Virus record (IMG/VR): IMGVR_UViG_3300032242_000872
Span: 1-52,416 of that record
Length of the DNA stretch: 52,416 nt
Reading direction: 5' to 3' (one strand)
Source: a virus
Taxonomy: Duplodnaviria > Caudoviricetes
In this document: positions 1 to 52,416 of the stretch, in pieces
Numbering within the stretch: the stretch's first letter is position 1
How the letters are laid out: each line of letters begins with the position of its first letter
Translations under genes and position numbers: made by a program
Notes under the pieces: model-generated
Seen by the model: only the letters and a program-made list of their open reading frames with translations
Databases searched by the model: none
What the model was told of the DNA's origin: nothing

Positions 1-1
1 T

Positions 2-241
2 TCAGGGGTCGGGCGTTCTGCTAAAACTTTGCAAGATTGTGTTGGGGTTCCTATGGATGGCGGTATTGGTCCAGCTACTTTGGCTGCCGTAAAAACCCAC
101 AACAGTGCCGAATTAATTGAAAACTTTTGTGCTAGTCGCTTACAATTCCTAAAGTCCCTCAAAACTTTTCCTGTGTTTGGTAATGGTTGGGAACGTAGAG
201 TAAATGAAGTAAAAGCAGAAGCATTAAAGATGTTAGGGTAA
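2..241 (+). CDS. Endolysin, GH108-type, 3' part (peptidoglycan-binding C-terminal domain); truncated by window start
   Basis: Frame is open from base 2: SGVGRSAKTLQ...DGGIGPATLAAV...RLQFLKSLKTFPVFGNGWERRV, the typical C-terminus of GH108/PG_binding_3 lysins. Confidence 0.85.
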   Translation, partial: SGVGRSAKTLQDCVGVPMDGGIGPATLAAVKTHNSAELIENFCASRLQFLKSLKTFPVFGNGWERRVNEVKAEALKMLG

Positions 242-247
242 ACCACT

Positions 248-2398
248 ATGCCATTACAAAAACTACAGCTACGTCCAGGATTAAACCGAGAGGGTACCAA
301 CTACTCTAACGAGGGTGGATTTTATGATGGTGATAAAGTACGCTTTCGTTCAGGGTTTCCTGAAAAGATTGGAGGCTGGGTTCGTTTAAGTACAGCTAAC
401 TTCCTAGGAATATGCCGTTCTATGTGGAACTGGGCCACTTTAAATAATTCAAACTATTTAGGTATTGGTACAAATTTAAAATATTATGTTGAAAGTGGTG
501 GTAATTACAACGACATTACTCCAATTGTTGCAACAGTCAACGAAACAAATGCTATAACCACAGGATTTACTACGTTAGTAAGCACTATCAATGCTACAAC
601 AACTACATTTACTATAAATAATGGTAATAACTTCCCACCGCAAAACGGGGTAGTTAAGATTAATTCTGAAGTTATTTTTTACAATACCTTAAGTAGCAAC
701 GTTGCTACAAACTGTATTCGTGGATATGCAAATACTACGGCAGCTTCTCATACCGCTGGTGCGAACGTAGCTAGTGCTTTCTTTATTTTAAAAGACTCAA
801 ACAATGACGTAAATGACAGAGACTTTGTTATTGTTTCTAACTGTTCTGTATCTTCTGTTGGCGGTATTGCTAATACAACGATTAATGGTGAACACCAGAT
901 ATTTAAGTATTCAACAAACGTAGAATACGCATTAGCTACTACAGCTGATAACAATTTAGCCAATGTTACTTATTGCACCTCTGCTGTTTCTAATACCGCC
1001 AATGTCACTGTTGCTAATGAATATCCTGTAGGTTTGGCTGTTTACTCTCTTGGTACAGGTTGGGGAGCAGGTCCTTGGAGCCGTGGTGGATGGGGTTCTG
1101 CTTATACTGGTGCTGGTATTGGTCAGCAATTACGCCTTTGGTCTAATGATAACTTTGGCGAAAACTTAGTTTTAGCTCCTCGTGGCGGTGCTATTTTCTA
1201 TTGGTATGGAGCTGGTGGTCTTGGTACAAGGGCACAATATTTGTCTGATTTATCTACAAATTTAGGATTTCAAGGCGCTTATGTACCAAACACAACAAAC
1301 CAAATTATTGCCTCTGCTATTCAACGATTTGTTATTGCTTACGGTGCAAACTCTTATTTAAATGGTACTCCAGCAACTACGTTTGATCCAATGCTAGTAC
1401 GCTGGTCAGACCAAGAAAACCCTTATGATTGGGTTCCTTCTGTAACAAACCAAGCTGGCGAGTTCCGTTTATCCAACGGATCTTCTATTATTTGCGCCAA
1501 AGCAACCCGTCAAGAGATTCTGGTTTGGACTGATTCGGCTATATATTCCCAGCAATATTTAGGTCCTCCCTACGTTTGGGGCTTTAACATTTTGATGGAC
1601 AACATTTCTATCATATCCCCCAACTCAGCTATTACGATTAATAACGTAACTTATTGGATGGGAACTGATAAGTTCTATATGTACTCTGGTCGTGTAGAAA
1701 CTCTGCCTTGTGCGCTTCGTCAATATATCTTTTCCGATATTAATAGAGACCAAGGTTATCAAGTTACTTGCGGTGGTAATGAAGGATATAACGAAATTTG
1801 GTGGTTCTATTGTTCTACTAACAGTACCCAGATTGATAAATATGTGATTTATAACTATTTAGAACGTGTTTGGTATTACGGAGCAATTAATCGTACTGCA
1901 TGGTTAGATTCTGGTATTCGTCAAAATCCAATGGGAACATTTATAAATGGTGTAGATGATGTAGGAAATCCATTAGGACGGGTTGTATACCATGAAGTAG
2001 GTACGGATGATGCTTCTGGTATTGCTACAGTTCCTATTGTTTCCTATGTTCAATCTTCAGACTTTGACATTGGAGATGGGCATAACTTTGGGTTTGTCTG
2101 GCGTATGCTGCCTGACGTAAACTTTAACGGTTCTAACGTAGACCAGCCATCTGTAGTAATGGAAGTTCAACCACGGCAAAACAGTGGATCTGCTTATGGA
2201 ACATCTGATACTCCTACTGTAACCAGTGCTGATAACTATGTTTTGTATCCACAGTACACAATTCAGCAGTTTACTGGTCAGGTTTATACCCGTCTTAGAG
2301 GCCGTCAAATGGCGTTTAAGATTAGCTCAGACAAGCTAGGCGTTGCTTGGCAGTTAGGTAGCCCACGTATTGATATTAAAAACGATGGCAGAAGATGA
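248..2398 (+). CDS. Tail hub/nozzle (P22 gp10-like DNA stabilisation or tail tubular B-like) protein
   Basis: 716 aa; propeller-like repeats (LVRWSDQEN, ILVWTDSA, YWMGTDKFYMYSGRVETLPC, EIWWFY); sits just before the ejection genes. Confidence 0.7.
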   Translation: MPLQKLQLRPGLNREGTNYSNEGGFYDGDKVRFRSGFPEKIGGWVRLSTANFLGICRSMWNWATLNNSNYLGIGTNLKYYVESGGNYNDITPIVATVNETNAITTGFTTLVSTINATTTTFTINNGNNFPPQNGVVKINSEVIFYNTLSSNVATNCIRGYANTTAASHTAGANVASAFFILKDSNNDVNDRDFVIVSNCSVSSVGGIANTTINGEHQIFKYSTNVEYALATTADNNLANVTYCTSAVSNTANVTVANEYPVGLAVYSLGTGWGAGPWSRGGWGSAYTGAGIGQQLRLWSNDNFGENLVLAPRGGAIFYWYGAGGLGTRAQYLSDLSTNLGFQGAYVPNTTNQIIASAIQRFVIAYGANSYLNGTPATTFDPMLVRWSDQENPYDWVPSVTNQAGEFRLSNGSSIICAKATRQEILVWTDSAIYSQQYLGPPYVWGFNILMDNISIISPNSAITINNVTYWMGTDKFYMYSGRVETLPCALRQYIFSDINRDQGYQVTCGGNEGYNEIWWFYCSTNSTQIDKYVIYNYLERVWYYGAINRTAWLDSGIRQNPMGTFINGVDDVGNPLGRVVYHEVGTDDASGIATVPIVSYVQSSDFDIGDGHNFGFVWRMLPDVNFNGSNVDQPSVVMEVQPRQNSGSAYGTSDTPTVTSADNYVLYPQYTIQQFTGQVYTRLRGRQMAFKISSDKLGVAWQLGSPRIDIKNDGRR

Positions 2399-2703
2399 GT
2401 ACAGGAACTACTAAATCCCCTAACTTGCCGATTGCGCCTGTTGAATATAGCCAGCAGTATCAAGACCAGCTTAATAACGTCTTGCGCCTGTACTTTTCCC
2501 AATTGGATAACCCTGGCCCATCAGCCATGTCTACCCAACGAAACGGTGGAAAAGTCATAGCTCCAGCCATTAACTGTAGCGAAGCTAATGCTACTAATGT
2601 AAGAGTTTTAAGCCTTCCAGATCAAACCGAATTAGCTAATATTTCAGTAGGCACTGTCTACGTAGATCTTACCGCTGGAAACGTTTTGAAAGTTAAGGTT
2701 TAA
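2395..2703 (+). CDS. Small virion protein
   Basis: ATGA overlap with the upstream gene; PNLPIAPVEYSQQYQDQLNNVLRLYF N-terminus typical of genes following the tail hub. Confidence 0.55.
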   Translation: MSTGTTKSPNLPIAPVEYSQQYQDQLNNVLRLYFSQLDNPGPSAMSTQRNGGKVIAPAINCSEANATNVRVLSLPDQTELANISVGTVYVDLTAGNVLKVKV

Positions 2704-2713
2704 ATGATAAAAT
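2686..2713 (+). promoter_or_regulatory. Sigma70-type promoter for the ejection-protein operon
   Basis: TTGAAA (2686-2691), 16 nt spacer, extended -10 TGa-TAAAAT (2705-2713). Confidence 0.45.
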
Positions 2714-2741
2714 TCAATAAAATTAACCCAGCGAGGCACAT

Positions 2742-4694
2742 ATGAGCCTAAAAGAAGCAGCCCAATACTTACAATCCCAAGGTCGTGGTACAGACTCTAG
2801 GCTTATGCACGTTTCTCCACAGGAGTTACAAAGCCTGCAAACCCTTGCTATGGCTAAAGGTGGATCTTTAACTATTAATCCACATACGGGTTTACCCGAA
2901 GCTGGATTTCTTGAAGATGTTCTTCCTGTAGCAGCTGCTGGCGCTATGATGGCTTTTGCCCCAGAAGCAGCCCCATTCATTGGTGAAGGTCTAGGGCTAG
3001 GCACTGGCGCACTAGGTACTGGTGTTGGCATGGGTTTATTGGCTGGTGGATCACAAGCTGTTGGACAGTTATTGACAACTGGAAAGTTGGACTTAAATTC
3101 TGCTTTGCGTACAGGCGCTATTTCTGGATTGACAGCTGGTGCAATTAAAGGTTTTAGTGGTACTGCCCCTCCTACATCAAATGTAAAGACTGATGTTCCA
3201 GCTTTAAACATATTAAGCCAATCTCCTACTATTCCAGGCGCTGATACATCAATTATTACTACTCCAACTGTTAATAGCGGAACACAGCCAATTAATCCTG
3301 CTTCATTTAATAACGCTGTTACTACAGCTGAAGATGCAGCTGGATATGCTGGTGCAAATAACCAAGTTGCTGGAACTTCTCCGTATAATCCAAGTCCTAC
3401 TACTGCCCCTCCAGCAGTAGATAAATCATGGTGGTCTAGCCTTAGTTCAGGTCAAAAATTAGCAACAGGTCTTGGTGGTGTTGCAGGACTTTCATTGTTA
3501 GCGGGTGCTAACCAGCCAAAGATTCAGACTCCAGCATCTACGTCTTATATAAGACCTTACACTTATGCTCAGACTCGTAATCCTAATTATGGTCAGCCTG
3601 GACAAAGTTACTATAACCAAAGTTATACAGCCCAACCTATATTTAAAGCAGCCCAAGGTGGTTTAATGGGCGGTCCAGTTGAGCAAATGAGTCAAATTAA
3701 TGCTGGTCAAACTAACTATCCACAATCAGGATTGGATCATGCTACTTATGCTGTTCCAAGCCAAATGCCAACAAGCGCAGAGGTAGTTAACTCTGATTAT
3801 GACGTAAATACTAATCCGTATACAGGCGATTTAAAACGTATGGCAGCTGGAGGATCTACTGATTCTGGTTACATTCCTACATCTCAGGCCGTTCAAGATT
3901 ACAACAAAATGTTATCTAGCCGTGCAGTAGAAGAGTATTTAAATAACCCAATGCCCTCTGCAATGATGCCAGCATCACAGCGCCCAGCGTTGGCTGCTGC
4001 TCCAGCACAAGCTCCTCAAACACCACCAATTGGTCAAGATATTAATGGTTTATACCAATATTACTTAGGTAGACAACCAAGCAAAGATGAAGTGGGCCAA
4101 TGGGCTAGTCAAATTAATGGACCTGTAACACCTGATATGGCTAATTATTTCCAACAGTTTACTGGTGGTGAGCTGGCTAAAACTGGCTATAAGCCAACAG
4201 GCCCTAATCCATTTTTAGGTCAAGCTGGTCTACCAATGAATGGACCTGCAAGTTCTTTAGCTGGTCAAACTGGATTGCCACAATACACTTATAACCAAGC
4301 TACTCGTAGTTATACCCCAGTAGCCCAGCAATACACTCCTTTTGTACAGCCAGCAGTAGCTGCGCCAGTTCCTGATTCTTCTAGCGGTGGTGGTAAAGCT
4401 GGCGGTTTGATGCCTTATAACTTAGGCGGATACTCAGATGGTGGTCGTTTATTGAAAGGGCCTGGAGATGGTATGTCGGACAATATTCCAGCATCTATTG
4501 GTGATAAACAGCCAGCACGTTTGGCTGATGGTGAGTTTGTTGTTCCTGCTGACGTTGTGTCGCATCTTGGTAACGGCTCTACTGATGCTGGTGCAAAGAA
4601 GCTCTATGCCATGATGGATAAAGTTCGCACGGCTCGTACTGGAAATAAGAAACAAGGTAAGGAAATTAAAGCGGAGAAGTTCTTAAAAACATGA
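2742..4694 (+). CDS. Internal virion/ejection protein
   Basis: Gly/Ala-rich hydrophobic segments; TINPHTGLPEA motif; C-terminal GPGDGMSDNIPA...LADGEFVVPADVV domain; several hxxGG motifs. Confidence 0.65.
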   Translation: MSLKEAAQYLQSQGRGTDSRLMHVSPQELQSLQTLAMAKGGSLTINPHTGLPEAGFLEDVLPVAAAGAMMAFAPEAAPFIGEGLGLGTGALGTGVGMGLLAGGSQAVGQLLTTGKLDLNSALRTGAISGLTAGAIKGFSGTAPPTSNVKTDVPALNILSQSPTIPGADTSIITTPTVNSGTQPINPASFNNAVTTAEDAAGYAGANNQVAGTSPYNPSPTTAPPAVDKSWWSSLSSGQKLATGLGGVAGLSLLAGANQPKIQTPASTSYIRPYTYAQTRNPNYGQPGQSYYNQSYTAQPIFKAAQGGLMGGPVEQMSQINAGQTNYPQSGLDHATYAVPSQMPTSAEVVNSDYDVNTNPYTGDLKRMAAGGSTDSGYIPTSQAVQDYNKMLSSRAVEEYLNNPMPSAMMPASQRPALAAAPAQAPQTPPIGQDINGLYQYYLGRQPSKDEVGQWASQINGPVTPDMANYFQQFTGGELAKTGYKPTGPNPFLGQAGLPMNGPASSLAGQTGLPQYTYNQATRSYTPVAQQYTPFVQPAVAAPVPDSSSGGGKAGGLMPYNLGGYSDGGRLLKGPGDGMSDNIPASIGDKQPARLADGEFVVPADVVSHLGNGSTDAGAKKLYAMMDKVRTARTGNKKQGKEIKAEKFLKT

Positions 4695-5110
4695 TAGAAG
4701 TCTCTATGGTTCCCTCATCGTATGTAGATACTTGTTGGGACAAGATAGAGCCTTTTGCAGAGAAAGCAGCAAAGTATACCTACGGAAGATACACTGCTAA
4801 TAACATCTATGACAAGGTTAAAGATGATGCTTATCAGATGTGGGTTGCTTATGATGATGGTACGTTTAAAGGTTTAGTAGTAACAGAAGTTGTAACCTAC
4901 CCACAAAGAAAGTTGCTAAGTATGCACTTTTGCGGTGGAATAGAGTTAAAAGAATGGAAAGATCCTATGTTAAAGCTGCTTCAAAGGTTTGGAAAAGACA
5001 TGGGATGTGACGGAATAGAATCAGTCGGAAGACCTGGCTGGGGAAAAGTATTTGAACAAGATGGTTACAAAGCATTATGGGTAACCTATGAATTACCAAT
5101 TGGAGAATAG
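4691..5110 (+). CDS. GNAT-fold virion-associated protein (T7 gp13-like position)
   Basis: 139 aa; GLVVTEV...LSMHFCGG...GCDGIESVGRPGWGKV pattern; lies among ejection genes. Confidence 0.6.
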   Translation: MIEVSMVPSSYVDTCWDKIEPFAEKAAKYTYGRYTANNIYDKVKDDAYQMWVAYDDGTFKGLVVTEVVTYPQRKLLSMHFCGGIELKEWKDPMLKLLQRFGKDMGCDGIESVGRPGWGKVFEQDGYKALWVTYELPIGE

Positions 5111-5112
5111 AT

Positions 5113-7242
5113 ATGGGTAAAGGCTCTAGCCAACCAGCGCCATCACAGCAGTCAACGAATAACACTTCGATACCTTCATATGCACAGCCATATGTTGAGC
5201 AGATGCTTGGGCAGACCGCTGCATTAACAGACATTAATCAAAACCCATACCAAAACTATGGCGGTCAACGTGTTGCAGGGTTTACCCCAATGCAGACTCA
5301 GGCTATGACCAATGTAGGTAATATGCAAATTGCTCCTCAGTTAGGGCAAGCTACTGGATATGCTGGTCAAGCTGGTCAAGGTTATCTTGGTACTACAGGC
5401 GCTGCAATGGGTTATGGTCAGCAAGGTGCTGGATATGGTCAGCAAGCCACAGGTGCTGGGCAGGCATATCAGACGATGGCTACTGATCCTAGCCAAGTTC
5501 AAAAGTACATGAACCCCTATATTCAAGATGCTCTTAATCCACAGCTTCAATTATTAAATCAACAACAAGCATTACAAGGTCAAGGAATTGCAGCAAAGGC
5601 TGCAGGCCAAGGTGCATTTGGTGGTAATCGTGCAGCTTTGTCTCAAGGTTTAAATGCTCAGAACTATGCATTAGCTGGTCAACAAGCGATTGGTCAAGGT
5701 TATAGCGATGCATTTAAAGCAGCTCAACAAGCTCAACAGTTTGGTGCTGACTTAGGTTTACGTGGCTTACAAACTGGCATACAAGGCGCTCAAACAGGTT
5801 TACAAGGAATTAATGCTGCACAAGCTGGTTATGGTGGAGCTAATCAAGCAGCTGCTACATTAGGTCAATTAGGTCAAACTCAGTATGGTCAACAGATGGG
5901 TATCAACCAAGCTCAAATGCAAGCTGGCGCTATGCAACAAGCATTGCAACAACAAGGACTTGATGTTAACTATCAAGACTTCCTTAAAGAGCGTAACTAT
6001 CCATATCAGCAATTGGCTTTCCAATCAGATATGTTGCGTGGCTTACCGTTGTCTCAGTCTGCACAAACTATTTACTCAGCTCCTCCTAGCGCTGCCTCAC
6101 AAATTGGTGGTATTGGAACCGCTGGTTTAGGTATCTATGGTATGTCTGGAGGCTTTAAAGCCAAAGGAGGTATGGTAGGCGAAGGCTATGCCAAAGGCGG
6201 TAAGATTAGCTATGCAAGCGGTGGTGATATCTCAATGATGTCTACCGAGCAATTACAGCAATTATTAGATAGTCCAACACTGACTCCTATGGAATCAGCC
6301 ATGATTGAGCAGCAATTAATGCTTCGTGCTCGCATGGAGAATAATCCAAAGTCAGCTCAGATTATGAACAGTGGTCTGCAATCTCAAGGCGGTGGTTTAG
6401 ATACCATTCCTTCTGGAGATACATTTAATGCTGCTGGTGGCGGTATTGTAGCGTTTTCTGGAGAGACTGATGGGAGCTTGGTTCGTTCCAGCGAAAGATC
6501 TAGCACTCCAAAACCTATTCGACCAGAGATTAAAGATTATCAAAGTTTTTTAGAAAGTCAAATTCGTTCCTCTTTAGAAAATCAAGATAAAGTAAATCCT
6601 TTTGCTAAGTCTGAAGAACTTCAATCTCAATATGCAGAAGATATGAAAGCTCGCAGAGAACAGCGTCCTTATGAGCTTTTGACAGCTTTAGGATTAGGAA
6701 CTGCGGCTGGAACATCTCAATATGGTTTATCTAATTTAGGTCAAGGCGGTGTTTATGCTCTTCAACAACAGCAAAAACTGTCAGCTGAAGACGCTTCTGA
6801 TCGCAAACTTATGCTTCAACAAGCAGTTGAGCAAGAGAAATCTAAGTATGCCCGTGATACTGGCAAACTTGGTTCTATGCAAACAGCTCTTGGTCAAATG
6901 TATAGTAAAGAGATTGGACTTAAAAACGCTAACGCATCAGCAGCAAGTACTGCTGCATATCGTGATCAATTATTGGCTCAGAAATATGCAACTCTTTGGA
7001 AAGATACATTGGATGACACCAAGAACAGCCTCTTGAAACAAACTAAGTTCAATACTATTTATATGAAAGATCCTGTAAAATTCAATCGTTTAGCTGAACA
7101 AGAGGCAAAACGCAATATGCCTCCAGCTGCTCTTGATATACTTGGAAAAACTCCAGCTTTGATGGATACTGACGTTAGTAGCGGAACTTCTGCGCCAACT
7201 GGAAAAGCTCCAGCATTGCCAAAAGGTTTTGTAATACAGTAA
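5113..7242 (+). CDS. DNA ejection/pilot protein
   Basis: Gln/Gly/Ala-rich 709 aa; YMNPYIQD and GAFGGNRA motifs of podovirus DNA-transfer proteins. Confidence 0.65.
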   Translation: MGKGSSQPAPSQQSTNNTSIPSYAQPYVEQMLGQTAALTDINQNPYQNYGGQRVAGFTPMQTQAMTNVGNMQIAPQLGQATGYAGQAGQGYLGTTGAAMGYGQQGAGYGQQATGAGQAYQTMATDPSQVQKYMNPYIQDALNPQLQLLNQQQALQGQGIAAKAAGQGAFGGNRAALSQGLNAQNYALAGQQAIGQGYSDAFKAAQQAQQFGADLGLRGLQTGIQGAQTGLQGINAAQAGYGGANQAAATLGQLGQTQYGQQMGINQAQMQAGAMQQALQQQGLDVNYQDFLKERNYPYQQLAFQSDMLRGLPLSQSAQTIYSAPPSAASQIGGIGTAGLGIYGMSGGFKAKGGMVGEGYAKGGKISYASGGDISMMSTEQLQQLLDSPTLTPMESAMIEQQLMLRARMENNPKSAQIMNSGLQSQGGGLDTIPSGDTFNAAGGGIVAFSGETDGSLVRSSERSSTPKPIRPEIKDYQSFLESQIRSSLENQDKVNPFAKSEELQSQYAEDMKARREQRPYELLTALGLGTAAGTSQYGLSNLGQGGVYALQQQQKLSAEDASDRKLMLQQAVEQEKSKYARDTGKLGSMQTALGQMYSKEIGLKNANASAASTAAYRDQLLAQKYATLWKDTLDDTKNSLLKQTKFNTIYMKDPVKFNRLAEQEAKRNMPPAALDILGKTPALMDTDVSSGTSAPTGKAPALPKGFVIQ

Positions 7243-7258
7243 TTTAGAAAGACACAAT

Positions 7259-10200
7259 ATGCAAAAAGCGGTTAATCCCCAGACGGGGGAGGTGTTGTTC
7301 CTTGTTGACAATCAATGGGTAAAACCAACACAGACCGCTATCAACCCCGATACTGGGGAGAATGCATTCCTTGTAAATAACGCTTGGCAAGTCATGCCAA
7401 TGCCAAAGCCAGCTGAACCTATCGTTTCTCCAGAAGAGCAAATGATGTCTTCTGTTGGACAAACTAGCCAACAACAGCCTTCTGCAGGTGTACTTTCTGG
7501 GACTACCCTACCAGCTAATCCGCCCCCTATGGGTAACAGAGATATCTCGGAAGTAGGCACAGCTTTACCTATTACTAAAGATCTGCCCAAGCTAGATGTC
7601 AGCCAAATGCCTACTGCAGAGGAAAGGGCTGTTGCTAATTTTGGTATTAGCCCTGAGATGGGTTTTGGCGAGAAGGCTTTACGCACTGCTAAAGGCGCTT
7701 TATATGGCGCATCCACAGGTTTAGAACAAAGCTGGGCTGGTGGAGCACGTTTAATTGCCGATATAACTGGTATTAATAAAGAAGAAGTAGCCTCTGCAAG
7801 CAGACAACTTGGTAAAGAACAGGCTGCCGTTGAAAAAACCTATGCCCCTGAATATGGATTTAAGATAGCCAAAGATATTGGCTCATCGGTAGTCCAGAAC
7901 ATTCCAACGATTGGAGCTGGTTTATACGCTGGAACCAGTTCTGCATTAACAAATATGTTCCTGCAGTCATTTACTCAGACTTATGACGACAGTCGTAATG
8001 AAGGATTAGGCGTTGGTGAAAGTACGGTACGCTCTACCCTCTATGGTACAGCCGAGGCATTAGGCGAAAGCCTAGGCCTTCCTAACCTATTAAAAGGCGT
8101 TAAAGGTGCTTTAAAGGGCGTTCCTACGGTAGATCTTGCCAAGGACATGGCTAAGTACATCCTTAAAGAGATTCCAGGAGAGCAGTTCACCTATGTGTCT
8201 CAGTTTTTGACAGACAAAGGGTTTGGTCTAAACCCAGAAGCTGGATTGACAGAGTTCTTACAGGGTGCTCAAGATACCGCTTTGGTCACGGTTGGCCAGA
8301 CTGCCATTATGGGTGGTGGTCTTGGGGCTACCAACAAGATTCTCAAAGAGCTACGTGGTCTTCACTCTAAGGGTGATGAAGGCATTCCTAATGCAGCTGA
8401 TATGGTTAAGCAAGCTGGATTTAATTTTCAAAGACCAGAACCACAAGGGCAGGTAACAATTCAAGGTGCTCCACCAGAGGCGGTAATGCCACCTCAAACA
8501 GCTCCTACTGCTCCAGGAGAGGTTGCTCCATCACGAGCTGTTATTCAAGAAGGTGAGATTGAAGTTCCAGAAGAGGAGGGGGTAACAGCTGTTACACCTA
8601 CAACTGTAGTTCCTAAAAAACCAACATTTGTAAAGAAACCCAATGATCCAGCCATTGAAGCAGAGGCAATAGCTATTGCTGATGAGCTAGATAAGCTAGG
8701 TGAAAAAGGATTTGCTATCGGATTTCGTTCTAAGATTGAAAAAGATGGTGGTCTAACTAAGTCAGAAGATTTGAATTTCTATCGTAATAAATTGCTTGAG
8801 GCACAACAAAAAGCTGGCAAGGCTGAAGAAATGCCACAAGAAAAATTTAATATTGAAAACTATTTGCCAAGCTCAAATAAAGCAGAAGTTAAGCGATTTA
8901 ATCAGTACGTGCCAAATGCGCCAGAACCTGTGCGGGAAATGGTTGGCAAGTCTAATGAATACTTACAAAAGCTTACAGACAAAATCAACAGCCTTGGTTA
9001 TAAGGTATTGGATGTAGACACCAGAGCGCCACAGGAAATTCAAGAATTAAAAAGAAAAATTAGCAATATTGCTGGATCAACATTTGCCTATACAAAAAAT
9101 GCAGAGCATATTGATAAAAACAATCGTTTTGCTAATCCAGACAAATTTGAAAATATTGCTCAGACTTTAGAAAAAGATTTTGCAGATGCAGATCAATTAC
9201 TTGGTATAGAGGCTGCTAAACCACAGGCAACTGAAGTTGTGACTGAAGAAGAACAATTACCTAAATTCTCTCAGGCAGAAAACGTACCAGTCATTCCTGA
9301 AGGGCAAACTGTAGATTCTACTAATCCAGAAGTTCTTAAAAAATTCAATGAGATTATTGAAACTTATGAACCAGAAAGTGGTATCTCGCAGGAAGATAGT
9401 TTTTTATCTGCTATTAATGAAGATGTTCAATCAAAAATTGAAGAAACAAAAGCGCCTCCATTTAAAAAGGGATATGTATCTACAGTTAGTTATGAAGTAG
9501 CCCCATTTAATGGTGGATGGGTAGGCGGTAGCAGCATTATGAGTGCTACTGGTGGCTATGCTTCTGGAGCCAGTATTTGGGATAAGGTTTACCCAACTAA
9601 ACAAGAAGCAATCAATGCACAAATTGATGAACTTCGTGATTCAGCTAAGATTTATGGCAATACCAAAGCATTGGCATGGTTAGATTCTGTTGATCCACGT
9701 TTAACCAAAGAATCCAAAATTGAAACTAATAAAGTTCGTCAGACTGAGAAGAAAACTAAAGCCAAGCCAATAGAAAAGCCTGTTGAAAGGGTAAAGCCAG
9801 TAGAGGCTAAAGAAGAAAAACCAGTTACTACTGAAGCTCTTGAAAAAGCCGTAACTAAAGCTGGAGAGAAAGTTGATTACGACAAGATCAAGAAGTCTGC
9901 TGAGAATCAAATAAATCAAGCCATCAAGCGCACTAAATACATGACCGAAGAAGCGTACAAAGATGCCAAGATTCCAGATGCGGAACGCTTTGTCACTATC
10001 AAACTTGAGGGCGATGGATCATTTAAAGTAAAGAATAATAAAGAACGTCTTGAAGAGTTTAAGAAAAAGTTAGTAAACGCTATCAAGCCTAAACAAGCTG
10101 GCACTCCACGAAGAGAATGGGAAAGCGCAGCTGTAGGATTTAAGGCAGATTCTGCATTTAAAAATTTCCTAAATGAGAAAGAGCCTGAAACAGCGATAGC

Positions 10201-13200
10201 TATTGCCAACTTGACTAAACTAGATATTAAAAAAGTTAAATTAAATGATGCCCAGCAAAAGGTATTAAACGACTACATTAAAGCTGCCAAAGAGGTTGGT
10301 AATGAGCCAATGATGGAGACTATTAAGTCTAAGCCAGGCGCTAACGTAGCTCGTATTGCTAAGTTATTAGGCCCACAGCTATATGGCAGCATGAGTGATA
10401 TCTCTAATGTGTCAGTTAAAGAAATGCTCCAAAACTCGTTTGATGCCATAAAAACTATGATTGAAAATGGCACGATTACACAAGGCAATATTAATATTGA
10501 TGTAGATAAAGACACTCGTACCATTGCAGTCACTGATGATGGTAGCGGTATGGATTCAGATGTTTTAGCAAATACTTTCTTTACCATTGCTGGAACAAAA
10601 AAGGAAACTGAGTTTGGATCTGGTGGTTTTGGTATTGCTAAAATGTTATTTTTATTTGGTAATGAAAACGTAGAAGTTATTACCATGCGTGATGGCAAAA
10701 TCAGCAGTATGCAGTCTACTGGCAAAAACTTGATGGCTGCCTTAGAAGATCCAGCATTTGCCCCTAATATTGAAGTAGATGACAAGAGCGAGTGGCCTGA
10801 CTACGAGAAGATGTTTCCTAAAGGTCATGGAACATTTGTACGAGTAACTGTTCCAAAGGAATACAAGGATCAGTCTACTGGTGAAATGAAAGAGATTAAG
10901 TTCACAGACAGTAAATATGCTTATCCTGTTTTGGAAAATAGCCCGTTGTTTGCTAACATCAATGTTAAGTTTAACGATGATACCGTTTGGGATATGGGTA
11001 CTGAGTTCCCAGCAAACGAATACACAACCTTTGTTGATGCTAATTTTGATTGGGGAACTGCTCGAATTTATGTTTCTAAAGATCAAAAAGATCAGTGGGG
11101 AGATAACCTTCACATTCTTTCCAATGGTTTATGGCAATTCAGCCAGGGAATGAAGTTAAATCCAATGGAAATGTTTGGCAAAAACATTCCACATAGGTTT
11201 TACCTTGATGTTGTTTCTAAAGTTAAGCCAGATGAAGAGGGCTATCCATTCCAACTAAACCGCCAAGGATTTACCAAGGAAGCTGAAAGCGATCTGGATT
11301 TAATTAAAAAATATTTGACGCTGCACTACCAGCAAAAAGACTTTGATACATCAGCTAAGACATTTGGCACAGTCCAATATCTTGGAAGAGAAAGAAGTTT
11401 ATTTGGTAAAGATAAAGGAATTAGCGTATCCGAGACAATTAACTTAATTCCAGAATCTCCAAAAGTAAAAGAAGTAGATGGAATTGAAGAAGGTTCTCAA
11501 GTAGAAGTTAAAAACGGTAAATTAATTGTTAACGGCAAAGTTGTACCAGTATTAACGCCAGAAGATATGAAAAAAGCTGCCATAAACATCGATGAATTGC
11601 AGATACCTCAAAGTAGTATTAACCCTAAGAAGGTTATGATCCATGACAATCTTGAGGTTAAAAATACAGATGGCACATTTTCTCCTATTACTCAGTTAGC
11701 TATAGATGAGTTTGGTGAAAGATTTCATGACTTTATGTTTAATCTTGGTGATGCTTTTATGGCATTAAGAGATGCTACAGCAAGATTGATGCCAGCAGAT
11801 AGAAAAGGCATAGACTATAAAAACTTAGCCAAAGAAGCTATTGGTATATCCTTTGACAAAGAATATCGTGGCGTTAGTATTACATTGCCATTCAAAGGCT
11901 TATTTATTAACCCAGCATTCCCAGAGTTTATAGATACGCCAGAAGAGGCAGCTTTGGGTATGTTTGGAACTATGATCCACGAACTAGCTCACCACAAGGT
12001 TCGCAACCACGGGGCTGATTTCCCAGCGGAAATGCAACGTATCATTATTAAATTGGAGTCCGCACCTTCTTTAGATATTCAGCAGCTCAAGAAAGATTTA
12101 ATCTTGACAGTTAAAGAAAATATGGACATTATTAAGTTCTTAAATAAAGAGGGATCAAATGAATCTAACAGGCCTATTGGACAGCGTTTCAAAGATAGCC
12201 AGTACCAAAAACGAGGCGAAGATACTTCTGCAGACCTTTCTAAACGAGGGAAGCAACAGCGGGGAGAACCCAGAGTATCTAGCGAGTCTGAGTCAGGGAT
12301 TGAAGATATTAGAGAAGAGCGAGAACTTGAACCAGTTTCGTCAGAAGGTAAAGGCTCAAAGTCAGACATAGAAGAAGTACAAAATCTTCTAAAGAAACAC
12401 GCTCGTTCTAATACTCCATTACATCCTAGTAATGAAGTAGCAGATGCCTTTATGGGATCTGTGCAAAAAGGCAAAAAGATCTACTCAAGGGTTAAAGAAA
12501 ATCCAATGATGGTTGCTCCAGCCATGATTAGTAAGTTAGATCGTGCCACTACCTTTGCTCGTAACAAAAATATCTGGTATGGAACTGGCCTAGAACAAGC
12601 AGACTTTGCAAAATACAATGGCCAATTGCGCACTGGTCAAGGAGATGCTATTGCATCATTAGCAGTAACGAATGCTATTCATGCGGGCCACGTAGGAACC
12701 CAAGTATTAATTGAAGGAAATTTACAATATAACCCTGTTACCCAACAGTTTCAATCTGTAAAGAGTGATAAGTCAATGGCAAATGTCATTACTTTGAAGT
12801 CTAAACTTATGAAAAAATTAGGAGATCAAGAAGCGACTGATCTTATTAATGGCTATTTTGAGGCTAAACGTTCACGTTCAATTATTAATGAATATTTAAA
12901 TCGTGAAGGGGCTTATGTCAAAGCGATTGAAGAGGGTGAAGATGAGGCTACAGCATCTAAGAATTTAAAAAATATTGAAGTAGCTATGCAAAAAGTAAAC
13001 ATGGATGATGATCAAATTGATGAGTTCATTGCCATGGATAAGAAGTTCCCAGAGCTACGTCAAATGATGGATAACTGGACTGCAGTAAACCATAATATGT
13101 TAGATAACATGGTTTTCTCAGGAGTCATTAGTAAGCGCAGAGCAAAAGATTTAAAAGCTATCAAGGACTATGTTCCTTGGTATAGGATTATGGATGAGCA

Positions 13201-15136
13201 AGCTGATATTCATCAGCCTACTGGTGGTGTAGTTCGCACCTTAACAAACGTAAGCCAGGACAAAAAGTTTAAAAAAGGTGTAGTAAACAGAGATATTGAT
13301 GACATTGTGGATAACATGATTCACAACGTTATGATGATGACTCGAAATTCTATGCGTAACTATGCTGCAAATCGTGTAGTTGCCGAATATGGAACTAGAA
13401 AAGAAAATGGCAAATTAAAAGTATTTTCAACTGAAGGTCGTGATAGCGATGGAGTACGTTTTAATATTATTGCTAATGGCCGTAGAATTATTGTTCAGAT
13501 AAAAGATCCGCTGATTGCTGAGTCAGTCATTGGTATGGAAAACATTGAGATTCCAATGAACAAAATATTGGCTGCAATGGCTAACGGCTTGCGTAGAACT
13601 ATTACCTTCTCTGGTGTATTCCAAGTTAAACAGTTATTTATGGATGCTCCTACAGCTGCTTGGGTATCTGGACTTAAGAATCCATTTGCCGTATGGGGAG
13701 GCACGTTTAGTTCATTTTTACAGGCATTAAGAAATAATGATCCAATTGTAAAGATGTTTAAATCTTATGGTATTGGTGGTTTCCAATCAACATCTAGAAC
13801 TCCTGAGAAAGAATTAAAGCTAGAAATTGGATTATTAAATCATTCAAACTATGCCAAATTAATTAAATTCTTAGATCACGTTGGTGATTCTTCTGACTAC
13901 GCTCAACGTAGAGCTATCTACAAACGGGTAATGAAAGAAACATCAAAAACTGGTAAATGGCAAGATGGTGATCAGATGCAAGCGTTGTTGCAAGCTAACA
14001 ATGTTATTGACTTTCTTAAACATGGTAGTGGTCAAACGGCTCAGTTTTTAACCAGGACTGTATCTTTCATGAACGCTTATGCACAGCAGATTGATGTACT
14101 AGCTCAGACATTAGCTGGTGGTGGACTCAAGGGTAAGGATCGCCAAGAAGGACTCAAGCGCATGGCAATTACAGGTGGCTTATTGTCAATGACAACCCTG
14201 CTTTATTGCATGGCTGTAGGCGCTGACGATGACTATCAAGAACTGGATGATCAAACTAAGGCACGTAATTTATATATTCCTGGTTCTAAAAAAGCATTTG
14301 GCCATGCCGTAGTATTACCAATGCATACTTCAGCCAGTTTCTTCTTTAAGGCAATACCAGAGTTACTCTATAACAAGGTAATGAATCAAGGAACTAATAA
14401 CGAGATGGATAATACTCGTTTGCGTACTGCCTTAAAAGAGGCTGCAATTGATTCTTTATTAGGGCCAAATGCCGTTCCAACTGGTGCAAAGCCATTTATT
14501 GAGATTGGTTTAAATAGAAACTTCTTTACTGGCGGTCAACTTACTCCAAAAGGAATGGAAAATTTAGAGGCAGTTGAACAATATACTTCAGCTACTTCTG
14601 AGCTTGGCAAAGTATTTAGCGCCCTTACATCGGTTCCTGGAACAGATAAACGTGCATTAAATCCAATTGAGGCAGATCATTTGATGCGCAGTTTGTTTGG
14701 TTCTGTTGCTGCAATGTCAATGTGGGGATCTAATATGTTTGCTGGAGATCGTCCAGAAGGCCGTGTTAAAGACATTCCAGTAATTGGTCAGTTTGTATTA
14801 CCAGAAGTTCCACGTGGTAATGAGGCTATGTTCTATGACTTTAAAGAGCGTTCTGATGAAAAGTACAACACTTACATGAGAATGCTAGACCGCAACAAAA
14901 TTGATGAAGCCGATCAATATCTTGAGAAAAATATGGGATTGGTAGCTGCCCATGATTATGTAACCTCTATGGATAGTGGCTTAAAAGAGCTTAATAAGCA
15001 GATCCGCAATATTGGTGAAACGAAAGATCCTGATTACACCAAGTCGGAAAGACGTAAAGACATTACTGATCTTCAAGAAACAAAGAAAGATATTCTTGAT
15101 GGAATTGGTTTAATCAGAAAAGATTCAGGCCTGTAA
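7259..15136 (+). CDS. Large polyvalent ejection protein: GHKL ATPase, zincin HExxH domain and LPD38-like C-terminus
   Basis: 2625 aa; KEMLQNSFDA / DDGSGM / GSGGFGIA / GHGT motifs; MIHELAHHKVRNHGADF; PFIEIGLNRNFFTG near the C-terminus. Confidence 0.75.
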   Translation: MQKAVNPQTGEVLFLVDNQWVKPTQTAINPDTGENAFLVNNAWQVMPMPKPAEPIVSPEEQMMSSVGQTSQQQPSAGVLSGTTLPANPPPMGNRDISEVGTALPITKDLPKLDVSQMPTAEERAVANFGISPEMGFGEKALRTAKGALYGASTGLEQSWAGGARLIADITGINKEEVASASRQLGKEQAAVEKTYAPEYGFKIAKDIGSSVVQNIPTIGAGLYAGTSSALTNMFLQSFTQTYDDSRNEGLGVGESTVRSTLYGTAEALGESLGLPNLLKGVKGALKGVPTVDLAKDMAKYILKEIPGEQFTYVSQFLTDKGFGLNPEAGLTEFLQGAQDTALVTVGQTAIMGGGLGATNKILKELRGLHSKGDEGIPNAADMVKQAGFNFQRPEPQGQVTIQGAPPEAVMPPQTAPTAPGEVAPSRAVIQEGEIEVPEEEGVTAVTPTTVVPKKPTFVKKPNDPAIEAEAIAIADELDKLGEKGFAIGFRSKIEKDGGLTKSEDLNFYRNKLLEAQQKAGKAEEMPQEKFNIENYLPSSNKAEVKRFNQYVPNAPEPVREMVGKSNEYLQKLTDKINSLGYKVLDVDTRAPQEIQELKRKISNIAGSTFAYTKNAEHIDKNNRFANPDKFENIAQTLEKDFADADQLLGIEAAKPQATEVVTEEEQLPKFSQAENVPVIPEGQTVDSTNPEVLKKFNEIIETYEPESGISQEDSFLSAINEDVQSKIEETKAPPFKKGYVSTVSYEVAPFNGGWVGGSSIMSATGGYASGASIWDKVYPTKQEAINAQIDELRDSAKIYGNTKALAWLDSVDPRLTKESKIETNKVRQTEKKTKAKPIEKPVERVKPVEAKEEKPVTTEALEKAVTKAGEKVDYDKIKKSAENQINQAIKRTKYMTEEAYKDAKIPDAERFVTIKLEGDGSFKVKNNKERLEEFKKKLVNAIKPKQAGTPRREWESAAVGFKADSAFKNFLNEKEPETAIAIANLTKLDIKKVKLNDAQQKVLNDYIKAAKEVGNEPMMETIKSKPGANVARIAKLLGPQLYGSMSDISNVSVKEMLQNSFDAIKTMIENGTITQGNINIDVDKDTRTIAVTDDGSGMDSDVLANTFFTIAGTKKETEFGSGGFGIAKMLFLFGNENVEVITMRDGKISSMQSTGKNLMAALEDPAFAPNIEVDDKSEWPDYEKMFPKGHGTFVRVTVPKEYKDQSTGEMKEIKFTDSKYAYPVLENSPLFANINVKFNDDTVWDMGTEFPANEYTTFVDANFDWGTARIYVSKDQKDQWGDNLHILSNGLWQFSQGMKLNPMEMFGKNIPHRFYLDVVSKVKPDEEGYPFQLNRQGFTKEAESDLDLIKKYLTLHYQQKDFDTSAKTFGTVQYLGRERSLFGKDKGISVSETINLIPESPKVKEVDGIEEGSQVEVKNGKLIVNGKVVPVLTPEDMKKAAINIDELQIPQSSINPKKVMIHDNLEVKNTDGTFSPITQLAIDEFGERFHDFMFNLGDAFMALRDATARLMPADRKGIDYKNLAKEAIGISFDKEYRGVSITLPFKGLFINPAFPEFIDTPEEAALGMFGTMIHELAHHKVRNHGADFPAEMQRIIIKLESAPSLDIQQLKKDLILTVKENMDIIKFLNKEGSNESNRPIGQRFKDSQYQKRGEDTSADLSKRGKQQRGEPRVSSESESGIEDIREERELEPVSSEGKGSKSDIEEVQNLLKKHARSNTPLHPSNEVADAFMGSVQKGKKIYSRVKENPMMVAPAMISKLDRATTFARNKNIWYGTGLEQADFAKYNGQLRTGQGDAIASLAVTNAIHAGHVGTQVLIEGNLQYNPVTQQFQSVKSDKSMANVITLKSKLMKKLGDQEATDLINGYFEAKRSRSIINEYLNREGAYVKAIEEGEDEATASKNLKNIEVAMQKVNMDDDQIDEFIAMDKKFPELRQMMDNWTAVNHNMLDNMVFSGVISKRRAKDLKAIKDYVPWYRIMDEQADIHQPTGGVVRTLTNVSQDKKFKKGVVNRDIDDIVDNMIHNVMMMTRNSMRNYAANRVVAEYGTRKENGKLKVFSTEGRDSDGVRFNIIANGRRIIVQIKDPLIAESVIGMENIEIPMNKILAAMANGLRRTITFSGVFQVKQLFMDAPTAAWVSGLKNPFAVWGGTFSSFLQALRNNDPIVKMFKSYGIGGFQSTSRTPEKELKLEIGLLNHSNYAKLIKFLDHVGDSSDYAQRRAIYKRVMKETSKTGKWQDGDQMQALLQANNVIDFLKHGSGQTAQFLTRTVSFMNAYAQQIDVLAQTLAGGGLKGKDRQEGLKRMAITGGLLSMTTLLYCMAVGADDDYQELDDQTKARNLYIPGSKKAFGHAVVLPMHTSASFFFKAIPELLYNKVMNQGTNNEMDNTRLRTALKEAAIDSLLGPNAVPTGAKPFIEIGLNRNFFTGGQLTPKGMENLEAVEQYTSATSELGKVFSALTSVPGTDKRALNPIEADHLMRSLFGSVAAMSMWGSNMFAGDRPEGRVKDIPVIGQFVLPEVPRGNEAMFYDFKERSDEKYNTYMRMLDRNKIDEADQYLEKNMGLVAAHDYVTSMDSGLKELNKQIRNIGETKDPDYTKSERRKDITDLQETKKDILDGIGLIRKDSGL
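8582..8595. repeat. 14-bp palindrome copy 1, GTAACAGCTGTTAC
   Basis: Perfect palindrome inside a Pro/Thr linker of the giant protein. Confidence 0.9.
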
Positions 15137-15163
15137 AAAAGGGGAGGTCTTTTGAACCTCCCC
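15135..15163 (-). terminator. Rho-independent terminator between convergent genes
   Basis: Stem GGGGAGGT/ACCTCCCC preceded by A6, which is a U-tail on the minus strand. Confidence 0.75.
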
Positions 15164-15204
15164 CAAGGACTAACGTGAAGAAGCCACAATCGGTAGTGGC
15201 ATCT

Positions 15205-15546
15205 TTATTTTATCTCTATTTTGACCATACCAGCAACCTCTTCTTTAAAGAAAAAGCTCGGTAAAAATCGTTTGTCATTGACCTTTAGTGCATCTGCCAG
15301 CCCATCTAAGCCAGATTTAATGGATGCAACCATGTTATCTGCGTCTCTATGGCGTTTATCTGGTGGATAAAAAGTAATCTCTATAGGTATTTTCCCTTCC
15401 CCAGCAGGTGCTATTAGCTTGGCTTCAAGTGCTAAAGCCCAGCAAGCAGTCCTATATTCTTTTTTCTTTTTCGCCTTCTGAGCCCAGTGCAGACTTGAGT
15501 TAGGGGAAAGTTCTTTGGGAGGCCAAGGTAGGGTAACTTTGTTCAT
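15205..15546 (-). CDS. rusA: RusA-family Holliday junction resolvase
   Basis: LPWPP..SPN; FYPPDKRHRDADNMVASIKSGLDGLADALKVNDKRF. Confidence 0.8.
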   Translation of the reverse strand: MNKVTLPWPPKELSPNSSLHWAQKAKKKKEYRTACWALALEAKLIAPAGEGKIPIEITFYPPDKRHRDADNMVASIKSGLDGLADALKVNDKRFLPSFFFKEEVAGMVKIEIK

Positions 15547-15588
15547 GTCATTATTTTACATCAGATGAATAAATATGAGAACAACCTG

Positions 15589-15617
15589 TTGACATACATT
15601 TTCTTTTGACGGATACT
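15589..15617 (+). promoter_or_regulatory. Sigma70-type promoter of the recombination/middle operon
   Basis: TTGACA, 17 nt, GATACT; followed by leader GGTAGTTTA and RBS CTGCTAGGAG (15632-15641). Confidence 0.65.
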
Positions 15618-15647
15618 TCTTGGTAGTTTAACTGCTAGGAGAACTAA

Positions 15648-15872
15648 ATGAAAACTATTCCTTACACAACCTCAACTGGCTTGAAAATTGGTTCACGCTG
15701 GAATGAGTCACCAAAGCCCATGCCTATTGATGATCCAGATATGGAAATCATTCAGACTTGGTTTATTCATACACCTAAATGGCACAAGGCTCGCAGGATG
15801 GAGCGCACTGTAGCTTATGTTTGCGCAGCTATTGCTGTTTTGATTATTTTAGCTTTGTGGGTAAGAGTATGA
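15648..15872 (+). CDS. Small protein with C-terminal TM helix
   Basis: Strong RBS; hydrophobic C-terminus AYVCAAIAVLIILALWV. Confidence 0.6.
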   Translation: MKTIPYTTSTGLKIGSRWNESPKPMPIDDPDMEIIQTWFIHTPKWHKARRMERTVAYVCAAIAVLIILALWVRV

Positions 15873-16753
15873 AGATCACTAATAAATATGGCATCCCACA
15901 GACGTTTATGAACGTTTTGGAGCGTCCTACCTATAACAAGGGTAAGGCCCACCTATCTGCTACGCAGCTGCTTAACAGCCCTAAAATCGTGGCTCTGACG
16001 AAGAAATTTGAGGATGAACTAGAGCAGGACGCATCTGAGATGGTTTGGTCTATCTTTGGCTCTGCTGTTCATAACGTCTTAGAGCATGGAAAAGATGACC
16101 ATCACTTGGTAGAAGAGCGCATTCATGCCGAGGTTGATGGCTGGCAGATCTCTGGAGCCGTTGATTTACAGATCATTAACCCTAAAGGTCTAGACATTCG
16201 GGACTATAAGACTACCTCTGTTTGGGCTGCTATGAATGAAAAGCCTGAATGGGAAGACCAGCTCAATGTCTATGCTTGGCTAGTTGAGAAGGTTAAGAAT
16301 ACCCCAGTAACTTCCTTGGGTATTGTAGCAATCCTACGGGACTGGAAAGAACGGGAAAGTAAACAGAAAGAAAACTACCCAGAAGCGCCAATTAAAGAGA
16401 TACCTATCAGATTATGGTCTATGGAAGAGCGTACAGCTTATATATCAAGCCGTATAGCTATGCATAGTTCCTGTGATTTTGCCATTGAAACAGACGGTGA
16501 TTTGCCTGATTGCACACCATCTGAGATGTGGGAAAAGCCTACCACTTGGGCAATAAAAAAGAAGGGTGGAGTTCGTGCGTTCAAGGTTTATGAGACCGAG
16601 AAACACGCTTTAGAAGCGCTTGCAGCCATGGATAGTGTTTATGAAATTGAGGTGCGTCCTGGCGAGCGTACTCGTTGTGAGAATTACTGCCAAGTTTCCC
16701 ATTACTGCCAGCAGTATCGGGATTATTTATCCACTAAAGGAGAAGTTAAATGA
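15869..16753 (+). CDS. PD-(D/E)XK (Cas4/RecB-like) exonuclease
   Basis: GSAVHNVLE, GAVDL..DYKTT, QLNVYAWL and C-terminal Cys cluster; start moved to ATG 15869 (ATGA overlap). Confidence 0.8.
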   Translation: MKITNKYGIPQTFMNVLERPTYNKGKAHLSATQLLNSPKIVALTKKFEDELEQDASEMVWSIFGSAVHNVLEHGKDDHHLVEERIHAEVDGWQISGAVDLQIINPKGLDIRDYKTTSVWAAMNEKPEWEDQLNVYAWLVEKVKNTPVTSLGIVAILRDWKERESKQKENYPEAPIKEIPIRLWSMEERTAYISSRIAMHSSCDFAIETDGDLPDCTPSEMWEKPTTWAIKKKGGVRAFKVYETEKHALEALAAMDSVYEIEVRPGERTRCENYCQVSHYCQQYRDYLSTKGEVK

Positions 16754-16893
16754 AGAAGCTAATCGGATTTGCAATCATTGTCCTAATTTCAACTGGCGTA
16801 TACGCTCAGACCAAATGTGTATCAGATGGTCGTGGTGGTATGTGCTGCTGGGATGTAGGTTCTCAAGGCCCATTTAAGCCAATTGGGTGCTGA
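16750..16893 (+). CDS. 47-aa secreted Cys-rich peptide (not in ORF track)
   Basis: MKKLIGFAIIVLISTGVYA signal peptide then QTKCVSDGRGGMCCWDVGSQGPFKPIGC; ATGA-coupled to the exonuclease. Confidence 0.65.
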   Translation: MKKLIGFAIIVLISTGVYAQTKCVSDGRGGMCCWDVGSQGPFKPIGC

Positions 16894-16894
16894 T

Positions 16895-17074
16895 ATGAAA
16901 ACAAGACAGGAAATGATTTACGACTTTATGGTTGCATTAGCCAGTAATTGTGATGCTATTGCTAAATCTGTAAAAGAATATAACGAGGAAAACGATGCTA
17001 AATGGACTGTTGCCGAAGAAATAGCTCTTATTGCAACTGAATTAGCGGATAGATATTTAAAGGAGGGTGCATGA
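16895..17074 (+). CDS. Hypothetical protein
   Basis: Tightly packed in the operon; MKTRQEMIYDFMVALA. Confidence 0.55.
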   Translation: MKTRQEMIYDFMVALASNCDAIAKSVKEYNEENDAKWTVAEEIALIATELADRYLKEGA

Positions 17075-17814
17075 GTGTCTATAAAAAGTTGCAGGAAGCA
17101 CGGGTGAACCTGCATAAAACTCAATTAAATAAGTCAGGCAAGAATAAGTTTGCTGGATTTAGTTATTTTGAATTAAGTGACTTTATTCCGCAAGTGACTG
17201 ACATTTTTAACAAGGTTGGTCTTTGCGGGGTCGTATCTTTTACCCAAGATACGGCTTATCTGACTGTGCATGAGACTGAGGGTGATGGATTTATTACATT
17301 TACCTCACCTCTAGTTATGGCAGAGAACGCTAAAGGTCAGGCAATCCAATCTCTGGGCAGTACGCACACCTATTTTCGGAGATACCTCTGGCTTATGGCC
17401 ATGGAGATTACTGAGAATGATGCGATTGATGCAGGAGAGCAGCCAGCAAAAAAGTCTGATGCTGTCACTGTAACAGGTGTTACTAGTACAGCTAAACCTA
17501 TTCAAAACACCATTACCGTACCTGCAGGCGCTAAAGCCACAATAGAAGTAAAGCCTATTGTAGGTGAGGCTGGTGGGTGGCAGATTACAGCACCAGGAAA
17601 ACCAGAAGGTGATGTAAAGGCATGGCTGGACTTAGTTAGCACTGCAACCAATATGTTGCTAGATATCACAGCAAACGATGAAGATGTCATGAAGATATTT
17701 AAGAAAAACAAACTGTTATTCGATACCGTAAAAGCTACCGATGCAGCATTTTTTAAAGATTTAATGATTAATTTTACTGAACGCAAGAATATGTTTATCA
17801 AGGAGAAAGCATAA
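17071..17814 (+). CDS. erf: ERF-family single-strand annealing protein
   Basis: KSGKNKFAGFSYFELSD...QSLGSTHTYFRRYL. Confidence 0.85.
   Translation: MSVYKKLQEARVNLHKTQLNKSGKNKFAGFSYFELSDFIPQVTDIFNKVGLCGVVSFTQDTAYLTVHETEGDGFITFTSPLVMAENAKGQAIQSLGSTHTYFRRYLWLMAMEITENDAIDAGEQPAKKSDAVTVTGVTSTAKPIQNTITVPAGAKATIEVKPIVGEAGGWQITAPGKPEGDVKAWLDLVSTATNMLLDITANDEDVMKIFKKNKLLFDTVKATDAAFFKDLMINFTERKNMFIKEKA
17470..17483. repeat. 14-bp palindrome copy 2, GTAACAGGTGTTAC
   Basis: Lies in the ERF inter-domain linker; the 20-mer GTCAC(T/A)GTAACAGGTGTTAC is shared with copy 4. Confidence 0.9.
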
Positions 17815-18071
17815 TGGCATACGATCCAAAACCAAACACAGGAACTTTGTTCCCTAATGATTACAAAAAAGCACCAAATCATCCAGATGTAAAAGGTGAT
17901 CTGTTCATTGAGCGTGATTTATTAAACGCTTTGATGATTAAAAACCCAGATGGCCTTATTAAGATTTCTATTTCTGGATGGAATAAAGAGTCTGCCAATG
18001 GCAAGTCATTTGTTTCATTATCTGCATCTGAGCCTTGGATTAAGCCAGCTGAAGATGAAGTTCCATACTAA
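17814..18071 (+). CDS. Small ssDNA-binding protein-like
   Basis: GTLFPN.KK..NHPDVKG...ISGW...FVSLS with acidic EDEVPY tail; follows the SSAP. Confidence 0.6.
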   Translation: MAYDPKPNTGTLFPNDYKKAPNHPDVKGDLFIERDLLNALMIKNPDGLIKISISGWNKESANGKSFVSLSASEPWIKPAEDEVPY

Positions 18072-18080
18072 GGAGATGAC

Positions 18081-18386
18081 ATGAAGAAAAATCATAGTAT
18101 TTCTTTAGAAGAAAAGATTGCTGACTGGGAACCAGAGCCACGTGTAACAGAAGTAGATTACGAAGAGCTTTGTCAGAAACTTCAAAATGCGTTGGCCAAG
18201 TCTTATGTTGAAAATGAAGATCAGCAAAAGGAAATGGAGTTTTTAAGTTGTCTTCTATCTATCAAAAGAAAACGAGTTGAGCAGTTGGAAAGCTATTTAG
18301 CTATTGCAATTACTCATGGTGAGTTTGACATTGATGATACTGATGATGAGGAATCTTTATCTGAATACTTAAAGGCTAGGCAATGA
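18081..18386 (+). CDS. Hypothetical coiled-coil protein
   Basis: AAGGAG RBS; operon packing. Confidence 0.55.
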   Translation: MKKNHSISLEEKIADWEPEPRVTEVDYEELCQKLQNALAKSYVENEDQQKEMEFLSCLLSIKRKRVEQLESYLAIAITHGEFDIDDTDDEESLSEYLKARQ

Positions 18387-18802
18387 AAACCCTTCAGTTT
18401 GAGGCTGCCAAGGTTGCTCTCAAGCAGGATAAGACTGGCTATGTCTTAACCTTATCTCTGCACCCTGACGATATTCCTGAAGACTTACTCAGGGATTTCG
18501 TTGGTGCGAGGTATCAAGTAGTCATGGTCAGGATTGATGCCAATGAGAAACCAATGGATCGACAGGAAGAATTTCAAGGTGAAAGGGCTATTCGTATTGC
18601 AGCCCTACTTTGCCGAGATAAAGACTTCTGGAAATATCTTCATGAGGATGATCAGATTATGAATCCAAATGAAGAAGAATCAGCTGAATGGCTTAGAGAT
18701 TATTTAAATATCTCTAGTCGAGCAGAGTTAAAAACAAACCATAATGCAAGGCTAATGTTAGATAGCATTCACAGGGAATATACGAAATGGAAAGAAAACT
18801 AG
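18383..18802 (+). CDS. Conserved phage hypothetical protein
   Basis: ATGA coupling; LLCRDKDFW...LNISSRAEL. Confidence 0.6.
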   Translation: MKTLQFEAAKVALKQDKTGYVLTLSLHPDDIPEDLLRDFVGARYQVVMVRIDANEKPMDRQEEFQGERAIRIAALLCRDKDFWKYLHEDDQIMNPNEEESAEWLRDYLNISSRAELKTNHNARLMLDSIHREYTKWKEN

Positions 18803-19068
18803 TACCGTATTCTGTCTATTTGCCAGTTGACTTGTACAACAAGATCAAAGCTCTGGCAAAGGAACGAAAAGCATCGGTGCTGATCAGGGATGCGATTGCC
18901 ATGATGTTAGGCGGTCATGACCTGTATAACAGCGGTTACAACCAGGCCCTTAAAGATGCCTCCCAAGTAGTCTATGACTGTGAAGAAGCTCAGATGGTCG
19001 CTATCAAAGGCAAAGATCTTGGCGCTATATTAGCTGAGAAGATTGATACCTTGGAGATTAAAAAATGA
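18787..19068 (+). CDS. Ribbon-helix-helix-like DNA-binding protein
   Basis: YSVYLPVDLYNKIKALA..KASVLIRDAI. Confidence 0.5.
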   Translation: MERKLVPYSVYLPVDLYNKIKALAKERKASVLIRDAIAMMLGGHDLYNSGYNQALKDASQVVYDCEEAQMVAIKGKDLGAILAEKIDTLEIKK

Positions 19069-19280
19069 ATTTATACGAAGTTACCTTGTATGAAACATTA
19101 ACAAAAACTTTAATTTATGAAGTTAAGGCTAGAGGCGAAAAGGAGGCTAAAAGAAAAGCTAAACGACTCTATAAGTATGAAAGCCCTGATGAACAATGGT
19201 GTACTGGCTACTCCATTAGTGAAGATGCTGGCGCTCTGATATTGCAAAATGATGTTCCAGAGGATGAAGAAGATGAGTGA
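19065..19280 (+). CDS. Hypothetical protein
   Basis: Operon packing; YEV...EVKA.GEKEA pattern. Confidence 0.5.
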   Translation: MNLYEVTLYETLTKTLIYEVKARGEKEAKRKAKRLYKYESPDEQWCTGYSISEDAGALILQNDVPEDEEDE

Positions 19281-19500
19281 ACAAGAAATAACAGGTCAAC
19301 AACTTGGCGTAATGTTAATGGAGTTTTTAGGAACCCTTGAGAATATTCCAACTCCAAGTATGTTGGCTGCTCTTAGTATTGTTACGGCTACAGTGGCTTG
19401 TGAGTCTGGATACGATGAAGAGAAGGCCGTATATGCCTTTAGAAAGTGTTACGGAGAGGCTAAACGCAGGATTAAACGGCTACAGAAGGAGTTGAACTAA
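19273..19500 (+). CDS. Hypothetical protein
   Basis: Likely start MSEQ at 19273, overlapping the upstream stop. Confidence 0.5.
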   Translation: MSEQEITGQQLGVMLMEFLGTLENIPTPSMLAALSIVTATVACESGYDEEKAVYAFRKCYGEAKRRIKRLQKELN

Positions 19501-19691
19501 TGAACGAACAAGATCTAAGAGATTGCTTTGCCATGTTTGCATTAAATGGAATATTGTCTTGCAATTATGACGTTGGCGAAGAACCAGCTGTATTGGCCTA
19601 TAAGTATGCAGATGAAATGCTTGAAGCTAGGTCTGGAAAAGGATCTGTTGGTTTACCTCCAGTGCGGGCACGGAAGGCTAAAAGTAAATGA
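19500..19691 (+). CDS. Small phage protein (RDxFA...AYxxADxM family)
   Basis: LRDCFAMFALNG...LAYKYADEML; similar to 22127..22336. Confidence 0.6.
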   Translation: MNEQDLRDCFAMFALNGILSCNYDVGEEPAVLAYKYADEMLEARSGKGSVGLPPVRARKAKSK

Positions 19692-20545
19692 AAAACATAT
19701 GTGTAGTTAATTTTTGGGATGGAGCGTTTGATGGAGACTTCTTTGATTTTTTCTTTCGCAGCTGTTTTGGGGACATTAATTACATTAGCGACCCTTACAC
19801 CGCTGATCTCATTGTTACTTCTGTGTTTGGAAACACGCAAACAGATCCCAATAAGACTCTTGCCTACATTGGCGAAAATGTACGACCTAGTTTTGTGGGC
19901 TATAGCCACAGCCTGTCTTTTGATTACGACACTTATGGCGGTAGGAATTTACGTTTACCGATCTGGTATGCTCGTTTAGCTTGGCCTGGATTCATTCAAA
20001 AACCTAGGAAACCCAATTTCCACAATCATGGCTATGAAGACCTTATTTCAATTGATTCCCTCACAAGGGGACGCACTCTTGATATGAGCCAAAAAACTAA
20101 GTTTTGTGCCATGGTTGCTGGAAATCCAGAAGGGTTGCGGGTTAATTTATTTAACTCCATTTCAGAATACAAGCGAGTAGATGGTTATGGGAATATGTTT
20201 AATCGTCCTTTACGCAAGTCAAAGTTTGATATTTTAAAAGATTACAAATTTAGCCTATGCCCTGAGAATTCAATCTATGACGGCTATGTAACTGAAAAGT
20301 TAATAGATGCCTACGCTGGCGGTACTGTGCCTATTTATAGTGGTGATGCGTCTGTGGCTGAAGACTTTAATTACATGGCTTTCTTGAACTACCAAGAAGT
20401 TATGGACATGGACTTTCTTGTTTCAAAGGTGGCTATGTTAAGTACAGACGACAGGTACTATCGAGAGATTTACGAACAACCGTTGCTAACTAAAGAACCT
20501 AAACTAAACGATGCGATTGCATTCGTAAGGAGCATAGTTAAATGA
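19688..20545 (+). CDS. GT10-family alpha-1,3-fucosyltransferase-like glycosyltransferase
   Basis: YKFSLCPENSIYDGYVTEKLIDAYAGGTVPIY (alpha-1,3-FucT motif); GENVRP; KTKFCA. Confidence 0.85.
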   Translation: MKNICVVNFWDGAFDGDFFDFFFRSCFGDINYISDPYTADLIVTSVFGNTQTDPNKTLAYIGENVRPSFVGYSHSLSFDYDTYGGRNLRLPIWYARLAWPGFIQKPRKPNFHNHGYEDLISIDSLTRGRTLDMSQKTKFCAMVAGNPEGLRVNLFNSISEYKRVDGYGNMFNRPLRKSKFDILKDYKFSLCPENSIYDGYVTEKLIDAYAGGTVPIYSGDASVAEDFNYMAFLNYQEVMDMDFLVSKVAMLSTDDRYYREIYEQPLLTKEPKLNDAIAFVRSIVK

Positions 20546-21270
20546 AAGAAGAAATACAAAAGCTGATTGACTCATTGCGCCCAGTTAAGACTAAGTTTGA
20601 TTTAATTCGGGTAGGTGGTAACAATGATGGTGGATACCTTATTCCAAACGATTTAATGGGCATTACAGCTTGTTTCTCTCCTGGGGTAGATGTAACTGCA
20701 TCATTTGAAATAGATCTCTGTAAGCGTGGTATTGGCTCTCACCTTGCCGATGGGTCAGTTGATCAAGCCCCTCAAAACTTTACCCCTTTATCATTTACTA
20801 AAAAGTATTTAGGTGGCTGTAACAATGATACCCATATGACTTTAATGGAATGGGTATTAAATAAGCCTGAATATGATTTTGGCAAAGATTTAATACTTCA
20901 AATGGACATTGAAGGTGGAGAATACACTACATTACTATGCGCTCCATCCGTTATTTTGCGTAAGTTTAGAATCATTGTAGTAGAGATCCACAATGTACAT
21001 ACATGGTTTGACTCTTTAGCATGGCCCGTAGTTACAACATTTTTTGAGAAGTTATTAGAAGATTTTCGTGTGGTACACAACCATCCTAACAATAACTGTC
21101 CATTTATAGATGTTGACGGTATTTTAATGCCAACGGTATTTGAGTTAACTTTGCTGCGTAAAGATAGAACGATTGCGCTGGATTATTGTGATCAGTTCCC
21201 GCATCCATTAGACCAACCAAACGTATTAGATAAACCTGACAGACCATTACCTGAAGGATGGTACAAATGA
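20542..21270 (+). CDS. FkbM/Methyltransf_22-like SAM-dependent methyltransferase
   Basis: LIRVGGNNDGGYLIP, FSPGV..SFE, LQMDIEGGEY, VEIH, HNHPNN. Confidence 0.75.
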   Translation: MKEEIQKLIDSLRPVKTKFDLIRVGGNNDGGYLIPNDLMGITACFSPGVDVTASFEIDLCKRGIGSHLADGSVDQAPQNFTPLSFTKKYLGGCNNDTHMTLMEWVLNKPEYDFGKDLILQMDIEGGEYTTLLCAPSVILRKFRIIVVEIHNVHTWFDSLAWPVVTTFFEKLLEDFRVVHNHPNNNCPFIDVDGILMPTVFELTLLRKDRTIALDYCDQFPHPLDQPNVLDKPDRPLPEGWYK

Positions 21271-22130
21271 GAGAGAAGTACGGAATAATCCATCACGATG
21301 GGCCTGTCATGGAATTGACCACCATGATAGGCTGTCCGTTGATGTGTACCTTTTGCCCACAAGATAACTTACGTACGCAATATGGTACGTCTACTAAGTA
21401 TATGACGCAGCGTGATCTGACCACTATGCTGGTTAAGTTACCAAGAAATACACGTGTTGATTTTTCAGGTATGTCAGAGCCCTGGGCTAATCCTGAATGT
21501 ACTGCCATGCTAGAAGAAGTGCTTTACATGGGGTTTAACGTAGCCATCTACTCAACTTTATACGGAATGACTGACCCTGAAAGAGTTAAGAAAGTAATTG
21601 AAGATCATCCTAATCAAATAGAAGTAGTAATGCTGCATATGCCTGATGCCAATGGGAATATGAAAGGTTGGAAGAAAACTGCTGAGTGGATGCACGCTCT
21701 ACATATTATGTCTACCTTACAAGTACCCTGTGGTGTTGGTGCTATGACTATGGATGGGTCGGGTTTAGTAGCTTTTGAGTTGCAGAATGACATTGGTAGG
21801 TTAGCGGGTTGGGTGGGCCATACTAGGGCAGATAGCCTCGATGTGGAGCAAATTAAAGGGCAAGTAATCAGTATCACGCCCCACAATGAGTTCTCACTCA
21901 CTTGTAAATCGACACCTTTCTATGATCGTAATGTTCTACTTCCTAATGGCGATGTGGTTTTATGCTGTATGGATTATAACCTAAAGCACGTTATTGGAAA
22001 CCTTCTTACGCAAACCTACGATGAAGTAATGCAAGGTAAACCTTTAATGGATTTAACTGCCATAAACGAAACCCCCGAATTTAATAAATGTAGTATTTGT
22101 AAATCCTGTGAAAACGTAAGGAAAATATGA
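21267..22130 (+). CDS. Radical SAM protein with SPASM/twitch domain
   Basis: CPLMCTFC (CxxxCxxC); SGMSEP; C...GDVVLCCMD..IGNL...CSICKSC. Confidence 0.85.
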   Translation: MREKYGIIHHDGPVMELTTMIGCPLMCTFCPQDNLRTQYGTSTKYMTQRDLTTMLVKLPRNTRVDFSGMSEPWANPECTAMLEEVLYMGFNVAIYSTLYGMTDPERVKKVIEDHPNQIEVVMLHMPDANGNMKGWKKTAEWMHALHIMSTLQVPCGVGAMTMDGSGLVAFELQNDIGRLAGWVGHTRADSLDVEQIKGQVISITPHNEFSLTCKSTPFYDRNVLLPNGDVVLCCMDYNLKHVIGNLLTQTYDEVMQGKPLMDLTAINETPEFNKCSICKSCENVRKI

Positions 22131-22336
22131 AAAACCCAAGAACAGAAATGTTTGAAACCTTTGCCGTTAACGGTATGCAAATGCGAGATGCCTTTGCTGT
22201 AAAAATTATGGCTGGCATATGTGCTGGTGATTGGAAGTTTGATACATCAGTTAAAAGCTGGGATGAATTAGCAGTAGCCCGTGCCTATGAGATAGCAGAT
22301 GCAATGATAAAGGAAAGGGAAATTAGTAATGTTTAA
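22127..22336 (+). CDS. Small phage protein (RDxFA...AYxxADxM family)
   Basis: MRDAFAVKIMAG...AYEIADAMIKER. Confidence 0.6.
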   Translation: MKNPRTEMFETFAVNGMQMRDAFAVKIMAGICAGDWKFDTSVKSWDELAVARAYEIADAMIKEREISNV

Positions 22337-22493
22337 AAATATTGTGATAGCTGTTCTTCTTAGTGTTGTAGCTATCTATTTTTGGGGGGATGTTCCAGCC
22401 AAAGAATGTCCTGTGGAAAAGAAAACTCCACGATGGGAAGACAACTGCATCATTCAAAAAAGTGGTGATAGGGAGATAAAAACGTGCGGATAA
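22329..22493 (+). CDS. 54-aa protein with N-terminal TM/signal segment (not in ORF track)
   Basis: MFKNIVIAVLLSVVAIYFWG...; fills the gap between flanking genes. Confidence 0.5.
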   Translation: MFKNIVIAVLLSVVAIYFWGDVPAKECPVEKKTPRWEDNCIIQKSGDREIKTCG

Positions 22494-23161
22494 TGGTAAT
22501 CACCCCGACTACTGGGAAAGAAGAAATGAAACAGGCAGTGGAAAGCGTCAAAGCGCAGACTCTACCTACAGAACATTTGATTGTTTATGATGGATTAGAT
22601 GCTTACCAAAAACGCATTTTTCCCGAGTACCCATCTATACTTTTACCCGAAAACGTAGGCGGTAATGGTTGGTATGGACACCGAGTCTATGCGGCTATGC
22701 CACTACTGGTAAACGCTGATTACATCCTATTTTTAGATGAAGACAATTGGTTCGAACCTAATCATGTAGAAACCATGATTAATAAAATTAAATCAAAAGA
22801 CTTAATGTGGGCCTATAGCTTAAGGAGAATATGCAATGAAGCAGGAGAATACATCGAAGATGACGATTGTGAATCCCTTGGACGGTGGCCTACCTTTTAC
22901 GACCATACACTTAATTTTGTTGATACTAATTGCTATTGTTTTCGTAGGGAGTATTTGGTATCTATTGCCCATGCATTTTATGGCCAGTGGGGCGCAGACC
23001 GCCCGTTTTATAGAGCTGCCTCCACAAATTTGCCTTCCTTCGGATGCACGGGAGAGGCTACAGTTAATTACAGAGCGCCAGACAGACTACTTGCAATGTT
23101 TAAAGATGGTAATGAAAAAATGAAAAAGGCATACGAAGACTTACCGTGGAGAAAGAAATGA
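22484..23161 (+). CDS. GT2-family glycosyltransferase
   Basis: MVITPT...AVESVKAQT..EHLIVYDG...YILFLDEDN. Confidence 0.8.
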   Translation: MRIMVITPTTGKEEMKQAVESVKAQTLPTEHLIVYDGLDAYQKRIFPEYPSILLPENVGGNGWYGHRVYAAMPLLVNADYILFLDEDNWFEPNHVETMINKIKSKDLMWAYSLRRICNEAGEYIEDDDCESLGRWPTFYDHTLNFVDTNCYCFRREYLVSIAHAFYGQWGADRPFYRAASTNLPSFGCTGEATVNYRAPDRLLAMFKDGNEKMKKAYEDLPWRKK

Positions 23162-23325
23162 TTGAAACTTTAGTCAAACCTCAAAAACTAGATAACGATG
23201 TTGCAGTAATTAAAATACTACAATTAATGGGTCAACTAAGTCCAAATGATATTGCTTACGTATTAAAGATATCGGCACAAGTTTACGATGCCATTGCATT
23301 GGGGGATACATGGAAATCACAGTAA
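23158..23325 (+). CDS. Hypothetical protein, 55 aa (not in ORF track)
   Basis: ATGA coupling; MIETLVKPQKLDNDVAVIKILQLM. Confidence 0.5.
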   Translation: MIETLVKPQKLDNDVAVIKILQLMGQLSPNDIAYVLKISAQVYDAIALGDTWKSQ

Positions 23326-23519
23326 AAGTAATTCGAGAAAACAAAGATGGATCTGCTGATGCAGTAGTTCATTTTGATAAAGAAGGTCTAGAGTTCTTGG
23401 TTCAAGAAGGTGTTTTACATATATTAGAAGCCTATGTTAAACAAAATAAGAATGCCAAGGAAGGTGCTAAATTGCGTAAAAGGTTATCTAAAGAAGTTGA
23501 CATAGACGGGAGATGCTAA
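23310..23519 (+). CDS. Hypothetical protein
   Basis: ENKDGSAD motif; operon packing. Confidence 0.55.
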   Translation: MEITVKVIRENKDGSADAVVHFDKEGLEFLVQEGVLHILEAYVKQNKNAKEGAKLRKRLSKEVDIDGRC

Positions 23520-23750
23520 ATGGATGCAATATGGGAAAAAGCCAATCAGGTTAGTGAAGTAGGATATAAAATACATAGCGCTGCCATGATTGTAGAATTG
23601 GTTGCTGAAAGACTTACAGATAACGCTGAAAGTGGTGCTTTATGGGCTGCAGCTGAAATACTTAAACAATACAGTGAACAACTTGAAGAATTATCATCAG
23701 ATTTAATGGGTATTAATCGTAGTTTAGAAAAAAAAGGAAAAAAGAAATGA
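23520..23750 (+). CDS. Hypothetical helical protein
   Basis: Operon packing. Confidence 0.5.
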   Translation: MDAIWEKANQVSEVGYKIHSAAMIVELVAERLTDNAESGALWAAAEILKQYSEQLEELSSDLMGINRSLEKKGKKK

Positions 23751-24526
23751 AGAAGCCAACAGTTACTATCGCTCCACCCCCGTCTGGGGCAACCATCTTT
23801 GTAGCAACTCCCATGTATGGTGGTATGTGTACTGGTATGTATTCCTCTGGCGTAATGCAGCTAGTAGGCGCTTGCGGGGCTAATAACATCAAGATGTATT
23901 ACTCATTTATGATGAACGAGTCTTTGATTACCCGTGCCCGCAACAGCATGGCTTATGACTTTTTGAAGTCCGATGCTACCCATCTAATGTTTATTGATGC
24001 AGATATCAACTTTAATCCCAATGACATACCTTTGATGATCAAGGCTGATAAAGACATTATCTGCGGTCTATACCCTAAGAAAGAGATCAACTGGGTAGAA
24101 GTAGAGGCTGCCGTTAAGCGTGGTGTGCCAGCAGCAGAACTTAGCAAATACACTGGCGCTTTTGTGGTTAACCTACCTCATGGTCAAACCAATAAGTCTG
24201 GCCCAATACAAGAGCCTATGGAGATTGATAATGGTGGCACAGGGTTTATGCTGATTAAGCGTGAGGTGTTTGATGCTCTTGCTGACAAAGTTCCAAGCTA
24301 TACCAATGATATGTACCATGCCGTAGATACAGTTCGAGAAGTAAAGATAATCAAAGAGTTCTTTGCCACCAGCATTGATGAAGAATCTAACCGCCTGTTA
24401 TCTGAAGATTATCATTTCTGCAAGATTGCACGGGAAGCTGGTTTTAAAGTTTATGCTGCACCTTGGGCACAATTCGGTCATACTGGAACCTATACATTTA
24501 GTGGACAACTTCCAAGATCAGCGTAA
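23747..24526 (+). CDS. GT-A-fold glycosyltransferase-like protein
   Basis: VATPMYGG, ESLITRARN, HLMFIDADI (DxD), GTGFMLIKR, LSEDYHFC. Confidence 0.75.
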   Translation: MKKPTVTIAPPPSGATIFVATPMYGGMCTGMYSSGVMQLVGACGANNIKMYYSFMMNESLITRARNSMAYDFLKSDATHLMFIDADINFNPNDIPLMIKADKDIICGLYPKKEINWVEVEAAVKRGVPAAELSKYTGAFVVNLPHGQTNKSGPIQEPMEIDNGGTGFMLIKREVFDALADKVPSYTNDMYHAVDTVREVKIIKEFFATSIDEESNRLLSEDYHFCKIAREAGFKVYAAPWAQFGHTGTYTFSGQLPRSA

Positions 24527-24536
24527 AGGAGTTTAG

Positions 24537-24737
24537 ATGACAACATTCACCACAGAAGATAGGGAAAATGCAGGGCGTGGGGCTGGAGAAGATGCCAATA
24601 TGTCCTATGCTGATATAGCCAAAGAATTGGGTGTAAGTAAAACCTACGTCCAAATGATTGAAACATCGGCTTTGGAAAAACTGCGCAAACGTCTTCTGTG
24701 GAGATATGACATCTTTAAATCAAAAGATATTATATAA
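24537..24737 (+). CDS. Sigma70 region-4-like HTH protein
   Basis: MSYADIAKELGVSKTYVQMIETSALEKLR. Confidence 0.7.
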   Translation: MTTFTTEDRENAGRGAGEDANMSYADIAKELGVSKTYVQMIETSALEKLRKRLLWRYDIFKSKDII

Positions 24738-24738
24738 A

Positions 24739-25179
24739 ATGTTAGAAAAAGGTCTTAATAGAAAGCAGGGCTGGCAAATAGAGCAAGACTCTATGAACCA
24801 GGCTGCTGCAGCTTATGAGTTAATGAATTTTCTTAGGGTTGATATTGAAACACAGGAACCTATGAGTATCTGGGATTGGGAATTTTATAAAGAAGATAAT
24901 TTAATTGCCATTGGGGAGTACCGCAGAAGATTTCATAATTTTGGTACATATCCAGACTTTCAGTTTGGACATCAAAAGTTTGTAAAAATGCAAAAGTTTG
25001 GCCAAGAACATAACATCCCAGCCTATATGTTTGTGGAGTTTGATGATTTATTTTTATATTTTCCTATAGCAGGCAGCCCAAAAATTAAAACAATGAAAAG
25101 AAATCATGAAATCAGGACAGAACAATGTGTTTGTATTCCTAATGCAGACTTCATTCCAGTTATGTCCTTGTATTTATGA
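24739..25179 (+). CDS. PD-(D/E)XK-fold nuclease-like protein
   Basis: WDWEF...IGEYRRR...YP...K pattern; the expected Lys appears replaced by Arg. Confidence 0.45.
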   Translation: MLEKGLNRKQGWQIEQDSMNQAAAAYELMNFLRVDIETQEPMSIWDWEFYKEDNLIAIGEYRRRFHNFGTYPDFQFGHQKFVKMQKFGQEHNIPAYMFVEFDDLFLYFPIAGSPKIKTMKRNHEIRTEQCVCIPNADFIPVMSLYL

Positions 25180-25460
25180 TCTACAGAAATAGAAAGTTAT
25201 TAGACATTGTTAGACAATCTCCATGCCAGGCGTGTGGTAGAGAAGACGGGACAGTTGTGGCTGCACATTCCAATCAGCTTCGAGATGGTAAAGGTAGGGG
25301 ACTTAAAGCCCATGATTATCGGATTGCGGCCCTGTGTTTTAGCTGCCACTCGGAAATCGATCAAGGACAGAAACTCTCAAAGGCCGAAAGGACTGAGATG
25401 TGGGAAGATGCTCACCGTAAAACTATTGGCTGGTTGTTTGATAATAACCATATAGGTTAA
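25176..25460 (+). CDS. DUF968/DUF1364-like HNH-type zinc protein
   Basis: CQACG...VVAAHSN...AALCFSCHSEID. Confidence 0.7.
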   Translation: MIYRNRKLLDIVRQSPCQACGREDGTVVAAHSNQLRDGKGRGLKAHDYRIAALCFSCHSEIDQGQKLSKAERTEMWEDAHRKTIGWLFDNNHIG

Positions 25461-25530
25461 AATACCAGACGGAGGTAAGGTCAGGTTTGGCTTTTTGTTG
25501 CGCAACACCTCCACCAAATAAAGGAAACCA

Positions 25531-25677
25531 ATGAGCTCCTGGCTAATCATTGTTACTGGGCTTATTTACGCCTATATAGGGGTAGAACAAGCCGTAAAGG
25601 GTAACCTACCTATGGGCATTACTTATTTTTGCTATGCAGGGGCTAATGTAGGCCTTTATATGATGGCAACTAAATGA
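25531..25677 (+). CDS. 48-aa two-TM membrane protein (not in ORF track)
   Basis: AAGGA RBS; MSSWLIIVTGLIYAYIG...YAGANVGLY. Confidence 0.6.
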   Translation: MSSWLIIVTGLIYAYIGVEQAVKGNLPMGITYFCYAGANVGLYMMATK

Positions 25678-25790
25678 GCTTTACTGTCTATTCCCATGAT
25701 GGGACTAAATATATTCAATGGTTTTTTAGCGTAGACGAGCTAATTTTTAGCATGATTAATAACCCGCTTGACAGATATCATAGAAATTAA
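25674..25790 (+). CDS. 38-aa hypothetical protein (not in ORF track)
   Basis: ATGA coupling; MSFTVYSHDGTKYIQWF. Confidence 0.4.
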   Translation: MSFTVYSHDGTKYIQWFFSVDELIFSMINNPLDRYHRN

Positions 25791-25847
25791 TGTAAAATGG
25801 TGCATCGCAACAATGTGTTGTATGTTACACAATCTTAGGAGATGACT

Positions 25848-25973
25848 ATGTTTACATTTGAAGACCAATATAAAAAGGTTGAGCAGTTAGCCGAGCATTA
25901 CAAGCAAATCAACGATTTCTGGATTCACTCAGTTTTATCTAGTTTGAAGACTTTCTTTAAGACAGGTAAGTAA
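25848..25973 (+). CDS. 41-aa amphipathic helical protein, possibly phasin-like (not in ORF track)
   Basis: TAGGAG RBS; MFTFEDQYKKVEQLAEHYKQINDFWIHSVLSSLKTFFKTGK; followed by a terminator. Confidence 0.55.
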   Translation: MFTFEDQYKKVEQLAEHYKQINDFWIHSVLSSLKTFFKTGK

Positions 25974-25985
25974 TGGCGTGAGCCA

Positions 25986-26014
25986 GGGGTGAGTAGAAAC
26001 TGCTCACCCTTTTT
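25986..26014 (+). terminator. Rho-independent terminator ending the middle operon
   Basis: GGGTGAGTAG-aaa-CTGCTCACCC followed by T5. Confidence 0.8.
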
Positions 26015-26135
26015 GTATAATTTTTGCCAATTTCTATACATATAACTATCAATATGCATAAAAAGTCTTTAATAAAAACAATTTTTATTAAAATTTCATG
26101 CAGTTTTTGTAAAGTTTTTTAAACTTATTGTAAAG

Positions 26136-26480
26136 TTATAACTCTAGCGGATCGAATCCAAGCTCTTCTGATACGACCTTGGTGCGCCTTCTGAACTCAG
26201 CATCATGGTGAGACCATTTGGAGGTCTTCCAACGGCTCATATGGACGGCTTCATGAGCCAGAACACGGATCACTGTCGATAGGTGACCACATTTCTTTTC
26301 TGAAATAGTTATAACGTGCTCGTACTTCTCGCCATCATCATATAAATAGGTTCCCATAGCATCGTCTTGATCTATGACAAACTTAATCTGCTCTGGCAAT
26401 GGCATAGGCCAGCGAACAAACGGCTTCATGCAATACATAGCCGAATACAGATTTTTAATAATTGATGGGGTCAATTTCAT
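26136..26480 (-). CDS. SprT-like zinc metalloprotease
   Basis: VLAHEAVHM...HHDAEF; start moved to MKLTPS (ATGA overlap). Confidence 0.7.
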   Translation of the reverse strand: MKLTPSIIKNLYSAMYCMKPFVRWPMPLPEQIKFVIDQDDAMGTYLYDDGEKYEHVITISEKKCGHLSTVIRVLAHEAVHMSRWKTSKWSHHDAEFRRRTKVVSEELGFDPLEL

Positions 26481-27457
26481 ACTTTGTTTATGCAACCACG
26501 AAACTCAAATTCACCATTTTCTTCATCACTGACCATAATAAGCTCTGGCATTAACATTCTACCTTGGTCAAAAGATAGCATTACAAAGCCTGAACGCCAA
26601 TCCTTGGGGCTATCCTCACAGTACTCGAAGGTAGATGACATAGGATCTGCAAGGCAGCCAGTCTGGATTCCCCAAAAGTTTCCTTGGTAATTTGAAATTG
26701 GTTGGGCAGCCAATACGTGTGTATGGCCAGTAATGATGTTTGTGTTACCAGCTGCTTGCAAATTGCTGTAACCTGCCGTGCGTCCGCCCTTATAACGGTG
26801 TTTTACCACAGTGTTCTCGCCAATCCAAAAGCTCCAACAAGTTTCCCATTCTGGGAAATGATACTTGAGAGAAAAGCCATCAACTCCGCTATACTCGGGA
26901 ACTTTATTAACCAGCCATGACTCATAGCGCATATCGTGGTTACCCAACGTCCATATGAGTCTGCAGCCTGCTGGCTTATGCTTAACTATCTCATCTAAGT
27001 GGTAACGACAAGCGCTCAACTCTTGCAAAACGCTGGGTTTTTGGTCGTAATTGATTGATGGGAATCGACTGAGAACTTGGCCATCAAAAGCATCTCCGTT
27101 ACAAATAATGACTTGGGGCTTAAATTCTTTTATCATTATCAGCAATGCTTTAAATGCCGTGGTAGTTGTTTCAGTGAAGTGAGCATCTGAAAAAACAATT
27201 ACCCTTTTAACTTTATCTACATCAATGCCTCTGCGGACATTGTGCGCTGCAAGATCTACTTTATTTTTGGGTTTTTTTTCATCTCGCTGAGAGTTAGTTG
27301 TAGGCAATTCAATGCCATAACGTATTTCAATATTACTTCTTCTGGTCATGGCACTTCGAGGATTTATTCCTAATTCCTTGCCAACCAGAAGTGGACTTCC
27401 TAATTTATTCCAAAGTTTAATAAACTCTTTATCCGACTTTTCATCATATCGTGCCAT
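26477..27457 (-). CDS. Calcineurin-like metallophosphoesterase
   Basis: SDAH, NGDAFD, GNHD, KH, GHTH motifs. Confidence 0.85.
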   Translation of the reverse strand: MARYDEKSDKEFIKLWNKLGSPLLVGKELGINPRSAMTRRSNIEIRYGIELPTTNSQRDEKKPKNKVDLAAHNVRRGIDVDKVKRVIVFSDAHFTETTTTAFKALLIMIKEFKPQVIICNGDAFDGQVLSRFPSINYDQKPSVLQELSACRYHLDEIVKHKPAGCRLIWTLGNHDMRYESWLVNKVPEYSGVDGFSLKYHFPEWETCWSFWIGENTVVKHRYKGGRTAGYSNLQAAGNTNIITGHTHVLAAQPISNYQGNFWGIQTGCLADPMSSTFEYCEDSPKDWRSGFVMLSFDQGRMLMPELIMVSDEENGEFEFRGCINKV

Positions 27458-27559
27458 CCCAACCCCTTGTATTTAAACGGAATTTAATACACTTTTCGGA
27501 ATATAACATAAAATTATGTAAGTATTTACATATATTTTTACAAAATAAGGCACTACATA

Positions 27560-27589
27560 TTGATCTATTCCAGTCTTTTGTGCTATATT
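27560..27589 (+). promoter_or_regulatory. Promoter of the candidate sRNA
   Basis: TTGATC, 18 nt, extended -10 TGc-TATATT. Confidence 0.5.
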
Positions 27590-27593
27590 TAGT

Positions 27594-27713
27594 ATACCAA
27601 GCCCACTCTTGGTATCGCACTCCTTTTCTCCTAGCAGAGACTTGTGCAACGCAAGACCTCGGATCTACGATCCCCAAGACCCTCAGACTAAAAACCTGGG
27701 GGTCTTTTCTTTT
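27594..27713 (+). ncRNA. Candidate trans-acting antisense sRNA (~120 nt)
   Basis: 5' stem ATACCAAG/CTTGGTAT, unpaired CACTCCTTTTCTCCTAGCAG, two small hairpins, terminal 11-bp stem and U-tract. Confidence 0.55.
27676..27713 (+). terminator. Rho-independent terminator of the candidate sRNA
   Basis: AAGACCCTCAG / CTGGGGGTCTT stem (one G-U) followed by TTCTTTT; no convincing plus-strand CDS upstream. Confidence 0.7.
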
Positions 27714-27717
27714 GGGT

Positions 27718-27731
27718 GTAACAGCTGTTAC
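27718..27731. repeat. 14-bp palindrome copy 3, GTAACAGCTGTTAC
   Basis: Intergenic, 40 bp upstream of the -35 of the parB/helicase/primase promoter. Confidence 0.9.
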
Positions 27732-27771
27732 GCTAAGATCCGCAATAAATACTTAATACGTAAAAATACTC

Positions 27772-27800
27772 TTGCAAATATTTTTGTATTGAGTTAATCT
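27772..27800 (+). promoter_or_regulatory. Sigma70-type promoter of the replication operon
   Basis: TTGCAA, 17 nt, TAATCT with an AT-rich upstream region. Confidence 0.6.
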
Positions 27801-27805
27801 GATTG

Positions 27806-28075
27806 GGCTAGGTGAAAAGGAATGTGGATAAAGTGCTTAATTGCGCTTGTCTCTCATTTCATTTCACCATCGCTACACCATATAGGTCGGACATAACAGC
27901 AGCTATATGGGAAGAGCCCTTACTGTGGGAGTAGATTTGTAACAGGGGAAGAGATGGCGAAGCCAGAGTCTCTAATCGAACGTCTGGCGGGTGCAGTGGC
28001 TCCAAAAAGCAAACTGTTGAAGGCAACCTAGGAGAGGCTAGGTGCGTTCACCAAAAAGCAATGTCGAGATGAGAC
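27806..28075 (+). ncRNA. Structured ~270-300 nt leader RNA or origin-associated element
   Basis: No ORF; about six consecutive stems, e.g. GGTGAAA/TTTCACC, CCATATAG/CTATATGG, ACCTAG/CTAGGT; CCAAAAAGCAA repeated. Confidence 0.5.
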
Positions 28076-28103
28076 TGGACTAATAGTTAACAAGGGGGGT
28101 GGT

Positions 28104-28520
28104 GTGAAGACCAAGCCGTTTAATCAGGCGGTGCATGATGCGTGTGATCCAGTGGCCAGAGATGTAGTGATTGAGAAGATCAAAGCCAAGTGGGGATGGG
28201 ATGCCAAGCCGTTTGATAAATATAAAGTGGATCTGATTGTTGAAAATGAGTTCATGGTGCCTATCTTTTACGCAGAAGTAGAGATGCGTGATTGGGAGGA
28301 TTGCCCGTTTAACACCATCCATGTACCAGGACGCAAGAAGAAGTTGTTTGATAACGATATGCCCACTACCTACTTTGTAGTCTCCAAGAGCTTAAAAAGT
28401 ATCTGGTATTGCAAGGCAAAGGATATACTTAATTCCCCTCTAGTGGAAATTAAGAATAAAGCAGTAAAAGAGGGCGAATATTTTTATGATGTGCCAATAG
28501 AAAAGTGGAGAAAATTATGA
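28104..28520 (+). CDS. PD-(D/E)XK-fold endonuclease-like protein
   Basis: DKYKVDLIV...YAEVEMR...IHVPGRKKK. Confidence 0.55.
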   Translation: MKTKPFNQAVHDACDPVARDVVIEKIKAKWGWDAKPFDKYKVDLIVENEFMVPIFYAEVEMRDWEDCPFNTIHVPGRKKKLFDNDMPTTYFVVSKSLKSIWYCKAKDILNSPLVEIKNKAVKEGEYFYDVPIEKWRKL

Positions 28521-29353
28521 AGGTTTTAAACATATCCAACATCAGAATTGATGGGGGAACTCAAGCACGTATTGCATTAAATCAAGATGTTGTTAAAGAC
28601 TATGCAGAAAAGATGCGTGATGGCGAACAATTTCCAGAGATTACCGTATTTTTTGACGGCTCAGACTATTGGCTGGCTGATGGTTTTCATCGTTACTTTG
28701 CTACTAAATCAAATAGCACAGTCAGCATCAATTGTGATATCAAGAATGGCACATTAGATGATGCAATTCTGTTTGCTTTTGGTGCTAATGGTAAGCGTGG
28801 TTTAACTATGTCTGCGGAAGATAACCGCAATGTAATTTATGCCATGCTGCGCCATGCAGAGTGGAGTAAGTGGTCTAACGCTGCAATTGCAAAGCACGTT
28901 GGTGTATCAAAGATGACAGTAGGCCGTGTTAAAGCTACGCTAGATATCAAAGATGAGGATAGTGTCAAAAAGTTTAAAGATAGGCACGGCAATGAATCAA
29001 CAATGGAGACTAAGAATCTCAAGTCTAAAAAACCCACCAAGCCTGATGTAATAACGGCTAATCCTTTTGCAGAATATGATGAAAAGATTAAAGAGCTAAC
29101 TGATACCATCATTGAGCAGGATAAAGAGAATCAAATACTGCGGGATCAAATTGCTATTGGCCAGTGGGATGCCAGCGATATAGAAAAGATTGATGTCCAA
29201 GATACCATCAAGGATTTGCGTGAACAGATCCGTATCCTTGAGATTGATAACAAGGCTATGCGTGAGAGCCGTGATATGTTTCAAAATCGTAACTCAGAAC
29301 TAATGAGATCTTTAAAAGCAGCGCAGAACAAACTAAAAAAACTGGAGGGATAA
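28517..29353 (+). CDS. ParB-like protein (ParB/Srx N-domain, HTH, coiled coil)
   Basis: GTQAR, YWLADGFHR, ANGKRGL, WSNAAIAKHVGVSKMTVGRVK, C-terminal heptads. Confidence 0.8.
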   Translation: MKVLNISNIRIDGGTQARIALNQDVVKDYAEKMRDGEQFPEITVFFDGSDYWLADGFHRYFATKSNSTVSINCDIKNGTLDDAILFAFGANGKRGLTMSAEDNRNVIYAMLRHAEWSKWSNAAIAKHVGVSKMTVGRVKATLDIKDEDSVKKFKDRHGNESTMETKNLKSKKPTKPDVITANPFAEYDEKIKELTDTIIEQDKENQILRDQIAIGQWDASDIEKIDVQDTIKDLREQIRILEIDNKAMRESRDMFQNRNSELMRSLKAAQNKLKKLEG

Positions 29354-29514
29354 TGAAAGACTATGCACCATATCTAATCAACGCTAGAAAACTTTTGCGT
29401 GGAATAGAGGAAAGTACTAATAAGAGAGAATATAAAAAGGCCTTTGAATTAGCTTATCATCTAGGAGAGTTGTCTGAGATGTTAAAAGAGTCTTTGTTGC
29501 ACATGAAAAAATAG
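29353..29514 (+). CDS. 53-aa hypothetical protein (not in ORF track)
   Basis: GGAGG RBS and TAATG coupling; MKDYAPYLINARKLL. Confidence 0.5.
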   Translation: MKDYAPYLINARKLLRGIEESTNKREYKKAFELAYHLGELSEMLKESLLHMKK

Positions 29515-29567
29515 GTCGCAAGACCAGCCCAAGTCAGGGGGGAATCCTGACAGTTAAAGGAATAGTA

Positions 29568-31076
29568 ATGTTAGAGTTGCGTGAGCATCAAGTGCAAGTC
29601 ATTGATGCGTTAAGAGATGGTTTTAGAAAAGGCCATCGTGCCCAATTGCTATATGCCCCAACGGGGTTTGGCAAAACAGAAGTAGCAATTTATTTAATGA
29701 AGGCTACCTCTGAGAAATACAAAAAGGCTGCCATGGTTTTAGATCGGCTAGTCTTAGTAGATCAAACCAGTATGCGTCTTACTAAGTATGGTATCAATCA
29801 TGGCGTATTTCAAGCGGATCACTGGAAATATGATATTCGTGAAAGGCTGCAAGTAGCTTCTGCACAGACCATGGAAAAGCGTAGTAACTTTCCAGAGATG
29901 GATTTAATCATCGTAGATGAATGTCATATCACCAGAGAGCAGACTACAGAGCTTATTAAATCTAATCCAAATGTCAGAGTGATTGGTTTAACTGCAACAC
30001 CTTTTACTAAAGGTCTGGGAGATATATATACCAATGTCGTTTGCGGATCTACTACGCAGGACTTAGTGCAAAAGAAATGGCTTGCACCGCTTAAGGTTTA
30101 TATCTCTAAAGAAATTGATATGACTGGAGTTAAGAAGGTTGCTGGAGAATGGAGTCAAGATCAGGTGACCCAGCGTGGTATGCAGATCACAGGCAACATT
30201 GTTGATGAATGGATTAAGAAGACTCATGAAGTATTTGGCAGACCAAGAAAGACGATTGTCTTTTGTGCTGGTGTTGCTCATGGTGCAGATCTAGTAGATC
30301 AGTTTGCTCAGAAGGGTTATAACTTTGTATCTATTTCTTATAAAGATAATGATGAGTTTAAGAAGGCAGCCATAGAAGACTTTGCACGGCCAGACACAGA
30401 GATCCATGGCCTCATAGCTACAGACATCCTCACCAGGGGATTTGATGTCCCCGATGTCATGATTGGTGTATCAGCAAGACCATTTTCTAAATCCTTATCA
30501 AGCCATATACAACAGATGGGTCGTGTGATGCGTAGCCATCCAGATAAAGAGTTTGCACTGTGGTTAGATCACTCAGGCAATTACCTTCGGTTCCGTGATG
30601 AATGGGATGATGTATATGAAGTAGGAGTCAGCAAGCTAGATCAGCACTCAGAAAAAGCCAAGCGTGAGCCTACAGAGAAGGTTAAAAAAGAATCTAAGTG
30701 CCCTAAGTGTGAGGCACTATGGCCTAAGAACTCAGATACTTGCTCATCTTGCGGGTTTGTGCGCCAAAAGCGTAATCAGGTGGACTCAGTAGCGGGTGAG
30801 CTAATTGAGCTTGGCAGCGTAGGTAAATCTCAAAAGCAGGAAAAGCAGATATTTTATTCAGAGCTGCTCTATATTGCTAAAGAAAGAAATTACAATGAGC
30901 ATTGGGCAAGCCATAAGTATCGAGAGAAGTTTGGAGTATGGCCTAGAGGATTAGATCAACAACCTATGCCCCCTACATTAAAGACGGCAAATTGGATTAA
31001 AAGCAAAAACATTGCTTGGGCTAAAAAGTCTAAGCGTAAACCTATGACAGTAAATTTGGAGAGATTAAATGACTAG
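29568..31076 (+). CDS. SF2 DExH helicase (YejH/SSL2-like) with C-terminal Zn ribbon
   Basis: APTGFGKT, DECH, GLTATP, LTRGFD, QQMGRVMR, CPKC..CSSC. Confidence 0.9.
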   Translation: MLELREHQVQVIDALRDGFRKGHRAQLLYAPTGFGKTEVAIYLMKATSEKYKKAAMVLDRLVLVDQTSMRLTKYGINHGVFQADHWKYDIRERLQVASAQTMEKRSNFPEMDLIIVDECHITREQTTELIKSNPNVRVIGLTATPFTKGLGDIYTNVVCGSTTQDLVQKKWLAPLKVYISKEIDMTGVKKVAGEWSQDQVTQRGMQITGNIVDEWIKKTHEVFGRPRKTIVFCAGVAHGADLVDQFAQKGYNFVSISYKDNDEFKKAAIEDFARPDTEIHGLIATDILTRGFDVPDVMIGVSARPFSKSLSSHIQQMGRVMRSHPDKEFALWLDHSGNYLRFRDEWDDVYEVGVSKLDQHSEKAKREPTEKVKKESKCPKCEALWPKNSDTCSSCGFVRQKRNQVDSVAGELIELGSVGKSQKQEKQIFYSELLYIAKERNYNEHWASHKYREKFGVWPRGLDQQPMPPTLKTANWIKSKNIAWAKKSKRKPMTVNLERLND

Positions 31077-31230
31077 AGATGGTGGTAAGGGTGATGCACC
31101 TCGCCCATTGGTTGTGCCGATAGAAGAATTTGATAAGAACTTTGAAACAATCTTTGGTAAAAAAGAAAAGACTTACGAACCTATTCCATTTTTTGGTTTG
31201 ATTGAAAATGAGGATGAAGATGAGATTTGA
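31069..31230 (+). CDS. 53-aa conserved small phage protein (not in ORF track)
   Basis: MTRDGGKGDAPRP...FDKNFETIFG. Confidence 0.55.
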   Translation: MTRDGGKGDAPRPLVVPIEEFDKNFETIFGKKEKTYEPIPFFGLIENEDEDEI

Positions 31231-32053
31231 AGACTTTGCTAAATCCCATGGGCTGCTTATTGAAAGCACTATTCCTTTCCGATGGGTATCTACGCCAACA
31301 GAAGATCATCCACGCAAACGTAACGGCAGATATAAATTCATGGGTGATATAGGTTGGGTTCAAAACTGGGCTACGATGGATAAACCAGCCCTGTGGAAGA
31401 TGGATGGTAAATTTTCGCTCTCTCCCGAACTATTAAGAGAGAGAAATTCCGCCTTCGGTCAGCGCCAAAGACTAGCTGATAAGGCCGCAGCCAAAGCTGG
31501 CTGGATCATGCACCAGACCAAGAGCGATCTGCATCCATATTTAAAGGAAAAAGGATTCCCAGAGGAGGAGGCCTCCGTCTGGGTTAAGGATGATAAGAAA
31601 CTAATCGTCATACCGATGCGTATAGCGGGGAAGTTGGTGGGCTGCCAGCTCATCGATGAACAAGGGCAGAAGAAGTTCCTCTATGGACAGATTACGAAGG
31701 GGGCATCTTTCACCATTGATGCAAGAGGCATCCCGATTCTTTGTGAGGGGTTTGCCACGGCTCTGTCCGTTCAGGCCGTGATGCGAGCAAACAAAATCCC
31801 TTACAGAATTGAGGTCTGCTTTTCGGCAGGAAACCTGAAGGAAATAGCTAGTCGGCACATCAACGGATTCATCGTTGCCGATAATGATCCCAATGGTATC
31901 GGAGAGTCGGTTGCCAAGCAAACAGGCAAACCTTATTGGATCTCCGACACAATCGGGGAGGATTTCAATGATTATCATCAAAGGGTGGGCTCTTTCAAGG
32001 CAAGTCAGTCGTTAAAGAAGACCTATATTCTTGCATCTTCCGCAAAAACTTAG
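31220..32053 (+). CDS. TOPRIM-domain primase (P4 alpha/TraC N-terminal-like, COG4643 type)
   Basis: HPYLKEKG, QLIDEQGQKKFL.G, CEGFATALS, FSAGNL, VADND, DFND. Confidence 0.85.
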   Translation: MRFEDFAKSHGLLIESTIPFRWVSTPTEDHPRKRNGRYKFMGDIGWVQNWATMDKPALWKMDGKFSLSPELLRERNSAFGQRQRLADKAAAKAGWIMHQTKSDLHPYLKEKGFPEEEASVWVKDDKKLIVIPMRIAGKLVGCQLIDEQGQKKFLYGQITKGASFTIDARGIPILCEGFATALSVQAVMRANKIPYRIEVCFSAGNLKEIASRHINGFIVADNDPNGIGESVAKQTGKPYWISDTIGEDFNDYHQRVGSFKASQSLKKTYILASSAKT

Positions 32054-32306
32054 CCTCAATCTGTCTGATGCGTTCTTTAGTTAGGTCAAAAGCCCGTCCA
32101 CACTCTGACAGGCTATGACCAGCTACCCTCATCTTAACAATTTCGTAATGTCTATCAATGGCTGCCTGACGATGATATTTCTGATACATCTTGGAAAAGA
32201 CTTCCTTCGTAGGGAAGTCCACCAAGACGATCACATCAACATTCCCAGTATTTCTAATGGGAATTTTACCGCCACAGAATCGTAGATTAACCATCGTAAC
32301 CGCCAT
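31995..32306 (-). CDS. Sigma70 region-4-like HTH protein
   Basis: GHSLSECGRAFDLTKERIRQIEAK. Confidence 0.65.
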   Translation of the reverse strand: MAVTMVNLRFCGGKIPIRNTGNVDVIVLVDFPTKEVFSKMYQKYHRQAAIDRHYEIVKMRVAGHSLSECGRAFDLTKERIRQIEAKFLRKMQEYRSSLTTDLP

Positions 32307-32469
32307 CTACCTGACACGATTCAGAGTCGGTCACCTCGACCTCAAGATCACCAGCTAAATTTGCCAGCTCATCATGAGCAACATCAATGGCCTCCTCCTC
32401 ATCAGGAGCAGATATCGTGGTTGTGAAAGAACCAGAGTAATACAGCGTTACTTCAAAATCTTTAGGCAT
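32287..32469 (-). CDS. Small acidic early protein
   Basis: AAGGAG RBS; ISAPDEEEAID. Confidence 0.55.
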   Translation of the reverse strand: MPKDFEVTLYYSGSFTTTISAPDEEEAIDVAHDELANLAGDLEVEVTDSESCQVDGGYDG

Positions 32470-32800
32470 TTATATTCTCCTTGCATATGCATCCAAAACC
32501 ATCTTTTGCTGGGCAATCATCTATATGATCTCTGTCCTTGAGTATTTCATCAATCCAATAATCAATTACATCCCAGTTAATTCCAATTGTGCAATCGTGC
32601 CTACGCATTACCATCGCCAGCACATCACGGCATTCTTGCTCGGTCAGCTCCTCGCCCATATTCTCGGCTTGTCCCTGAACATCATCAATATGCCACCATT
32701 CTGCCACCCAATCAGGATCAAAAGCCCGTTTAACAGCGGCTATTGCCTCTGATACAGAACGGCCAGCAGGAATATCTACTTCAATCATTACTTTTGCCAT
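32462..32800 (-). CDS. Early hypothetical protein
   Basis: WHIDDV...LTEQECRDVL...HDCTIGINWDVI conserved-looking block. Confidence 0.6.
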   Translation of the reverse strand: MAKVMIEVDIPAGRSVSEAIAAVKRAFDPDWVAEWWHIDDVQGQAENMGEELTEQECRDVLAMVMRRHDCTIGINWDVIDYWIDEILKDRDHIDDCPAKDGFGCICKENINA

Positions 32801-33024
32801 GACTGTGCTCCTTCTGAATAATAAATTTCCCCATCAAATAAAGCTGGGATCAAATAACCTGAGTAATTATTTTTGAGCATACATTCATCTGCTTGTATCT
32901 CGCTCATTACTTGCATATCTTGAATTTCATGAATCAAAGCACAAGGAAATTTATCATCACTTTTAACAAACTCCCCAAACTCAAAATTGCCAAACAATAC
33001 TACTTGCATGGTATTACCAGTCAT
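32788..33024 (-). CDS. Early hypothetical protein
   Basis: AAGGAG RBS before MKMTGNT; start approximate. Confidence 0.45.
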   Translation of the reverse strand: MTGNTMQVVLFGNFEFGEFVKSDDKFPCALIHEIQDMQVMSEIQADECMLKNNYSGYLIPALFDGEIYYSEGAQSWQK

Positions 33025-33412
33025 TTTCATCTCCTTCTGCTGGATCAGTATCAATAACAATATGGCCAAAGCGCAGTTTGCCATCCCCATTAGTGCTGCA
33101 AACAGTGCTCTTATTAAAAGTAACAATGTTATCGTGGTGCTCGGTAAGATCCTCGACCAGCTCAATCGGCACCAGACCGATCAGGCCAGCATCTACTGGA
33201 TACTCTTTACCATTAGAGCCAGCATAGCAGCCGTCACCCCATTGAGTCCCAAATGCCAACACTTTGAATGCACCAACAGACCCAATAGGATTACGGAAAA
33301 AATCGCATGAGGTTAGCAAACCATCCCAATCCTCATATGGCACGGCATAGCACGGATCACCCAGCACATACTGTCCAGCAGGAACAGTCACCTCTACTTT
33401 AGTTATTTGCAT
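33014..33412 (-). CDS. Early protein with GDPCY...VDAGLIG motifs (DUF4241-like)
   Basis: YVLGDPCY, TQWGDGCY, PVDAGLIGLVP; start MQITK. Confidence 0.6.
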   Translation of the reverse strand: MQITKVEVTVPAGQYVLGDPCYAVPYEDWDGLLTSCDFFRNPIGSVGAFKVLAFGTQWGDGCYAGSNGKEYPVDAGLIGLVPIELVEDLTEHHDNIVTFNKSTVCSTNGDGKLRFGHIVIDTDPAEGDENDW

Positions 33413-33995
33413 TTTCTTCCTCCTGATCTTCTTTCTCTTGTTCATGCCATTCTTGATATTGCTCAACCAAATTAAATGTATTGAGGATGTTCGCTGGTAT
33501 ATTTTCCTCAAGCCATTCGGCAGCATCATTTTCTAAAGGAATGTCAATCGAATAGCAATAATCTTGACCATCAACAAATTCGCCACAAAAGCAGCATCCA
33601 TTTTCGTTGTAATAGGCTGTGACCTCATAACCCAGCTCGACCAGCTTTGCATATGCATCTACTGGTGGAGACCAAGCAGAATCAAACCAGACCCACATGG
33701 ACAAACCATCTTCGTCCAGCTTTGCCTTGTCCTGATGATCCGACCAACCAATATCCCATTTTGTGCCCCAGTTTTGAACCCTCCAATCCCACCAAGCCTC
33801 ATCGACAGGCACAAATTCAGGAGCTGGCTTACCAGTTCTGCTCTCAAATGTCGGCTTAACCTTCACTTTTTTATAATCAGGTTCTGGAACCAGCGTCCCT
33901 AAAAACTTGCCATTATTCCAAGCCTCCAATGCTTTTTGCATCATGGCTGGATCTTTATGAGAAATTGTCATCTCGTTTTCGCACCAATTAGGCAT
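33399..33995 (-). CDS. DUF1281/YubB ferredoxin-like domain protein
   Basis: MPNWCEN, WRVQNWGTKWD, FDSAWSPP. Confidence 0.75.
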   Translation of the reverse strand: MPNWCENEMTISHKDPAMMQKALEAWNNGKFLGTLVPEPDYKKVKVKPTFESRTGKPAPEFVPVDEAWWDWRVQNWGTKWDIGWSDHQDKAKLDEDGLSMWVWFDSAWSPPVDAYAKLVELGYEVTAYYNENGCCFCGEFVDGQDYCYSIDIPLENDAAEWLEENIPANILNTFNLVEQYQEWHEQEKEDQEEENANN

Positions 33996-34167
33996 TTTCT
34001 TCCTCCTCAATAAGGTCGCATTCTTCACAAATAAATTCTGGGCTAGTGTCTACAACAATTTCCCCAGATCTCCACATATACAAAGCCTTCATAGCCGCAT
34101 CGTTTGCGTTGTCGGCATCAATCTCAAAATACTCCTTTGTTTCAGCTAAAACATTGTATTTAGGCAT
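33988..34167 (-). CDS. Small acidic early protein
   Basis: RBS CTGCTAGGAG (34173-34182); MPKYNV...EIDADNANDA. Confidence 0.6.
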   Translation of the reverse strand: MPKYNVLAETKEYFEIDADNANDAAMKALYMWRSGEIVVDTSPEFICEECDLIEEEENA

Positions 34168-34241
34168 AAGCCCTCCTAGCAGATAGTTATGATTACCAAA
34201 TGGCAATCCCTATGCCCCGTAGGGCATGAGGATTACAGCAC

Positions 34242-34463
34242 TTATCTAGAAAATATTTCGTATGCATCCCAGCTTTCAAATCTCATAGCTGGCTTTCCAT
34301 CCACCTTATCGTGCATAGCCCAAGTAAAGTTTTTGCCGTTGATGTCAGGATCAAGATCAGGGTAAAACAATTGAGCCTCCTCCAAATTTTTAAACTCGTA
34401 AGCCTCCCTTATAGACATAACAACAGTCACAGGACAATTCTTTTCAAATGGTAATTTGCTCAT
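34242..34463 (-). CDS. Early hypothetical protein
   Basis: GGAGG RBS and ATGA coupling. Confidence 0.55.
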   Translation of the reverse strand: MSKLPFEKNCPVTVVMSIREAYEFKNLEEAQLFYPDLDPDINGKNFTWAMHDKVDGKPAMRFESWDAYEIFSR

Positions 34464-34963
34464 GCTGCCTCCACAAATCCAAATCCGATAGACTCGCCAT
34501 TTTCTGTGAATTGATACTCGTTGATTTCCATCATTTCATTCACATATTCATCCGAGTAGTGATATTCAACATCGCCAGCAACATCGCACAGAGCAGCCTC
34601 AATTGCCTGCTGGAAAGCATAAAATGCGTCCCCCGTCTTTTTCCATTCATCGTGCATTGTGATCCAGAGGGTGCAGTCCAAACAGTAACCCGTGGGCATA
34701 TAGTCACGATCAATATCCTTTAGCTTATTGCCACGGAAAAAACTATGATCCAGTGTAGTCTTCACATAAGAGCGATAGACCTCTCCCCCAATTGAGTAAT
34801 CCAAAATCCTGCCGTGGAAGTGCTCAACAAAAGCAGTAATTGAGGCCATCGCATCAGAAAAATACGGATATTCGTCATGCTCTAAAAAATTCGCTTTCGC
34901 CCGAACTTTAGACGAGTCGGACAGCTCCCCATAAGAAAAAACCTTGATTTTTTTGATTTCCAT
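34460..34963 (-). CDS. Early hypothetical protein
   Basis: F.Y.ELS...KA; PTGYCLD; SDEYV.E..EINEYQF.ENG. Confidence 0.6.
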   Translation of the reverse strand: MEIKKIKVFSYGELSDSSKVRAKANFLEHDEYPYFSDAMASITAFVEHFHGRILDYSIGGEVYRSYVKTTLDHSFFRGNKLKDIDRDYMPTGYCLDCTLWITMHDEWKKTGDAFYAFQQAIEAALCDVAGDVEYHYSDEYVNEMMEINEYQFTENGESIGFGFVEAA

Positions 34964-34975
34964 TTTCTAAACCCC

Positions 34976-35077
34976 TTAAATAAAAATTAATAAAGCACGA
35001 ACAGCCACGGACACGGCATAAACAGCCGAGGCCACAGCTCCAAGATCAAGCAAGTAATCACGGGTATGTGCGCTCAT
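34976..35077 (-). CDS. 33-aa hydrophobic peptide (not in ORF track)
   Basis: TAATG coupling; MSAHTRDYLLDLGAVASAVYAVSVAVRALLIFI. Confidence 0.35.
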   Translation of the reverse strand: MSAHTRDYLLDLGAVASAVYAVSVAVRALLIFI

Positions 35078-35256
35078 TAGTAACCCCCAAACAAGTCCAG
35101 AACATCTTCCCGAAATTCAGCAGGGGTATAATCCCCGTTTGCCAGCTCGACCAGCAGACCCAGCAAAGCCTCTTTTGAGTCGTGATCGCTGCCGACCCAA
35201 TGAGAGACCATCATCTGATCTACTCGGATCATTTCATGCATTGAATTTAATTTCAT
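35077..35256 (-). CDS. 59-aa early protein (not in ORF track)
   Basis: RBS CTGCTAGGAG (35265-35274); MKLNSMHEMIRVDQ...LVELANGDY. Confidence 0.6.
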   Translation of the reverse strand: MKLNSMHEMIRVDQMMVSHWVGSDHDSKEALLGLLVELANGDYTPAEFREDVLDLFGGY

Positions 35257-35330
35257 TTTTAAAACTCCTAGCAGTTGAACATAGACCCCGTGGGGGGTTT
35301 CGCTGGGATCTCACCAGCTCATCAGTATGT

Positions 35331-35522
35331 TTATTTATTGAGCTGTGCCTGAATAGCCTTTCCGAGCTCGATCCAGCTCTCAGGATTGATTAGGCCTCGC
35401 TCTGGGTAGTCTTCAGGCTTAGACTCAGCGACCAGCGCAGAATATCGGAGCAGAGCCTCGATTGTCATCACAGCAGCCAGAGGGTGAGACTTAAGGATTT
35501 TATTTAAGGTTTTAGATTGCAT
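35331..35522 (-). CDS. Early hypothetical protein
   Basis: GGAGG RBS and TGATG coupling. Confidence 0.55.
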   Translation of the reverse strand: MQSKTLNKILKSHPLAAVMTIEALLRYSALVAESKPEDYPERGLINPESWIELGKAIQAQLNK

Positions 35523-35965
35523 CAGGCAGCCTCCGCCATTTTGGGAGCGACAAAGTAGCCAATGGTATGACCTTTTTTATTGCCTTCCCATTGAACTTCT
35601 AAACCGAGAGCCTCGGCTATTCTAATCATTGACGATTGGCCACAAGCACCATCCAGAGAGACCGATCCGTCAGGCCTGACAGTCAGGCCATAAAAGCGAG
35701 GGTTAATTTCTTCGGTAACCCTGCGAAAACCAGCAACAGAATATCCGCAATCCTCCAAAGGCAAACGGGAAACCAACTCGACCAGCTCCGATTGATATTC
35801 GGACTCCAGCCAATCACCGAAGACTGTCCCAATCATGTCATAGCCACCACCAGAGCAGCGATAGCGTTTGCCAGACTGGCGAGAATCAAGACGGCATATG
35901 TTATAGCCGTAAGTATCACGACCACGGGAAATAGACCAAGTAACAGATAAATGATTGATATTCAT
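35522..35965 (-). CDS. Early hypothetical protein
   Basis: RBS AACTAGGAG; SRGRDTYGYNI, GGGYDM.G, DGACG. Confidence 0.65.
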   Translation of the reverse strand: MNINHLSVTWSISRGRDTYGYNICRLDSRQSGKRYRCSGGGYDMIGTVFGDWLESEYQSELVELVSRLPLEDCGYSVAGFRRVTEEINPRFYGLTVRPDGSVSLDGACGQSSMIRIAEALGLEVQWEGNKKGHTIGYFVAPKMAEAA

Positions 35966-35976
35966 TTGTAAAACTC

Positions 35977-36120
35977 CTAGTTAGATTCAAGAAAAGAAAC
36001 AGCAAGAACAACGCAACCCAGCAACAGATTGCCAGCAACAAACACGGCAGAGCAGCCACCAAGCCCGCCAAGAACAGCACCGAACAAGTGAGCAGCAGCC
36101 AAAGGGATATAAGCGTCCAT
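35977..36120 (-). CDS. 47-aa membrane peptide (not in ORF track)
   Basis: TAATG coupling; MDAYIPLAAAHLFGAVLGGLGGCSAVFVAGNLLLGCVVLAVSF. Confidence 0.45.
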   Translation of the reverse strand: MDAYIPLAAAHLFGAVLGGLGGCSAVFVAGNLLLGCVVLAVSFLESN

Positions 36121-36302
36121 TAGTAATCAGACTCCCATAGTGCAGGGTGCTGGAGCTGCTGACCCTGTGAGTTAAACAAGCGTCCACAAGGGCAATCAAC
36201 ATCAGACCCTAGATAAGACTCAACACCACGACCACAAAAACATTTCCAGCGTTTACCGATGTAATCGCCCTGTGAGTCATATACAACCTCAGTTTTTACC
36301 AT
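36120..36302 (-). CDS. First early gene, small Zn-ribbon protein
   Basis: CFCG...CPCG..FNSQGQQL; RBS CTGCTAGGAG (36311-36320). Confidence 0.65.
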   Translation of the reverse strand: MVKTEVVYDSQGDYIGKRWKCFCGRGVESYLGSDVDCPCGRLFNSQGQQLQHPALWESDY

Positions 36303-36346
36303 TTTATAAACTCCTAGCAGATGATTAAAAAATAAACTACCTACCG

Positions 36347-36410
36347 ATTATCTTGGGGCAATCTATTGAATGTCAATAGGTTTTAACAAATATTTTTAAT
36401 TTATTTTTAA
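36347..36410 (-). promoter_or_regulatory. Strong early sigma70 promoter with UP element and overlapping inverted repeat
   Basis: TTGACA (36376-36371), 18 nt, GATAAT (36352-36347); AT-tract 36381-36412; palindrome CTATTGA-atg-TCAATAG (36363-36379). Confidence 0.7.
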
Positions 36411-36650
36411 ATCACAGCTCGGGAAAACTAAAAGCCCGACAAATCAAGGGTTGCAGGGCAGCGAGTCCAGGAGCAAAGCACAGTAAAAAATTAAAAGCCC
36501 GACCAATGCGAGAGCAAAGCAGCCCAGAGACTACAGACCAGAGAGACCAAGAGAGAGATAAACTACTAGGGGATGAGATAACTACTGTCCGATGCTGTTC
36601 TGATGTCCTATTATCTGGATTGTGCAAATACCCCGCTTATACCCTATTAA

Positions 36651-37529
36651 ATGAAACTATCACGCAAGGAAATCAAGGAAGGCCTAGAGCAGATCCCAGT
36701 AGAGAAACTCTTACTGGGTAGTGCAGCTCATGGGATCGGATTAACCAAGAAACAAAAAGCCTTTGCGAATGAAGTAGTGAAGTCTGGGAATAAAACTAAG
36801 GCCTATAAAACTGCCTACAATCACACAGGCAAACCAGAGACGGCCAGCCGTAACGCTCAGACCTTGGCAAACGATACCAAGGTTGCAACATATATCGCAG
36901 CTCTAGAAGCAGCAGAACAGGCAAGAGCGTACCTTGTTCCTGCTCGTTTAAGGGATCTGGCGATCCATAAGATCACAGAGAAGGCCTTAGACCCCGATGT
37001 CCCACCAGCCCAACAGTTAAAAGCTCTTGAATTGCTGGGCAAGATCACCGAAGTTAGTCTGTTTACCCATCGCACCGAGACAGTCCACCTCACCAGCTCA
37101 GCAGATATTAAAGAGCAGCTGATTAAATCCTTGCGCCTAGCGATGTCTGGGAACAATGTTACAGATGTCGAGGCCAAACCTGTTGATGATCTACTGGCAG
37201 AGCTGGCAGGCCGTGATGATCCTGCTGCTGCCATCGACAGCGACAGCTCCAACATCCTGCAAGACGCTGCGCCTCTGGACGATGCAGACCAAGACCCCGT
37301 CACCCCATCGCTAAACCCAGACCCAGCAGACCCACCATCCCCCGACCCCCAAAAGTCGGCCTTATCTATACCACCCCAGTTGCATAGTATTCCGCACAAT
37401 CAATCACTGCTAGAATCCAAAACCCTCAATTCAACGTTCCAATCAACGGTCACAGTAACAGGTGTTACACTGACACAGGGTAAACCCTTAGATGGGGAGG
37501 GGGTCATTGAAAATGCTAAGGACGAGTAA
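36651..37529 (+). CDS. Terminase small subunit-like protein with disordered C-terminal extension
   Basis: LTKKQKAFA...NKTKAYKTAY HTH; LKALELLGK; upstream of TerL. Confidence 0.7.
   Translation: MKLSRKEIKEGLEQIPVEKLLLGSAAHGIGLTKKQKAFANEVVKSGNKTKAYKTAYNHTGKPETASRNAQTLANDTKVATYIAALEAAEQARAYLVPARLRDLAIHKITEKALDPDVPPAQQLKALELLGKITEVSLFTHRTETVHLTSSADIKEQLIKSLRLAMSGNNVTDVEAKPVDDLLAELAGRDDPAAAIDSDSSNILQDAAPLDDADQDPVTPSLNPDPADPPSPDPQKSALSIPPQLHSIPHNQSLLESKTLNSTFQSTVTVTGVTLTQGKPLDGEGVIENAKDE
37455..37468. repeat. 14-bp palindrome copy 4, GTAACAGGTGTTAC
   Basis: In the disordered TerS tail, about 130 bp upstream of the LexA-like HTH gene. Confidence 0.9.
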
Positions 37530-37601
37530 AATTTGGTATACGCAAACACCCCCCCGTCATGTTTTGTATACAAAAGTGCTGGGGTATATTTTTTTTAAAA
37601 A

Positions 37602-37847
37602 ATGCGCAAAAAAAATAACACTGTGACTCCAGCTCAAAAAGAAACTTTCATGATCATTGACGAGTTCTGGAAGAGACACGGTTATGGTCCTACTATAGAT
37701 GACATTATGTATATCTCTGGAGAGAAGTCTAGAGGCAATGTAAATAGAAAGATGTGGAGACTAGTGGAGCTTGGTATCTGTAAAGGTGTTAAAAATCGAG
37801 CCAGATCGATCCGCCCAGCAGGTTTTAGGGTCAGGAGCGTGGAATGA
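37602..37847 (+). CDS. Stand-alone LexA-type DNA-binding (winged HTH) protein
   Basis: TPAQKETF.II.EF..RHGYGPTIDDI...SRGNV...LVELG...RARSIR; no peptidase domain. Confidence 0.7.
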   Translation: MRKKNNTVTPAQKETFMIIDEFWKRHGYGPTIDDIMYISGEKSRGNVNRKMWRLVELGICKGVKNRARSIRPAGFRVRSVE

Positions 37848-39349
37848 ATATAGAAGAGTTGATTGATCAACTACCTGATCTGTTAGATAAGCTGCCTCAG
37901 AATGAAGCCGATGAGATTCGCCAGCTTTTAGAAAACTTCCAAAACGCTACAACAAGAGAAAAAGCCGAAACTGACTTTATGGCTTTTGTTAAAGTCATGT
38001 GGCCAGGATTTATCCACGGCAGACATCATGCGTTGATGGCAAAGAAGTTTGAAGAGATCGCAGCAGGTAAGACTAAGAGACTGATTATCAATATGCCACC
38101 TCGGCACACCAAGTCTGAGTTTGCCTCTTATTTATTGCCAGCTTGGTTTCTAGGTAAATACCCTAATAAGAAGATTATCCAGTGTTCTAACACGGCTGAA
38201 CTTGCCGTAGGATTTGGACGTAAGGTGCGTAACTTGGTTGACGGAGATGTATATGCAAAGATCTTTCCAAATGTCTCTCTTAGACATGATTCTAAGGCTG
38301 CTGGTCGCTGGGCTACTAATGCCAATGGCGATTATTTCGCTATCGGTGTTGGCGGTACTGTTACAGGTAAAGGAGCTGATTTACTTATTATTGACGATCC
38401 TCACTCGGAGCAAGAAGCAGCGTTAGCCGCCTCAGATCCTTCGGTCTACGATAAGGTCTATGAGTGGTTTACATCAGGTCCAAGGCAACGGCTACAACCT
38501 GGTGGCTCAATTGTCATTGTGATGACCCGCTGGGGTAAACGAGATTTAACTGGCCGAGTCTTACAGTCGATGATTGAAAAAGATGGTGATGAATGGGAAG
38601 TCATTAGCCTTCCTGCAATCATGCCGTCTGATAAACCATTATGGCCTGAGTTCTGGTCTTATGAAGAATTAAATAAACTACGCAATGTATTACCTCTACC
38701 TAAATGGCAAGCTCAGTATCAACAAGACCCAACATCTGAACAAGGTGCTATTGTTAAAAGAGAATGGTGGCAGATCTGGGAAAATGATAGACCTCCGCCA
38801 TGTGACTTTATTATTCAATCTTGGGATACGGCCTTTACCAAAAATGAACGCTCAGACTACTCAGCATGTACAACCTGGGGTGTCTTTAACATGAATGAAG
38901 ATCCTAATGATGTCAATATCATTTTGCTTGACGCTCATAAAGAACGGCTGGAGTTTCCAGAATTAAAGAAACGGGCTATGGAACTTTATAATGAATGGGA
39001 GCCCGATGCGTTTATTGTCGAGGCAAAAGCCTCTGGCGCTCCCCTTATTTATGAGTTACGCTCTATGGGGATACCCGTTCAAGAGTTTACGCCAGTTAGG
39101 GGAAATGATAAGATCACCCGTATTAATGCGGTGGCGGATTTGTTCGCCTCTGGAAAAGTTTGGTGTCCACCTACACGATGGGCAGAAGAGGTAATGGAAG
39201 AGATGGCTGCGTTTCCTAATTCAGATCACGATGACTTAGTAGACTCAACAACCCAAGCTCTGATTAGATTTAGAAAAGGCGGGTTTTTACGGCTTCAAAC
39301 AGATGAAGTTGATGAACCAGTATACAGACGAAAAGCAGCATATTACTAG
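37844..39349 (+). CDS. terL: Terminase large subunit
   Basis: INMPPRHTKS, LLIIDDP, VMTRW, QSWDTA, HDDLVD. Confidence 0.95.
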   Translation: MNIEELIDQLPDLLDKLPQNEADEIRQLLENFQNATTREKAETDFMAFVKVMWPGFIHGRHHALMAKKFEEIAAGKTKRLIINMPPRHTKSEFASYLLPAWFLGKYPNKKIIQCSNTAELAVGFGRKVRNLVDGDVYAKIFPNVSLRHDSKAAGRWATNANGDYFAIGVGGTVTGKGADLLIIDDPHSEQEAALAASDPSVYDKVYEWFTSGPRQRLQPGGSIVIVMTRWGKRDLTGRVLQSMIEKDGDEWEVISLPAIMPSDKPLWPEFWSYEELNKLRNVLPLPKWQAQYQQDPTSEQGAIVKREWWQIWENDRPPPCDFIIQSWDTAFTKNERSDYSACTTWGVFNMNEDPNDVNIILLDAHKERLEFPELKKRAMELYNEWEPDAFIVEAKASGAPLIYELRSMGIPVQEFTPVRGNDKITRINAVADLFASGKVWCPPTRWAEEVMEEMAAFPNSDHDDLVDSTTQALIRFRKGGFLRLQTDEVDEPVYRRKAAYY

Positions 39350-39357
39350 GAAATATT

Positions 39358-41817
39358 ATGGCAATGGAAAAAGCACTCTACGAACTCCCAGCTGGGCTTG
39401 ATGCAATTGATGATCAAGAACCTGCTCTGGAAATTGAAATCGAAGATCCAAAATCTTTAATGATTAATGGATTAGAGCTTGCTAAAGATGACCTAGAAGA
39501 AGGCGAAGATGATTTTGATGAAAACTTAGCCGAGTTTATGAATGATGGCGATCTAGCGATGATCGCTGGTGAAATACTTGGAGACATTGATGCCGACATC
39601 TCTTCTCGTAAAGACTGGATGCAAACCTATACAGACGGACTAGAACTTCTAGGACTTAAGATTGAAACCCGTACTGAACCTTGGGAAGGCGCTTGTGGTG
39701 TTTATCACCCATTAATGTCTGAAGCCCTTGTGAAGTTTCAAGCCGAGACAGTCATGGAGACTATTCCTGCTGGCGGTCCAGTAAAGACATTAGTCATTGG
39801 CAAAGAAACACCAGAAAAAATGCAAGCTGCAGATCGTGTTCAAAAGGACATGAACTACCAGATTATGGAGAAAATGCCAGAGTATCGCCCTGAGCATGAG
39901 CGCATGATTTGGGGCTTAGGACTCTCAGGTAACGCCTTTAAGAAAGTCTATTACGATCCAAATTTAGAGCGCCAAGTATCATTGTTTGTTCCAGCTGAAG
40001 ATTTAATTGTTCCTTATGGCGCATCAGACCTACGTAGTGCAGAGCGTGTCACCCATGTCATGCGTAAGACAGAAAATGAATTACGTAAACTCCAAGTTGC
40101 TGGTTTTTACCGTGATGTTGAATTAGGTCAGCCTTCTACTGCTTTTGATGAAGTAGAAAAGAAGATTGCCGAGAAGATGGGCTTTACTGCCAGCTCGGAT
40201 GATCGTTACAAGCTCTGTGAATGTCAGGTAAATCTAGACCTTTCTGGCTTTGAGCACAAAGATGAAGATGGCGATCCAACAGGTATTGCCTTGCCTTACA
40301 TTGTGACCATCGAAAAAGGCACTCAAACTGTTTTGGCAATTCGCAGAAACTGGAGACCAGAAGATGAAACTTTTCAAAAGAGAAACCATTTTGTCCATTA
40401 TGGATACGTTCCAGGTTTTGGTTTTTATTGCTTTGGCCTTATCCATCTTGTCGGGGCTTTTGCTAAGTCTGGCACTAGTATTATTCGCCAACTCGTGGAT
40501 GCAGGAACCCTCTCGAATTTGCCAGGTGGCTTTAAGACCCGTGGCTTGCGAGTCAAAGGCGATGACACACCGATAGCTCCAGGAGAGTTCCGTGATGTTG
40601 ATGTACCAAGCGGAGTCTTAAAAGACAATATCCTGCCGTTACCTTATAAAGAACCATCACAAGTTCTCTATAGCTTGCTTGGCACAATCGTTGATGAAGG
40701 CCGTAGATTTGCCTCTGCAGCCGACATTGAGATTTCAGATATGTCAGCCAACACTCCAGTTGGCACTACTCTGGCAATTTTAGAGCGTACTCTTAAAGTC
40801 ATGTCTGCGGTACAAGCCCGTGTTCATTACTCAATGAAGCAAGAGTTACAGCTGTTAAAAGACATTATCCGTGATTACACCCCGCCAGATTATGATTATC
40901 AACCTGACGAAGGCACTCGTTTTGCTAAAAAGTCTGACTATGACGATGTAGACGTTATTCCAGTTTCAGACCCTAATGCTGCAACCATGAGCCAAAAGGT
41001 AGTTCAGTACCAAGCGGTATTACAACTGGCTCAACAAGCTCCTCAGTTATATGACTTGGCACAATTGCACCGTCAAATGCTAGAAGTTCTAGGGATTAAA
41101 AATGCTAAAAAACTGATCAAGCTAGAAGATGATCAACTGCCACAAGATCCTATTCTTGAAAACATGAACATCATGAATATGCGTCCAGTAAAAGCGTTCT
41201 TATATCAAGACCATGAAGCCCATATTCAAGTTCACGTAAATGCTATGAAAGATCCAAAGATTGCACAGATGATGGGTCAAAACCCTAATGCCCAAGCAAT
41301 TGGCGCAGCAGCTATGGCACACATCAATGAGCATCTAGCCTACGCTTATCGTAGACAAATGGAACAACTTATGGGTGTTCAATTGCCTGATCCTGATCAA
41401 GAAAAGGATGAAGGTATTCCACGGGATATGGAAGTACAGATTTCTGCTATGGCAGCTCAAGCATCTAATATGTTGTTAAACCGCAATCAAACAGAGATTG
41501 CAGCGCAACAAGCACAACAGGCCCAGCAAGATCCTGTGATTCAAATGCAAGCAAAAGAGCTGCAACTGAAAGAAGCAGAAGAAATGCGCAAAAAGCAAAA
41601 AGACGTTATGGATGCATCTGCCGAGGCAGACCGCCTACGTATCGAAAGGGAACGCATCGCTTCACAAGAGCGTATTGCTGGCCTACAAGTTGGTGCTAAA
41701 CAAGCAGCTGACAAAGAGAAGTTGGAATTAGAAAAAATGAAAGAAGGGTTTCAGATTGGCAAGCAAATTACTGAAATGAAAAAAAACCCCCAAGAATTAC
41801 CTTCAACCAAGGAATAA
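39358..41817 (+). CDS. Portal protein
   Basis: 819 aa directly after TerL; PGFGFY..GL, RQLVDAGTLSNLPGG, C-terminal Gln-rich barrel helix. Confidence 0.85.
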   Translation: MAMEKALYELPAGLDAIDDQEPALEIEIEDPKSLMINGLELAKDDLEEGEDDFDENLAEFMNDGDLAMIAGEILGDIDADISSRKDWMQTYTDGLELLGLKIETRTEPWEGACGVYHPLMSEALVKFQAETVMETIPAGGPVKTLVIGKETPEKMQAADRVQKDMNYQIMEKMPEYRPEHERMIWGLGLSGNAFKKVYYDPNLERQVSLFVPAEDLIVPYGASDLRSAERVTHVMRKTENELRKLQVAGFYRDVELGQPSTAFDEVEKKIAEKMGFTASSDDRYKLCECQVNLDLSGFEHKDEDGDPTGIALPYIVTIEKGTQTVLAIRRNWRPEDETFQKRNHFVHYGYVPGFGFYCFGLIHLVGAFAKSGTSIIRQLVDAGTLSNLPGGFKTRGLRVKGDDTPIAPGEFRDVDVPSGVLKDNILPLPYKEPSQVLYSLLGTIVDEGRRFASAADIEISDMSANTPVGTTLAILERTLKVMSAVQARVHYSMKQELQLLKDIIRDYTPPDYDYQPDEGTRFAKKSDYDDVDVIPVSDPNAATMSQKVVQYQAVLQLAQQAPQLYDLAQLHRQMLEVLGIKNAKKLIKLEDDQLPQDPILENMNIMNMRPVKAFLYQDHEAHIQVHVNAMKDPKIAQMMGQNPNAQAIGAAAMAHINEHLAYAYRRQMEQLMGVQLPDPDQEKDEGIPRDMEVQISAMAAQASNMLLNRNQTEIAAQQAQQAQQDPVIQMQAKELQLKEAEEMRKKQKDVMDASAEADRLRIERERIASQERIAGLQVGAKQAADKEKLELEKMKEGFQIGKQITEMKKNPQELPSTKE

Positions 41818-41823
41818 AGACTA

Positions 41824-42015
41824 ATGGATAAGAATTTGGAATACCTCTTAGATGAATACAAAGAGCGCATCAGCGTCCTCAAACAGGCCGTTGCAGCAGG
41901 AAATTGTCAATCTTTTGAGGAATACAAATACGCTTGTGGACAACTTCGAGGTCTGGAGTCCGCTTGTTTAATTATTACAGACCTCAAACAACGATTGGAG
42001 AACTCGGATGAGTGA
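41824..42015 (+). CDS. Small head-module protein
   Basis: SFEEYKYACGQLRGL; typical position after the portal. Confidence 0.6.
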   Translation: MDKNLEYLLDEYKERISVLKQAVAAGNCQSFEEYKYACGQLRGLESACLIITDLKQRLENSDE

Positions 42016-42439
42016 AATCCTTATCGGCTCAAACCCCGATAACCCGCAAATAGTGGGGGTAGTAAATTTTGAAGCAAGCAGTGAAGAAAAAGCAAAAGCC
42101 TTACCAGAGCCTTCTGGCTACCGCATTTTAGTGGCAATACCAGAAGTAGAAAAAGAAATGGATTTGGGTGACAGCGGTTTGAAATTGTTAAAAGCAGATC
42201 AAACCATGCACTACGAAGAAGTACTTTCTACTGTCTTTTTTGTCGTAAAAATGGGCCCAGATTGCTACCAAGATAAGACTAGGTTCCCAAACGGTCCCTG
42301 GTGCAAAGTTGGTGACTTTATTCTAGCCAGACCAAACTCTGGTACACGATTAAAGATTCATGGTAGAGAGTTCAGGATTTTAAATGATGACTCTGTAGAG
42401 GGCATTGTTCAAGATCCACGTGGAATAACACGAGTATAA
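42008..42439 (+). CDS. GroES/Cpn10-like co-chaperonin
   Basis: PSGYRILV, VVKMGPD, WCKVGDFI, EFRILNDDSV. Confidence 0.8.
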   Translation: MSEILIGSNPDNPQIVGVVNFEASSEEKAKALPEPSGYRILVAIPEVEKEMDLGDSGLKLLKADQTMHYEEVLSTVFFVVKMGPDCYQDKTRFPNGPWCKVGDFILARPNSGTRLKIHGREFRILNDDSVEGIVQDPRGITRV

Positions 42440-42449
42440 GGAGAAAATA

Positions 42450-43415
42450 ATGACTCAAATGAAGACTGAAGAGTTTAAATTCCCCGATGAAACAGATGAA
42501 ACAGCGCAAAACGCTGAGCCAGAGTTTGAAATCGAGGTAGTTGAAGATGAATTAGAACCAAATCAACTCAATAAAGACCCAATGCCTAAGGAAATTGTTG
42601 ATGAAATTGATCAAGATGACCTAGAAGCCTATTCAGATGCTGCAAAACAGCGTTTAAAACAGCTTAAAAAGGTATGGAACGATGAACGTAGACGTGCTGA
42701 TGCTGCTGAAAGCGACCAAAAAGAAGCTTTGCGTGTAGCCCAAGCCATTATTGACGAAAACAAACGCTTAAAAGGCCGTTTATTTGAAGGTGAAAAGAAT
42801 TTAGTCACCAGTTACAAAGAAAACGTAGCCAGCGCCCTAGAAAAAGCAAAGCAAGAATACAAAGATGCTTATGATTCTGGGGATAGTGATCGTTTAGTAG
42901 AGGCTCAAGAAAAATTAACGGATGTAAAGCTTAAAGCGCAACAAATTGAGCAATATAAACCTGAATTTTCTGAAGATACTTTACAAAACCCAGAAAGTAA
43001 TGTACAAATACAGTCACAACCTCAACGATTGGATTCAAAAACCCAGTCGTGGCTTGACAAAAACAAGTGGTACGGGGTTGATGATGACATGAGCTATCTC
43101 GCTCACGGAGTTCATAGAAGGCTTGAAAGAGAAGGAGTCCCAATCGGCTCTGACTTTTACTGGTCTACTATAGACAACGAAATGAGAAAGAGGTTCCCCG
43201 ATAAATTCGAGGAAAGCGAGGATGGCAAAAACTCCTCGAACGCAGAGGCAAAAACTACTGCAAAAAATAGCAAACCTGCTACTGTGGTTGCCCCTGCGAC
43301 AAGATCGACTTCGCCAAAACGAGTCACCCTATCGCTTCGTCAACAAGCGTTGGCTAAGAAACTTAATCTAACCAATGAGCAGTACGCTCGTGAACTAACT
43401 AAATTGGAGTCTTAA
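42450..43415 (+). CDS. Capsid scaffolding protein
   Basis: Acidic coiled coil; C-terminal LAKKLNLTNEQYA; precedes the capsid genes. Confidence 0.7.
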   Translation: MTQMKTEEFKFPDETDETAQNAEPEFEIEVVEDELEPNQLNKDPMPKEIVDEIDQDDLEAYSDAAKQRLKQLKKVWNDERRRADAAESDQKEALRVAQAIIDENKRLKGRLFEGEKNLVTSYKENVASALEKAKQEYKDAYDSGDSDRLVEAQEKLTDVKLKAQQIEQYKPEFSEDTLQNPESNVQIQSQPQRLDSKTQSWLDKNKWYGVDDDMSYLAHGVHRRLEREGVPIGSDFYWSTIDNEMRKRFPDKFEESEDGKNSSNAEAKTTAKNSKPATVVAPATRSTSPKRVTLSLRQQALAKKLNLTNEQYARELTKLES

Positions 43416-43416
43416 A

Positions 43417-43860
43417 ATGGCTGAAACAAGAACACCTAGAGAAGTAAGTAACCGTCAACAATCTATGCGGGTAGAAGCATGGAAACCGCCTGAATTGTTG
43501 CCAGAACCAGATAAACAATCTGGGTTTGCTTATCGCTGGATTCGAGTATCTACAAATGGTCAAGCTGACCCCCGCAACCTTTCAGCAAAACTGAGAGAAG
43601 GATGGGAACCAGTAAGAGCAGAAGAACAGCCAAAATTTGAACTGTTAGTCGATCCAACTAGTCGTTTTAAAGACAACATTGAGATTGGCGGGTTGTTGCT
43701 TTGCAAAACTCCGAGTGAATTTGTGAATCAGCGTAATACTTATTATGCTAATCAAACACAAGCTCAAACGGATGCTGTAGACAATAACTTAATGCGCCAA
43801 AGCGACCCAAGGATGCCTCTCTTTAAAGAGAATAAATCCTCAAGTAGCGTTGGTAGATAG
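43417..43860 (+). CDS. Conserved head-module protein
   Basis: YRWIRVS, LREGWEPV, IGGLLLCK. Confidence 0.65.
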   Translation: MAETRTPREVSNRQQSMRVEAWKPPELLPEPDKQSGFAYRWIRVSTNGQADPRNLSAKLREGWEPVRAEEQPKFELLVDPTSRFKDNIEIGGLLLCKTPSEFVNQRNTYYANQTQAQTDAVDNNLMRQSDPRMPLFKENKSSSSVGR

Positions 43861-43890
43861 TATTTTTTATTAACTTATTAGGAGAATTAA

Positions 43891-44517
43891 ATGGCTTATC
43901 CAACCGTTTCTGCTCCCTACGGCTTAGACCCTGTTAACCGTATTGACTTCATGCCATATGCTGGTGCGACTCGTCAATTACCGATTGCTAGTACTTATAA
44001 CACTGCAATCTACAACGGTGACATCGTTTTAGTCTCAGGTGGCACAGTTAAGAAATCCGCAGTAACAACTGACTCAACCACAGACAAAGGCAATAACGCA
44101 ACTTATGGCGTGTTTATGGGTGTTCAGTACGTTAATACACAAGGCCAGACTGTACAAGCTCAATATTACCCAGGTAATGCTGCTGCTACTTCAGCTGTTG
44201 CTTATGTTGTTGACGATGCAGCTGCAGCTTTCAAAGTAGCAATTACCTTCTCTGGTAACGCTACTGTAACTACCGCTAACGCATCTGTAGTTGGTACAAA
44301 CTTGTCTATCCGTCAGGGTACAGGTTCTGCTACTACTGGTGACTCAGCAGTTTCAGTAATCGCTCCAACAGCAGGTACAGGTAATGCAGCAGCATTGCCA
44401 GTTCGTGTAGTTGCAGTTGTTCCAGAAACAGCAGTTAACACAACCGCCTTTACAGAAGTTATCGTAAAGTTAAATAACCCACAAATCTTGCTAGCTGCTG
44501 GCAACGATTACGTATAA
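43891..44517 (+). CDS. Capsid cement/decoration protein
   Basis: APYGL.PV, IYNGDIV, GVFMG; immediately before the MCP. Confidence 0.65.
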   Translation: MAYPTVSAPYGLDPVNRIDFMPYAGATRQLPIASTYNTAIYNGDIVLVSGGTVKKSAVTTDSTTDKGNNATYGVFMGVQYVNTQGQTVQAQYYPGNAAATSAVAYVVDDAAAAFKVAITFSGNATVTTANASVVGTNLSIRQGTGSATTGDSAVSVIAPTAGTGNAAALPVRVVAVVPETAVNTTAFTEVIVKLNNPQILLAAGNDYV

Positions 44518-44529
44518 GGAGCTAATTAA

Positions 44530-45438
44530 ATGGCTATTTCACGTGCACAACTACTGAAAGAGTTGCTCCCAGGATTGAACGCATTGTTCGGACTTGAGTA
44601 CGCTCGTTATGGTGAAGAACACAAAGAAGTTTATGAAACAGAGACTTCTGAGCGTTCTTTTGAAGAAGAAACAAAACTGTCAGGCTTTAGTGCTGCTCCT
44701 GTTAAAAACGAAGGCTCTGCCATCGCTTATGACAATGCGCAAGAAGCATGGACAGCTCGCTACAACCACGAAACTATCGCTTTGGGCTTCAGCTTAACTG
44801 AAGAAGCTATCGAAGATAACTTGTATGACAGCCTTTCTGGCCGTTATACCAAGGGATTAGCTCGTGCTATGGCGTACACAAAGCAAGTTAAAGCTGCTGC
44901 AGTATTGAACAACGGTTTCACAACTGGTTATAACGGTGGTGATGGCGTTCCTTTGTTCTCTACAGCTCATCCTTTAGTTAATGGTGGTACTAACAGCAAC
45001 ACTCCATCTGTTGCCGCTGACTTGAATGAGACTTCTTTGGAAGCCGCTGTTATTCAAATCGCTGCTTGGACCGATGAGCGTGGTCTGTTGATCGCTGCTA
45101 AACCTAAGAAGCTGGTTGTTCCTCCTGCATTACAGTTCGTTGCAACTCGCTTGCTCGAAACTGAATTGCGTGTTGGTACAAATGATAACGATATCAACGC
45201 TATCAAAAACAACGGTTCAGTCTCTGAAGGTTATTGCATTAACCACTTCTTGACCGATACAAACGGTTGGTTCTTGACTACTGATGTTCCTAACGGCATG
45301 AAGCACTTTGTGCGTACTCCGTTACAGAACTCTATGGATGGCGATTTTGATACTGGTAACGTTCGTTACAAGTCTCGTGAGCGTTATTCATTCGGCTGGT
45401 CTGATCCACTAGGAATGTTCGGATCACCTGGCGCTTAA
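44530..45438 (+). CDS. Major capsid protein
   Basis: MAISRAQLLKELLPGLNALFG...DFDTGNVRYKSRERYSFGWSDP; biased codon usage; followed by a terminator. Confidence 0.9.
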   Translation: MAISRAQLLKELLPGLNALFGLEYARYGEEHKEVYETETSERSFEEETKLSGFSAAPVKNEGSAIAYDNAQEAWTARYNHETIALGFSLTEEAIEDNLYDSLSGRYTKGLARAMAYTKQVKAAAVLNNGFTTGYNGGDGVPLFSTAHPLVNGGTNSNTPSVAADLNETSLEAAVIQIAAWTDERGLLIAAKPKKLVVPPALQFVATRLLETELRVGTNDNDINAIKNNGSVSEGYCINHFLTDTNGWFLTTDVPNGMKHFVRTPLQNSMDGDFDTGNVRYKSRERYSFGWSDPLGMFGSPGA

Positions 45439-45456
45439 TCATAGCAAGCTGGGAAA

Positions 45457-45492
45457 AAGAAAGCCCCACCCTACAAGGTGGGGTTTTTCTTT
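45457..45492 (+). terminator. Rho-independent, likely bidirectional, terminator
   Basis: A-rich flank, GCCCCACC/GGTGGGGT stem, TTTTCTTT. Confidence 0.85.
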
Positions 45493-45501
45493 ATAAAAGA
45501 C

Positions 45502-45529
45502 TTGCACTTATTTAAAAATGTAGTAATAT
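45502..45529 (+). promoter_or_regulatory. Sigma70-type promoter after the MCP terminator
   Basis: TTGCAC, 16 nt, TAATAT. Confidence 0.45.
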
Positions 45530-45537
45530 CAAAGAAA

Positions 45538-45610
45538 CCAGAATTTTGGTCTATCAAACTGATCTGGCAGACGCATACACGATTGATAGACTTGATCTTT
45601 GTATGAAGGA
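45538..45610 (+). ncRNA. Candidate double-pseudoknot cis-regulatory RNA
   Basis: CCAGA/TCTGG, GTCTATCAA/TTGATAGAC and CATACA/TGTATG pairings interleave; the last arm abuts the AAGGA RBS. Confidence 0.45.
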
Positions 45611-45619
45611 CAATTTAAA

Positions 45620-46129
45620 ATGACTTTAGCTACTACCTCGTCTTTATGGCGTTCTACAGGTGGCGATTCAACTCGCACCGCTTATGCTGGCTCCATGGAT
45701 ATGGTTGCCCAGTTTTACATCGCTAACACATCAGCTACATCAAACGTAGTAGTTTCATCTGCTGCTAATGCGGCAGCATTGATTCTGCCAGCAAACGCTG
45801 TTGTATTGACTGTAAATATTACTAACCCATCTACAGGCGCTAATTCTACCTGTAACATAGGGTTTACCCCACTAATTAGCGTTGGCCCTGGTCAAAATAC
45901 AACTTTAGGCACTAACGTTCCTGCAGCTTTTGTAAATAATGCTAACTTAACAACTCGTCAAGTAATCAATATTGCTGGTACAGGCGCAGGCGCTTCATTA
46001 GGAAACGTAGCTAACGCAACTAACTTAATCGTTGTTACTTCTGCTATCGGTACTGCTGGTGCTGTTGGTGGTCCAGTTACTGGATCTATTCGTTACTACG
46101 TTGCGGACAACGGTCAGCAAAACGTTTAA
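45620..46129 (+). CDS. Virion structural protein (capsid decoration/fibre-like)
   Basis: AAGGA RBS supports ATG 45620; Ala/Asn/Thr-rich, LPANAVV. Confidence 0.6.
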   Translation: MTLATTSSLWRSTGGDSTRTAYAGSMDMVAQFYIANTSATSNVVVSSAANAAALILPANAVVLTVNITNPSTGANSTCNIGFTPLISVGPGQNTTLGTNVPAAFVNNANLTTRQVINIAGTGAGASLGNVANATNLIVVTSAIGTAGAVGGPVTGSIRYYVADNGQQNV

Positions 46130-46137
46130 TTAATCTA

Positions 46138-46153
46138 GGGGGATTCGTCCCCC
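46138..46153 (+). other. UUCG-loop intergenic hairpin
   Basis: GGGGGA-TTCG-TCCCCC with no U-tail. Confidence 0.6.
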
Positions 46154-46177
46154 ACTTAAATCTTTAGGAGATTAATT

Positions 46178-46468
46178 ATGACGATGCAATATGACGTAAA
46201 AGCAGCGAGTGCTAATGCTAGTGCACAGCTTGTTACTGGTCGTGCTCGCTTAAAAAGCGGAGTTTTTGTAGGCGGAGGAACGGCTGGGTATGTTAATTTT
46301 TATGATACTGCAGCTAACTCAGCCACTGGCTCTATTTTGTGGCAAACCAAAACAAATACTGGTGTACAACCGTTTCAAATTTTAATTCCTGGAGAAGGAA
46401 TTTTGGCACAAAATGGTATTTATGCAGAGTTTGCTAACGTGCTTTCAGTAACAATTACTTATGGCTAA
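46178..46468 (+). CDS. Small virion structural protein
   Basis: MQYDVKA...IPGEGIL..GIY...VTITYG. Confidence 0.6.
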   Translation: MTMQYDVKAASANASAQLVTGRARLKSGVFVGGGTAGYVNFYDTAANSATGSILWQTKTNTGVQPFQILIPGEGILAQNGIYAEFANVLSVTITYG

Positions 46469-46718
46469 GAAAAAAGGCCCCTCTCTTGCAGTTGGGCGTG
46501 GCGAAAAGCTCCCAGTGTCGAAAGGCGCTGGGCTTACAGCTAAAGGCCGTGCTAAATATAATGCAGCTACTGGCTCAAATCTAAAAGCTCCACAGCCTGA
46601 AGGTGGTCCACGCAAGAAATCGTTTTGCGCACGTATGTCTGGTATGCCTGGACCAATGAAAGATGAAAACGGCAAACCAACTCGTAAGGCGGCTTCACTA
46701 GCACGATGGAAATGTTAA
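46461..46718 (+). CDS. Small basic phage protein (DUF6321-like)
   Basis: GLTAKGRAKYN..GSNLKAP...RKKSFCARMSG...SLARWKC. Confidence 0.6.
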   Translation: MAKKKGPSLAVGRGEKLPVSKGAGLTAKGRAKYNAATGSNLKAPQPEGGPRKKSFCARMSGMPGPMKDENGKPTRKAASLARWKC

Positions 46719-46719
46719 A

Positions 46720-46980
46720 ATGATGGAGCTTCAAATTAACGACCCAGAAATTGTGACTGCTAGAGAATTAGCTACTCACGCTAATGACATTAAGCACTTA
46801 CAGGATGACATGGACAAATTGATAAAAGATATGGAAGAAGTTAAAAAATCCTTATCAGAAATTCAAAGATTACTGTCAGAAGCGCAGGCCAGTAAAAAAG
46901 TTTGGCATACCATTTTTACAGTTGGCGCTGGATTAGTTGGCGGTATCATTGTTTGGGCGCTAGATAGGGTCTGGAAATAA
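46720..46980 (+). CDS. Coiled-coil protein with C-terminal TM (XhlA/holin-like architecture)
   Basis: Heptads followed by IFTVGAGLVGGIIVWAL. Confidence 0.55.
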   Translation: MMELQINDPEIVTARELATHANDIKHLQDDMDKLIKDMEEVKKSLSEIQRLLSEAQASKKVWHTIFTVGAGLVGGIIVWALDRVWK

Positions 46981-46981
46981 A

Positions 46982-47698
46982 ATGCCATCTACATCTAAAA
47001 AACAGCATAACTTTATGGCAGCTATTGCTCATTCAAAAGAATTTGCAAAAAAAGCTGGTGTTCCTATGTCTGTAGGCAAAGACTTTATTAATGCTGATAA
47101 AGGTAAAAAGTTTCGCAAGGGTGGATCTACAAACCCTATGGAAGCTAAAATAGCGAATCCAAGAGTGCATCACGGGCAGATCCAGATGCCTAATGCAAGT
47201 CTATCAAAATATACTGGATTTAAGGAAGGTGGAACAATGAAACCAGTGGATAAAAAGAAAAACCCAGGATTGGCAAAATTACCTACAGCTGTCCGCAATA
47301 AAATGGGATACATGAAAAAAGGCGGTATGGCAGATGATGCTAAAGAAGACATGAAAATGGACAAAAAGCAAGATATTGCCATGATTAAAAAGGCGTTCAA
47401 AGAGCACGATGCTCAAGAACATAAGGGCGGTAAAGGTACTAAAATTTCTCTAGCAAAAGGCGGAATGATGAAAGAAACAATGGGGCCACGCACAATGGCT
47501 AAAGATGTAGAGGCTGGATCAAACAAACTAACTAAGTTTGGTGAATCCGCTGTTCAAAAACGTGGACATACTAAAGGCATGAACTTGGGTGATACAGGAA
47601 AAACTATGCCTATCCAAAAGATGGCTAAAGGTGGTTCTGCTTCTTCACGTGCTGATGGTGTTGCACAACGTGGAAAAACTAAAGGGAAGTATTGCTAA
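46982..47698 (+). CDS. Lys/Gly/Met-rich putative internal head protein
   Basis: MPSTSKKQHNFMAA; five hxxGG motifs; C-terminal RADG..GKTKG. Confidence 0.6.
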   Translation: MPSTSKKQHNFMAAIAHSKEFAKKAGVPMSVGKDFINADKGKKFRKGGSTNPMEAKIANPRVHHGQIQMPNASLSKYTGFKEGGTMKPVDKKKNPGLAKLPTAVRNKMGYMKKGGMADDAKEDMKMDKKQDIAMIKKAFKEHDAQEHKGGKGTKISLAKGGMMKETMGPRTMAKDVEAGSNKLTKFGESAVQKRGHTKGMNLGDTGKTMPIQKMAKGGSASSRADGVAQRGKTKGKYC

Positions 47699-47700
47699 TC

Positions 47701-48039
47701 ATGGCATTTACTGAGACTGGTAAAGAGAAAGAGAAGCGGGAAGCTTATTACAAGGCTAATAAGGAAAAAGGTATTCGTGCTGAAAAAGAGCGTGATTACA
47801 AAATGTTTGGCACAACTGAACAGAATATTCCTGCCGTTGACACAATGGGTAATGTTACCAATATGAAGAAAGGTGGAAAAGTTATGGAACACAAACACAA
47901 TATGGAGCACGTGAAACAGCACTCCGCTGGTCATATGCACGAGCAAGAGAAAGTAAAACAACACTCTGCTGGTCATAAAATGCATCACGATCATGTAAAA
48001 GCGATGTGTGGTGGCGGTATGGCTAAAGGCAAAAAGTAA
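47701..48039 (+). CDS. Basic, His-rich small protein
   Basis: MKKGG; VKQHSAGH twice; start probably MAFT at 47701. Confidence 0.55.
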   Translation: MAFTETGKEKEKREAYYKANKEKGIRAEKERDYKMFGTTEQNIPAVDTMGNVTNMKKGGKVMEHKHNMEHVKQHSAGHMHEQEKVKQHSAGHKMHHDHVKAMCGGGMAKGKK

Positions 48040-48317
48040 TGTCTGAAGAAAAGACCCCTGCCGAAAAAGCTGAAGAGGCTAGAGCAAAGCTCAGAGAATT
48101 TGTGGAAAGTGGACCTAAGTCTACTCCCAAAGCATATTCTGATACTGGCCCTCGTCCTGGTGTTAAACAAGGCGGATTTGGTGGTGGATCTGGCGGTGTA
48201 GAATTAAAAAGCATTTTGAATCCAAGAGCAATGAAAAAAGGCGGTAAAATTAGTTCAGCCTCTAAACGTGCTGATGGATGTTGCACTAAAGGTAAAACCA
48301 AAGGAAGAATGGTATGA
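48039..48317 (+). CDS. Small basic protein
   Basis: MKKGG followed by SSASKRADG..KGKTKG. Confidence 0.55.
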   Translation: MSEEKTPAEKAEEARAKLREFVESGPKSTPKAYSDTGPRPGVKQGGFGGGSGGVELKSILNPRAMKKGGKISSASKRADGCCTKGKTKGRMV

Positions 48318-48562
48318 GAGCTTCTCGTGGTATGGGAGATATTTCCCCGTCAAAAATGCCTAAAGGTAAGGTAAAACCACGTAGAGATAATACGGATTTT
48401 ACCCAATATGCTGAAGGTGGAAAAGTTGGCCTATACGAAAATATTCATAAAAAGCAAGCACGTATTGCAGCTGGCTCTGGTGAAAAGATGCGTAAGCCTG
48501 GATCTAAAGGTGCGCCTACTAAAGCGGACTTTATTAAATCTGCTAAAACGGCAAAAAAATAA
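48314..48562 (+). CDS. Small basic protein
   Basis: MRASRGMG; YAEGG; GLYENIH.K..RI.AGSGEKMRKPGSKGAPT. Confidence 0.6.
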   Translation: MRASRGMGDISPSKMPKGKVKPRRDNTDFTQYAEGGKVGLYENIHKKQARIAAGSGEKMRKPGSKGAPTKADFIKSAKTAKK

Positions 48563-48738
48563 TGTTTAAAAAACATATTGTAAAAGCCTTGAAATGGGCA
48601 TTAAGCAAGTTTGAAGATAAACCTGTAGAGGTATGGCCTTTCCCTGTAAAAGTAGAAAAGAAAAAACCACAGGTCAAAAAAGCTACTACTAGAACAGTTG
48701 CTAAAAAGGCAACTAAAGTTGTCAAAAAGGCTAAGTAA
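48562..48738 (+). CDS. 58-aa histone H1-like Lys/Ala/Thr-rich protein (not in ORF track)
   Basis: TAATG coupling at both ends; ...VWPFPVKVEKKKPQVKKATTRTVAKKATKVVKKAK. Confidence 0.6.
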   Translation: MFKKHIVKALKWALSKFEDKPVEVWPFPVKVEKKKPQVKKATTRTVAKKATKVVKKAK

Positions 48739-49661
48739 TGAGCACAACTGGAACCACAGCATTTAACTTAGATGTCAACGACCTCATAGAGGAGGCGTTT
48801 GAGCGCTGTGGAAGAGAGCTACGTACTGGATATGATTTTAGAACCGCTAGGCGCTCTTTAAACCTGCTTACAATCGAATGGGCTAACAAGGGTATTAACT
48901 TGTGGACAGTCGAGCAGGGAGTCATTCCTATGGTCACTGGGCAGGCTATGTATCCCTACCCAGCAGATACGATTGACCTAATGGATATGGTTATTCGCCA
49001 GAACAATGGTACATCTAACCAGATGGACATTAATATTAGCCGTATTGCAGAACCTACTTATATGTCTTTGCCTAATAAACTGGCACAAGGCCGTCCGATT
49101 CAGGTATATATCAATCGCCAATCAGGTCAAGAAAACCTAAGTGATGCTGTTTTATCGGGAAATGTTAGCTCTACAAGTACTACAATTACTGTTACAAATG
49201 CCTCTGGATTGACTTCTTCTGGATTTATCAAGATTGGTACAGAGACTATTAGCTATCCAAACGTCAATGGAAACCAGTTAATTAACTGCGCCCGTGGACA
49301 AAATGGCACTACAGCAGCTGCTCATACCTCTGGCGCAGCCATTACAGTGCAGAATTTACCTTGTATCAATGTATGGCCTACGCCAAATGCGCCTGGCAAT
49401 CAGTATTTATTTGTTTATTACAGGTTGCGTAGAATACAAGATGCAGGGACTGGTACATATGTACAGGACATTCCTTTCCGTTTTATACCTTGTATGGTTG
49501 CAGGATTGGCTTATCAATTAAGTACGAAGTTACCAGATGTGCAGCCAGATAGAATAATGATGCTCAAAATGGCGTATGACGAGTCTTTCCAATTAGCAGC
49601 TGACGAAGATAGAGATAAGTCTCCAGTTCGGTTTGTACCAAGGAATATGTTCTATGCCTAA
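48738..49661 (+). CDS. Head-tail adaptor-like protein with inserted beta-domain
   Basis: IEEAFERCG, ARRSLNL...EWAN.G.NLWT, VWPTP, VAGLAY. Confidence 0.65.
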   Translation: MSTTGTTAFNLDVNDLIEEAFERCGRELRTGYDFRTARRSLNLLTIEWANKGINLWTVEQGVIPMVTGQAMYPYPADTIDLMDMVIRQNNGTSNQMDINISRIAEPTYMSLPNKLAQGRPIQVYINRQSGQENLSDAVLSGNVSSTSTTITVTNASGLTSSGFIKIGTETISYPNVNGNQLINCARGQNGTTAAAHTSGAAITVQNLPCINVWPTPNAPGNQYLFVYYRLRRIQDAGTGTYVQDIPFRFIPCMVAGLAYQLSTKLPDVQPDRIMMLKMAYDESFQLAADEDRDKSPVRFVPRNMFYA

Positions 49662-50079
49662 TCAATTTGCATCTGGCAAACATTCCATTGCCGAATGTGA
49701 TCGATGTGCTCAGAGATATAAACTAAAGGAACTAAGAACACAGACAGTAAAGACAAAACCATTTAAAATCAAGGTTTGTCCTACTTGCTGGGATCCAGAT
49801 CATCCTCAATTACAGTTGGGTATGTACCCTGTAAATGATCCGCAAGCGGTTCGGGAACCAAGACCTGATGTCAGTTATTTGGCTTCTGGTACAAATGGTT
49901 TACAGATTAATTTGACTGGTATTGGTCCTTATGGTTTAGGCGGTCAAGATATGGGTAGTAGAGTATTCCAATGGGGTTGGAATCCAGTAGGCGGATCAAG
50001 ATTATTTGATAATGGTTTAACACCAAATGACTTGATAGGTATCACACAACTTGGTACAGTTACAGTTAATATTACTTAG
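49654..50079 (+). CDS. Conserved Cys-motif virion-module protein
   Basis: FASGK...ECDRC...VCPTCWDPDHPQL...DPQA..EPRPD; start MPNQ. Confidence 0.6.
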   Translation: MPNQFASGKHSIAECDRCAQRYKLKELRTQTVKTKPFKIKVCPTCWDPDHPQLQLGMYPVNDPQAVREPRPDVSYLASGTNGLQINLTGIGPYGLGGQDMGSRVFQWGWNPVGGSRLFDNGLTPNDLIGITQLGTVTVNIT

Positions 50080-50088
50080 GAGTAAATA

Positions 50089-50286
50089 ATGACATTTAGA
50101 AAAACAGCAGATGGTGTTACAGAATCAGGCAAAACCAAAGGTACAAACCTTGGTGATTCAGGTCCATCCATTGGGATTGAAAAAGGTCCTAAAAAGGGTC
50201 CACAGAAATTGGGTAACTCCATGAAAGCTGTAGGACGCAATATGGCTCGTGCTATGCTGCAGAAATCTTCAGGAAGAGGTCGTTAA
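50089..50286 (+). CDS. Small basic protein
   Basis: ADGVTESGKTKG; MKAVGRNMARA. Confidence 0.55.
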   Translation: MTFRKTADGVTESGKTKGTNLGDSGPSIGIEKGPKKGPQKLGNSMKAVGRNMARAMLQKSSGRGR

Positions 50287-50288
50287 TC

Positions 50289-50579
50289 ATGGCTAAATTT
50301 TCTATGAAAAAAGATGGTAAAGAGGTTGGTCCAGCATCAGTTTATGCCCAGCCACATACCATGAAAGGCACTGCTTTAAGTGCAAAAGAAGCTATGTTAG
50401 CTGTCAGCCATAAGCCAGACCCAACCCGTCAATTGGCAAGTGATTTCAAGCCAGGAAAACCAGCTGCTCGTGTTAGTTTAGGTGATCCAGATCGTGACGA
50501 TGTGAAGACTGATGGTATGAAACAGCGTGGATCTGGTGCAGCTACTAAGGGTTTCACTTCTAGAGGCCCAATGGCATAA
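50289..50579 (+). CDS. Small basic protein
   Basis: C-terminal RGSGAATKG..SRGPMA. Confidence 0.55.
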   Translation: MAKFSMKKDGKEVGPASVYAQPHTMKGTALSAKEAMLAVSHKPDPTRQLASDFKPGKPAARVSLGDPDRDDVKTDGMKQRGSGAATKGFTSRGPMA

Positions 50580-51271
50580 TGAACTACCAAGAACTTTTTT
50601 CGCAAATTCAGACGTATACGGAAAATATATTTCCTGATACGTATCTTGCTAATGGAAGTGCTGTTACTGCTACAACGCAGATCAATACTTTTATTCAGCA
50701 GGCAGAAGAGCGCATCTATAATACGGTGCAGATCCCTTCTTTGCGAAGAAACGTTACTGGTAATTTAACGGCTAATAATAAGTATCTGGCTTGCCCAAAT
50801 GATTACTTATCTACTTATTCCTTGGCTATTATTGATTCAGATGGCACATATGAGTATTTGCTTAATAAAGATGTTAACTTTATTCGACAAGCCTACCCAG
50901 ACCCTAATGCTACTGGATTACCCCGTTATTACGCTTTGTTTGGGTCTAGATTAAATGATCCTAATGAACTAGCCTTCATACTAGGCCCGACACCAGACGC
51001 TGTATATACAGCAGAATTGCATTATTTCTATTATCCAGAGTCTATTGTTACCCAGGGCACTTCATGGCTTGGTGATAACTACAGCCCTGCCCTTTTATAT
51101 GGCTCTTTAGTAGAGGCTTACACCTATATGAAAGGTGAAACAGATATGCTTTTAGCGTATAACACCAAGTATAATGAGTCATTACAACAGCTCAAACGTC
51201 TTGGTGATGGCCTTGAAAGAAATGATGCTTATAGGGCTGGTCAGACTAGTTTGCAATATAACAAGTTATAA
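50579..51271 (+). CDS. Adaptor/tail tubular protein A-like
   Basis: FIQQAEERI, G.PRYY, GPTPD..Y..ELHY, LLYGSLVEAY.YMKG. Confidence 0.7.
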   Translation: MNYQELFSQIQTYTENIFPDTYLANGSAVTATTQINTFIQQAEERIYNTVQIPSLRRNVTGNLTANNKYLACPNDYLSTYSLAIIDSDGTYEYLLNKDVNFIRQAYPDPNATGLPRYYALFGSRLNDPNELAFILGPTPDAVYTAELHYFYYPESIVTQGTSWLGDNYSPALLYGSLVEAYTYMKGETDMLLAYNTKYNESLQQLKRLGDGLERNDAYRAGQTSLQYNKL

Positions 51272-51309
51272 GAACGCAGTAAAATTAAACAAATTTTTAG
51301 GAGTATAAA

Positions 51310-51744
51310 ATGGCAATTACCCAAGGAATGGCAGATTCGTTTAAGGTTCAAATCCTTAGCGGTCAGCAAAACTTAGTTTCAGGCGCAAGCCCAGTATATA
51401 AACTTGCTTTGTATACAAGCTCTGCAACATTAAGCAACTCAACTGCTGCTTACACTACATTGAACGAAGTTTCTAGTTCAGGATCAAACTACACTGCTGG
51501 CGGTAATACGCTGTCAATTAGTACAAGCCCGACAAGTACAGGTAACGTAGCGTTTATGTCTTTTGCTAACAGCTCATGGACAAATGCAAATATTACTGCA
51601 AACGGTGCTTTGATCTATAACAGCACAGCAAATACCGCTGTTGCCGTGTTAGCTTTTGGTGGCGATAAAACTGCTACTAACGGTACTTTTACAGTGATCT
51701 TCCCAACCGCAGACTCTACTAACGCTATTATTCGTATAGCATAA
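51310..51744 (+). CDS. Virion structural (tail) protein
   Basis: MAITQ...SFK, KLALYTS, YTAGG, GALIYN, VL.FGGDKT. Confidence 0.65.
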   Translation: MAITQGMADSFKVQILSGQQNLVSGASPVYKLALYTSSATLSNSTAAYTTLNEVSSSGSNYTAGGNTLSISTSPTSTGNVAFMSFANSSWTNANITANGALIYNSTANTAVAVLAFGGDKTATNGTFTVIFPTADSTNAIIRIA

Positions 51745-51754
51745 GGAGCCTAAA

Positions 51755-52416
51755 ATGGCTTTTGCAATAGCGGATCGGGTTCAAGAGACTTCGACTACAC
51801 AAGGTACTGGCACTGTTGTATTGGCTGGAGCTGTAACAGGCTATCAGTCTTTTGCTGTTATCGGTAATACTAATACTACTTACTACACCATTGCGGATCA
51901 AGCGGGGGTTAACTGGGAAGTAGGTATTGGCACGTACTATTCTGGTAACGTATCTTTAGCCCGTACTACGGTTCTTGCATCTAGTAATGCAAACGCAGCC
52001 GTTAACTTTGGTGTTGGTACTAAAGCAGTCTTTGTTACTTATCCTGCTGAACGGGCTATTTATGCTGATTCAAGCAACTTAACAACAGTTACAAATTTTG
52101 CATCTGGTAACGTAAACATTACTGGCGGTACGATTTCTGGTGCTAACTTTACTGGCTTAGGCACTATGTCTACCCAGAATGCCAATAGCGTTACGATTAC
52201 TGGTGGTTCTTTAAACAACGTCATTATTGGTAACTCAACACCAAACTTAGCAACGTTTACTAATGTAACTGCTGCATACCATATTGCAACGGCTAACATT
52301 ACTGGAAACTCTTCAACTGGTGCTATTTCCTACAGCAACTTAAGTTATTCAGACGTTAATATTTTTGCATCATATACAGCCAACGCTAATAACTACGTAC
52401 AAAAGATTATTCAAAA
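51755..52416 (+). CDS. Tail fibre protein, N-terminal part; runs off the window
   Basis: AAGGAG RBS; MAFAIADRVQETSTTQGTGTVVLAGAVTGYQSF...WEVGIGTY...VFVTYPA; GTMSTQNANSVTITGG. Confidence 0.75.
   Translation, partial: MAFAIADRVQETSTTQGTGTVVLAGAVTGYQSFAVIGNTNTTYYTIADQAGVNWEVGIGTYYSGNVSLARTTVLASSNANAAVNFGVGTKAVFVTYPAERAIYADSSNLTTVTNFASGNVNITGGTISGANFTGLGTMSTQNANSVTITGGSLNNVIIGNSTPNLATFTNVTAAYHIATANITGNSSTGAISYSNLSYSDVNIFASYTANANNYVQKIIQ

Follow-up and report, generated by a model that had tools for sequence, protein, structure and literature searches.

KorB, the ParB-fold protein of plasmid RK2 whose ParA partner is IncC, binds a short palindrome (the OB operator) that occurs in many dispersed copies on one replicon. 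Noc, a Bacillus host protein that carries a membrane-targeting helix and acts in nucleoid occlusion, binds 14-bp palindromes (NBS sites) scattered over the genome, and the IR1–4 sites of phage N15 are likewise dispersed. In phage lambda, ori-lambda lies inside gene O, and the G38P protein of phage SPP1 goes with oriL.

KorB is described as a global regulator that does more than partition (PMC11790492, PMC13768133), and the N15 sites as four inverted-repeat centromere sites for the ParB-family protein SopB (PMC7205306). The orphan ParB-type protein VirB of Shigella is reported to bind specific sites (virS) and to affect gene expression rather than segregation (PMC10770331), while phage ParB proteins have been reported to activate thymine dioxygenases (PMC13229309). 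Mobile elements commonly carry orphan ParB-fold proteins, which a recent survey regards as largely uncharacterised (PMC12704722).

Here, we describe a dispersed palindrome in a stretch of tailed-virus DNA of 52,416 nucleotides, analysed over its whole length and called the window below, and argue that its copies are most likely docking sites of the phage’s own ParB-like protein. Full-text literature searches outside subscription journals found no paper on dispersed cognate sites of an orphan phage ParB and no description of a module of ParB-like protein, RadD-like helicase and Toprim protein. Features of the window are listed in Table 1.

Table 1. Palindromes, genes and RNA of the window discussed in the text.
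Feature	Position	Strand	Remarks
Palindrome copy 1, GTAACAGCTGTTAC	8582..8595		Within gene for a 2625-aa virion or polyvalent protein, 17% along
Possible weaker site CTAACAATGTTAT	13995..14007		13-base form of core
Palindrome copy 2, GTAACAGGTGTTAC	17470..17483		Within ERF recombinase gene, 53–54% along, past ERF domain
Palindrome copy 3, GTAACAGCTGTTAC	27718..27731		Divergent control region, 5′ of parB-helicase-primase operon
Betaproteobacteria-1 RNA (RF02932)	27876..27992	+	93 bits; between copy 3 and parB operon
ParB-like protein, proposed binder	28517..29353	+	phrog_1033 match, 2e-18; alternative GTG start 28505
RadD-like SF2 helicase, zinc-finger motif	29568..31076	+	Conserved gene downstream of parB
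Toprim primase-like protein	31202..32053	+	Third gene of module
Possible weaker site GTAACAATGTTAT	33120..33132		One change from 13-base form in relative G025
Small terminase (TerS; Terminase_2)	36651..37529	+	Rival binder, pac reading
Palindrome copy 4, GTAACAGGTGTTAC	37455..37468		3′ end of small terminase gene; LexA-like gene 147 bp downstream
LexA-DNA-binding-like winged-helix protein	37602..37847	+	Between TerS and TerL; LexA_DNA_bind 4.8e-6

The palindrome GTAACAGSTGTTAC has four exact copies in the window, which an exact scan returns as six strand matches because the two GC-centred copies, being perfect palindromes, count twice. It was absent from all 100 dinucleotide shuffles of the window, in agreement with a preliminary description that had placed the four copies beyond chance. 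The sequences around the four copies cannot be aligned with one another, so the 14-mer itself is the repeated unit. Allowing up to two mismatches adds four places (4125, 18926, 29994 and 40845; six strand matches, with 0.59 expected for all matches), the first of which had already been singled out as a weaker copy with two mismatches. The looser core TAACA-N0-3-TGTTA adds two more sites, at 13995 and 33120; about 0.55 core matches are expected in the window by chance, and the site at 13995 may be one of these.

The gaps between exact copies (8888, 10248 and 9737 bp) are those given previously. Considered by itself, this spacing is more even than four random points would be expected to give (CV 0.058; P = 0.004). 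In the five relatives with known sites that were tested, the sites are not comparably even (P = 0.04, 0.44, 0.19, 0.37 and 0.31). The core sites at 13995 and 33120 also disrupt the pattern in the window itself. Regular spacing as a designed feature was rejected because the relatives do not repeat it.

Three copies had been assigned to protein-coding reading frames, and this holds for copies 1, 2 and 4, in the genes for the giant protein, ERF and TerS, all read in one common frame (GTA-ACA-GSt-GTT-AC); TAA would appear in one of the two other reading frames of the 14-mer. Homologues of the giant gene carry a site equally early (9–29% along) in G018, G009, G005, G007, G010, G001, G047 and G042, and in relative G040 the ERF gene has one as far along as copy 2. 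Copy 3 begins 3 nt after a terminator-like hairpin, in DNA with no supported gene, and the parB ATG follows 799 bp downstream. The intergenic setting claimed for this copy therefore stands, but the promoter said to lie downstream of it was not found by a consensus scan, which returned one promoter-like site, upstream of copy 3 (27560–27589). Relatives L088-L094, L091, L092, L105 and L189 have a site of the same type 490–850 bp upstream of parB, and the RF02932 RNA also precedes parB in 5 of 20 related loci.

Related phages have their own palindrome variants around the core, with 2–11 copies per complete genome. Three locations recur: the TerS gene at its 3′ end, parB or its neighbourhood, and the first part of the gene for the giant virion protein. 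The core was matched 57 times in 21 genomes, against about 4.9 matches expected under a first-order Markov model and 6 for a reversed-core control in the same genomes; it was also found in 22 of 24 further relatives, across all of which the reversed control gave none. Bases flanking the core are genome-specific in nearly every genome examined, and site clusters are enriched in intergenic DNA (15/68 clusters, compared with 7.2% of bases; P = 8e-5). The sites are genuine and shared across the family.

Homologues of the ParB-like gene in bacterial genomes show a related arrangement: 57 of 79 loci have a perfect palindrome (arms of at least 8 bases) 300–650 bp into the gene, where about 2.5 would be expected, and it falls just past the helix-turn-helix codons. 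Several distant viral homologues carry an in-gene palindrome at +417 to +556, and at locus L286 the gene contains three copies spaced 66 bp apart. The parB gene of the window has no in-gene palindrome; in its clade the candidate cognate site lies upstream instead. Megablast of positions 26000–32000 against the phage collection gave no match, and at protein level only eight distant records matched, among them Vibrio phage CHOED and the Aeromonas phages 1233 and MQM1.

The ParB-like protein consists of an N-terminal domain of ParB/sulfiredoxin fold, a helix-turn-helix, a disordered linker and a conserved coiled coil; the DGFHR motif, helix-turn-helix and coiled coil noted earlier are thus all present. 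The fold of the N-terminal domain is indicated by profile, structural and cluster comparisons. A profile of 17 homologues matches Myxococcus ParB (1.3e-5), sulfiredoxin (3.9e-5) and Spo0J (7e-5); the best Foldseek matches of the predicted structure are ParB-CDP (6sdk), Noc (7ng0, 7nfu, 7ol9), Myxococcus ParB and KorB (8qa9, 8qa8), with E-values of 2e-7 to 4e-6 over 145–154 columns spanning the N-domain and helix-turn-helix; and PF02195 occurs in 59–87% of members of the neighbouring Atlas clusters. The Pfam ParB_N model itself gave no match at E = 0.01. The helix-turn-helix, for which there is a weak Pfam match to HTH_23, follows the N-domain directly, with modelled helices at 121–128 and 132–142, the second (K132–L142) being the recognition helix. 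Across the 17 homologues Q16 and R18 are invariant and N91 is nearly so (Box I/III positions), and the same is true, invariant or nearly so, of the pocket positions as a set (Q16, R18, G56, R59 and N91). The arginine patch of Box II, GERRxRA, is replaced by ADGFHRYFA, in which the last arginine alone is retained, and the Box III glutamate preceding N91 is alanine.

Covariation between helix-turn-helix and half-site among relatives, which the preliminary description had proposed as a check, was found. Recognition helices of the form S-K/R-M-T-V-G-R pair with GTAACA in 13/13 rows, and rows without K/R have the G in 2/11. Helices of the form S-x-S-T-V-N/Q-R pair with GAACA half-sites (G010, G008, L197), and SPM helices pair with CTCTAACA in both G005 and L340, two proteins with a mutual identity of only 41%. 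Among 67 distinct homologues whose gene contains a palindrome, similar helices go with similar half-sites even when N-domain identity is controlled for (partial r 0.30; 0/1000 permutations as high), in a Mantel-type test of a kind known to be liberal for related sequences. The test of the K/R–G rule corrected for phylogeny is underpowered, the tree having about four changes per trait and just one independent pair on well-supported branches. The rule also has exceptions: L261, G006 and L275 have the G without K/R, and G009 has K, yet mixed A/G sites.

The gene order around parB is also conserved. Of 122 ParB loci, 69 distinct ones have a helicase ORF after parB, many of the others ending early downstream, and Burkholderiales prophages have the same helicase and Toprim genes after their parB homologue. 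This ParB-helicase-primase module was missed in the earlier reading, and it points to replication or recombination, not to coating or shielding of the genome. As had been noted for the window, neither ParA (PF13614, PF01656; 0/5 records) nor a tyrosine integrase (PF00589) was detected in the window or in 4/4 complete relatives. With no ParA there, a partition centromere was ruled out. The ParA-binding motif [LFI]G[KR]G[LFI], as defined in PMC12704722, was not seen in the ParB-like sequence. A partnership with a 5mYOX-type dioxygenase was dropped, as no window ORF had a Pfam match to a dioxygenase.

The ParB-like protein is the best candidate for the binder, ahead of the LexA-like protein and the small terminase: its helix tracks the half-site, palindromes lie in or beside its gene and its predicted fold is that of ParB, Noc and KorB. 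The preliminary description had named the LexA-like protein as an alternative, and the palindromes could on that view be operators through which it regulates late genes. Its gene is close to copy 4, its domain matches LexA_DNA_bind, a perfect palindrome of this type lies no more than 700 bp upstream in 24 of 36 related loci that have the gene (often as a tandem array), and the 5-N4-5 layout of the palindrome presumably resembles Gram-positive SOS boxes. Phages with GTAACA, TTTAACA and TGAACA sites, however, share one and the same helix 3 in this protein, and L079 and L081 differ in their sites despite identical helix and wing. Palindromes are also present in G007 (100% complete) and G020 (92% complete), which have no homologue, and are kept beside or within parB by prophages and phages that do not have the gene. 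Of the window copies, all but copy 3 are within genes, and a distinct single-copy palindrome 40 bp upstream of the LexA-like gene, TTTTGTATACAAAA, is a better operator candidate. Since helix 3 does not follow site class, this binder was rejected, and we consider the operator reading improbable. Equally improbable, in our judgement, is a pac-type role, in which the small terminase would recognise the palindromes and packaging would start there. The most conserved placement is indeed the 3′ end of the TerS gene, with tandem arrays 24–41 bp apart, and many headful phages keep pac there; with one copy in TerS and three or more elsewhere, though, packaging would start at many places. The TerS helix-turn-helix groups also cut across site classes (G000 and G025 share a site but not a TerS type), and prophages without a nearby TerS have homologous palindromes inside parB. 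TerS was rejected as binder, its DNA-binding region failing to covary with site class.

Two further readings do without any phage protein of this kind. Hairpins or cruciforms in RNA or single-stranded DNA, acting as processing sites, priming signals or hairpin promoters, would account for arm pairing that is kept while sequence changes between phages, for a central loop of 1 to 5 bases and for the very long perfect palindromes of some homologues. Pairing alone would not require the copies within a genome to be identical in sequence, as they are, and the window 14-mer gives just a weak 5–6 bp stem; its asymmetric centre, AGGT or ACCT, occurs in both orientations with respect to the sense strand, for which reason a strand-specific RNA element was rejected. 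We regard the hairpin reading as very improbable. A host repeat or host-factor site, acquired by the phage or selected in it, is scarcely credible, although in three relatives the 3′ end of TerS carries a parS of canonical host type, so that host-factor sites can occupy that spot. An abundant host repeat is unlikely because every related phage has its own variant; closely related phages differ in half-site, following their own ParB helix, and bacterial in-gene palindromes are particular to each gene, with differences even between paralogues of a single chromosome. The loading reading of the preliminary description, in which ParB as a CTP-gated clamp enters at evenly spaced sites and coats, condenses, positions or shields the genome, with no link to replication, survives in its choice of binder but not in the conserved spacing, and the Box II patch is absent. 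The match to CTP-binding ParB, Noc and KorB, the conserved pocket positions and the 2–11 dispersed sites per genome are in its favour, and binding of CTP, ATP or GTP has been reported for orphan ParB-fold proteins of mobile elements (PMC12704722). Against it stand the lack of comparable evenness in relatives, DGFHR in place of GERR, the alanine in Box III and a strict pairing with helicase and primase that it leaves unexplained; moreover, as the same survey reports, neither sequence nor AlphaFold3 reliably predicts the nucleotide of such proteins (PMC12704722). In this full form we think the clamp reading rather unlikely.

We favour, as the probable explanation, that the palindromes are cognate sites of the phage’s own orphan ParB-fold protein, serving as entry points for replication or recombination functions, with autoregulation a probable addition. 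A ParB-like dimer, probably held together by its C-terminal coiled coil, would set one helix-turn-helix on each half-site nTAACA; K132, the first residue of the recognition helix, would read the outer G, and the central 1–4 bases would go unread. From these points of entry or nucleation the protein may organise replication or recombination on phage DNA, possibly as a nucleotide-gated clamp in the style of KorB and Noc, and it probably regulates its own operon. We read the palindromes as loading sites for replication, recombination or regulation because the gene is almost always followed by the RadD-like helicase and Toprim primase. What the computation shows is the sites with their conservation, the covariation with the protein, its fold and the gene order; from these the binding, any nucleotide dependence and the role are inferred. 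Several observations count against the favoured explanation. As to its replication part, the helicase is a RadD-like SF2 enzyme, of no known replicative type; up to 11 sites per genome would be many for origins; and the AT-rich flank expected for a classical origin was, on average, absent at the 83 sites tested. That the window parB has no palindrome inside it also weighs against this part. Spacer length differs by 1–3 bases within single genomes (G002, G017, G025 and G039), which is unusual for a rigid dimer, and perfect palindromes of up to 37 bp in some homologues exceed a typical dimer footprint. The sub-threshold Pfam ParB_N result and DGFHR in Box II count against the explanation as well.

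An orphan ParB-fold protein thus gains a concrete candidate DNA target and, from sequence comparison, a putative residue-to-base rule (K132 with the outer G), alongside a tendency across the family for the site to lie in the gene or next to it, and a constant association with helicase and primase. If the replication link is true, the ParB switch, beyond its roles in segregation and gene silencing, would also serve to start or organise the replication of phage DNA. A broader generalisation is possible and is offered tentatively: the family, widespread in phages and prophages of many phyla, might form a new class of origin-recognition or helicase-recruiting proteins, each with its own origin-like palindrome in or adjacent to the gene, in the manner of lambda O, and with nucleotide-gated loading of RadD-like helicase and primase; the window phage would then fire or organise its replication at several marked points. 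ParB–parS pairs already serve as DNA labels, and the many natural protein-site pairs of this family could become orthogonal labelling pairs.

Comparison with the systems introduced above brings out what is shared and what is not. The dioxygenase-activating proteins are also phage-encoded orphan ParBs that act outside partition, with N-terminal nucleotide-binding and C-terminal dimerisation domains, but no DNA-binding domain is obvious in them and their partner is a 5mYOX enzyme (PMC13229309), whereas the window protein has a helix-turn-helix. VirB shares the orphan ParB type; it opposes the action of H-NS on a virulence plasmid and makes use of CTP. N15 and the window phage each have four inverted-repeat sites and a ParB-family protein (binding in the window phage being predicted), yet N15 has SopA and a plasmid prophage that needs partition, while the window, with no ParA or integrase found, gives no sign of a plasmid lifestyle. 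The likeness to lambda O and SPP1 G38P lies in a cis site within the gene of its own putative binder, in the linker past the DNA-binding domain, in a gene that heads a replication module, a putative one in the phage family, and in tandem arrays. In the phage family the in-gene site belongs to distant homologues, the window clade having its site upstream of the gene and many extra copies, although helicase and primase follow in the window too. The phage-family sites have no AT-rich flank on average, and the fold of lambda O is not ParB/sulfiredoxin with helix-turn-helix. KorB, among the top structural matches, shares the ParB fold and helix-turn-helix; it has the canonical arginine patch, shown CTP dependence and a ParA partner, whereas the phage protein has DGFHR in Box II and its gene, with no ParA found, is tied to helicase and primase. 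Noc, also among the top structural matches, is like the phage protein an orphan, a ParB paralogue without ParA; it is not linked to replication genes, whereas the phage gene is linked to a helicase and a primase.

The window (a linear viral record with an estimated completeness of 82%) holds four exact copies of the palindrome GTAACAGSTGTTAC, as the preliminary description had reported, and the 14-mer was absent from all 100 dinucleotide shuffles of the window. No alignment extends into the flanking DNA of the four copies, which makes the 14-mer itself the repeated unit. Allowing two mismatches revealed a few further 14-mer-like places, while a looser core (TAACA-N0-3-TGTTA) added two sites. 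Where the motif falls within an ORF, its reading frame is nearly always GTA-ACA; one of the two remaining frames would contain TAA.

Coordinates of features in the window and in related viral genomes (G) and viral or bacterial loci (L)
Feature	Record	Position (strand)	Context
Palindrome copy 1	window	8582	within 2625-aa virion/polyvalent protein gene (LPD38, HATPase_c_3)
Palindrome copy 2	window	17470	within ERF recombinase gene
Palindrome copy 3	window	27718	divergent control region 5′ of operon: small ORF, ParB-like protein, SF2 helicase, Toprim primase
Palindrome copy 4	window	37455	TerS gene 3′ end; 147 bp upstream of LexA-like gene
Additional core sites	window	13995; 33120	
Giant protein gene	window	7259-15136	last of structural module; LPD38 and GHKL-ATPase (HATPase_c_3) domains
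ParB-like protein gene (parB)	window	28517-29353 (+)	
Small terminase gene (TerS)	window	36651-37529 (+)	
Small LexA-DNA-binding-like gene	window	37602-37847 (+)	overlaps large terminase gene start
Palindrome TTTTGTATACAAAA	window	37562-37575	40 bp upstream of LexA-like gene
Blocks TTGCATAGTATTCC and ACACAGGGTAAACCCT	window; G008	37380-37500; 48560-48680	flank palindrome
Chromosomal-type parS (16-mer)	L063; L066; G008	2311-2326; 575-590; 48725-48740 (= L145 8725-8740)	TerS 3′ end
RF02932 RNA	window	27876-27992 (+)	upstream of parB operon
RF02932 RNA	L183; L199; L097; L101; L103	1934-2054; 1977-2092; 607-729; 2727-2843; 2200-2320	upstream of parB operon
Promoter-like site	window	27560-27589	start of span 27560-27715
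Early-region cluster	window	19688-24526	fucosyltransferase-like GT10, FkbM-type methyltransferase, radical-SAM/SPASM protein, GT2, Anp1-like protein
Small protein	window	31995-32306 (-)	sigma-70 region 4 match (1e-6)
Planctomycetes paralogues	L279, L284-L286, L292, L297, L300, L301, L323, L329		one chromosome

Viral collections contain hundreds of relatives for the large terminase and likewise for the ParB-like protein; among IMG/VR relatives, at least 574 hits were confirmed. The window's exact motif, at up to one mismatch, was found in only 8 of 39 related records, and almost every relative carries its own variant of the same palindrome design: a half-site nTAACA (sometimes GAACA or TCACA), often lengthened to 18–26 bp, around a centre of 1–4 variable bases. 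Across 21 genomes the core occurred 57 times, versus ~4.9 expected and six for a reversed control; of a further 24 relatives, 22 carried it, and the reversed control matched none of the 24. Complete genomes hold 2–11 copies, and placements recur: at the TerS 3′ end or in the gap before the LexA-like gene (24 of the 36 loci with that gene), these palindromes often being arrayed 24–41 bp apart; inside or upstream of parB; in the first 9–29% of the giant gene (the window and eight relatives); and at the same spot in the ERF gene of the window and G040. Intergenic placement is enriched three-fold (15 of 68 site clusters versus 7.2% of bases). By themselves, the window's three gaps, about 9–10 kb in the preliminary description, are unusually even (P = 0.004), but the two extra core sites disrupt the pattern, and the sites mapped in five relatives show no comparable evenness (P = 0.04 to 0.44); we take it to be largely a by-product of conserved site placements.

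The ParB-like protein was modelled (pLDDT 80.9) as an N-domain, a helix-turn-helix (recognition helix, residues 132–142), a disordered linker and a long coiled coil, the last strongly conserved. The top Foldseek matches, covering the N-domain and helix-turn-helix, were ParB-CDP, Noc, Myxococcus ParB, KorB and Caulobacter ParB, with sulfiredoxin ranking below ParB, Noc and KorB; profile and Atlas searches concurred on a ParB-type fold. The DGFHR motif, already read at first sight along with the helix-turn-helix and coiled coil that the model bears out, stands where the arginine patch GERR would be, and across the family Q16, R18, G56, R59 and N91 vary little or not at all. Neither ParA nor integrase was found in the window, in agreement with the first reading, or in four complete relatives. 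A published survey (PMC12704722) reports that CTP, ATP or GTP may be the ligand of orphan ParB-fold proteins encoded by mobile elements, and that the choice among them is not evident from sequence. For the protein here, the mechanism may be nucleotide-gated, as in KorB or Noc. Related work concerns KorB (PMC11790492, PMC13768133), VirB (PMC10770331) and N15 SopB with IR1-4 (PMC7205306), and extends to phage ParB proteins that activate dioxygenases (PMC13229309); in two phage-genome papers, orphan ParB-like genes are named by annotation only. None of the work found in our literature search gives an account of this family's sites or gene module.

Three phage proteins were compared as candidate binders: LexA-like, TerS and ParB-like. 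The LexA-like protein is highly conserved, and was rejected because its helix 3 is identical across phages with different sites (GTAACA, TTTAACA or TGAACA); in L079 and L081, helix and wing are identical and the sites differ (ACTATAAC versus ACTGTAAC), while G007 and G020 have palindromes and no LexA-like homologue. TerS was rejected because groupings of its DNA-binding region do not match site class: that of G000 clusters with phages of T- or C-type sites, and that of G025 clusters with others, although both genomes have the same site.

The recognition helix of the ParB-like protein, by contrast with these two, tracks half-site class among relatives, the co-variation that had been put forward as a check. 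The helix S-K/R-M-T-V-G-R (K132 in the window) accompanies GTAACA in 13/13 rows, versus 2/11 rows without K/R; S-x-S-T-V-N/Q-R pairs with GAACA half-sites, and an SPM helix pairs with CTCTAACA in two proteins of only 41% identity. Exceptions are L261, G006, L275 and G009. With N-domain identity controlled, helix similarity predicted half-site similarity among 67 distinct homologues (partial r 0.30, reached by 0/1000 permutations, although such tests can be liberal). Mapped on a tree, the presence of K/R and that of G both switch about four times, at the same places; this test is underpowered because just one independent K/R–G pair falls on well-supported branches.

Positional evidence provides the strongest link between palindrome and ParB-like gene. 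In several distant viral homologues (31–56% identity), positions +417 to +556 of the gene contain a different, perfect palindrome of 17–23 bp, directly 3′ of the helix-turn-helix codons. Counted over +300 to +650, in-gene palindromes were also found in 57 of 79 bacterial-genome loci from many phyla (~2.5 expected by chance), spanning 16–37 bp, mostly at ~+415 to +460 and often bordered by TCACT...AGTGA. A search of the window's own parB found none; its clade's site stands upstream.

One Planctomycetes chromosome encodes at least ten paralogues of the N-domain and helix-turn-helix, with in-gene palindromes at 8 of 10 loci (none at L279 and L297) and three tandem copies, 66 bp apart, in L286; three of the examined loci lie within a nuclease, AAA_24, DUF669 module.

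Several other features were observed. The perfect 14-bp palindrome TTTTGTATACAAAA, which occurs once in the window, is a better operator candidate for the LexA-like protein, and similar AT-rich palindromes lie upstream of that gene in L011, L079, L072 and L076. The window and G008 share the blocks although this stretch codes for low-complexity protein, which points to additional cis elements near the 3′ end of the terminase gene. Three relatives have, where others have the phage-specific palindrome, a 16-mer of canonical parS type that may recruit host ParB. The Betaproteobacteria-1 RNA (RF02932) shares its strand with the parB operon in the window (93 bits) and, at 87–95 bits, in five of 20 related loci; it resembles a leader or small RNA of the phage that belongs with the parB module. 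Downstream of the promoter-like site lie ~120 nt with a favourable fold (z = -4.3), whose end is formed by a strong hairpin and U-run 3 nt before copy 3; this span may encode a small RNA that carries its own terminator. Homologues of the giant protein in relatives reach 2566–4620 aa. The early-region cluster may act in sugar/surface modification or DNA modification, and the small sigma-70-like protein may be a phage transcription factor. In G001 (L146-L149), the first ~10 kb recurs at the record end, as in an assembled concatemer, giving a true length of ~61.7 kb.

A helicase ORF lies immediately 3′ of the ParB-like gene in 69 distinct loci; the helicase is nearest to RadD. Homologues of the ParB-like gene occur in Burkholderiales prophages of Variovorax, Pigmentiphaga and Glaciimonas. 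Burkholderiales prophages repeat the order ParB-like, ResIII/Helicase_C helicase, Toprim_3 (one with PriCT_2), and in Planctomycetes the gene follows a DUF3799 nuclease, AAA_24 and DUF669 in a recombination/replication module. We infer that the palindromes are putative nucleation sites for the ParB-fold protein, whose role would lie in replicating, recombining or regulating phage DNA rather than in partition. We commit to this much only, because several features oppose a classical origin. The apparent likeness to lambda O with its origin lies in the module, a site within the gene beyond the DNA-binding domain, and occasional in-gene arrays; unlike a classical origin, however, the sites here are on average without AT-rich flanks and number many per genome, and the helicase is not of known replicative type.

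What the first reader, a model, noticed from the sequence alone, without database searches (positions are those of the whole stretch)
27594..27713. Phage sRNA candidate whose seed is antisense to a shared RBS of four early/middle genes
The 10-mer CTGCTAGGAG is the RBS of four genes: 15632-15641 (+, first gene of the recombination operon), and 34173-34182, 35265-35274 and 36311-36320 (-, early cluster, including its first gene). A variant AACTAGGAG occurs at 35974-35982. About 0.1 copies are expected by chance on both strands. The fifth perfect copy (27628-27637) lies in antisense orientation inside a self-contained plus-strand unit: extended -10 promoter, 8-bp 5' hairpin, unpaired CACUCCUUUUCUCCUAGCAGAG, two short hairpins and an intrinsic terminator. 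Pairing is 10-12 contiguous Watson-Crick nt per target and covers the Shine-Dalgarno. Late structural genes use TTAGGAG or TAAGGAG and lack the CTGC extension. I infer a single trans-acting sRNA that shuts off translation of an early regulon marked by a common RBS barcode, acting as a temporal switch or an RNA-based immunity mechanism.
Basis: partly seen in the sequence, partly recalled or inferred. Interest (0 to 1): 0.9.

Follow-up and report, generated by a model that had tools for sequence, protein, structure and literature searches.

The report
Phage antisense sRNA with co-varying target
A roughly 120-base regulatory RNA gene, conserved in a group of uncultivated lake phages, is complementary both to the start of the neighbouring replication-operon transcript and to a shared ribosome-binding "barcode" of early genes, so it most likely switches early phage functions off by base pairing.

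Summary
CTGCTAGGAG occurs 5 times (0.08 expected): four copies are early-gene RBSs and the fifth lies antisense inside a promoter-to-terminator unit at 27560-27713 (+).

The unit is a real sRNA gene. I found 38 distinct homologues in IMG/VR phage contigs. All four helices covary (18 of 26 pairs with compensatory changes; 94.9% paired versus 31-49% in slid controls). CCUAGCAG is invariant and unpaired. No Rfam family matches.

The rival minus-strand GTG ORF is not conserved (none to 66 codons).

Just after the terminator, a conserved promoter P2 (27772-27800) starts a transcript whose first ~22 nt (27806-27827) pair with the seed and with the variable sRNA linker. This pairing co-varies: cognate -30.05 versus non-cognate -20.36 kcal/mol, 0 of 10000 permutations. 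That transcript carries a Betaproteobacteria-1 RNA and helicase/primase genes.

The RBS sites pair only through the invariant core and show no cognate advantage.

Best reading: a c4/CI-like trans antisense repressor of replication and early genes. Expression and the direction of regulation are untested.

The parts
27560..27589 (+). Promoter P1 of the sRNA: -35 TTGATC, 18-nt spacer, TG-extended -10 TGCTATATT
   Evidence: Consensus scan and coordinates. Across the 38 homologues the -35 is TTGACA in 21, the spacer is 18 nt in 33, the -10 is TATATT, TACATT or TATACT in all 38, and TG precedes it in 32.
27590..27713 (+). sRNA gene as modelled (about 118-124 nt; the true 5' end is not mapped and is probably near 27595)
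   Evidence: Covariance model R1 scores 123.3 bits here, and 38 homologues score 65-123 bits. 18 of 26 pairs carry compensatory changes.
27595..27614 (+). 5' hairpin (helix 1)
   Evidence: All 6 modelled pairs show changes on both sides, for example UACCAAG/CUUGGUA versus GUCAG/CUGAC.
27615..27640 (+). Unpaired linker: conserved CGCAC, a variable 7-9 nt stretch, then the seed CUCCUAGCAG (27628-27637; invariant core CCUAGCAG at 27630-27637)
   Evidence: Alignment A4: the core is invariant in 38 of 38 sequences while the segment 5' of it is highly variable. The seed is unpaired in the centroid fold.
27641..27673 (+). Helices 2 (27641-27655) and 3 (27661-27673)
   Evidence: Helix 2 carries a U.G pair in 37 of 38 sequences, which forms only on the plus strand. 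Helix 3 switches GGAUC/GAUCC to GGUGA/UCACC in 12 sequences.
27677..27713 (+). Intrinsic terminator T1: a 10-11 bp G+C-rich stem followed by UCUUUUCUUUU
   Evidence: 7 of 10 pairs have compensatory changes and 99.7% of cells are paired. The T-run is present only on the plus strand.
27772..27800 (+). Promoter P2: -35 TTGCAA, 17-nt spacer, -10 TAATCT
   Evidence: -35 is TTGCAA in 36 of 38 homologues, the spacer is 17 nt in 37 of 38, and the -10 is TAATCT, TAACCT or TATTCT in 37 of 38. GCUAG begins 6 nt after the -10 in 31 of 38. The promoter rests on consensus and conservation only; no transcript data.
27806..27827 (+). Primary predicted target: the 5' end of the P2 transcript, GGCUAGGUGAAAAGGAAUGUGG, complementary to sRNA 27616-27636
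   Evidence: Duplex energy -27.9 kcal/mol, the best non-self site in the window. It co-varies with the linker in relatives.
27806..27874 (+). P2 leader hairpin. The 5' arm is the sRNA target; the C/U-rich 3' arm pairs with that same 5' arm, as the sRNA linker does.
   Evidence: -28.2 kcal/mol, z = -5.47. 18 of 18 leaders tested fold into one long hairpin (z from -4.4 to -8.2) despite different sequences.
27876..27992 (+). Betaproteobacteria-1 RNA (RF02932), lying on the P2 transcript
   Evidence: 93 bits against a gathering score of 49.4. It sits at the same relative place in 7 of 11 related loci scanned.
28104..32053 (+). Operon downstream of P2: ORF138 (no family hit), a ParB-like/HTH protein, a 53-aa ORF not scanned, a DNA helicase and a DNA primase
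   Evidence: PHROG matches: phrog_1033 at 2.1e-18, phrog_16 at 4.5e-79, phrog_2249 at 6.7e-24. The 53-aa ORF (29353-29514) is from the ORF list only.
15632..15641 (+). RBS motif of the first gene (74 aa) of the rightward exonuclease/Erf operon, about 10 nt downstream of promoter TTGACA-17-GATACT
   Evidence: The 9-mer CTGCTAGGA is invariant upstream of this gene in 22 of 22 related loci, down to 32% protein identity.
36311..36320 (-). RBS motif of the first gene (60 aa) of the leftward early cluster, downstream of promoter TTGACA-17-GATAAT (36376-36347)
35265..35274 (-). RBS motif of an internal 59-aa gene of the leftward cluster, preceded by a hairpin
34173..34182 (-). RBS motif of an internal 59-aa gene of the leftward cluster, preceded by a hairpin
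   Evidence: The upstream hairpin is homologous in G001, G006 and other relatives, while the downstream gene differs between the window and G001.

Best explanation
Positions 27590-27713 (+) encode a roughly 120-nt trans-acting antisense sRNA. It is made from its own sigma-70-type promoter and ended by an intrinsic terminator.

The stretch between helix 1 and helix 2 is unpaired and has three parts: conserved CGCAC, a variable 7-9 nt stretch, and the invariant CCUAGCAG.

Primary target (inferred). All three parts pair over about 20 nt with the very 5' end of the transcript that starts at promoter P2, about 90 nt downstream of the sRNA terminator. The target forms the base and 5' arm of a long leader hairpin. 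Pairing would therefore invade and open that hairpin. This leader precedes a Betaproteobacteria-1 RNA and the helicase/primase operon.

Secondary targets (inferred). The invariant core also pairs over 9-12 nt with CUGCUAGGA(G), the Shine-Dalgarno region of the first genes of both early operons and of several internal early genes.

Likely outcome (inferred). Repression. The variable linker and its leader partner diverge together between relatives, which is the signature of immunity or incompatibility determinants such as P1/P7 c4 RNA. Covering a Shine-Dalgarno sequence also blocks initiation. The sRNA would thus damp replication and early functions as it accumulates, acting as a dosage or temporal control or as interference with co-infecting relatives.

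Shown here: the gene, its structure, its strand, the complementarities and the co-variation. Inferred: expression, action in trans, and the direction and mechanism of regulation.
For: 1. Gene and structure. There are 38 distinct homologues at 65-123 bits. 94.9% of cells are paired. 18 of 26 pairs have changes on both sides, 134 such cells against 43.4 +/- 4.8 in shuffles (0 of 500 reach the observed value). Slid controls give 31-49% paired.

2. Strand. A U.G pair in helix 2 is present in 37 of 38 sequences, and further G.U pairs occur in helices 2-4. The T-tract is on the plus strand only. Promoter P1 is conserved.

3. Seed. CCUAGCAG is invariant in 38 of 38 while the neighbouring linker is hypervariable. 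Against the closest relative G001, the stretch just 5' of the seed is replaced while the seed is kept.

4. P2 leader.
- P2 has a TTGCAA -35 in 36 of 38 homologues and a 17-nt spacer in 37 of 38, and is followed by GCUAGG.
- Cognate linker:leader duplexes average -30.05 kcal/mol against -20.36 for non-cognate pairs.
- The cognate leader ranks first for 21 of 32 unique pairs and in the top 3 for 29 of 32. 0 of 10000 permutations reach the cognate mean.
- The variable segments fall into 18 sequence clusters.
- Duplexes hold 44 G.U pairs against 9 A.C-type 1x1 mismatches, as expected for plus-strand RNA-RNA pairing.
- The leader is the best non-self site in the 52-kb window.
- It folds as a hairpin in 18 of 18 leaders tested.

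5. RBS motif.
- All 16 sRNA-bearing records hold 2-7 copies of CTGCTAGGA, 79 in total against 8 for the reversed control.
- 51 of 59 non-sRNA copies lie 5-9 nt before an ATG or TTG opening an ORF of at least 45 aa.
- The 9-mer is invariant in 22 of 22 leaders of the 74-aa gene.

6. Co-occurrence. The 7 records without the sRNA hold 0 copies of CTGCTAGGA or CTGCTAGGAG (G002-G005; W01-W03).

7. Precedent. P1/P7 c4 RNA blocks translation by pairing around an RBS and determines heteroimmunity (review PMC12197685, passages read).
Against: - No transcript evidence. No RNA run holds the locus, and the one run laid (contigs only) did not cover 27107-27813. Promoters and terminator are consensus-level predictions.
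- RBS pairing is short (9-12 nt) and not energetically outstanding. In the genome-wide scan only two of the four window RBS sites reach the top 20 (-23.0 and -22.9), next to unrelated purine-rich sites at -27 to -22 kcal/mol.
- There is no cognate advantage at RBS sites (-22.05 vs -21.65, p = 0.91). The RBS link therefore rests on conservation of an invariant complementary core, which a different reader of the motif, such as a protein, could also explain.
- The conserved AA just 5' of the motif is not paired by most sRNAs.
- The leader co-variation has exceptions. L143 (cognate rank 9, -22.7) and L184 (rank 16, -19.4) have linkers that no longer match their leaders well.
- The P2 target has no nearby start codon (the first ORF is about 300 nt downstream), so SD occlusion cannot be the mechanism there. 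A single-sequence constrained fold gave no clear downstream switch.
- The sRNA promoter looks constitutive, so it is unexplained how early genes escape repression at the start of infection.
- Related sequences share ancestry, so the permutation figures overstate independence.
Confidence: 0.6

Rival explanations
1. The fifth motif copy is an ordinary RBS for a minus-strand GTG ORF (27620-27444) upstream of the metallophosphoesterase gene, and there is no sRNA.
For: GTG lies 7 nt after the motif in the window and opens 58 codons that overlap the start of the 326-aa metallophosphoesterase gene. GTGCG at 7-8 nt after the motif recurs in many relatives.
Against: The ORF is not conserved. In 14 genomes the best start lies 1-8 nt from the motif or is absent, and the frame runs 58, 51, 28, 26, 9, 9, 66, 51, 65, 27, 9, 9, none and 11 codons. 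G001 has no in-frame start at all (and direct reading). The ORF matches no PHROG or Pfam family. Its first codons would have to encode a hairpin with compensatory changes. G.U pairs and the terminator place the structure on the plus strand. The conserved CGCAC (GTGCG on the minus strand) is explained by pairing with GUGUG in the P2 leader.
Confidence: 0.03
2. The unit acts in cis and is not a free sRNA. P1 to T1 would be a promoter-proximal terminated leader (as lambda pR'-tR' 6S RNA with Q), or the linker:leader pairing forms within read-through P1 transcripts to shape the leader of the replication operon.
For: The sRNA unit and the P2 operon are in tandem on the same strand, about 90 nt apart, so read-through RNA would contain both complementary segments.
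Against: The terminator is strong and strictly conserved. An independent promoter, P2, is conserved between the two segments in 38 of 38 homologues, with 36 having exactly TTGCAA. The termination decision at T1 cannot depend on a downstream sequence that is not yet transcribed. The same seed matches RBSs 6-12 kb away on both strands. No Q-like gene was identified among the ORFs scanned; this is a weak negative.
Confidence: 0.12
3. The sRNA is real and pairs as described, but it activates or stabilises its targets. Opening the P2 leader hairpin or protecting 5' ends would do this. Alternatively it acts only on the P2 leader, and the CUGCU extension of the RBSs serves another reader such as an RNA-binding protein or nuclease.
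For: The target lies in the 5' arm of a stable hairpin, which is the geometry of anti-antisense activation. RBS sites show no co-variation and only middling energies. A conserved AA 5' of the motif is unexplained by pairing.
Against: Pairing over GGAG normally blocks 30S binding (established knowledge). Fast co-divergence of regulator and target is typical of negative immunity or incompatibility determinants, which is an inference. The exact complement of a 9-mer being invariant in both the sRNA and 59 mRNA sites is hard to ascribe to chance.
Confidence: 0.2
4. The motif is a DNA site. CTGCTAGGAG is a near-palindrome (CTSCTAGSAG) bound by a dimeric protein near promoters, and orientation is irrelevant.
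For: 8 of 10 positions are self-complementary (direct reading). Several copies lie about 10 nt downstream of -10 elements.
Against: Orientation is strictly tied to the downstream ORF, with spacing of 5-9 nt in 51 of 59 copies. Positions 3 and 8 are never symmetrised. A protein site would not make flanking sequences co-vary as complements with G.U tolerance.
Confidence: 0.04

Closest known systems
c4 antisense RNA of phages P1/P7 (immI region)
   Same: A small structured RNA encoded just upstream of, and in the same orientation as, the transcript it regulates. Exposed segments pair with complementary sites in that transcript, including an RBS. Regulator and target segments co-vary between relatives and set specificity (heteroimmunity). 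Source: review PMC12197685, passages read; the gene order is recalled.
   Different: No sequence or structure similarity: no Rfam family other than RF02932 and a chance snoRNA hit matched 27450-28110 at E <= 10. This RNA has its own promoter and terminator, whereas c4 is, as I recall, processed out of the operon transcript. The regulated operon here encodes helicase and primase, not an antirepressor. No integrase or resolvase was found in 5 of 5 genomes, so the phages may be virulent. An additional dispersed RBS regulon is present.
CI RNA of satellite phage P4 (recalled; no paper read here)
   Same: RNA-only control of a replication (primase-helicase) operon by a small RNA encoded at the head of that operon, pairing with complementary sequences in the leader.
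   Different: As I recall, P4 CI is cut from the leader itself and causes premature termination in a lysogen. Here the RNA is a separate transcription unit, the target is the extreme 5' end and a leader hairpin, and lysogeny is not indicated.
Plasmid copy-number antisense RNAs (ColE1 RNA I, R1 CopA, IncI/IncB Inc RNA; recalled)
   Same: A constitutive, highly structured roughly 100-nt RNA that binds the 5' part of a replication transcript and refolds or blocks it. Rapidly diverging regulator/target pairs define specificity groups.
   Different: Those RNAs are cis-encoded on the opposite strand and fully complementary. This RNA is encoded in tandem on the same strand with about 20 nt of imperfect complementarity.
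T4 RegB/RegA control of early mRNAs (recalled; the T4 review PMC3014915 was seen only in the listing)
   Same: Shut-off of a set of early phage mRNAs through their Shine-Dalgarno regions.
   Different: Those regulators are proteins (an endonuclease cutting GGAG and a translational repressor). Here the predicted agent is an RNA, and the mark is a 5-nt extension 5' of the SD.

Membership tests
C4 antisense RNA family of Rfam (P1/P7 c4 and relatives; accession recalled as RF01695) | Match to the family covariance model | tested here: not met
   cmscan of 27450-28110 against all 4227 Rfam 15 families at E <= 10 returned only RF02932 and a chance SNORA64 hit at E = 6.3. The whole-window gathering scan returned only RF02932.
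C4 antisense RNA family of Rfam (P1/P7 c4 and relatives; accession recalled as RF01695) | Target sites in the transcript immediately downstream, in the same orientation, with regulator/target co-variation | tested here: met
   The target at 27806-27827 begins 93 nt after the sRNA end. Cognate duplexes average -30.05 against -20.36 kcal/mol for non-cognate, 0 of 10000 permutations.
C4 antisense RNA family of Rfam (P1/P7 c4 and relatives; accession recalled as RF01695) | Release from a longer precursor by processing (RNase P; recalled) | not testable with these tools
   Here the unit has its own conserved promoter and terminator, which argues for a primary transcript. No RNA data were obtained.
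Trans-encoded base-pairing sRNA with a Rho-independent terminator (Hfq-type architecture) | Own promoter, unpaired conserved seed, and a 3' terminator hairpin with a U-tail | tested here: met
Trans-encoded base-pairing sRNA with a Rho-independent terminator (Hfq-type architecture) | Expression as a discrete RNA, and chaperone dependence | not testable with these tools
   No RNA holder was listed. The host is unknown.
Cis-antisense RNA (such as P22 sar or lambda OOP) | Overlaps a functional gene or mRNA on the opposite strand | tested here: not met
   The only opposite-strand ORF is not conserved, at none to 66 codons. Whether a minus-strand transcript crosses the region is unknown.
Betaproteobacteria-1 RNA (RF02932): the neighbouring element, not the sRNA | Score at or above the Rfam gathering threshold | tested here: met
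   27876-27992 scores 93 bits against a threshold of 49.4. The sRNA itself does not match this model.

The most novel reading that the evidence does not exclude
The sRNA is the specificity determinant of an RNA-only control circuit in virulent lake phages, analogous to plasmid incompatibility or copy-number control.

Its hypervariable linker, matched to the 5' hairpin of its own replication-operon leader, would set a private type. That leader carries the orphan Betaproteobacteria-1 RNA, which may itself be a replication or primer-related RNA.

Its invariant core, matched to a lineage-wide RBS barcode, would let any member silence the early genes of co-infecting relatives.

The RNA would thus combine private replication control with public superinfection interference, and it would give the Betaproteobacteria-1 motif its first functional context.
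Probability: 0.25. Interest if true: 0.85.

Novelty: new variant of a known kind. Interest (0 to 1): 0.7.

Why it matters
- **New regulatory layer.** Few phage sRNAs are known to regulate the phage's own genes, and the classic cases (c4, CI, sar, OOP) come from temperate enterobacterial phages. This is a covariation-supported sRNA family, absent from Rfam 15, in an abundant uncultivated freshwater phage lineage. Its nearest deposited relatives by terminase, at 52-58% identity, include pelagiphages. Neither a tyrosine integrase nor a serine recombinase was found.
- **Testable predictions.** The two-part recognition surface, a private co-varying segment plus a public invariant core, gives clear cross-reactivity predictions. 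These can be tested in a heterologous reporter system without culturing the host.
- **Context for an orphan RNA.** The finding places the Betaproteobacteria-1 RNA in a defined transcript, the leader of a helicase/primase operon under antisense control.
- **Annotation.** The CUGCUAGGAG barcode identifies early transcripts and gene starts in these metagenomic genomes.

Tried and rejected
- **Close relatives by DNA.** blastn of 27400-28100 against 50,697 phage records found no match. An exact 20-mer of the seed region in IMG/VR found 0 stretches.
- **Loci around the neighbouring metallophosphoesterase gene.** Of the 80 loci kept from 224, only L002 carries the sRNA. Weak R1 hits in L035 (23.9 bits) and L048 (20.6 bits) were not followed up.
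- **MAFFT plus RNAalifold alone.** This recovered only helices 2 and 4. Helices 1 and 3 needed a model-guided alignment, so the counts lean towards the imposed structure; the slid and shuffled controls are given.
- **Search for lysogens or hosts.** The seed-plus-helix-2 pattern hit 68 stretches in 185,579 species genomes, but 0 of 68 match model R1. They are chance matches. More divergent copies would have been missed.
- **Nearest deposited phages.** The top three terminase hits (023Pt_psg01, DSL-LC04, HTVC027P) have 0 R1 hits at E <= 1 and 0 motif copies.
- **Expression.** No RNA holder was listed. The single run laid (X1, contigs, labelled metatranscriptomic but probably DNA) covered relatives of the phosphoesterase gene and of the Betaproteobacteria-1 region, and nothing at 27107-27813. 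This is no evidence either way.
- **Effect of sRNA binding on downstream folding.** A constrained MFE fold of 27805-28125 gave a different but uninterpretable structure. I rejected it as evidence.
- **Other phages with a Betaproteobacteria-1 RNA.** L057, L027, L025, L075 and L032 have different upstream regions and no R1 match, so the sRNA is not a constant companion of that motif.
- **Type I toxin-antitoxin reading.** The window's targets are small ORFs and one has a hydrophobic C-terminus. In relatives, however, the motif precedes ORFs of up to 284 aa of varied sequence. Rejected.
- **Literature.**
  - 'betaproteobacteria-1' gave 3 unrelated papers.
  - The main text of Weinberg et al. 2017 (PMC5737381) does not mention the motif. 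Its supplement, which probably describes it, is closed.
  - A five-term search on phage-encoded sRNAs listed 15 of 40 papers, none on this family judging by title.
  - I cannot claim more than that about prior description.
Full report
**Setting**

The window is a complete IMG/VR virus record of 52,416 nt, 41% G+C, estimated 82% complete.

PHROG, Pfam and NCBIfam scans give this layout:
- 36651 to the window end, continuing at 1-15136 (+): packaging and structural genes. These include the small and large terminase subunits, portal, head protein, a DNA-ejection protein, tail-fibre-like proteins and a 2625-aa ORF with no family hit.
- 15205-15546 (-): a RusA-like resolvase.
- 15648 to about 25980 (+): an operon led by a 74-aa gene, followed by an exonuclease, an Erf-like annealing protein and others.
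- 26136-27457 (-): a SprT-like gene and a metallophosphoesterase gene.
- 27458-28103: a non-coding stretch.
- 28104-32053 (+): ORF138, a ParB-like/HTH protein, a helicase and a primase.
- 36302 down to 31995 (-): a cluster of small genes ending in a protein with a sigma-70 region-4-like domain.

No tyrosine integrase (PF00589) or serine recombinase (PF00239) was found in the window or in four near-complete relatives, 0 of 5 for each family.

**The observation**

CTGCTAGGAG occurs five times where 0.08 is expected.

Four copies lie 5-8 nt upstream of ATG codons of 59-74-aa ORFs. Two of those are the first genes behind TTGACA-type promoters.

The CTGC extension is confined to these sites among the 25 ORF-linked (A/T)AGGAG sites.

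The fifth copy lies antisense inside a unit made of a TG-extended promoter, a 5' hairpin, an unpaired stretch, two hairpins and a terminator.

**Is it a gene?**

The closest relative, G001, keeps the hairpins and the 10-nt seed but has replaced the stretch just 5' of the seed. It also shows compensatory changes in the terminator.

The 74-aa gene led to 22 related loci. Several of them carry an anti-motif copy in a homologous unit. A gapped pattern then returned 75 IMG/VR stretches. After filtering for a promoter anchor and a T-run, 37 distinct sRNA sequences remained. The rest were coding-sequence chance matches.

A covariance model built on these sequences found one more homologue, L103, giving 38 distinct sequences at 65-123 bits.

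On the model-guided alignment:
- 94.9% of cells are paired.
- 18 of 26 pairs have changes on both sides.
- 134 cells carry such changes, against 43.4 +/- 4.8 in column shuffles (0 of 500 reach the observed value).
- Slid controls give 31-49% paired.

The alignment is fitted to the structure, which inflates pairing somewhat, but the switches are plain in the raw sequences. Examples are UACCAAG/CUUGGUA versus GUCAG/CUGAC, and GGAUC/GAUCC versus GGUGA/UCACC.

Strand assignment is clear. A U.G pair is present in 37 of 38 sequences, the T-tract is on the plus strand only, and P1 is conserved with a TG-extended -10 in 32 of 38.

No Rfam 15 family matches at E <= 10.

**The minus-strand ORF**

GTG at 27620 has good spacing, and GTGCG recurs in relatives. 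However, the frame behind it runs from none to 66 codons with inconsistent starts in 14 genomes. It is only 9 codons in four of them, and there is no usable start in G019. It matches no protein family. The conserved CGCAC is explained below. This rival is rejected.

**The RBS regulon**

- All 16 longer sRNA-bearing records hold 2-7 copies of CTGCTAGGA, 79 in total against 8 for the reversed control.
- In the 14 genomes I assembled, 51 of 59 non-sRNA copies lie 5-9 nt before an ATG or TTG opening an ORF of at least 45 aa.
- The downstream genes differ between genomes while the motif stays.
- Upstream of the 74-aa gene the 9-mer is invariant in 22 of 22 loci, down to 32% protein identity. The tenth base is G in 11, A in 10 and C in 1.
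- The seven records without the sRNA have no copy.

This set is a lineage-specific, strongly conserved extension of the SD in early genes, exactly complementary to the invariant core of the sRNA.

At the tenth position the match is only partial. The UUCC seeds of G014 and L114-116 go with GGAA targets, but AUCC seeds (G012, G015, G019) and L103's CCCUAGCAG do not match their targets. Outside the core there is no cognate advantage (-22.05 vs -21.65 kcal/mol, p = 0.91, n = 59). In a scan of the whole window, two of the four RBS sites do not reach the top 20.

**The target that was missed**

In all 38 homologues the terminator is followed by a second promoter, P2. Its -35 is TTGCAA in 36 of 38, its spacer is 17 nt in 37 of 38, and its -10 is TAATCT, TAACCT or TATTCT in 37 of 38. 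GCUAGG begins 6 nt after the -10 in 31 of 38, which puts it at the very start of the P2 transcript.

The nucleotides after GCUAGG(A/G)(G/A) complement the variable linker of the same genome's sRNA. They end in GUGUG opposite the conserved CGCAC.

- Cognate duplexes average 20.2 paired positions and -30.05 kcal/mol; non-cognate duplexes average -20.36.
- The cognate leader ranks first in 21 of 32 unique pairs.
- 0 of 10000 permutations reach the cognate mean.
- Exceptions are L143 (rank 9) and L184 (rank 16).
- Duplexes contain 44 G.U pairs against 9 A.C-type single mismatches. That asymmetry is expected for pairing between plus-strand RNAs, not for a DNA repeat.

In the window the duplex joins 27616-27636 to 27806-27827 at -27.9 kcal/mol. 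This is the best site in the genome apart from the gene's own antisense strand.

The target is the base and 5' arm of a long leader hairpin. That hairpin is present in 18 of 18 leaders tested, with z from -4.4 to -8.2, despite unrelated sequences. Its 3' arm is C/U-rich, pairs with the same 5' arm as the sRNA linker, and carries an imperfect anti-motif. The perfect seed could therefore nucleate at the weakly paired GCUAGG and displace the 3' arm. That last step is an inference.

Downstream on the same transcript lie a Betaproteobacteria-1 RNA and the helicase/primase operon. The RNA scores 93 bits in the window and is present in 7 of 11 related loci.

**Mechanism and rivals**

The data show a structured plus-strand RNA gene with two classes of complementary sites. 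One class is private and co-varying. The other is public and invariant.

That it acts in trans is inferred from its own promoter and terminator, from the independent promoter P2, and from the dispersed RBS sites. A cis role in read-through RNA cannot be excluded (about 0.12).

Repression is inferred from SD coverage and from the immunity- or incompatibility-like co-divergence of regulator and target, as in P1/P7 c4 (PMC12197685, passages read). Activation by opening the leader hairpin, or action on the leader only, remains possible (about 0.2).

**Comparison and novelty**

The circuit works like c4 of P1/P7 and, as I recall, like CI RNA of P4 and plasmid copy-control RNAs. It is not a member of the Rfam C4 family.

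It differs from those systems in four ways:
- It is an independent transcription unit.
- It targets a 5'-terminal leader hairpin of a replication operon.
- It sits in phages in which no integrase or resolvase was found.
- It carries a second, lineage-wide RBS target set.

I rate it a new variant of a known kind.

**Limits**

- There are no expression data.
- The host is unknown.
- Promoters are consensus-level calls.
- The homologues are related, so the counts are not independent events.
- The supplement that probably describes the Betaproteobacteria-1 motif could not be read.

Noticed in passing
window 27876-27992 (+): A Betaproteobacteria-1 RNA (RF02932, 93 bits) lies in the 5' leader of the ORF138/ParB-like/helicase/primase operon. 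It sits at the same place in 7 of 11 related loci. It also occurs in other phage loci (L057, L027, L025, L075, L074, L032, L068) that lack this sRNA and have different upstream regions. Its function is unknown.
   Followed up: partly
window 31995-32306 (-): The last gene of the leftward early cluster encodes a 103-aa protein whose C-terminal ~45 residues resemble sigma-70 region 4 (RpoD-type models, E about 1e-9, far below full-length cut-offs). It could be a small transcription factor or a sigma-appropriating protein involved in the early-to-late switch.
   Followed up: no
window 34183-34240 and 35275-35330 (-); many sites in G001-G020: Internal motif copies share a larger architecture: a G+C-rich hairpin, then (U)CUUUG or UCAUUAA, then AA, then CUGCUAGGAG, then 6-8 nt and the start codon. 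The hairpin and motif are kept while the downstream gene is swapped between genomes. This suggests a cassette boundary or a processing site.
   Followed up: no
G010 34645, G019 25840, G020 19556, L103 19502, L116 12355 (sRNA-oriented coordinates for the G genomes): In several relatives a further promoter-like element (TTTGATATACT) lies about 11 nt upstream of another CCAACTGCTAGGAG, before a 268-284-aa gene downstream of the sRNA (ORF length not determined for L103 and L116). The motif therefore tends to sit at the 5' ends of primary early transcripts.
   Followed up: no
window 27617-27620 with 27645-27648: The MFE and centroid folds pair GCAC of the linker with GUGC of helix 2, enclosing the seed in a loop of about 23 nt. 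Variants (GCGU in L188/L190, UUGC in L150) could each pair with another part of helix 2. Other subfamilies have closing helices around the seed, CAAGUC/GACUUG or UACCGUCA/UGACGGUA. This may be an alternative presentation of the seed.
   Followed up: no
window 27719-27730: The palindrome TAACAGCTGTTA lies between the sRNA terminator and P2, within a 45-nt stretch absent from G001 but present after the terminator in L190. There are 2 perfect copies and 4 one-mismatch copies in the window (0.26 expected).
   Followed up: partly
window 28026-28046 (+): Downstream of the Betaproteobacteria-1 RNA, CCUAGGAGAGGCUAGGUGCG repeats motif-like elements and could bind the sRNA (-22.8 kcal/mol). It is not conserved in G001.
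   Followed up: no
window 7259-15136 (+): A 2625-aa ORF in the structural region has no PHROG match at E <= 0.001.
   Followed up: no
G017 33684 (sRNA-oriented coordinates): In this relative the 74-aa gene's start codon reads ATC instead of ATG behind an intact motif. This may be a sequencing variant or a non-canonical or lost start.
   Followed up: no
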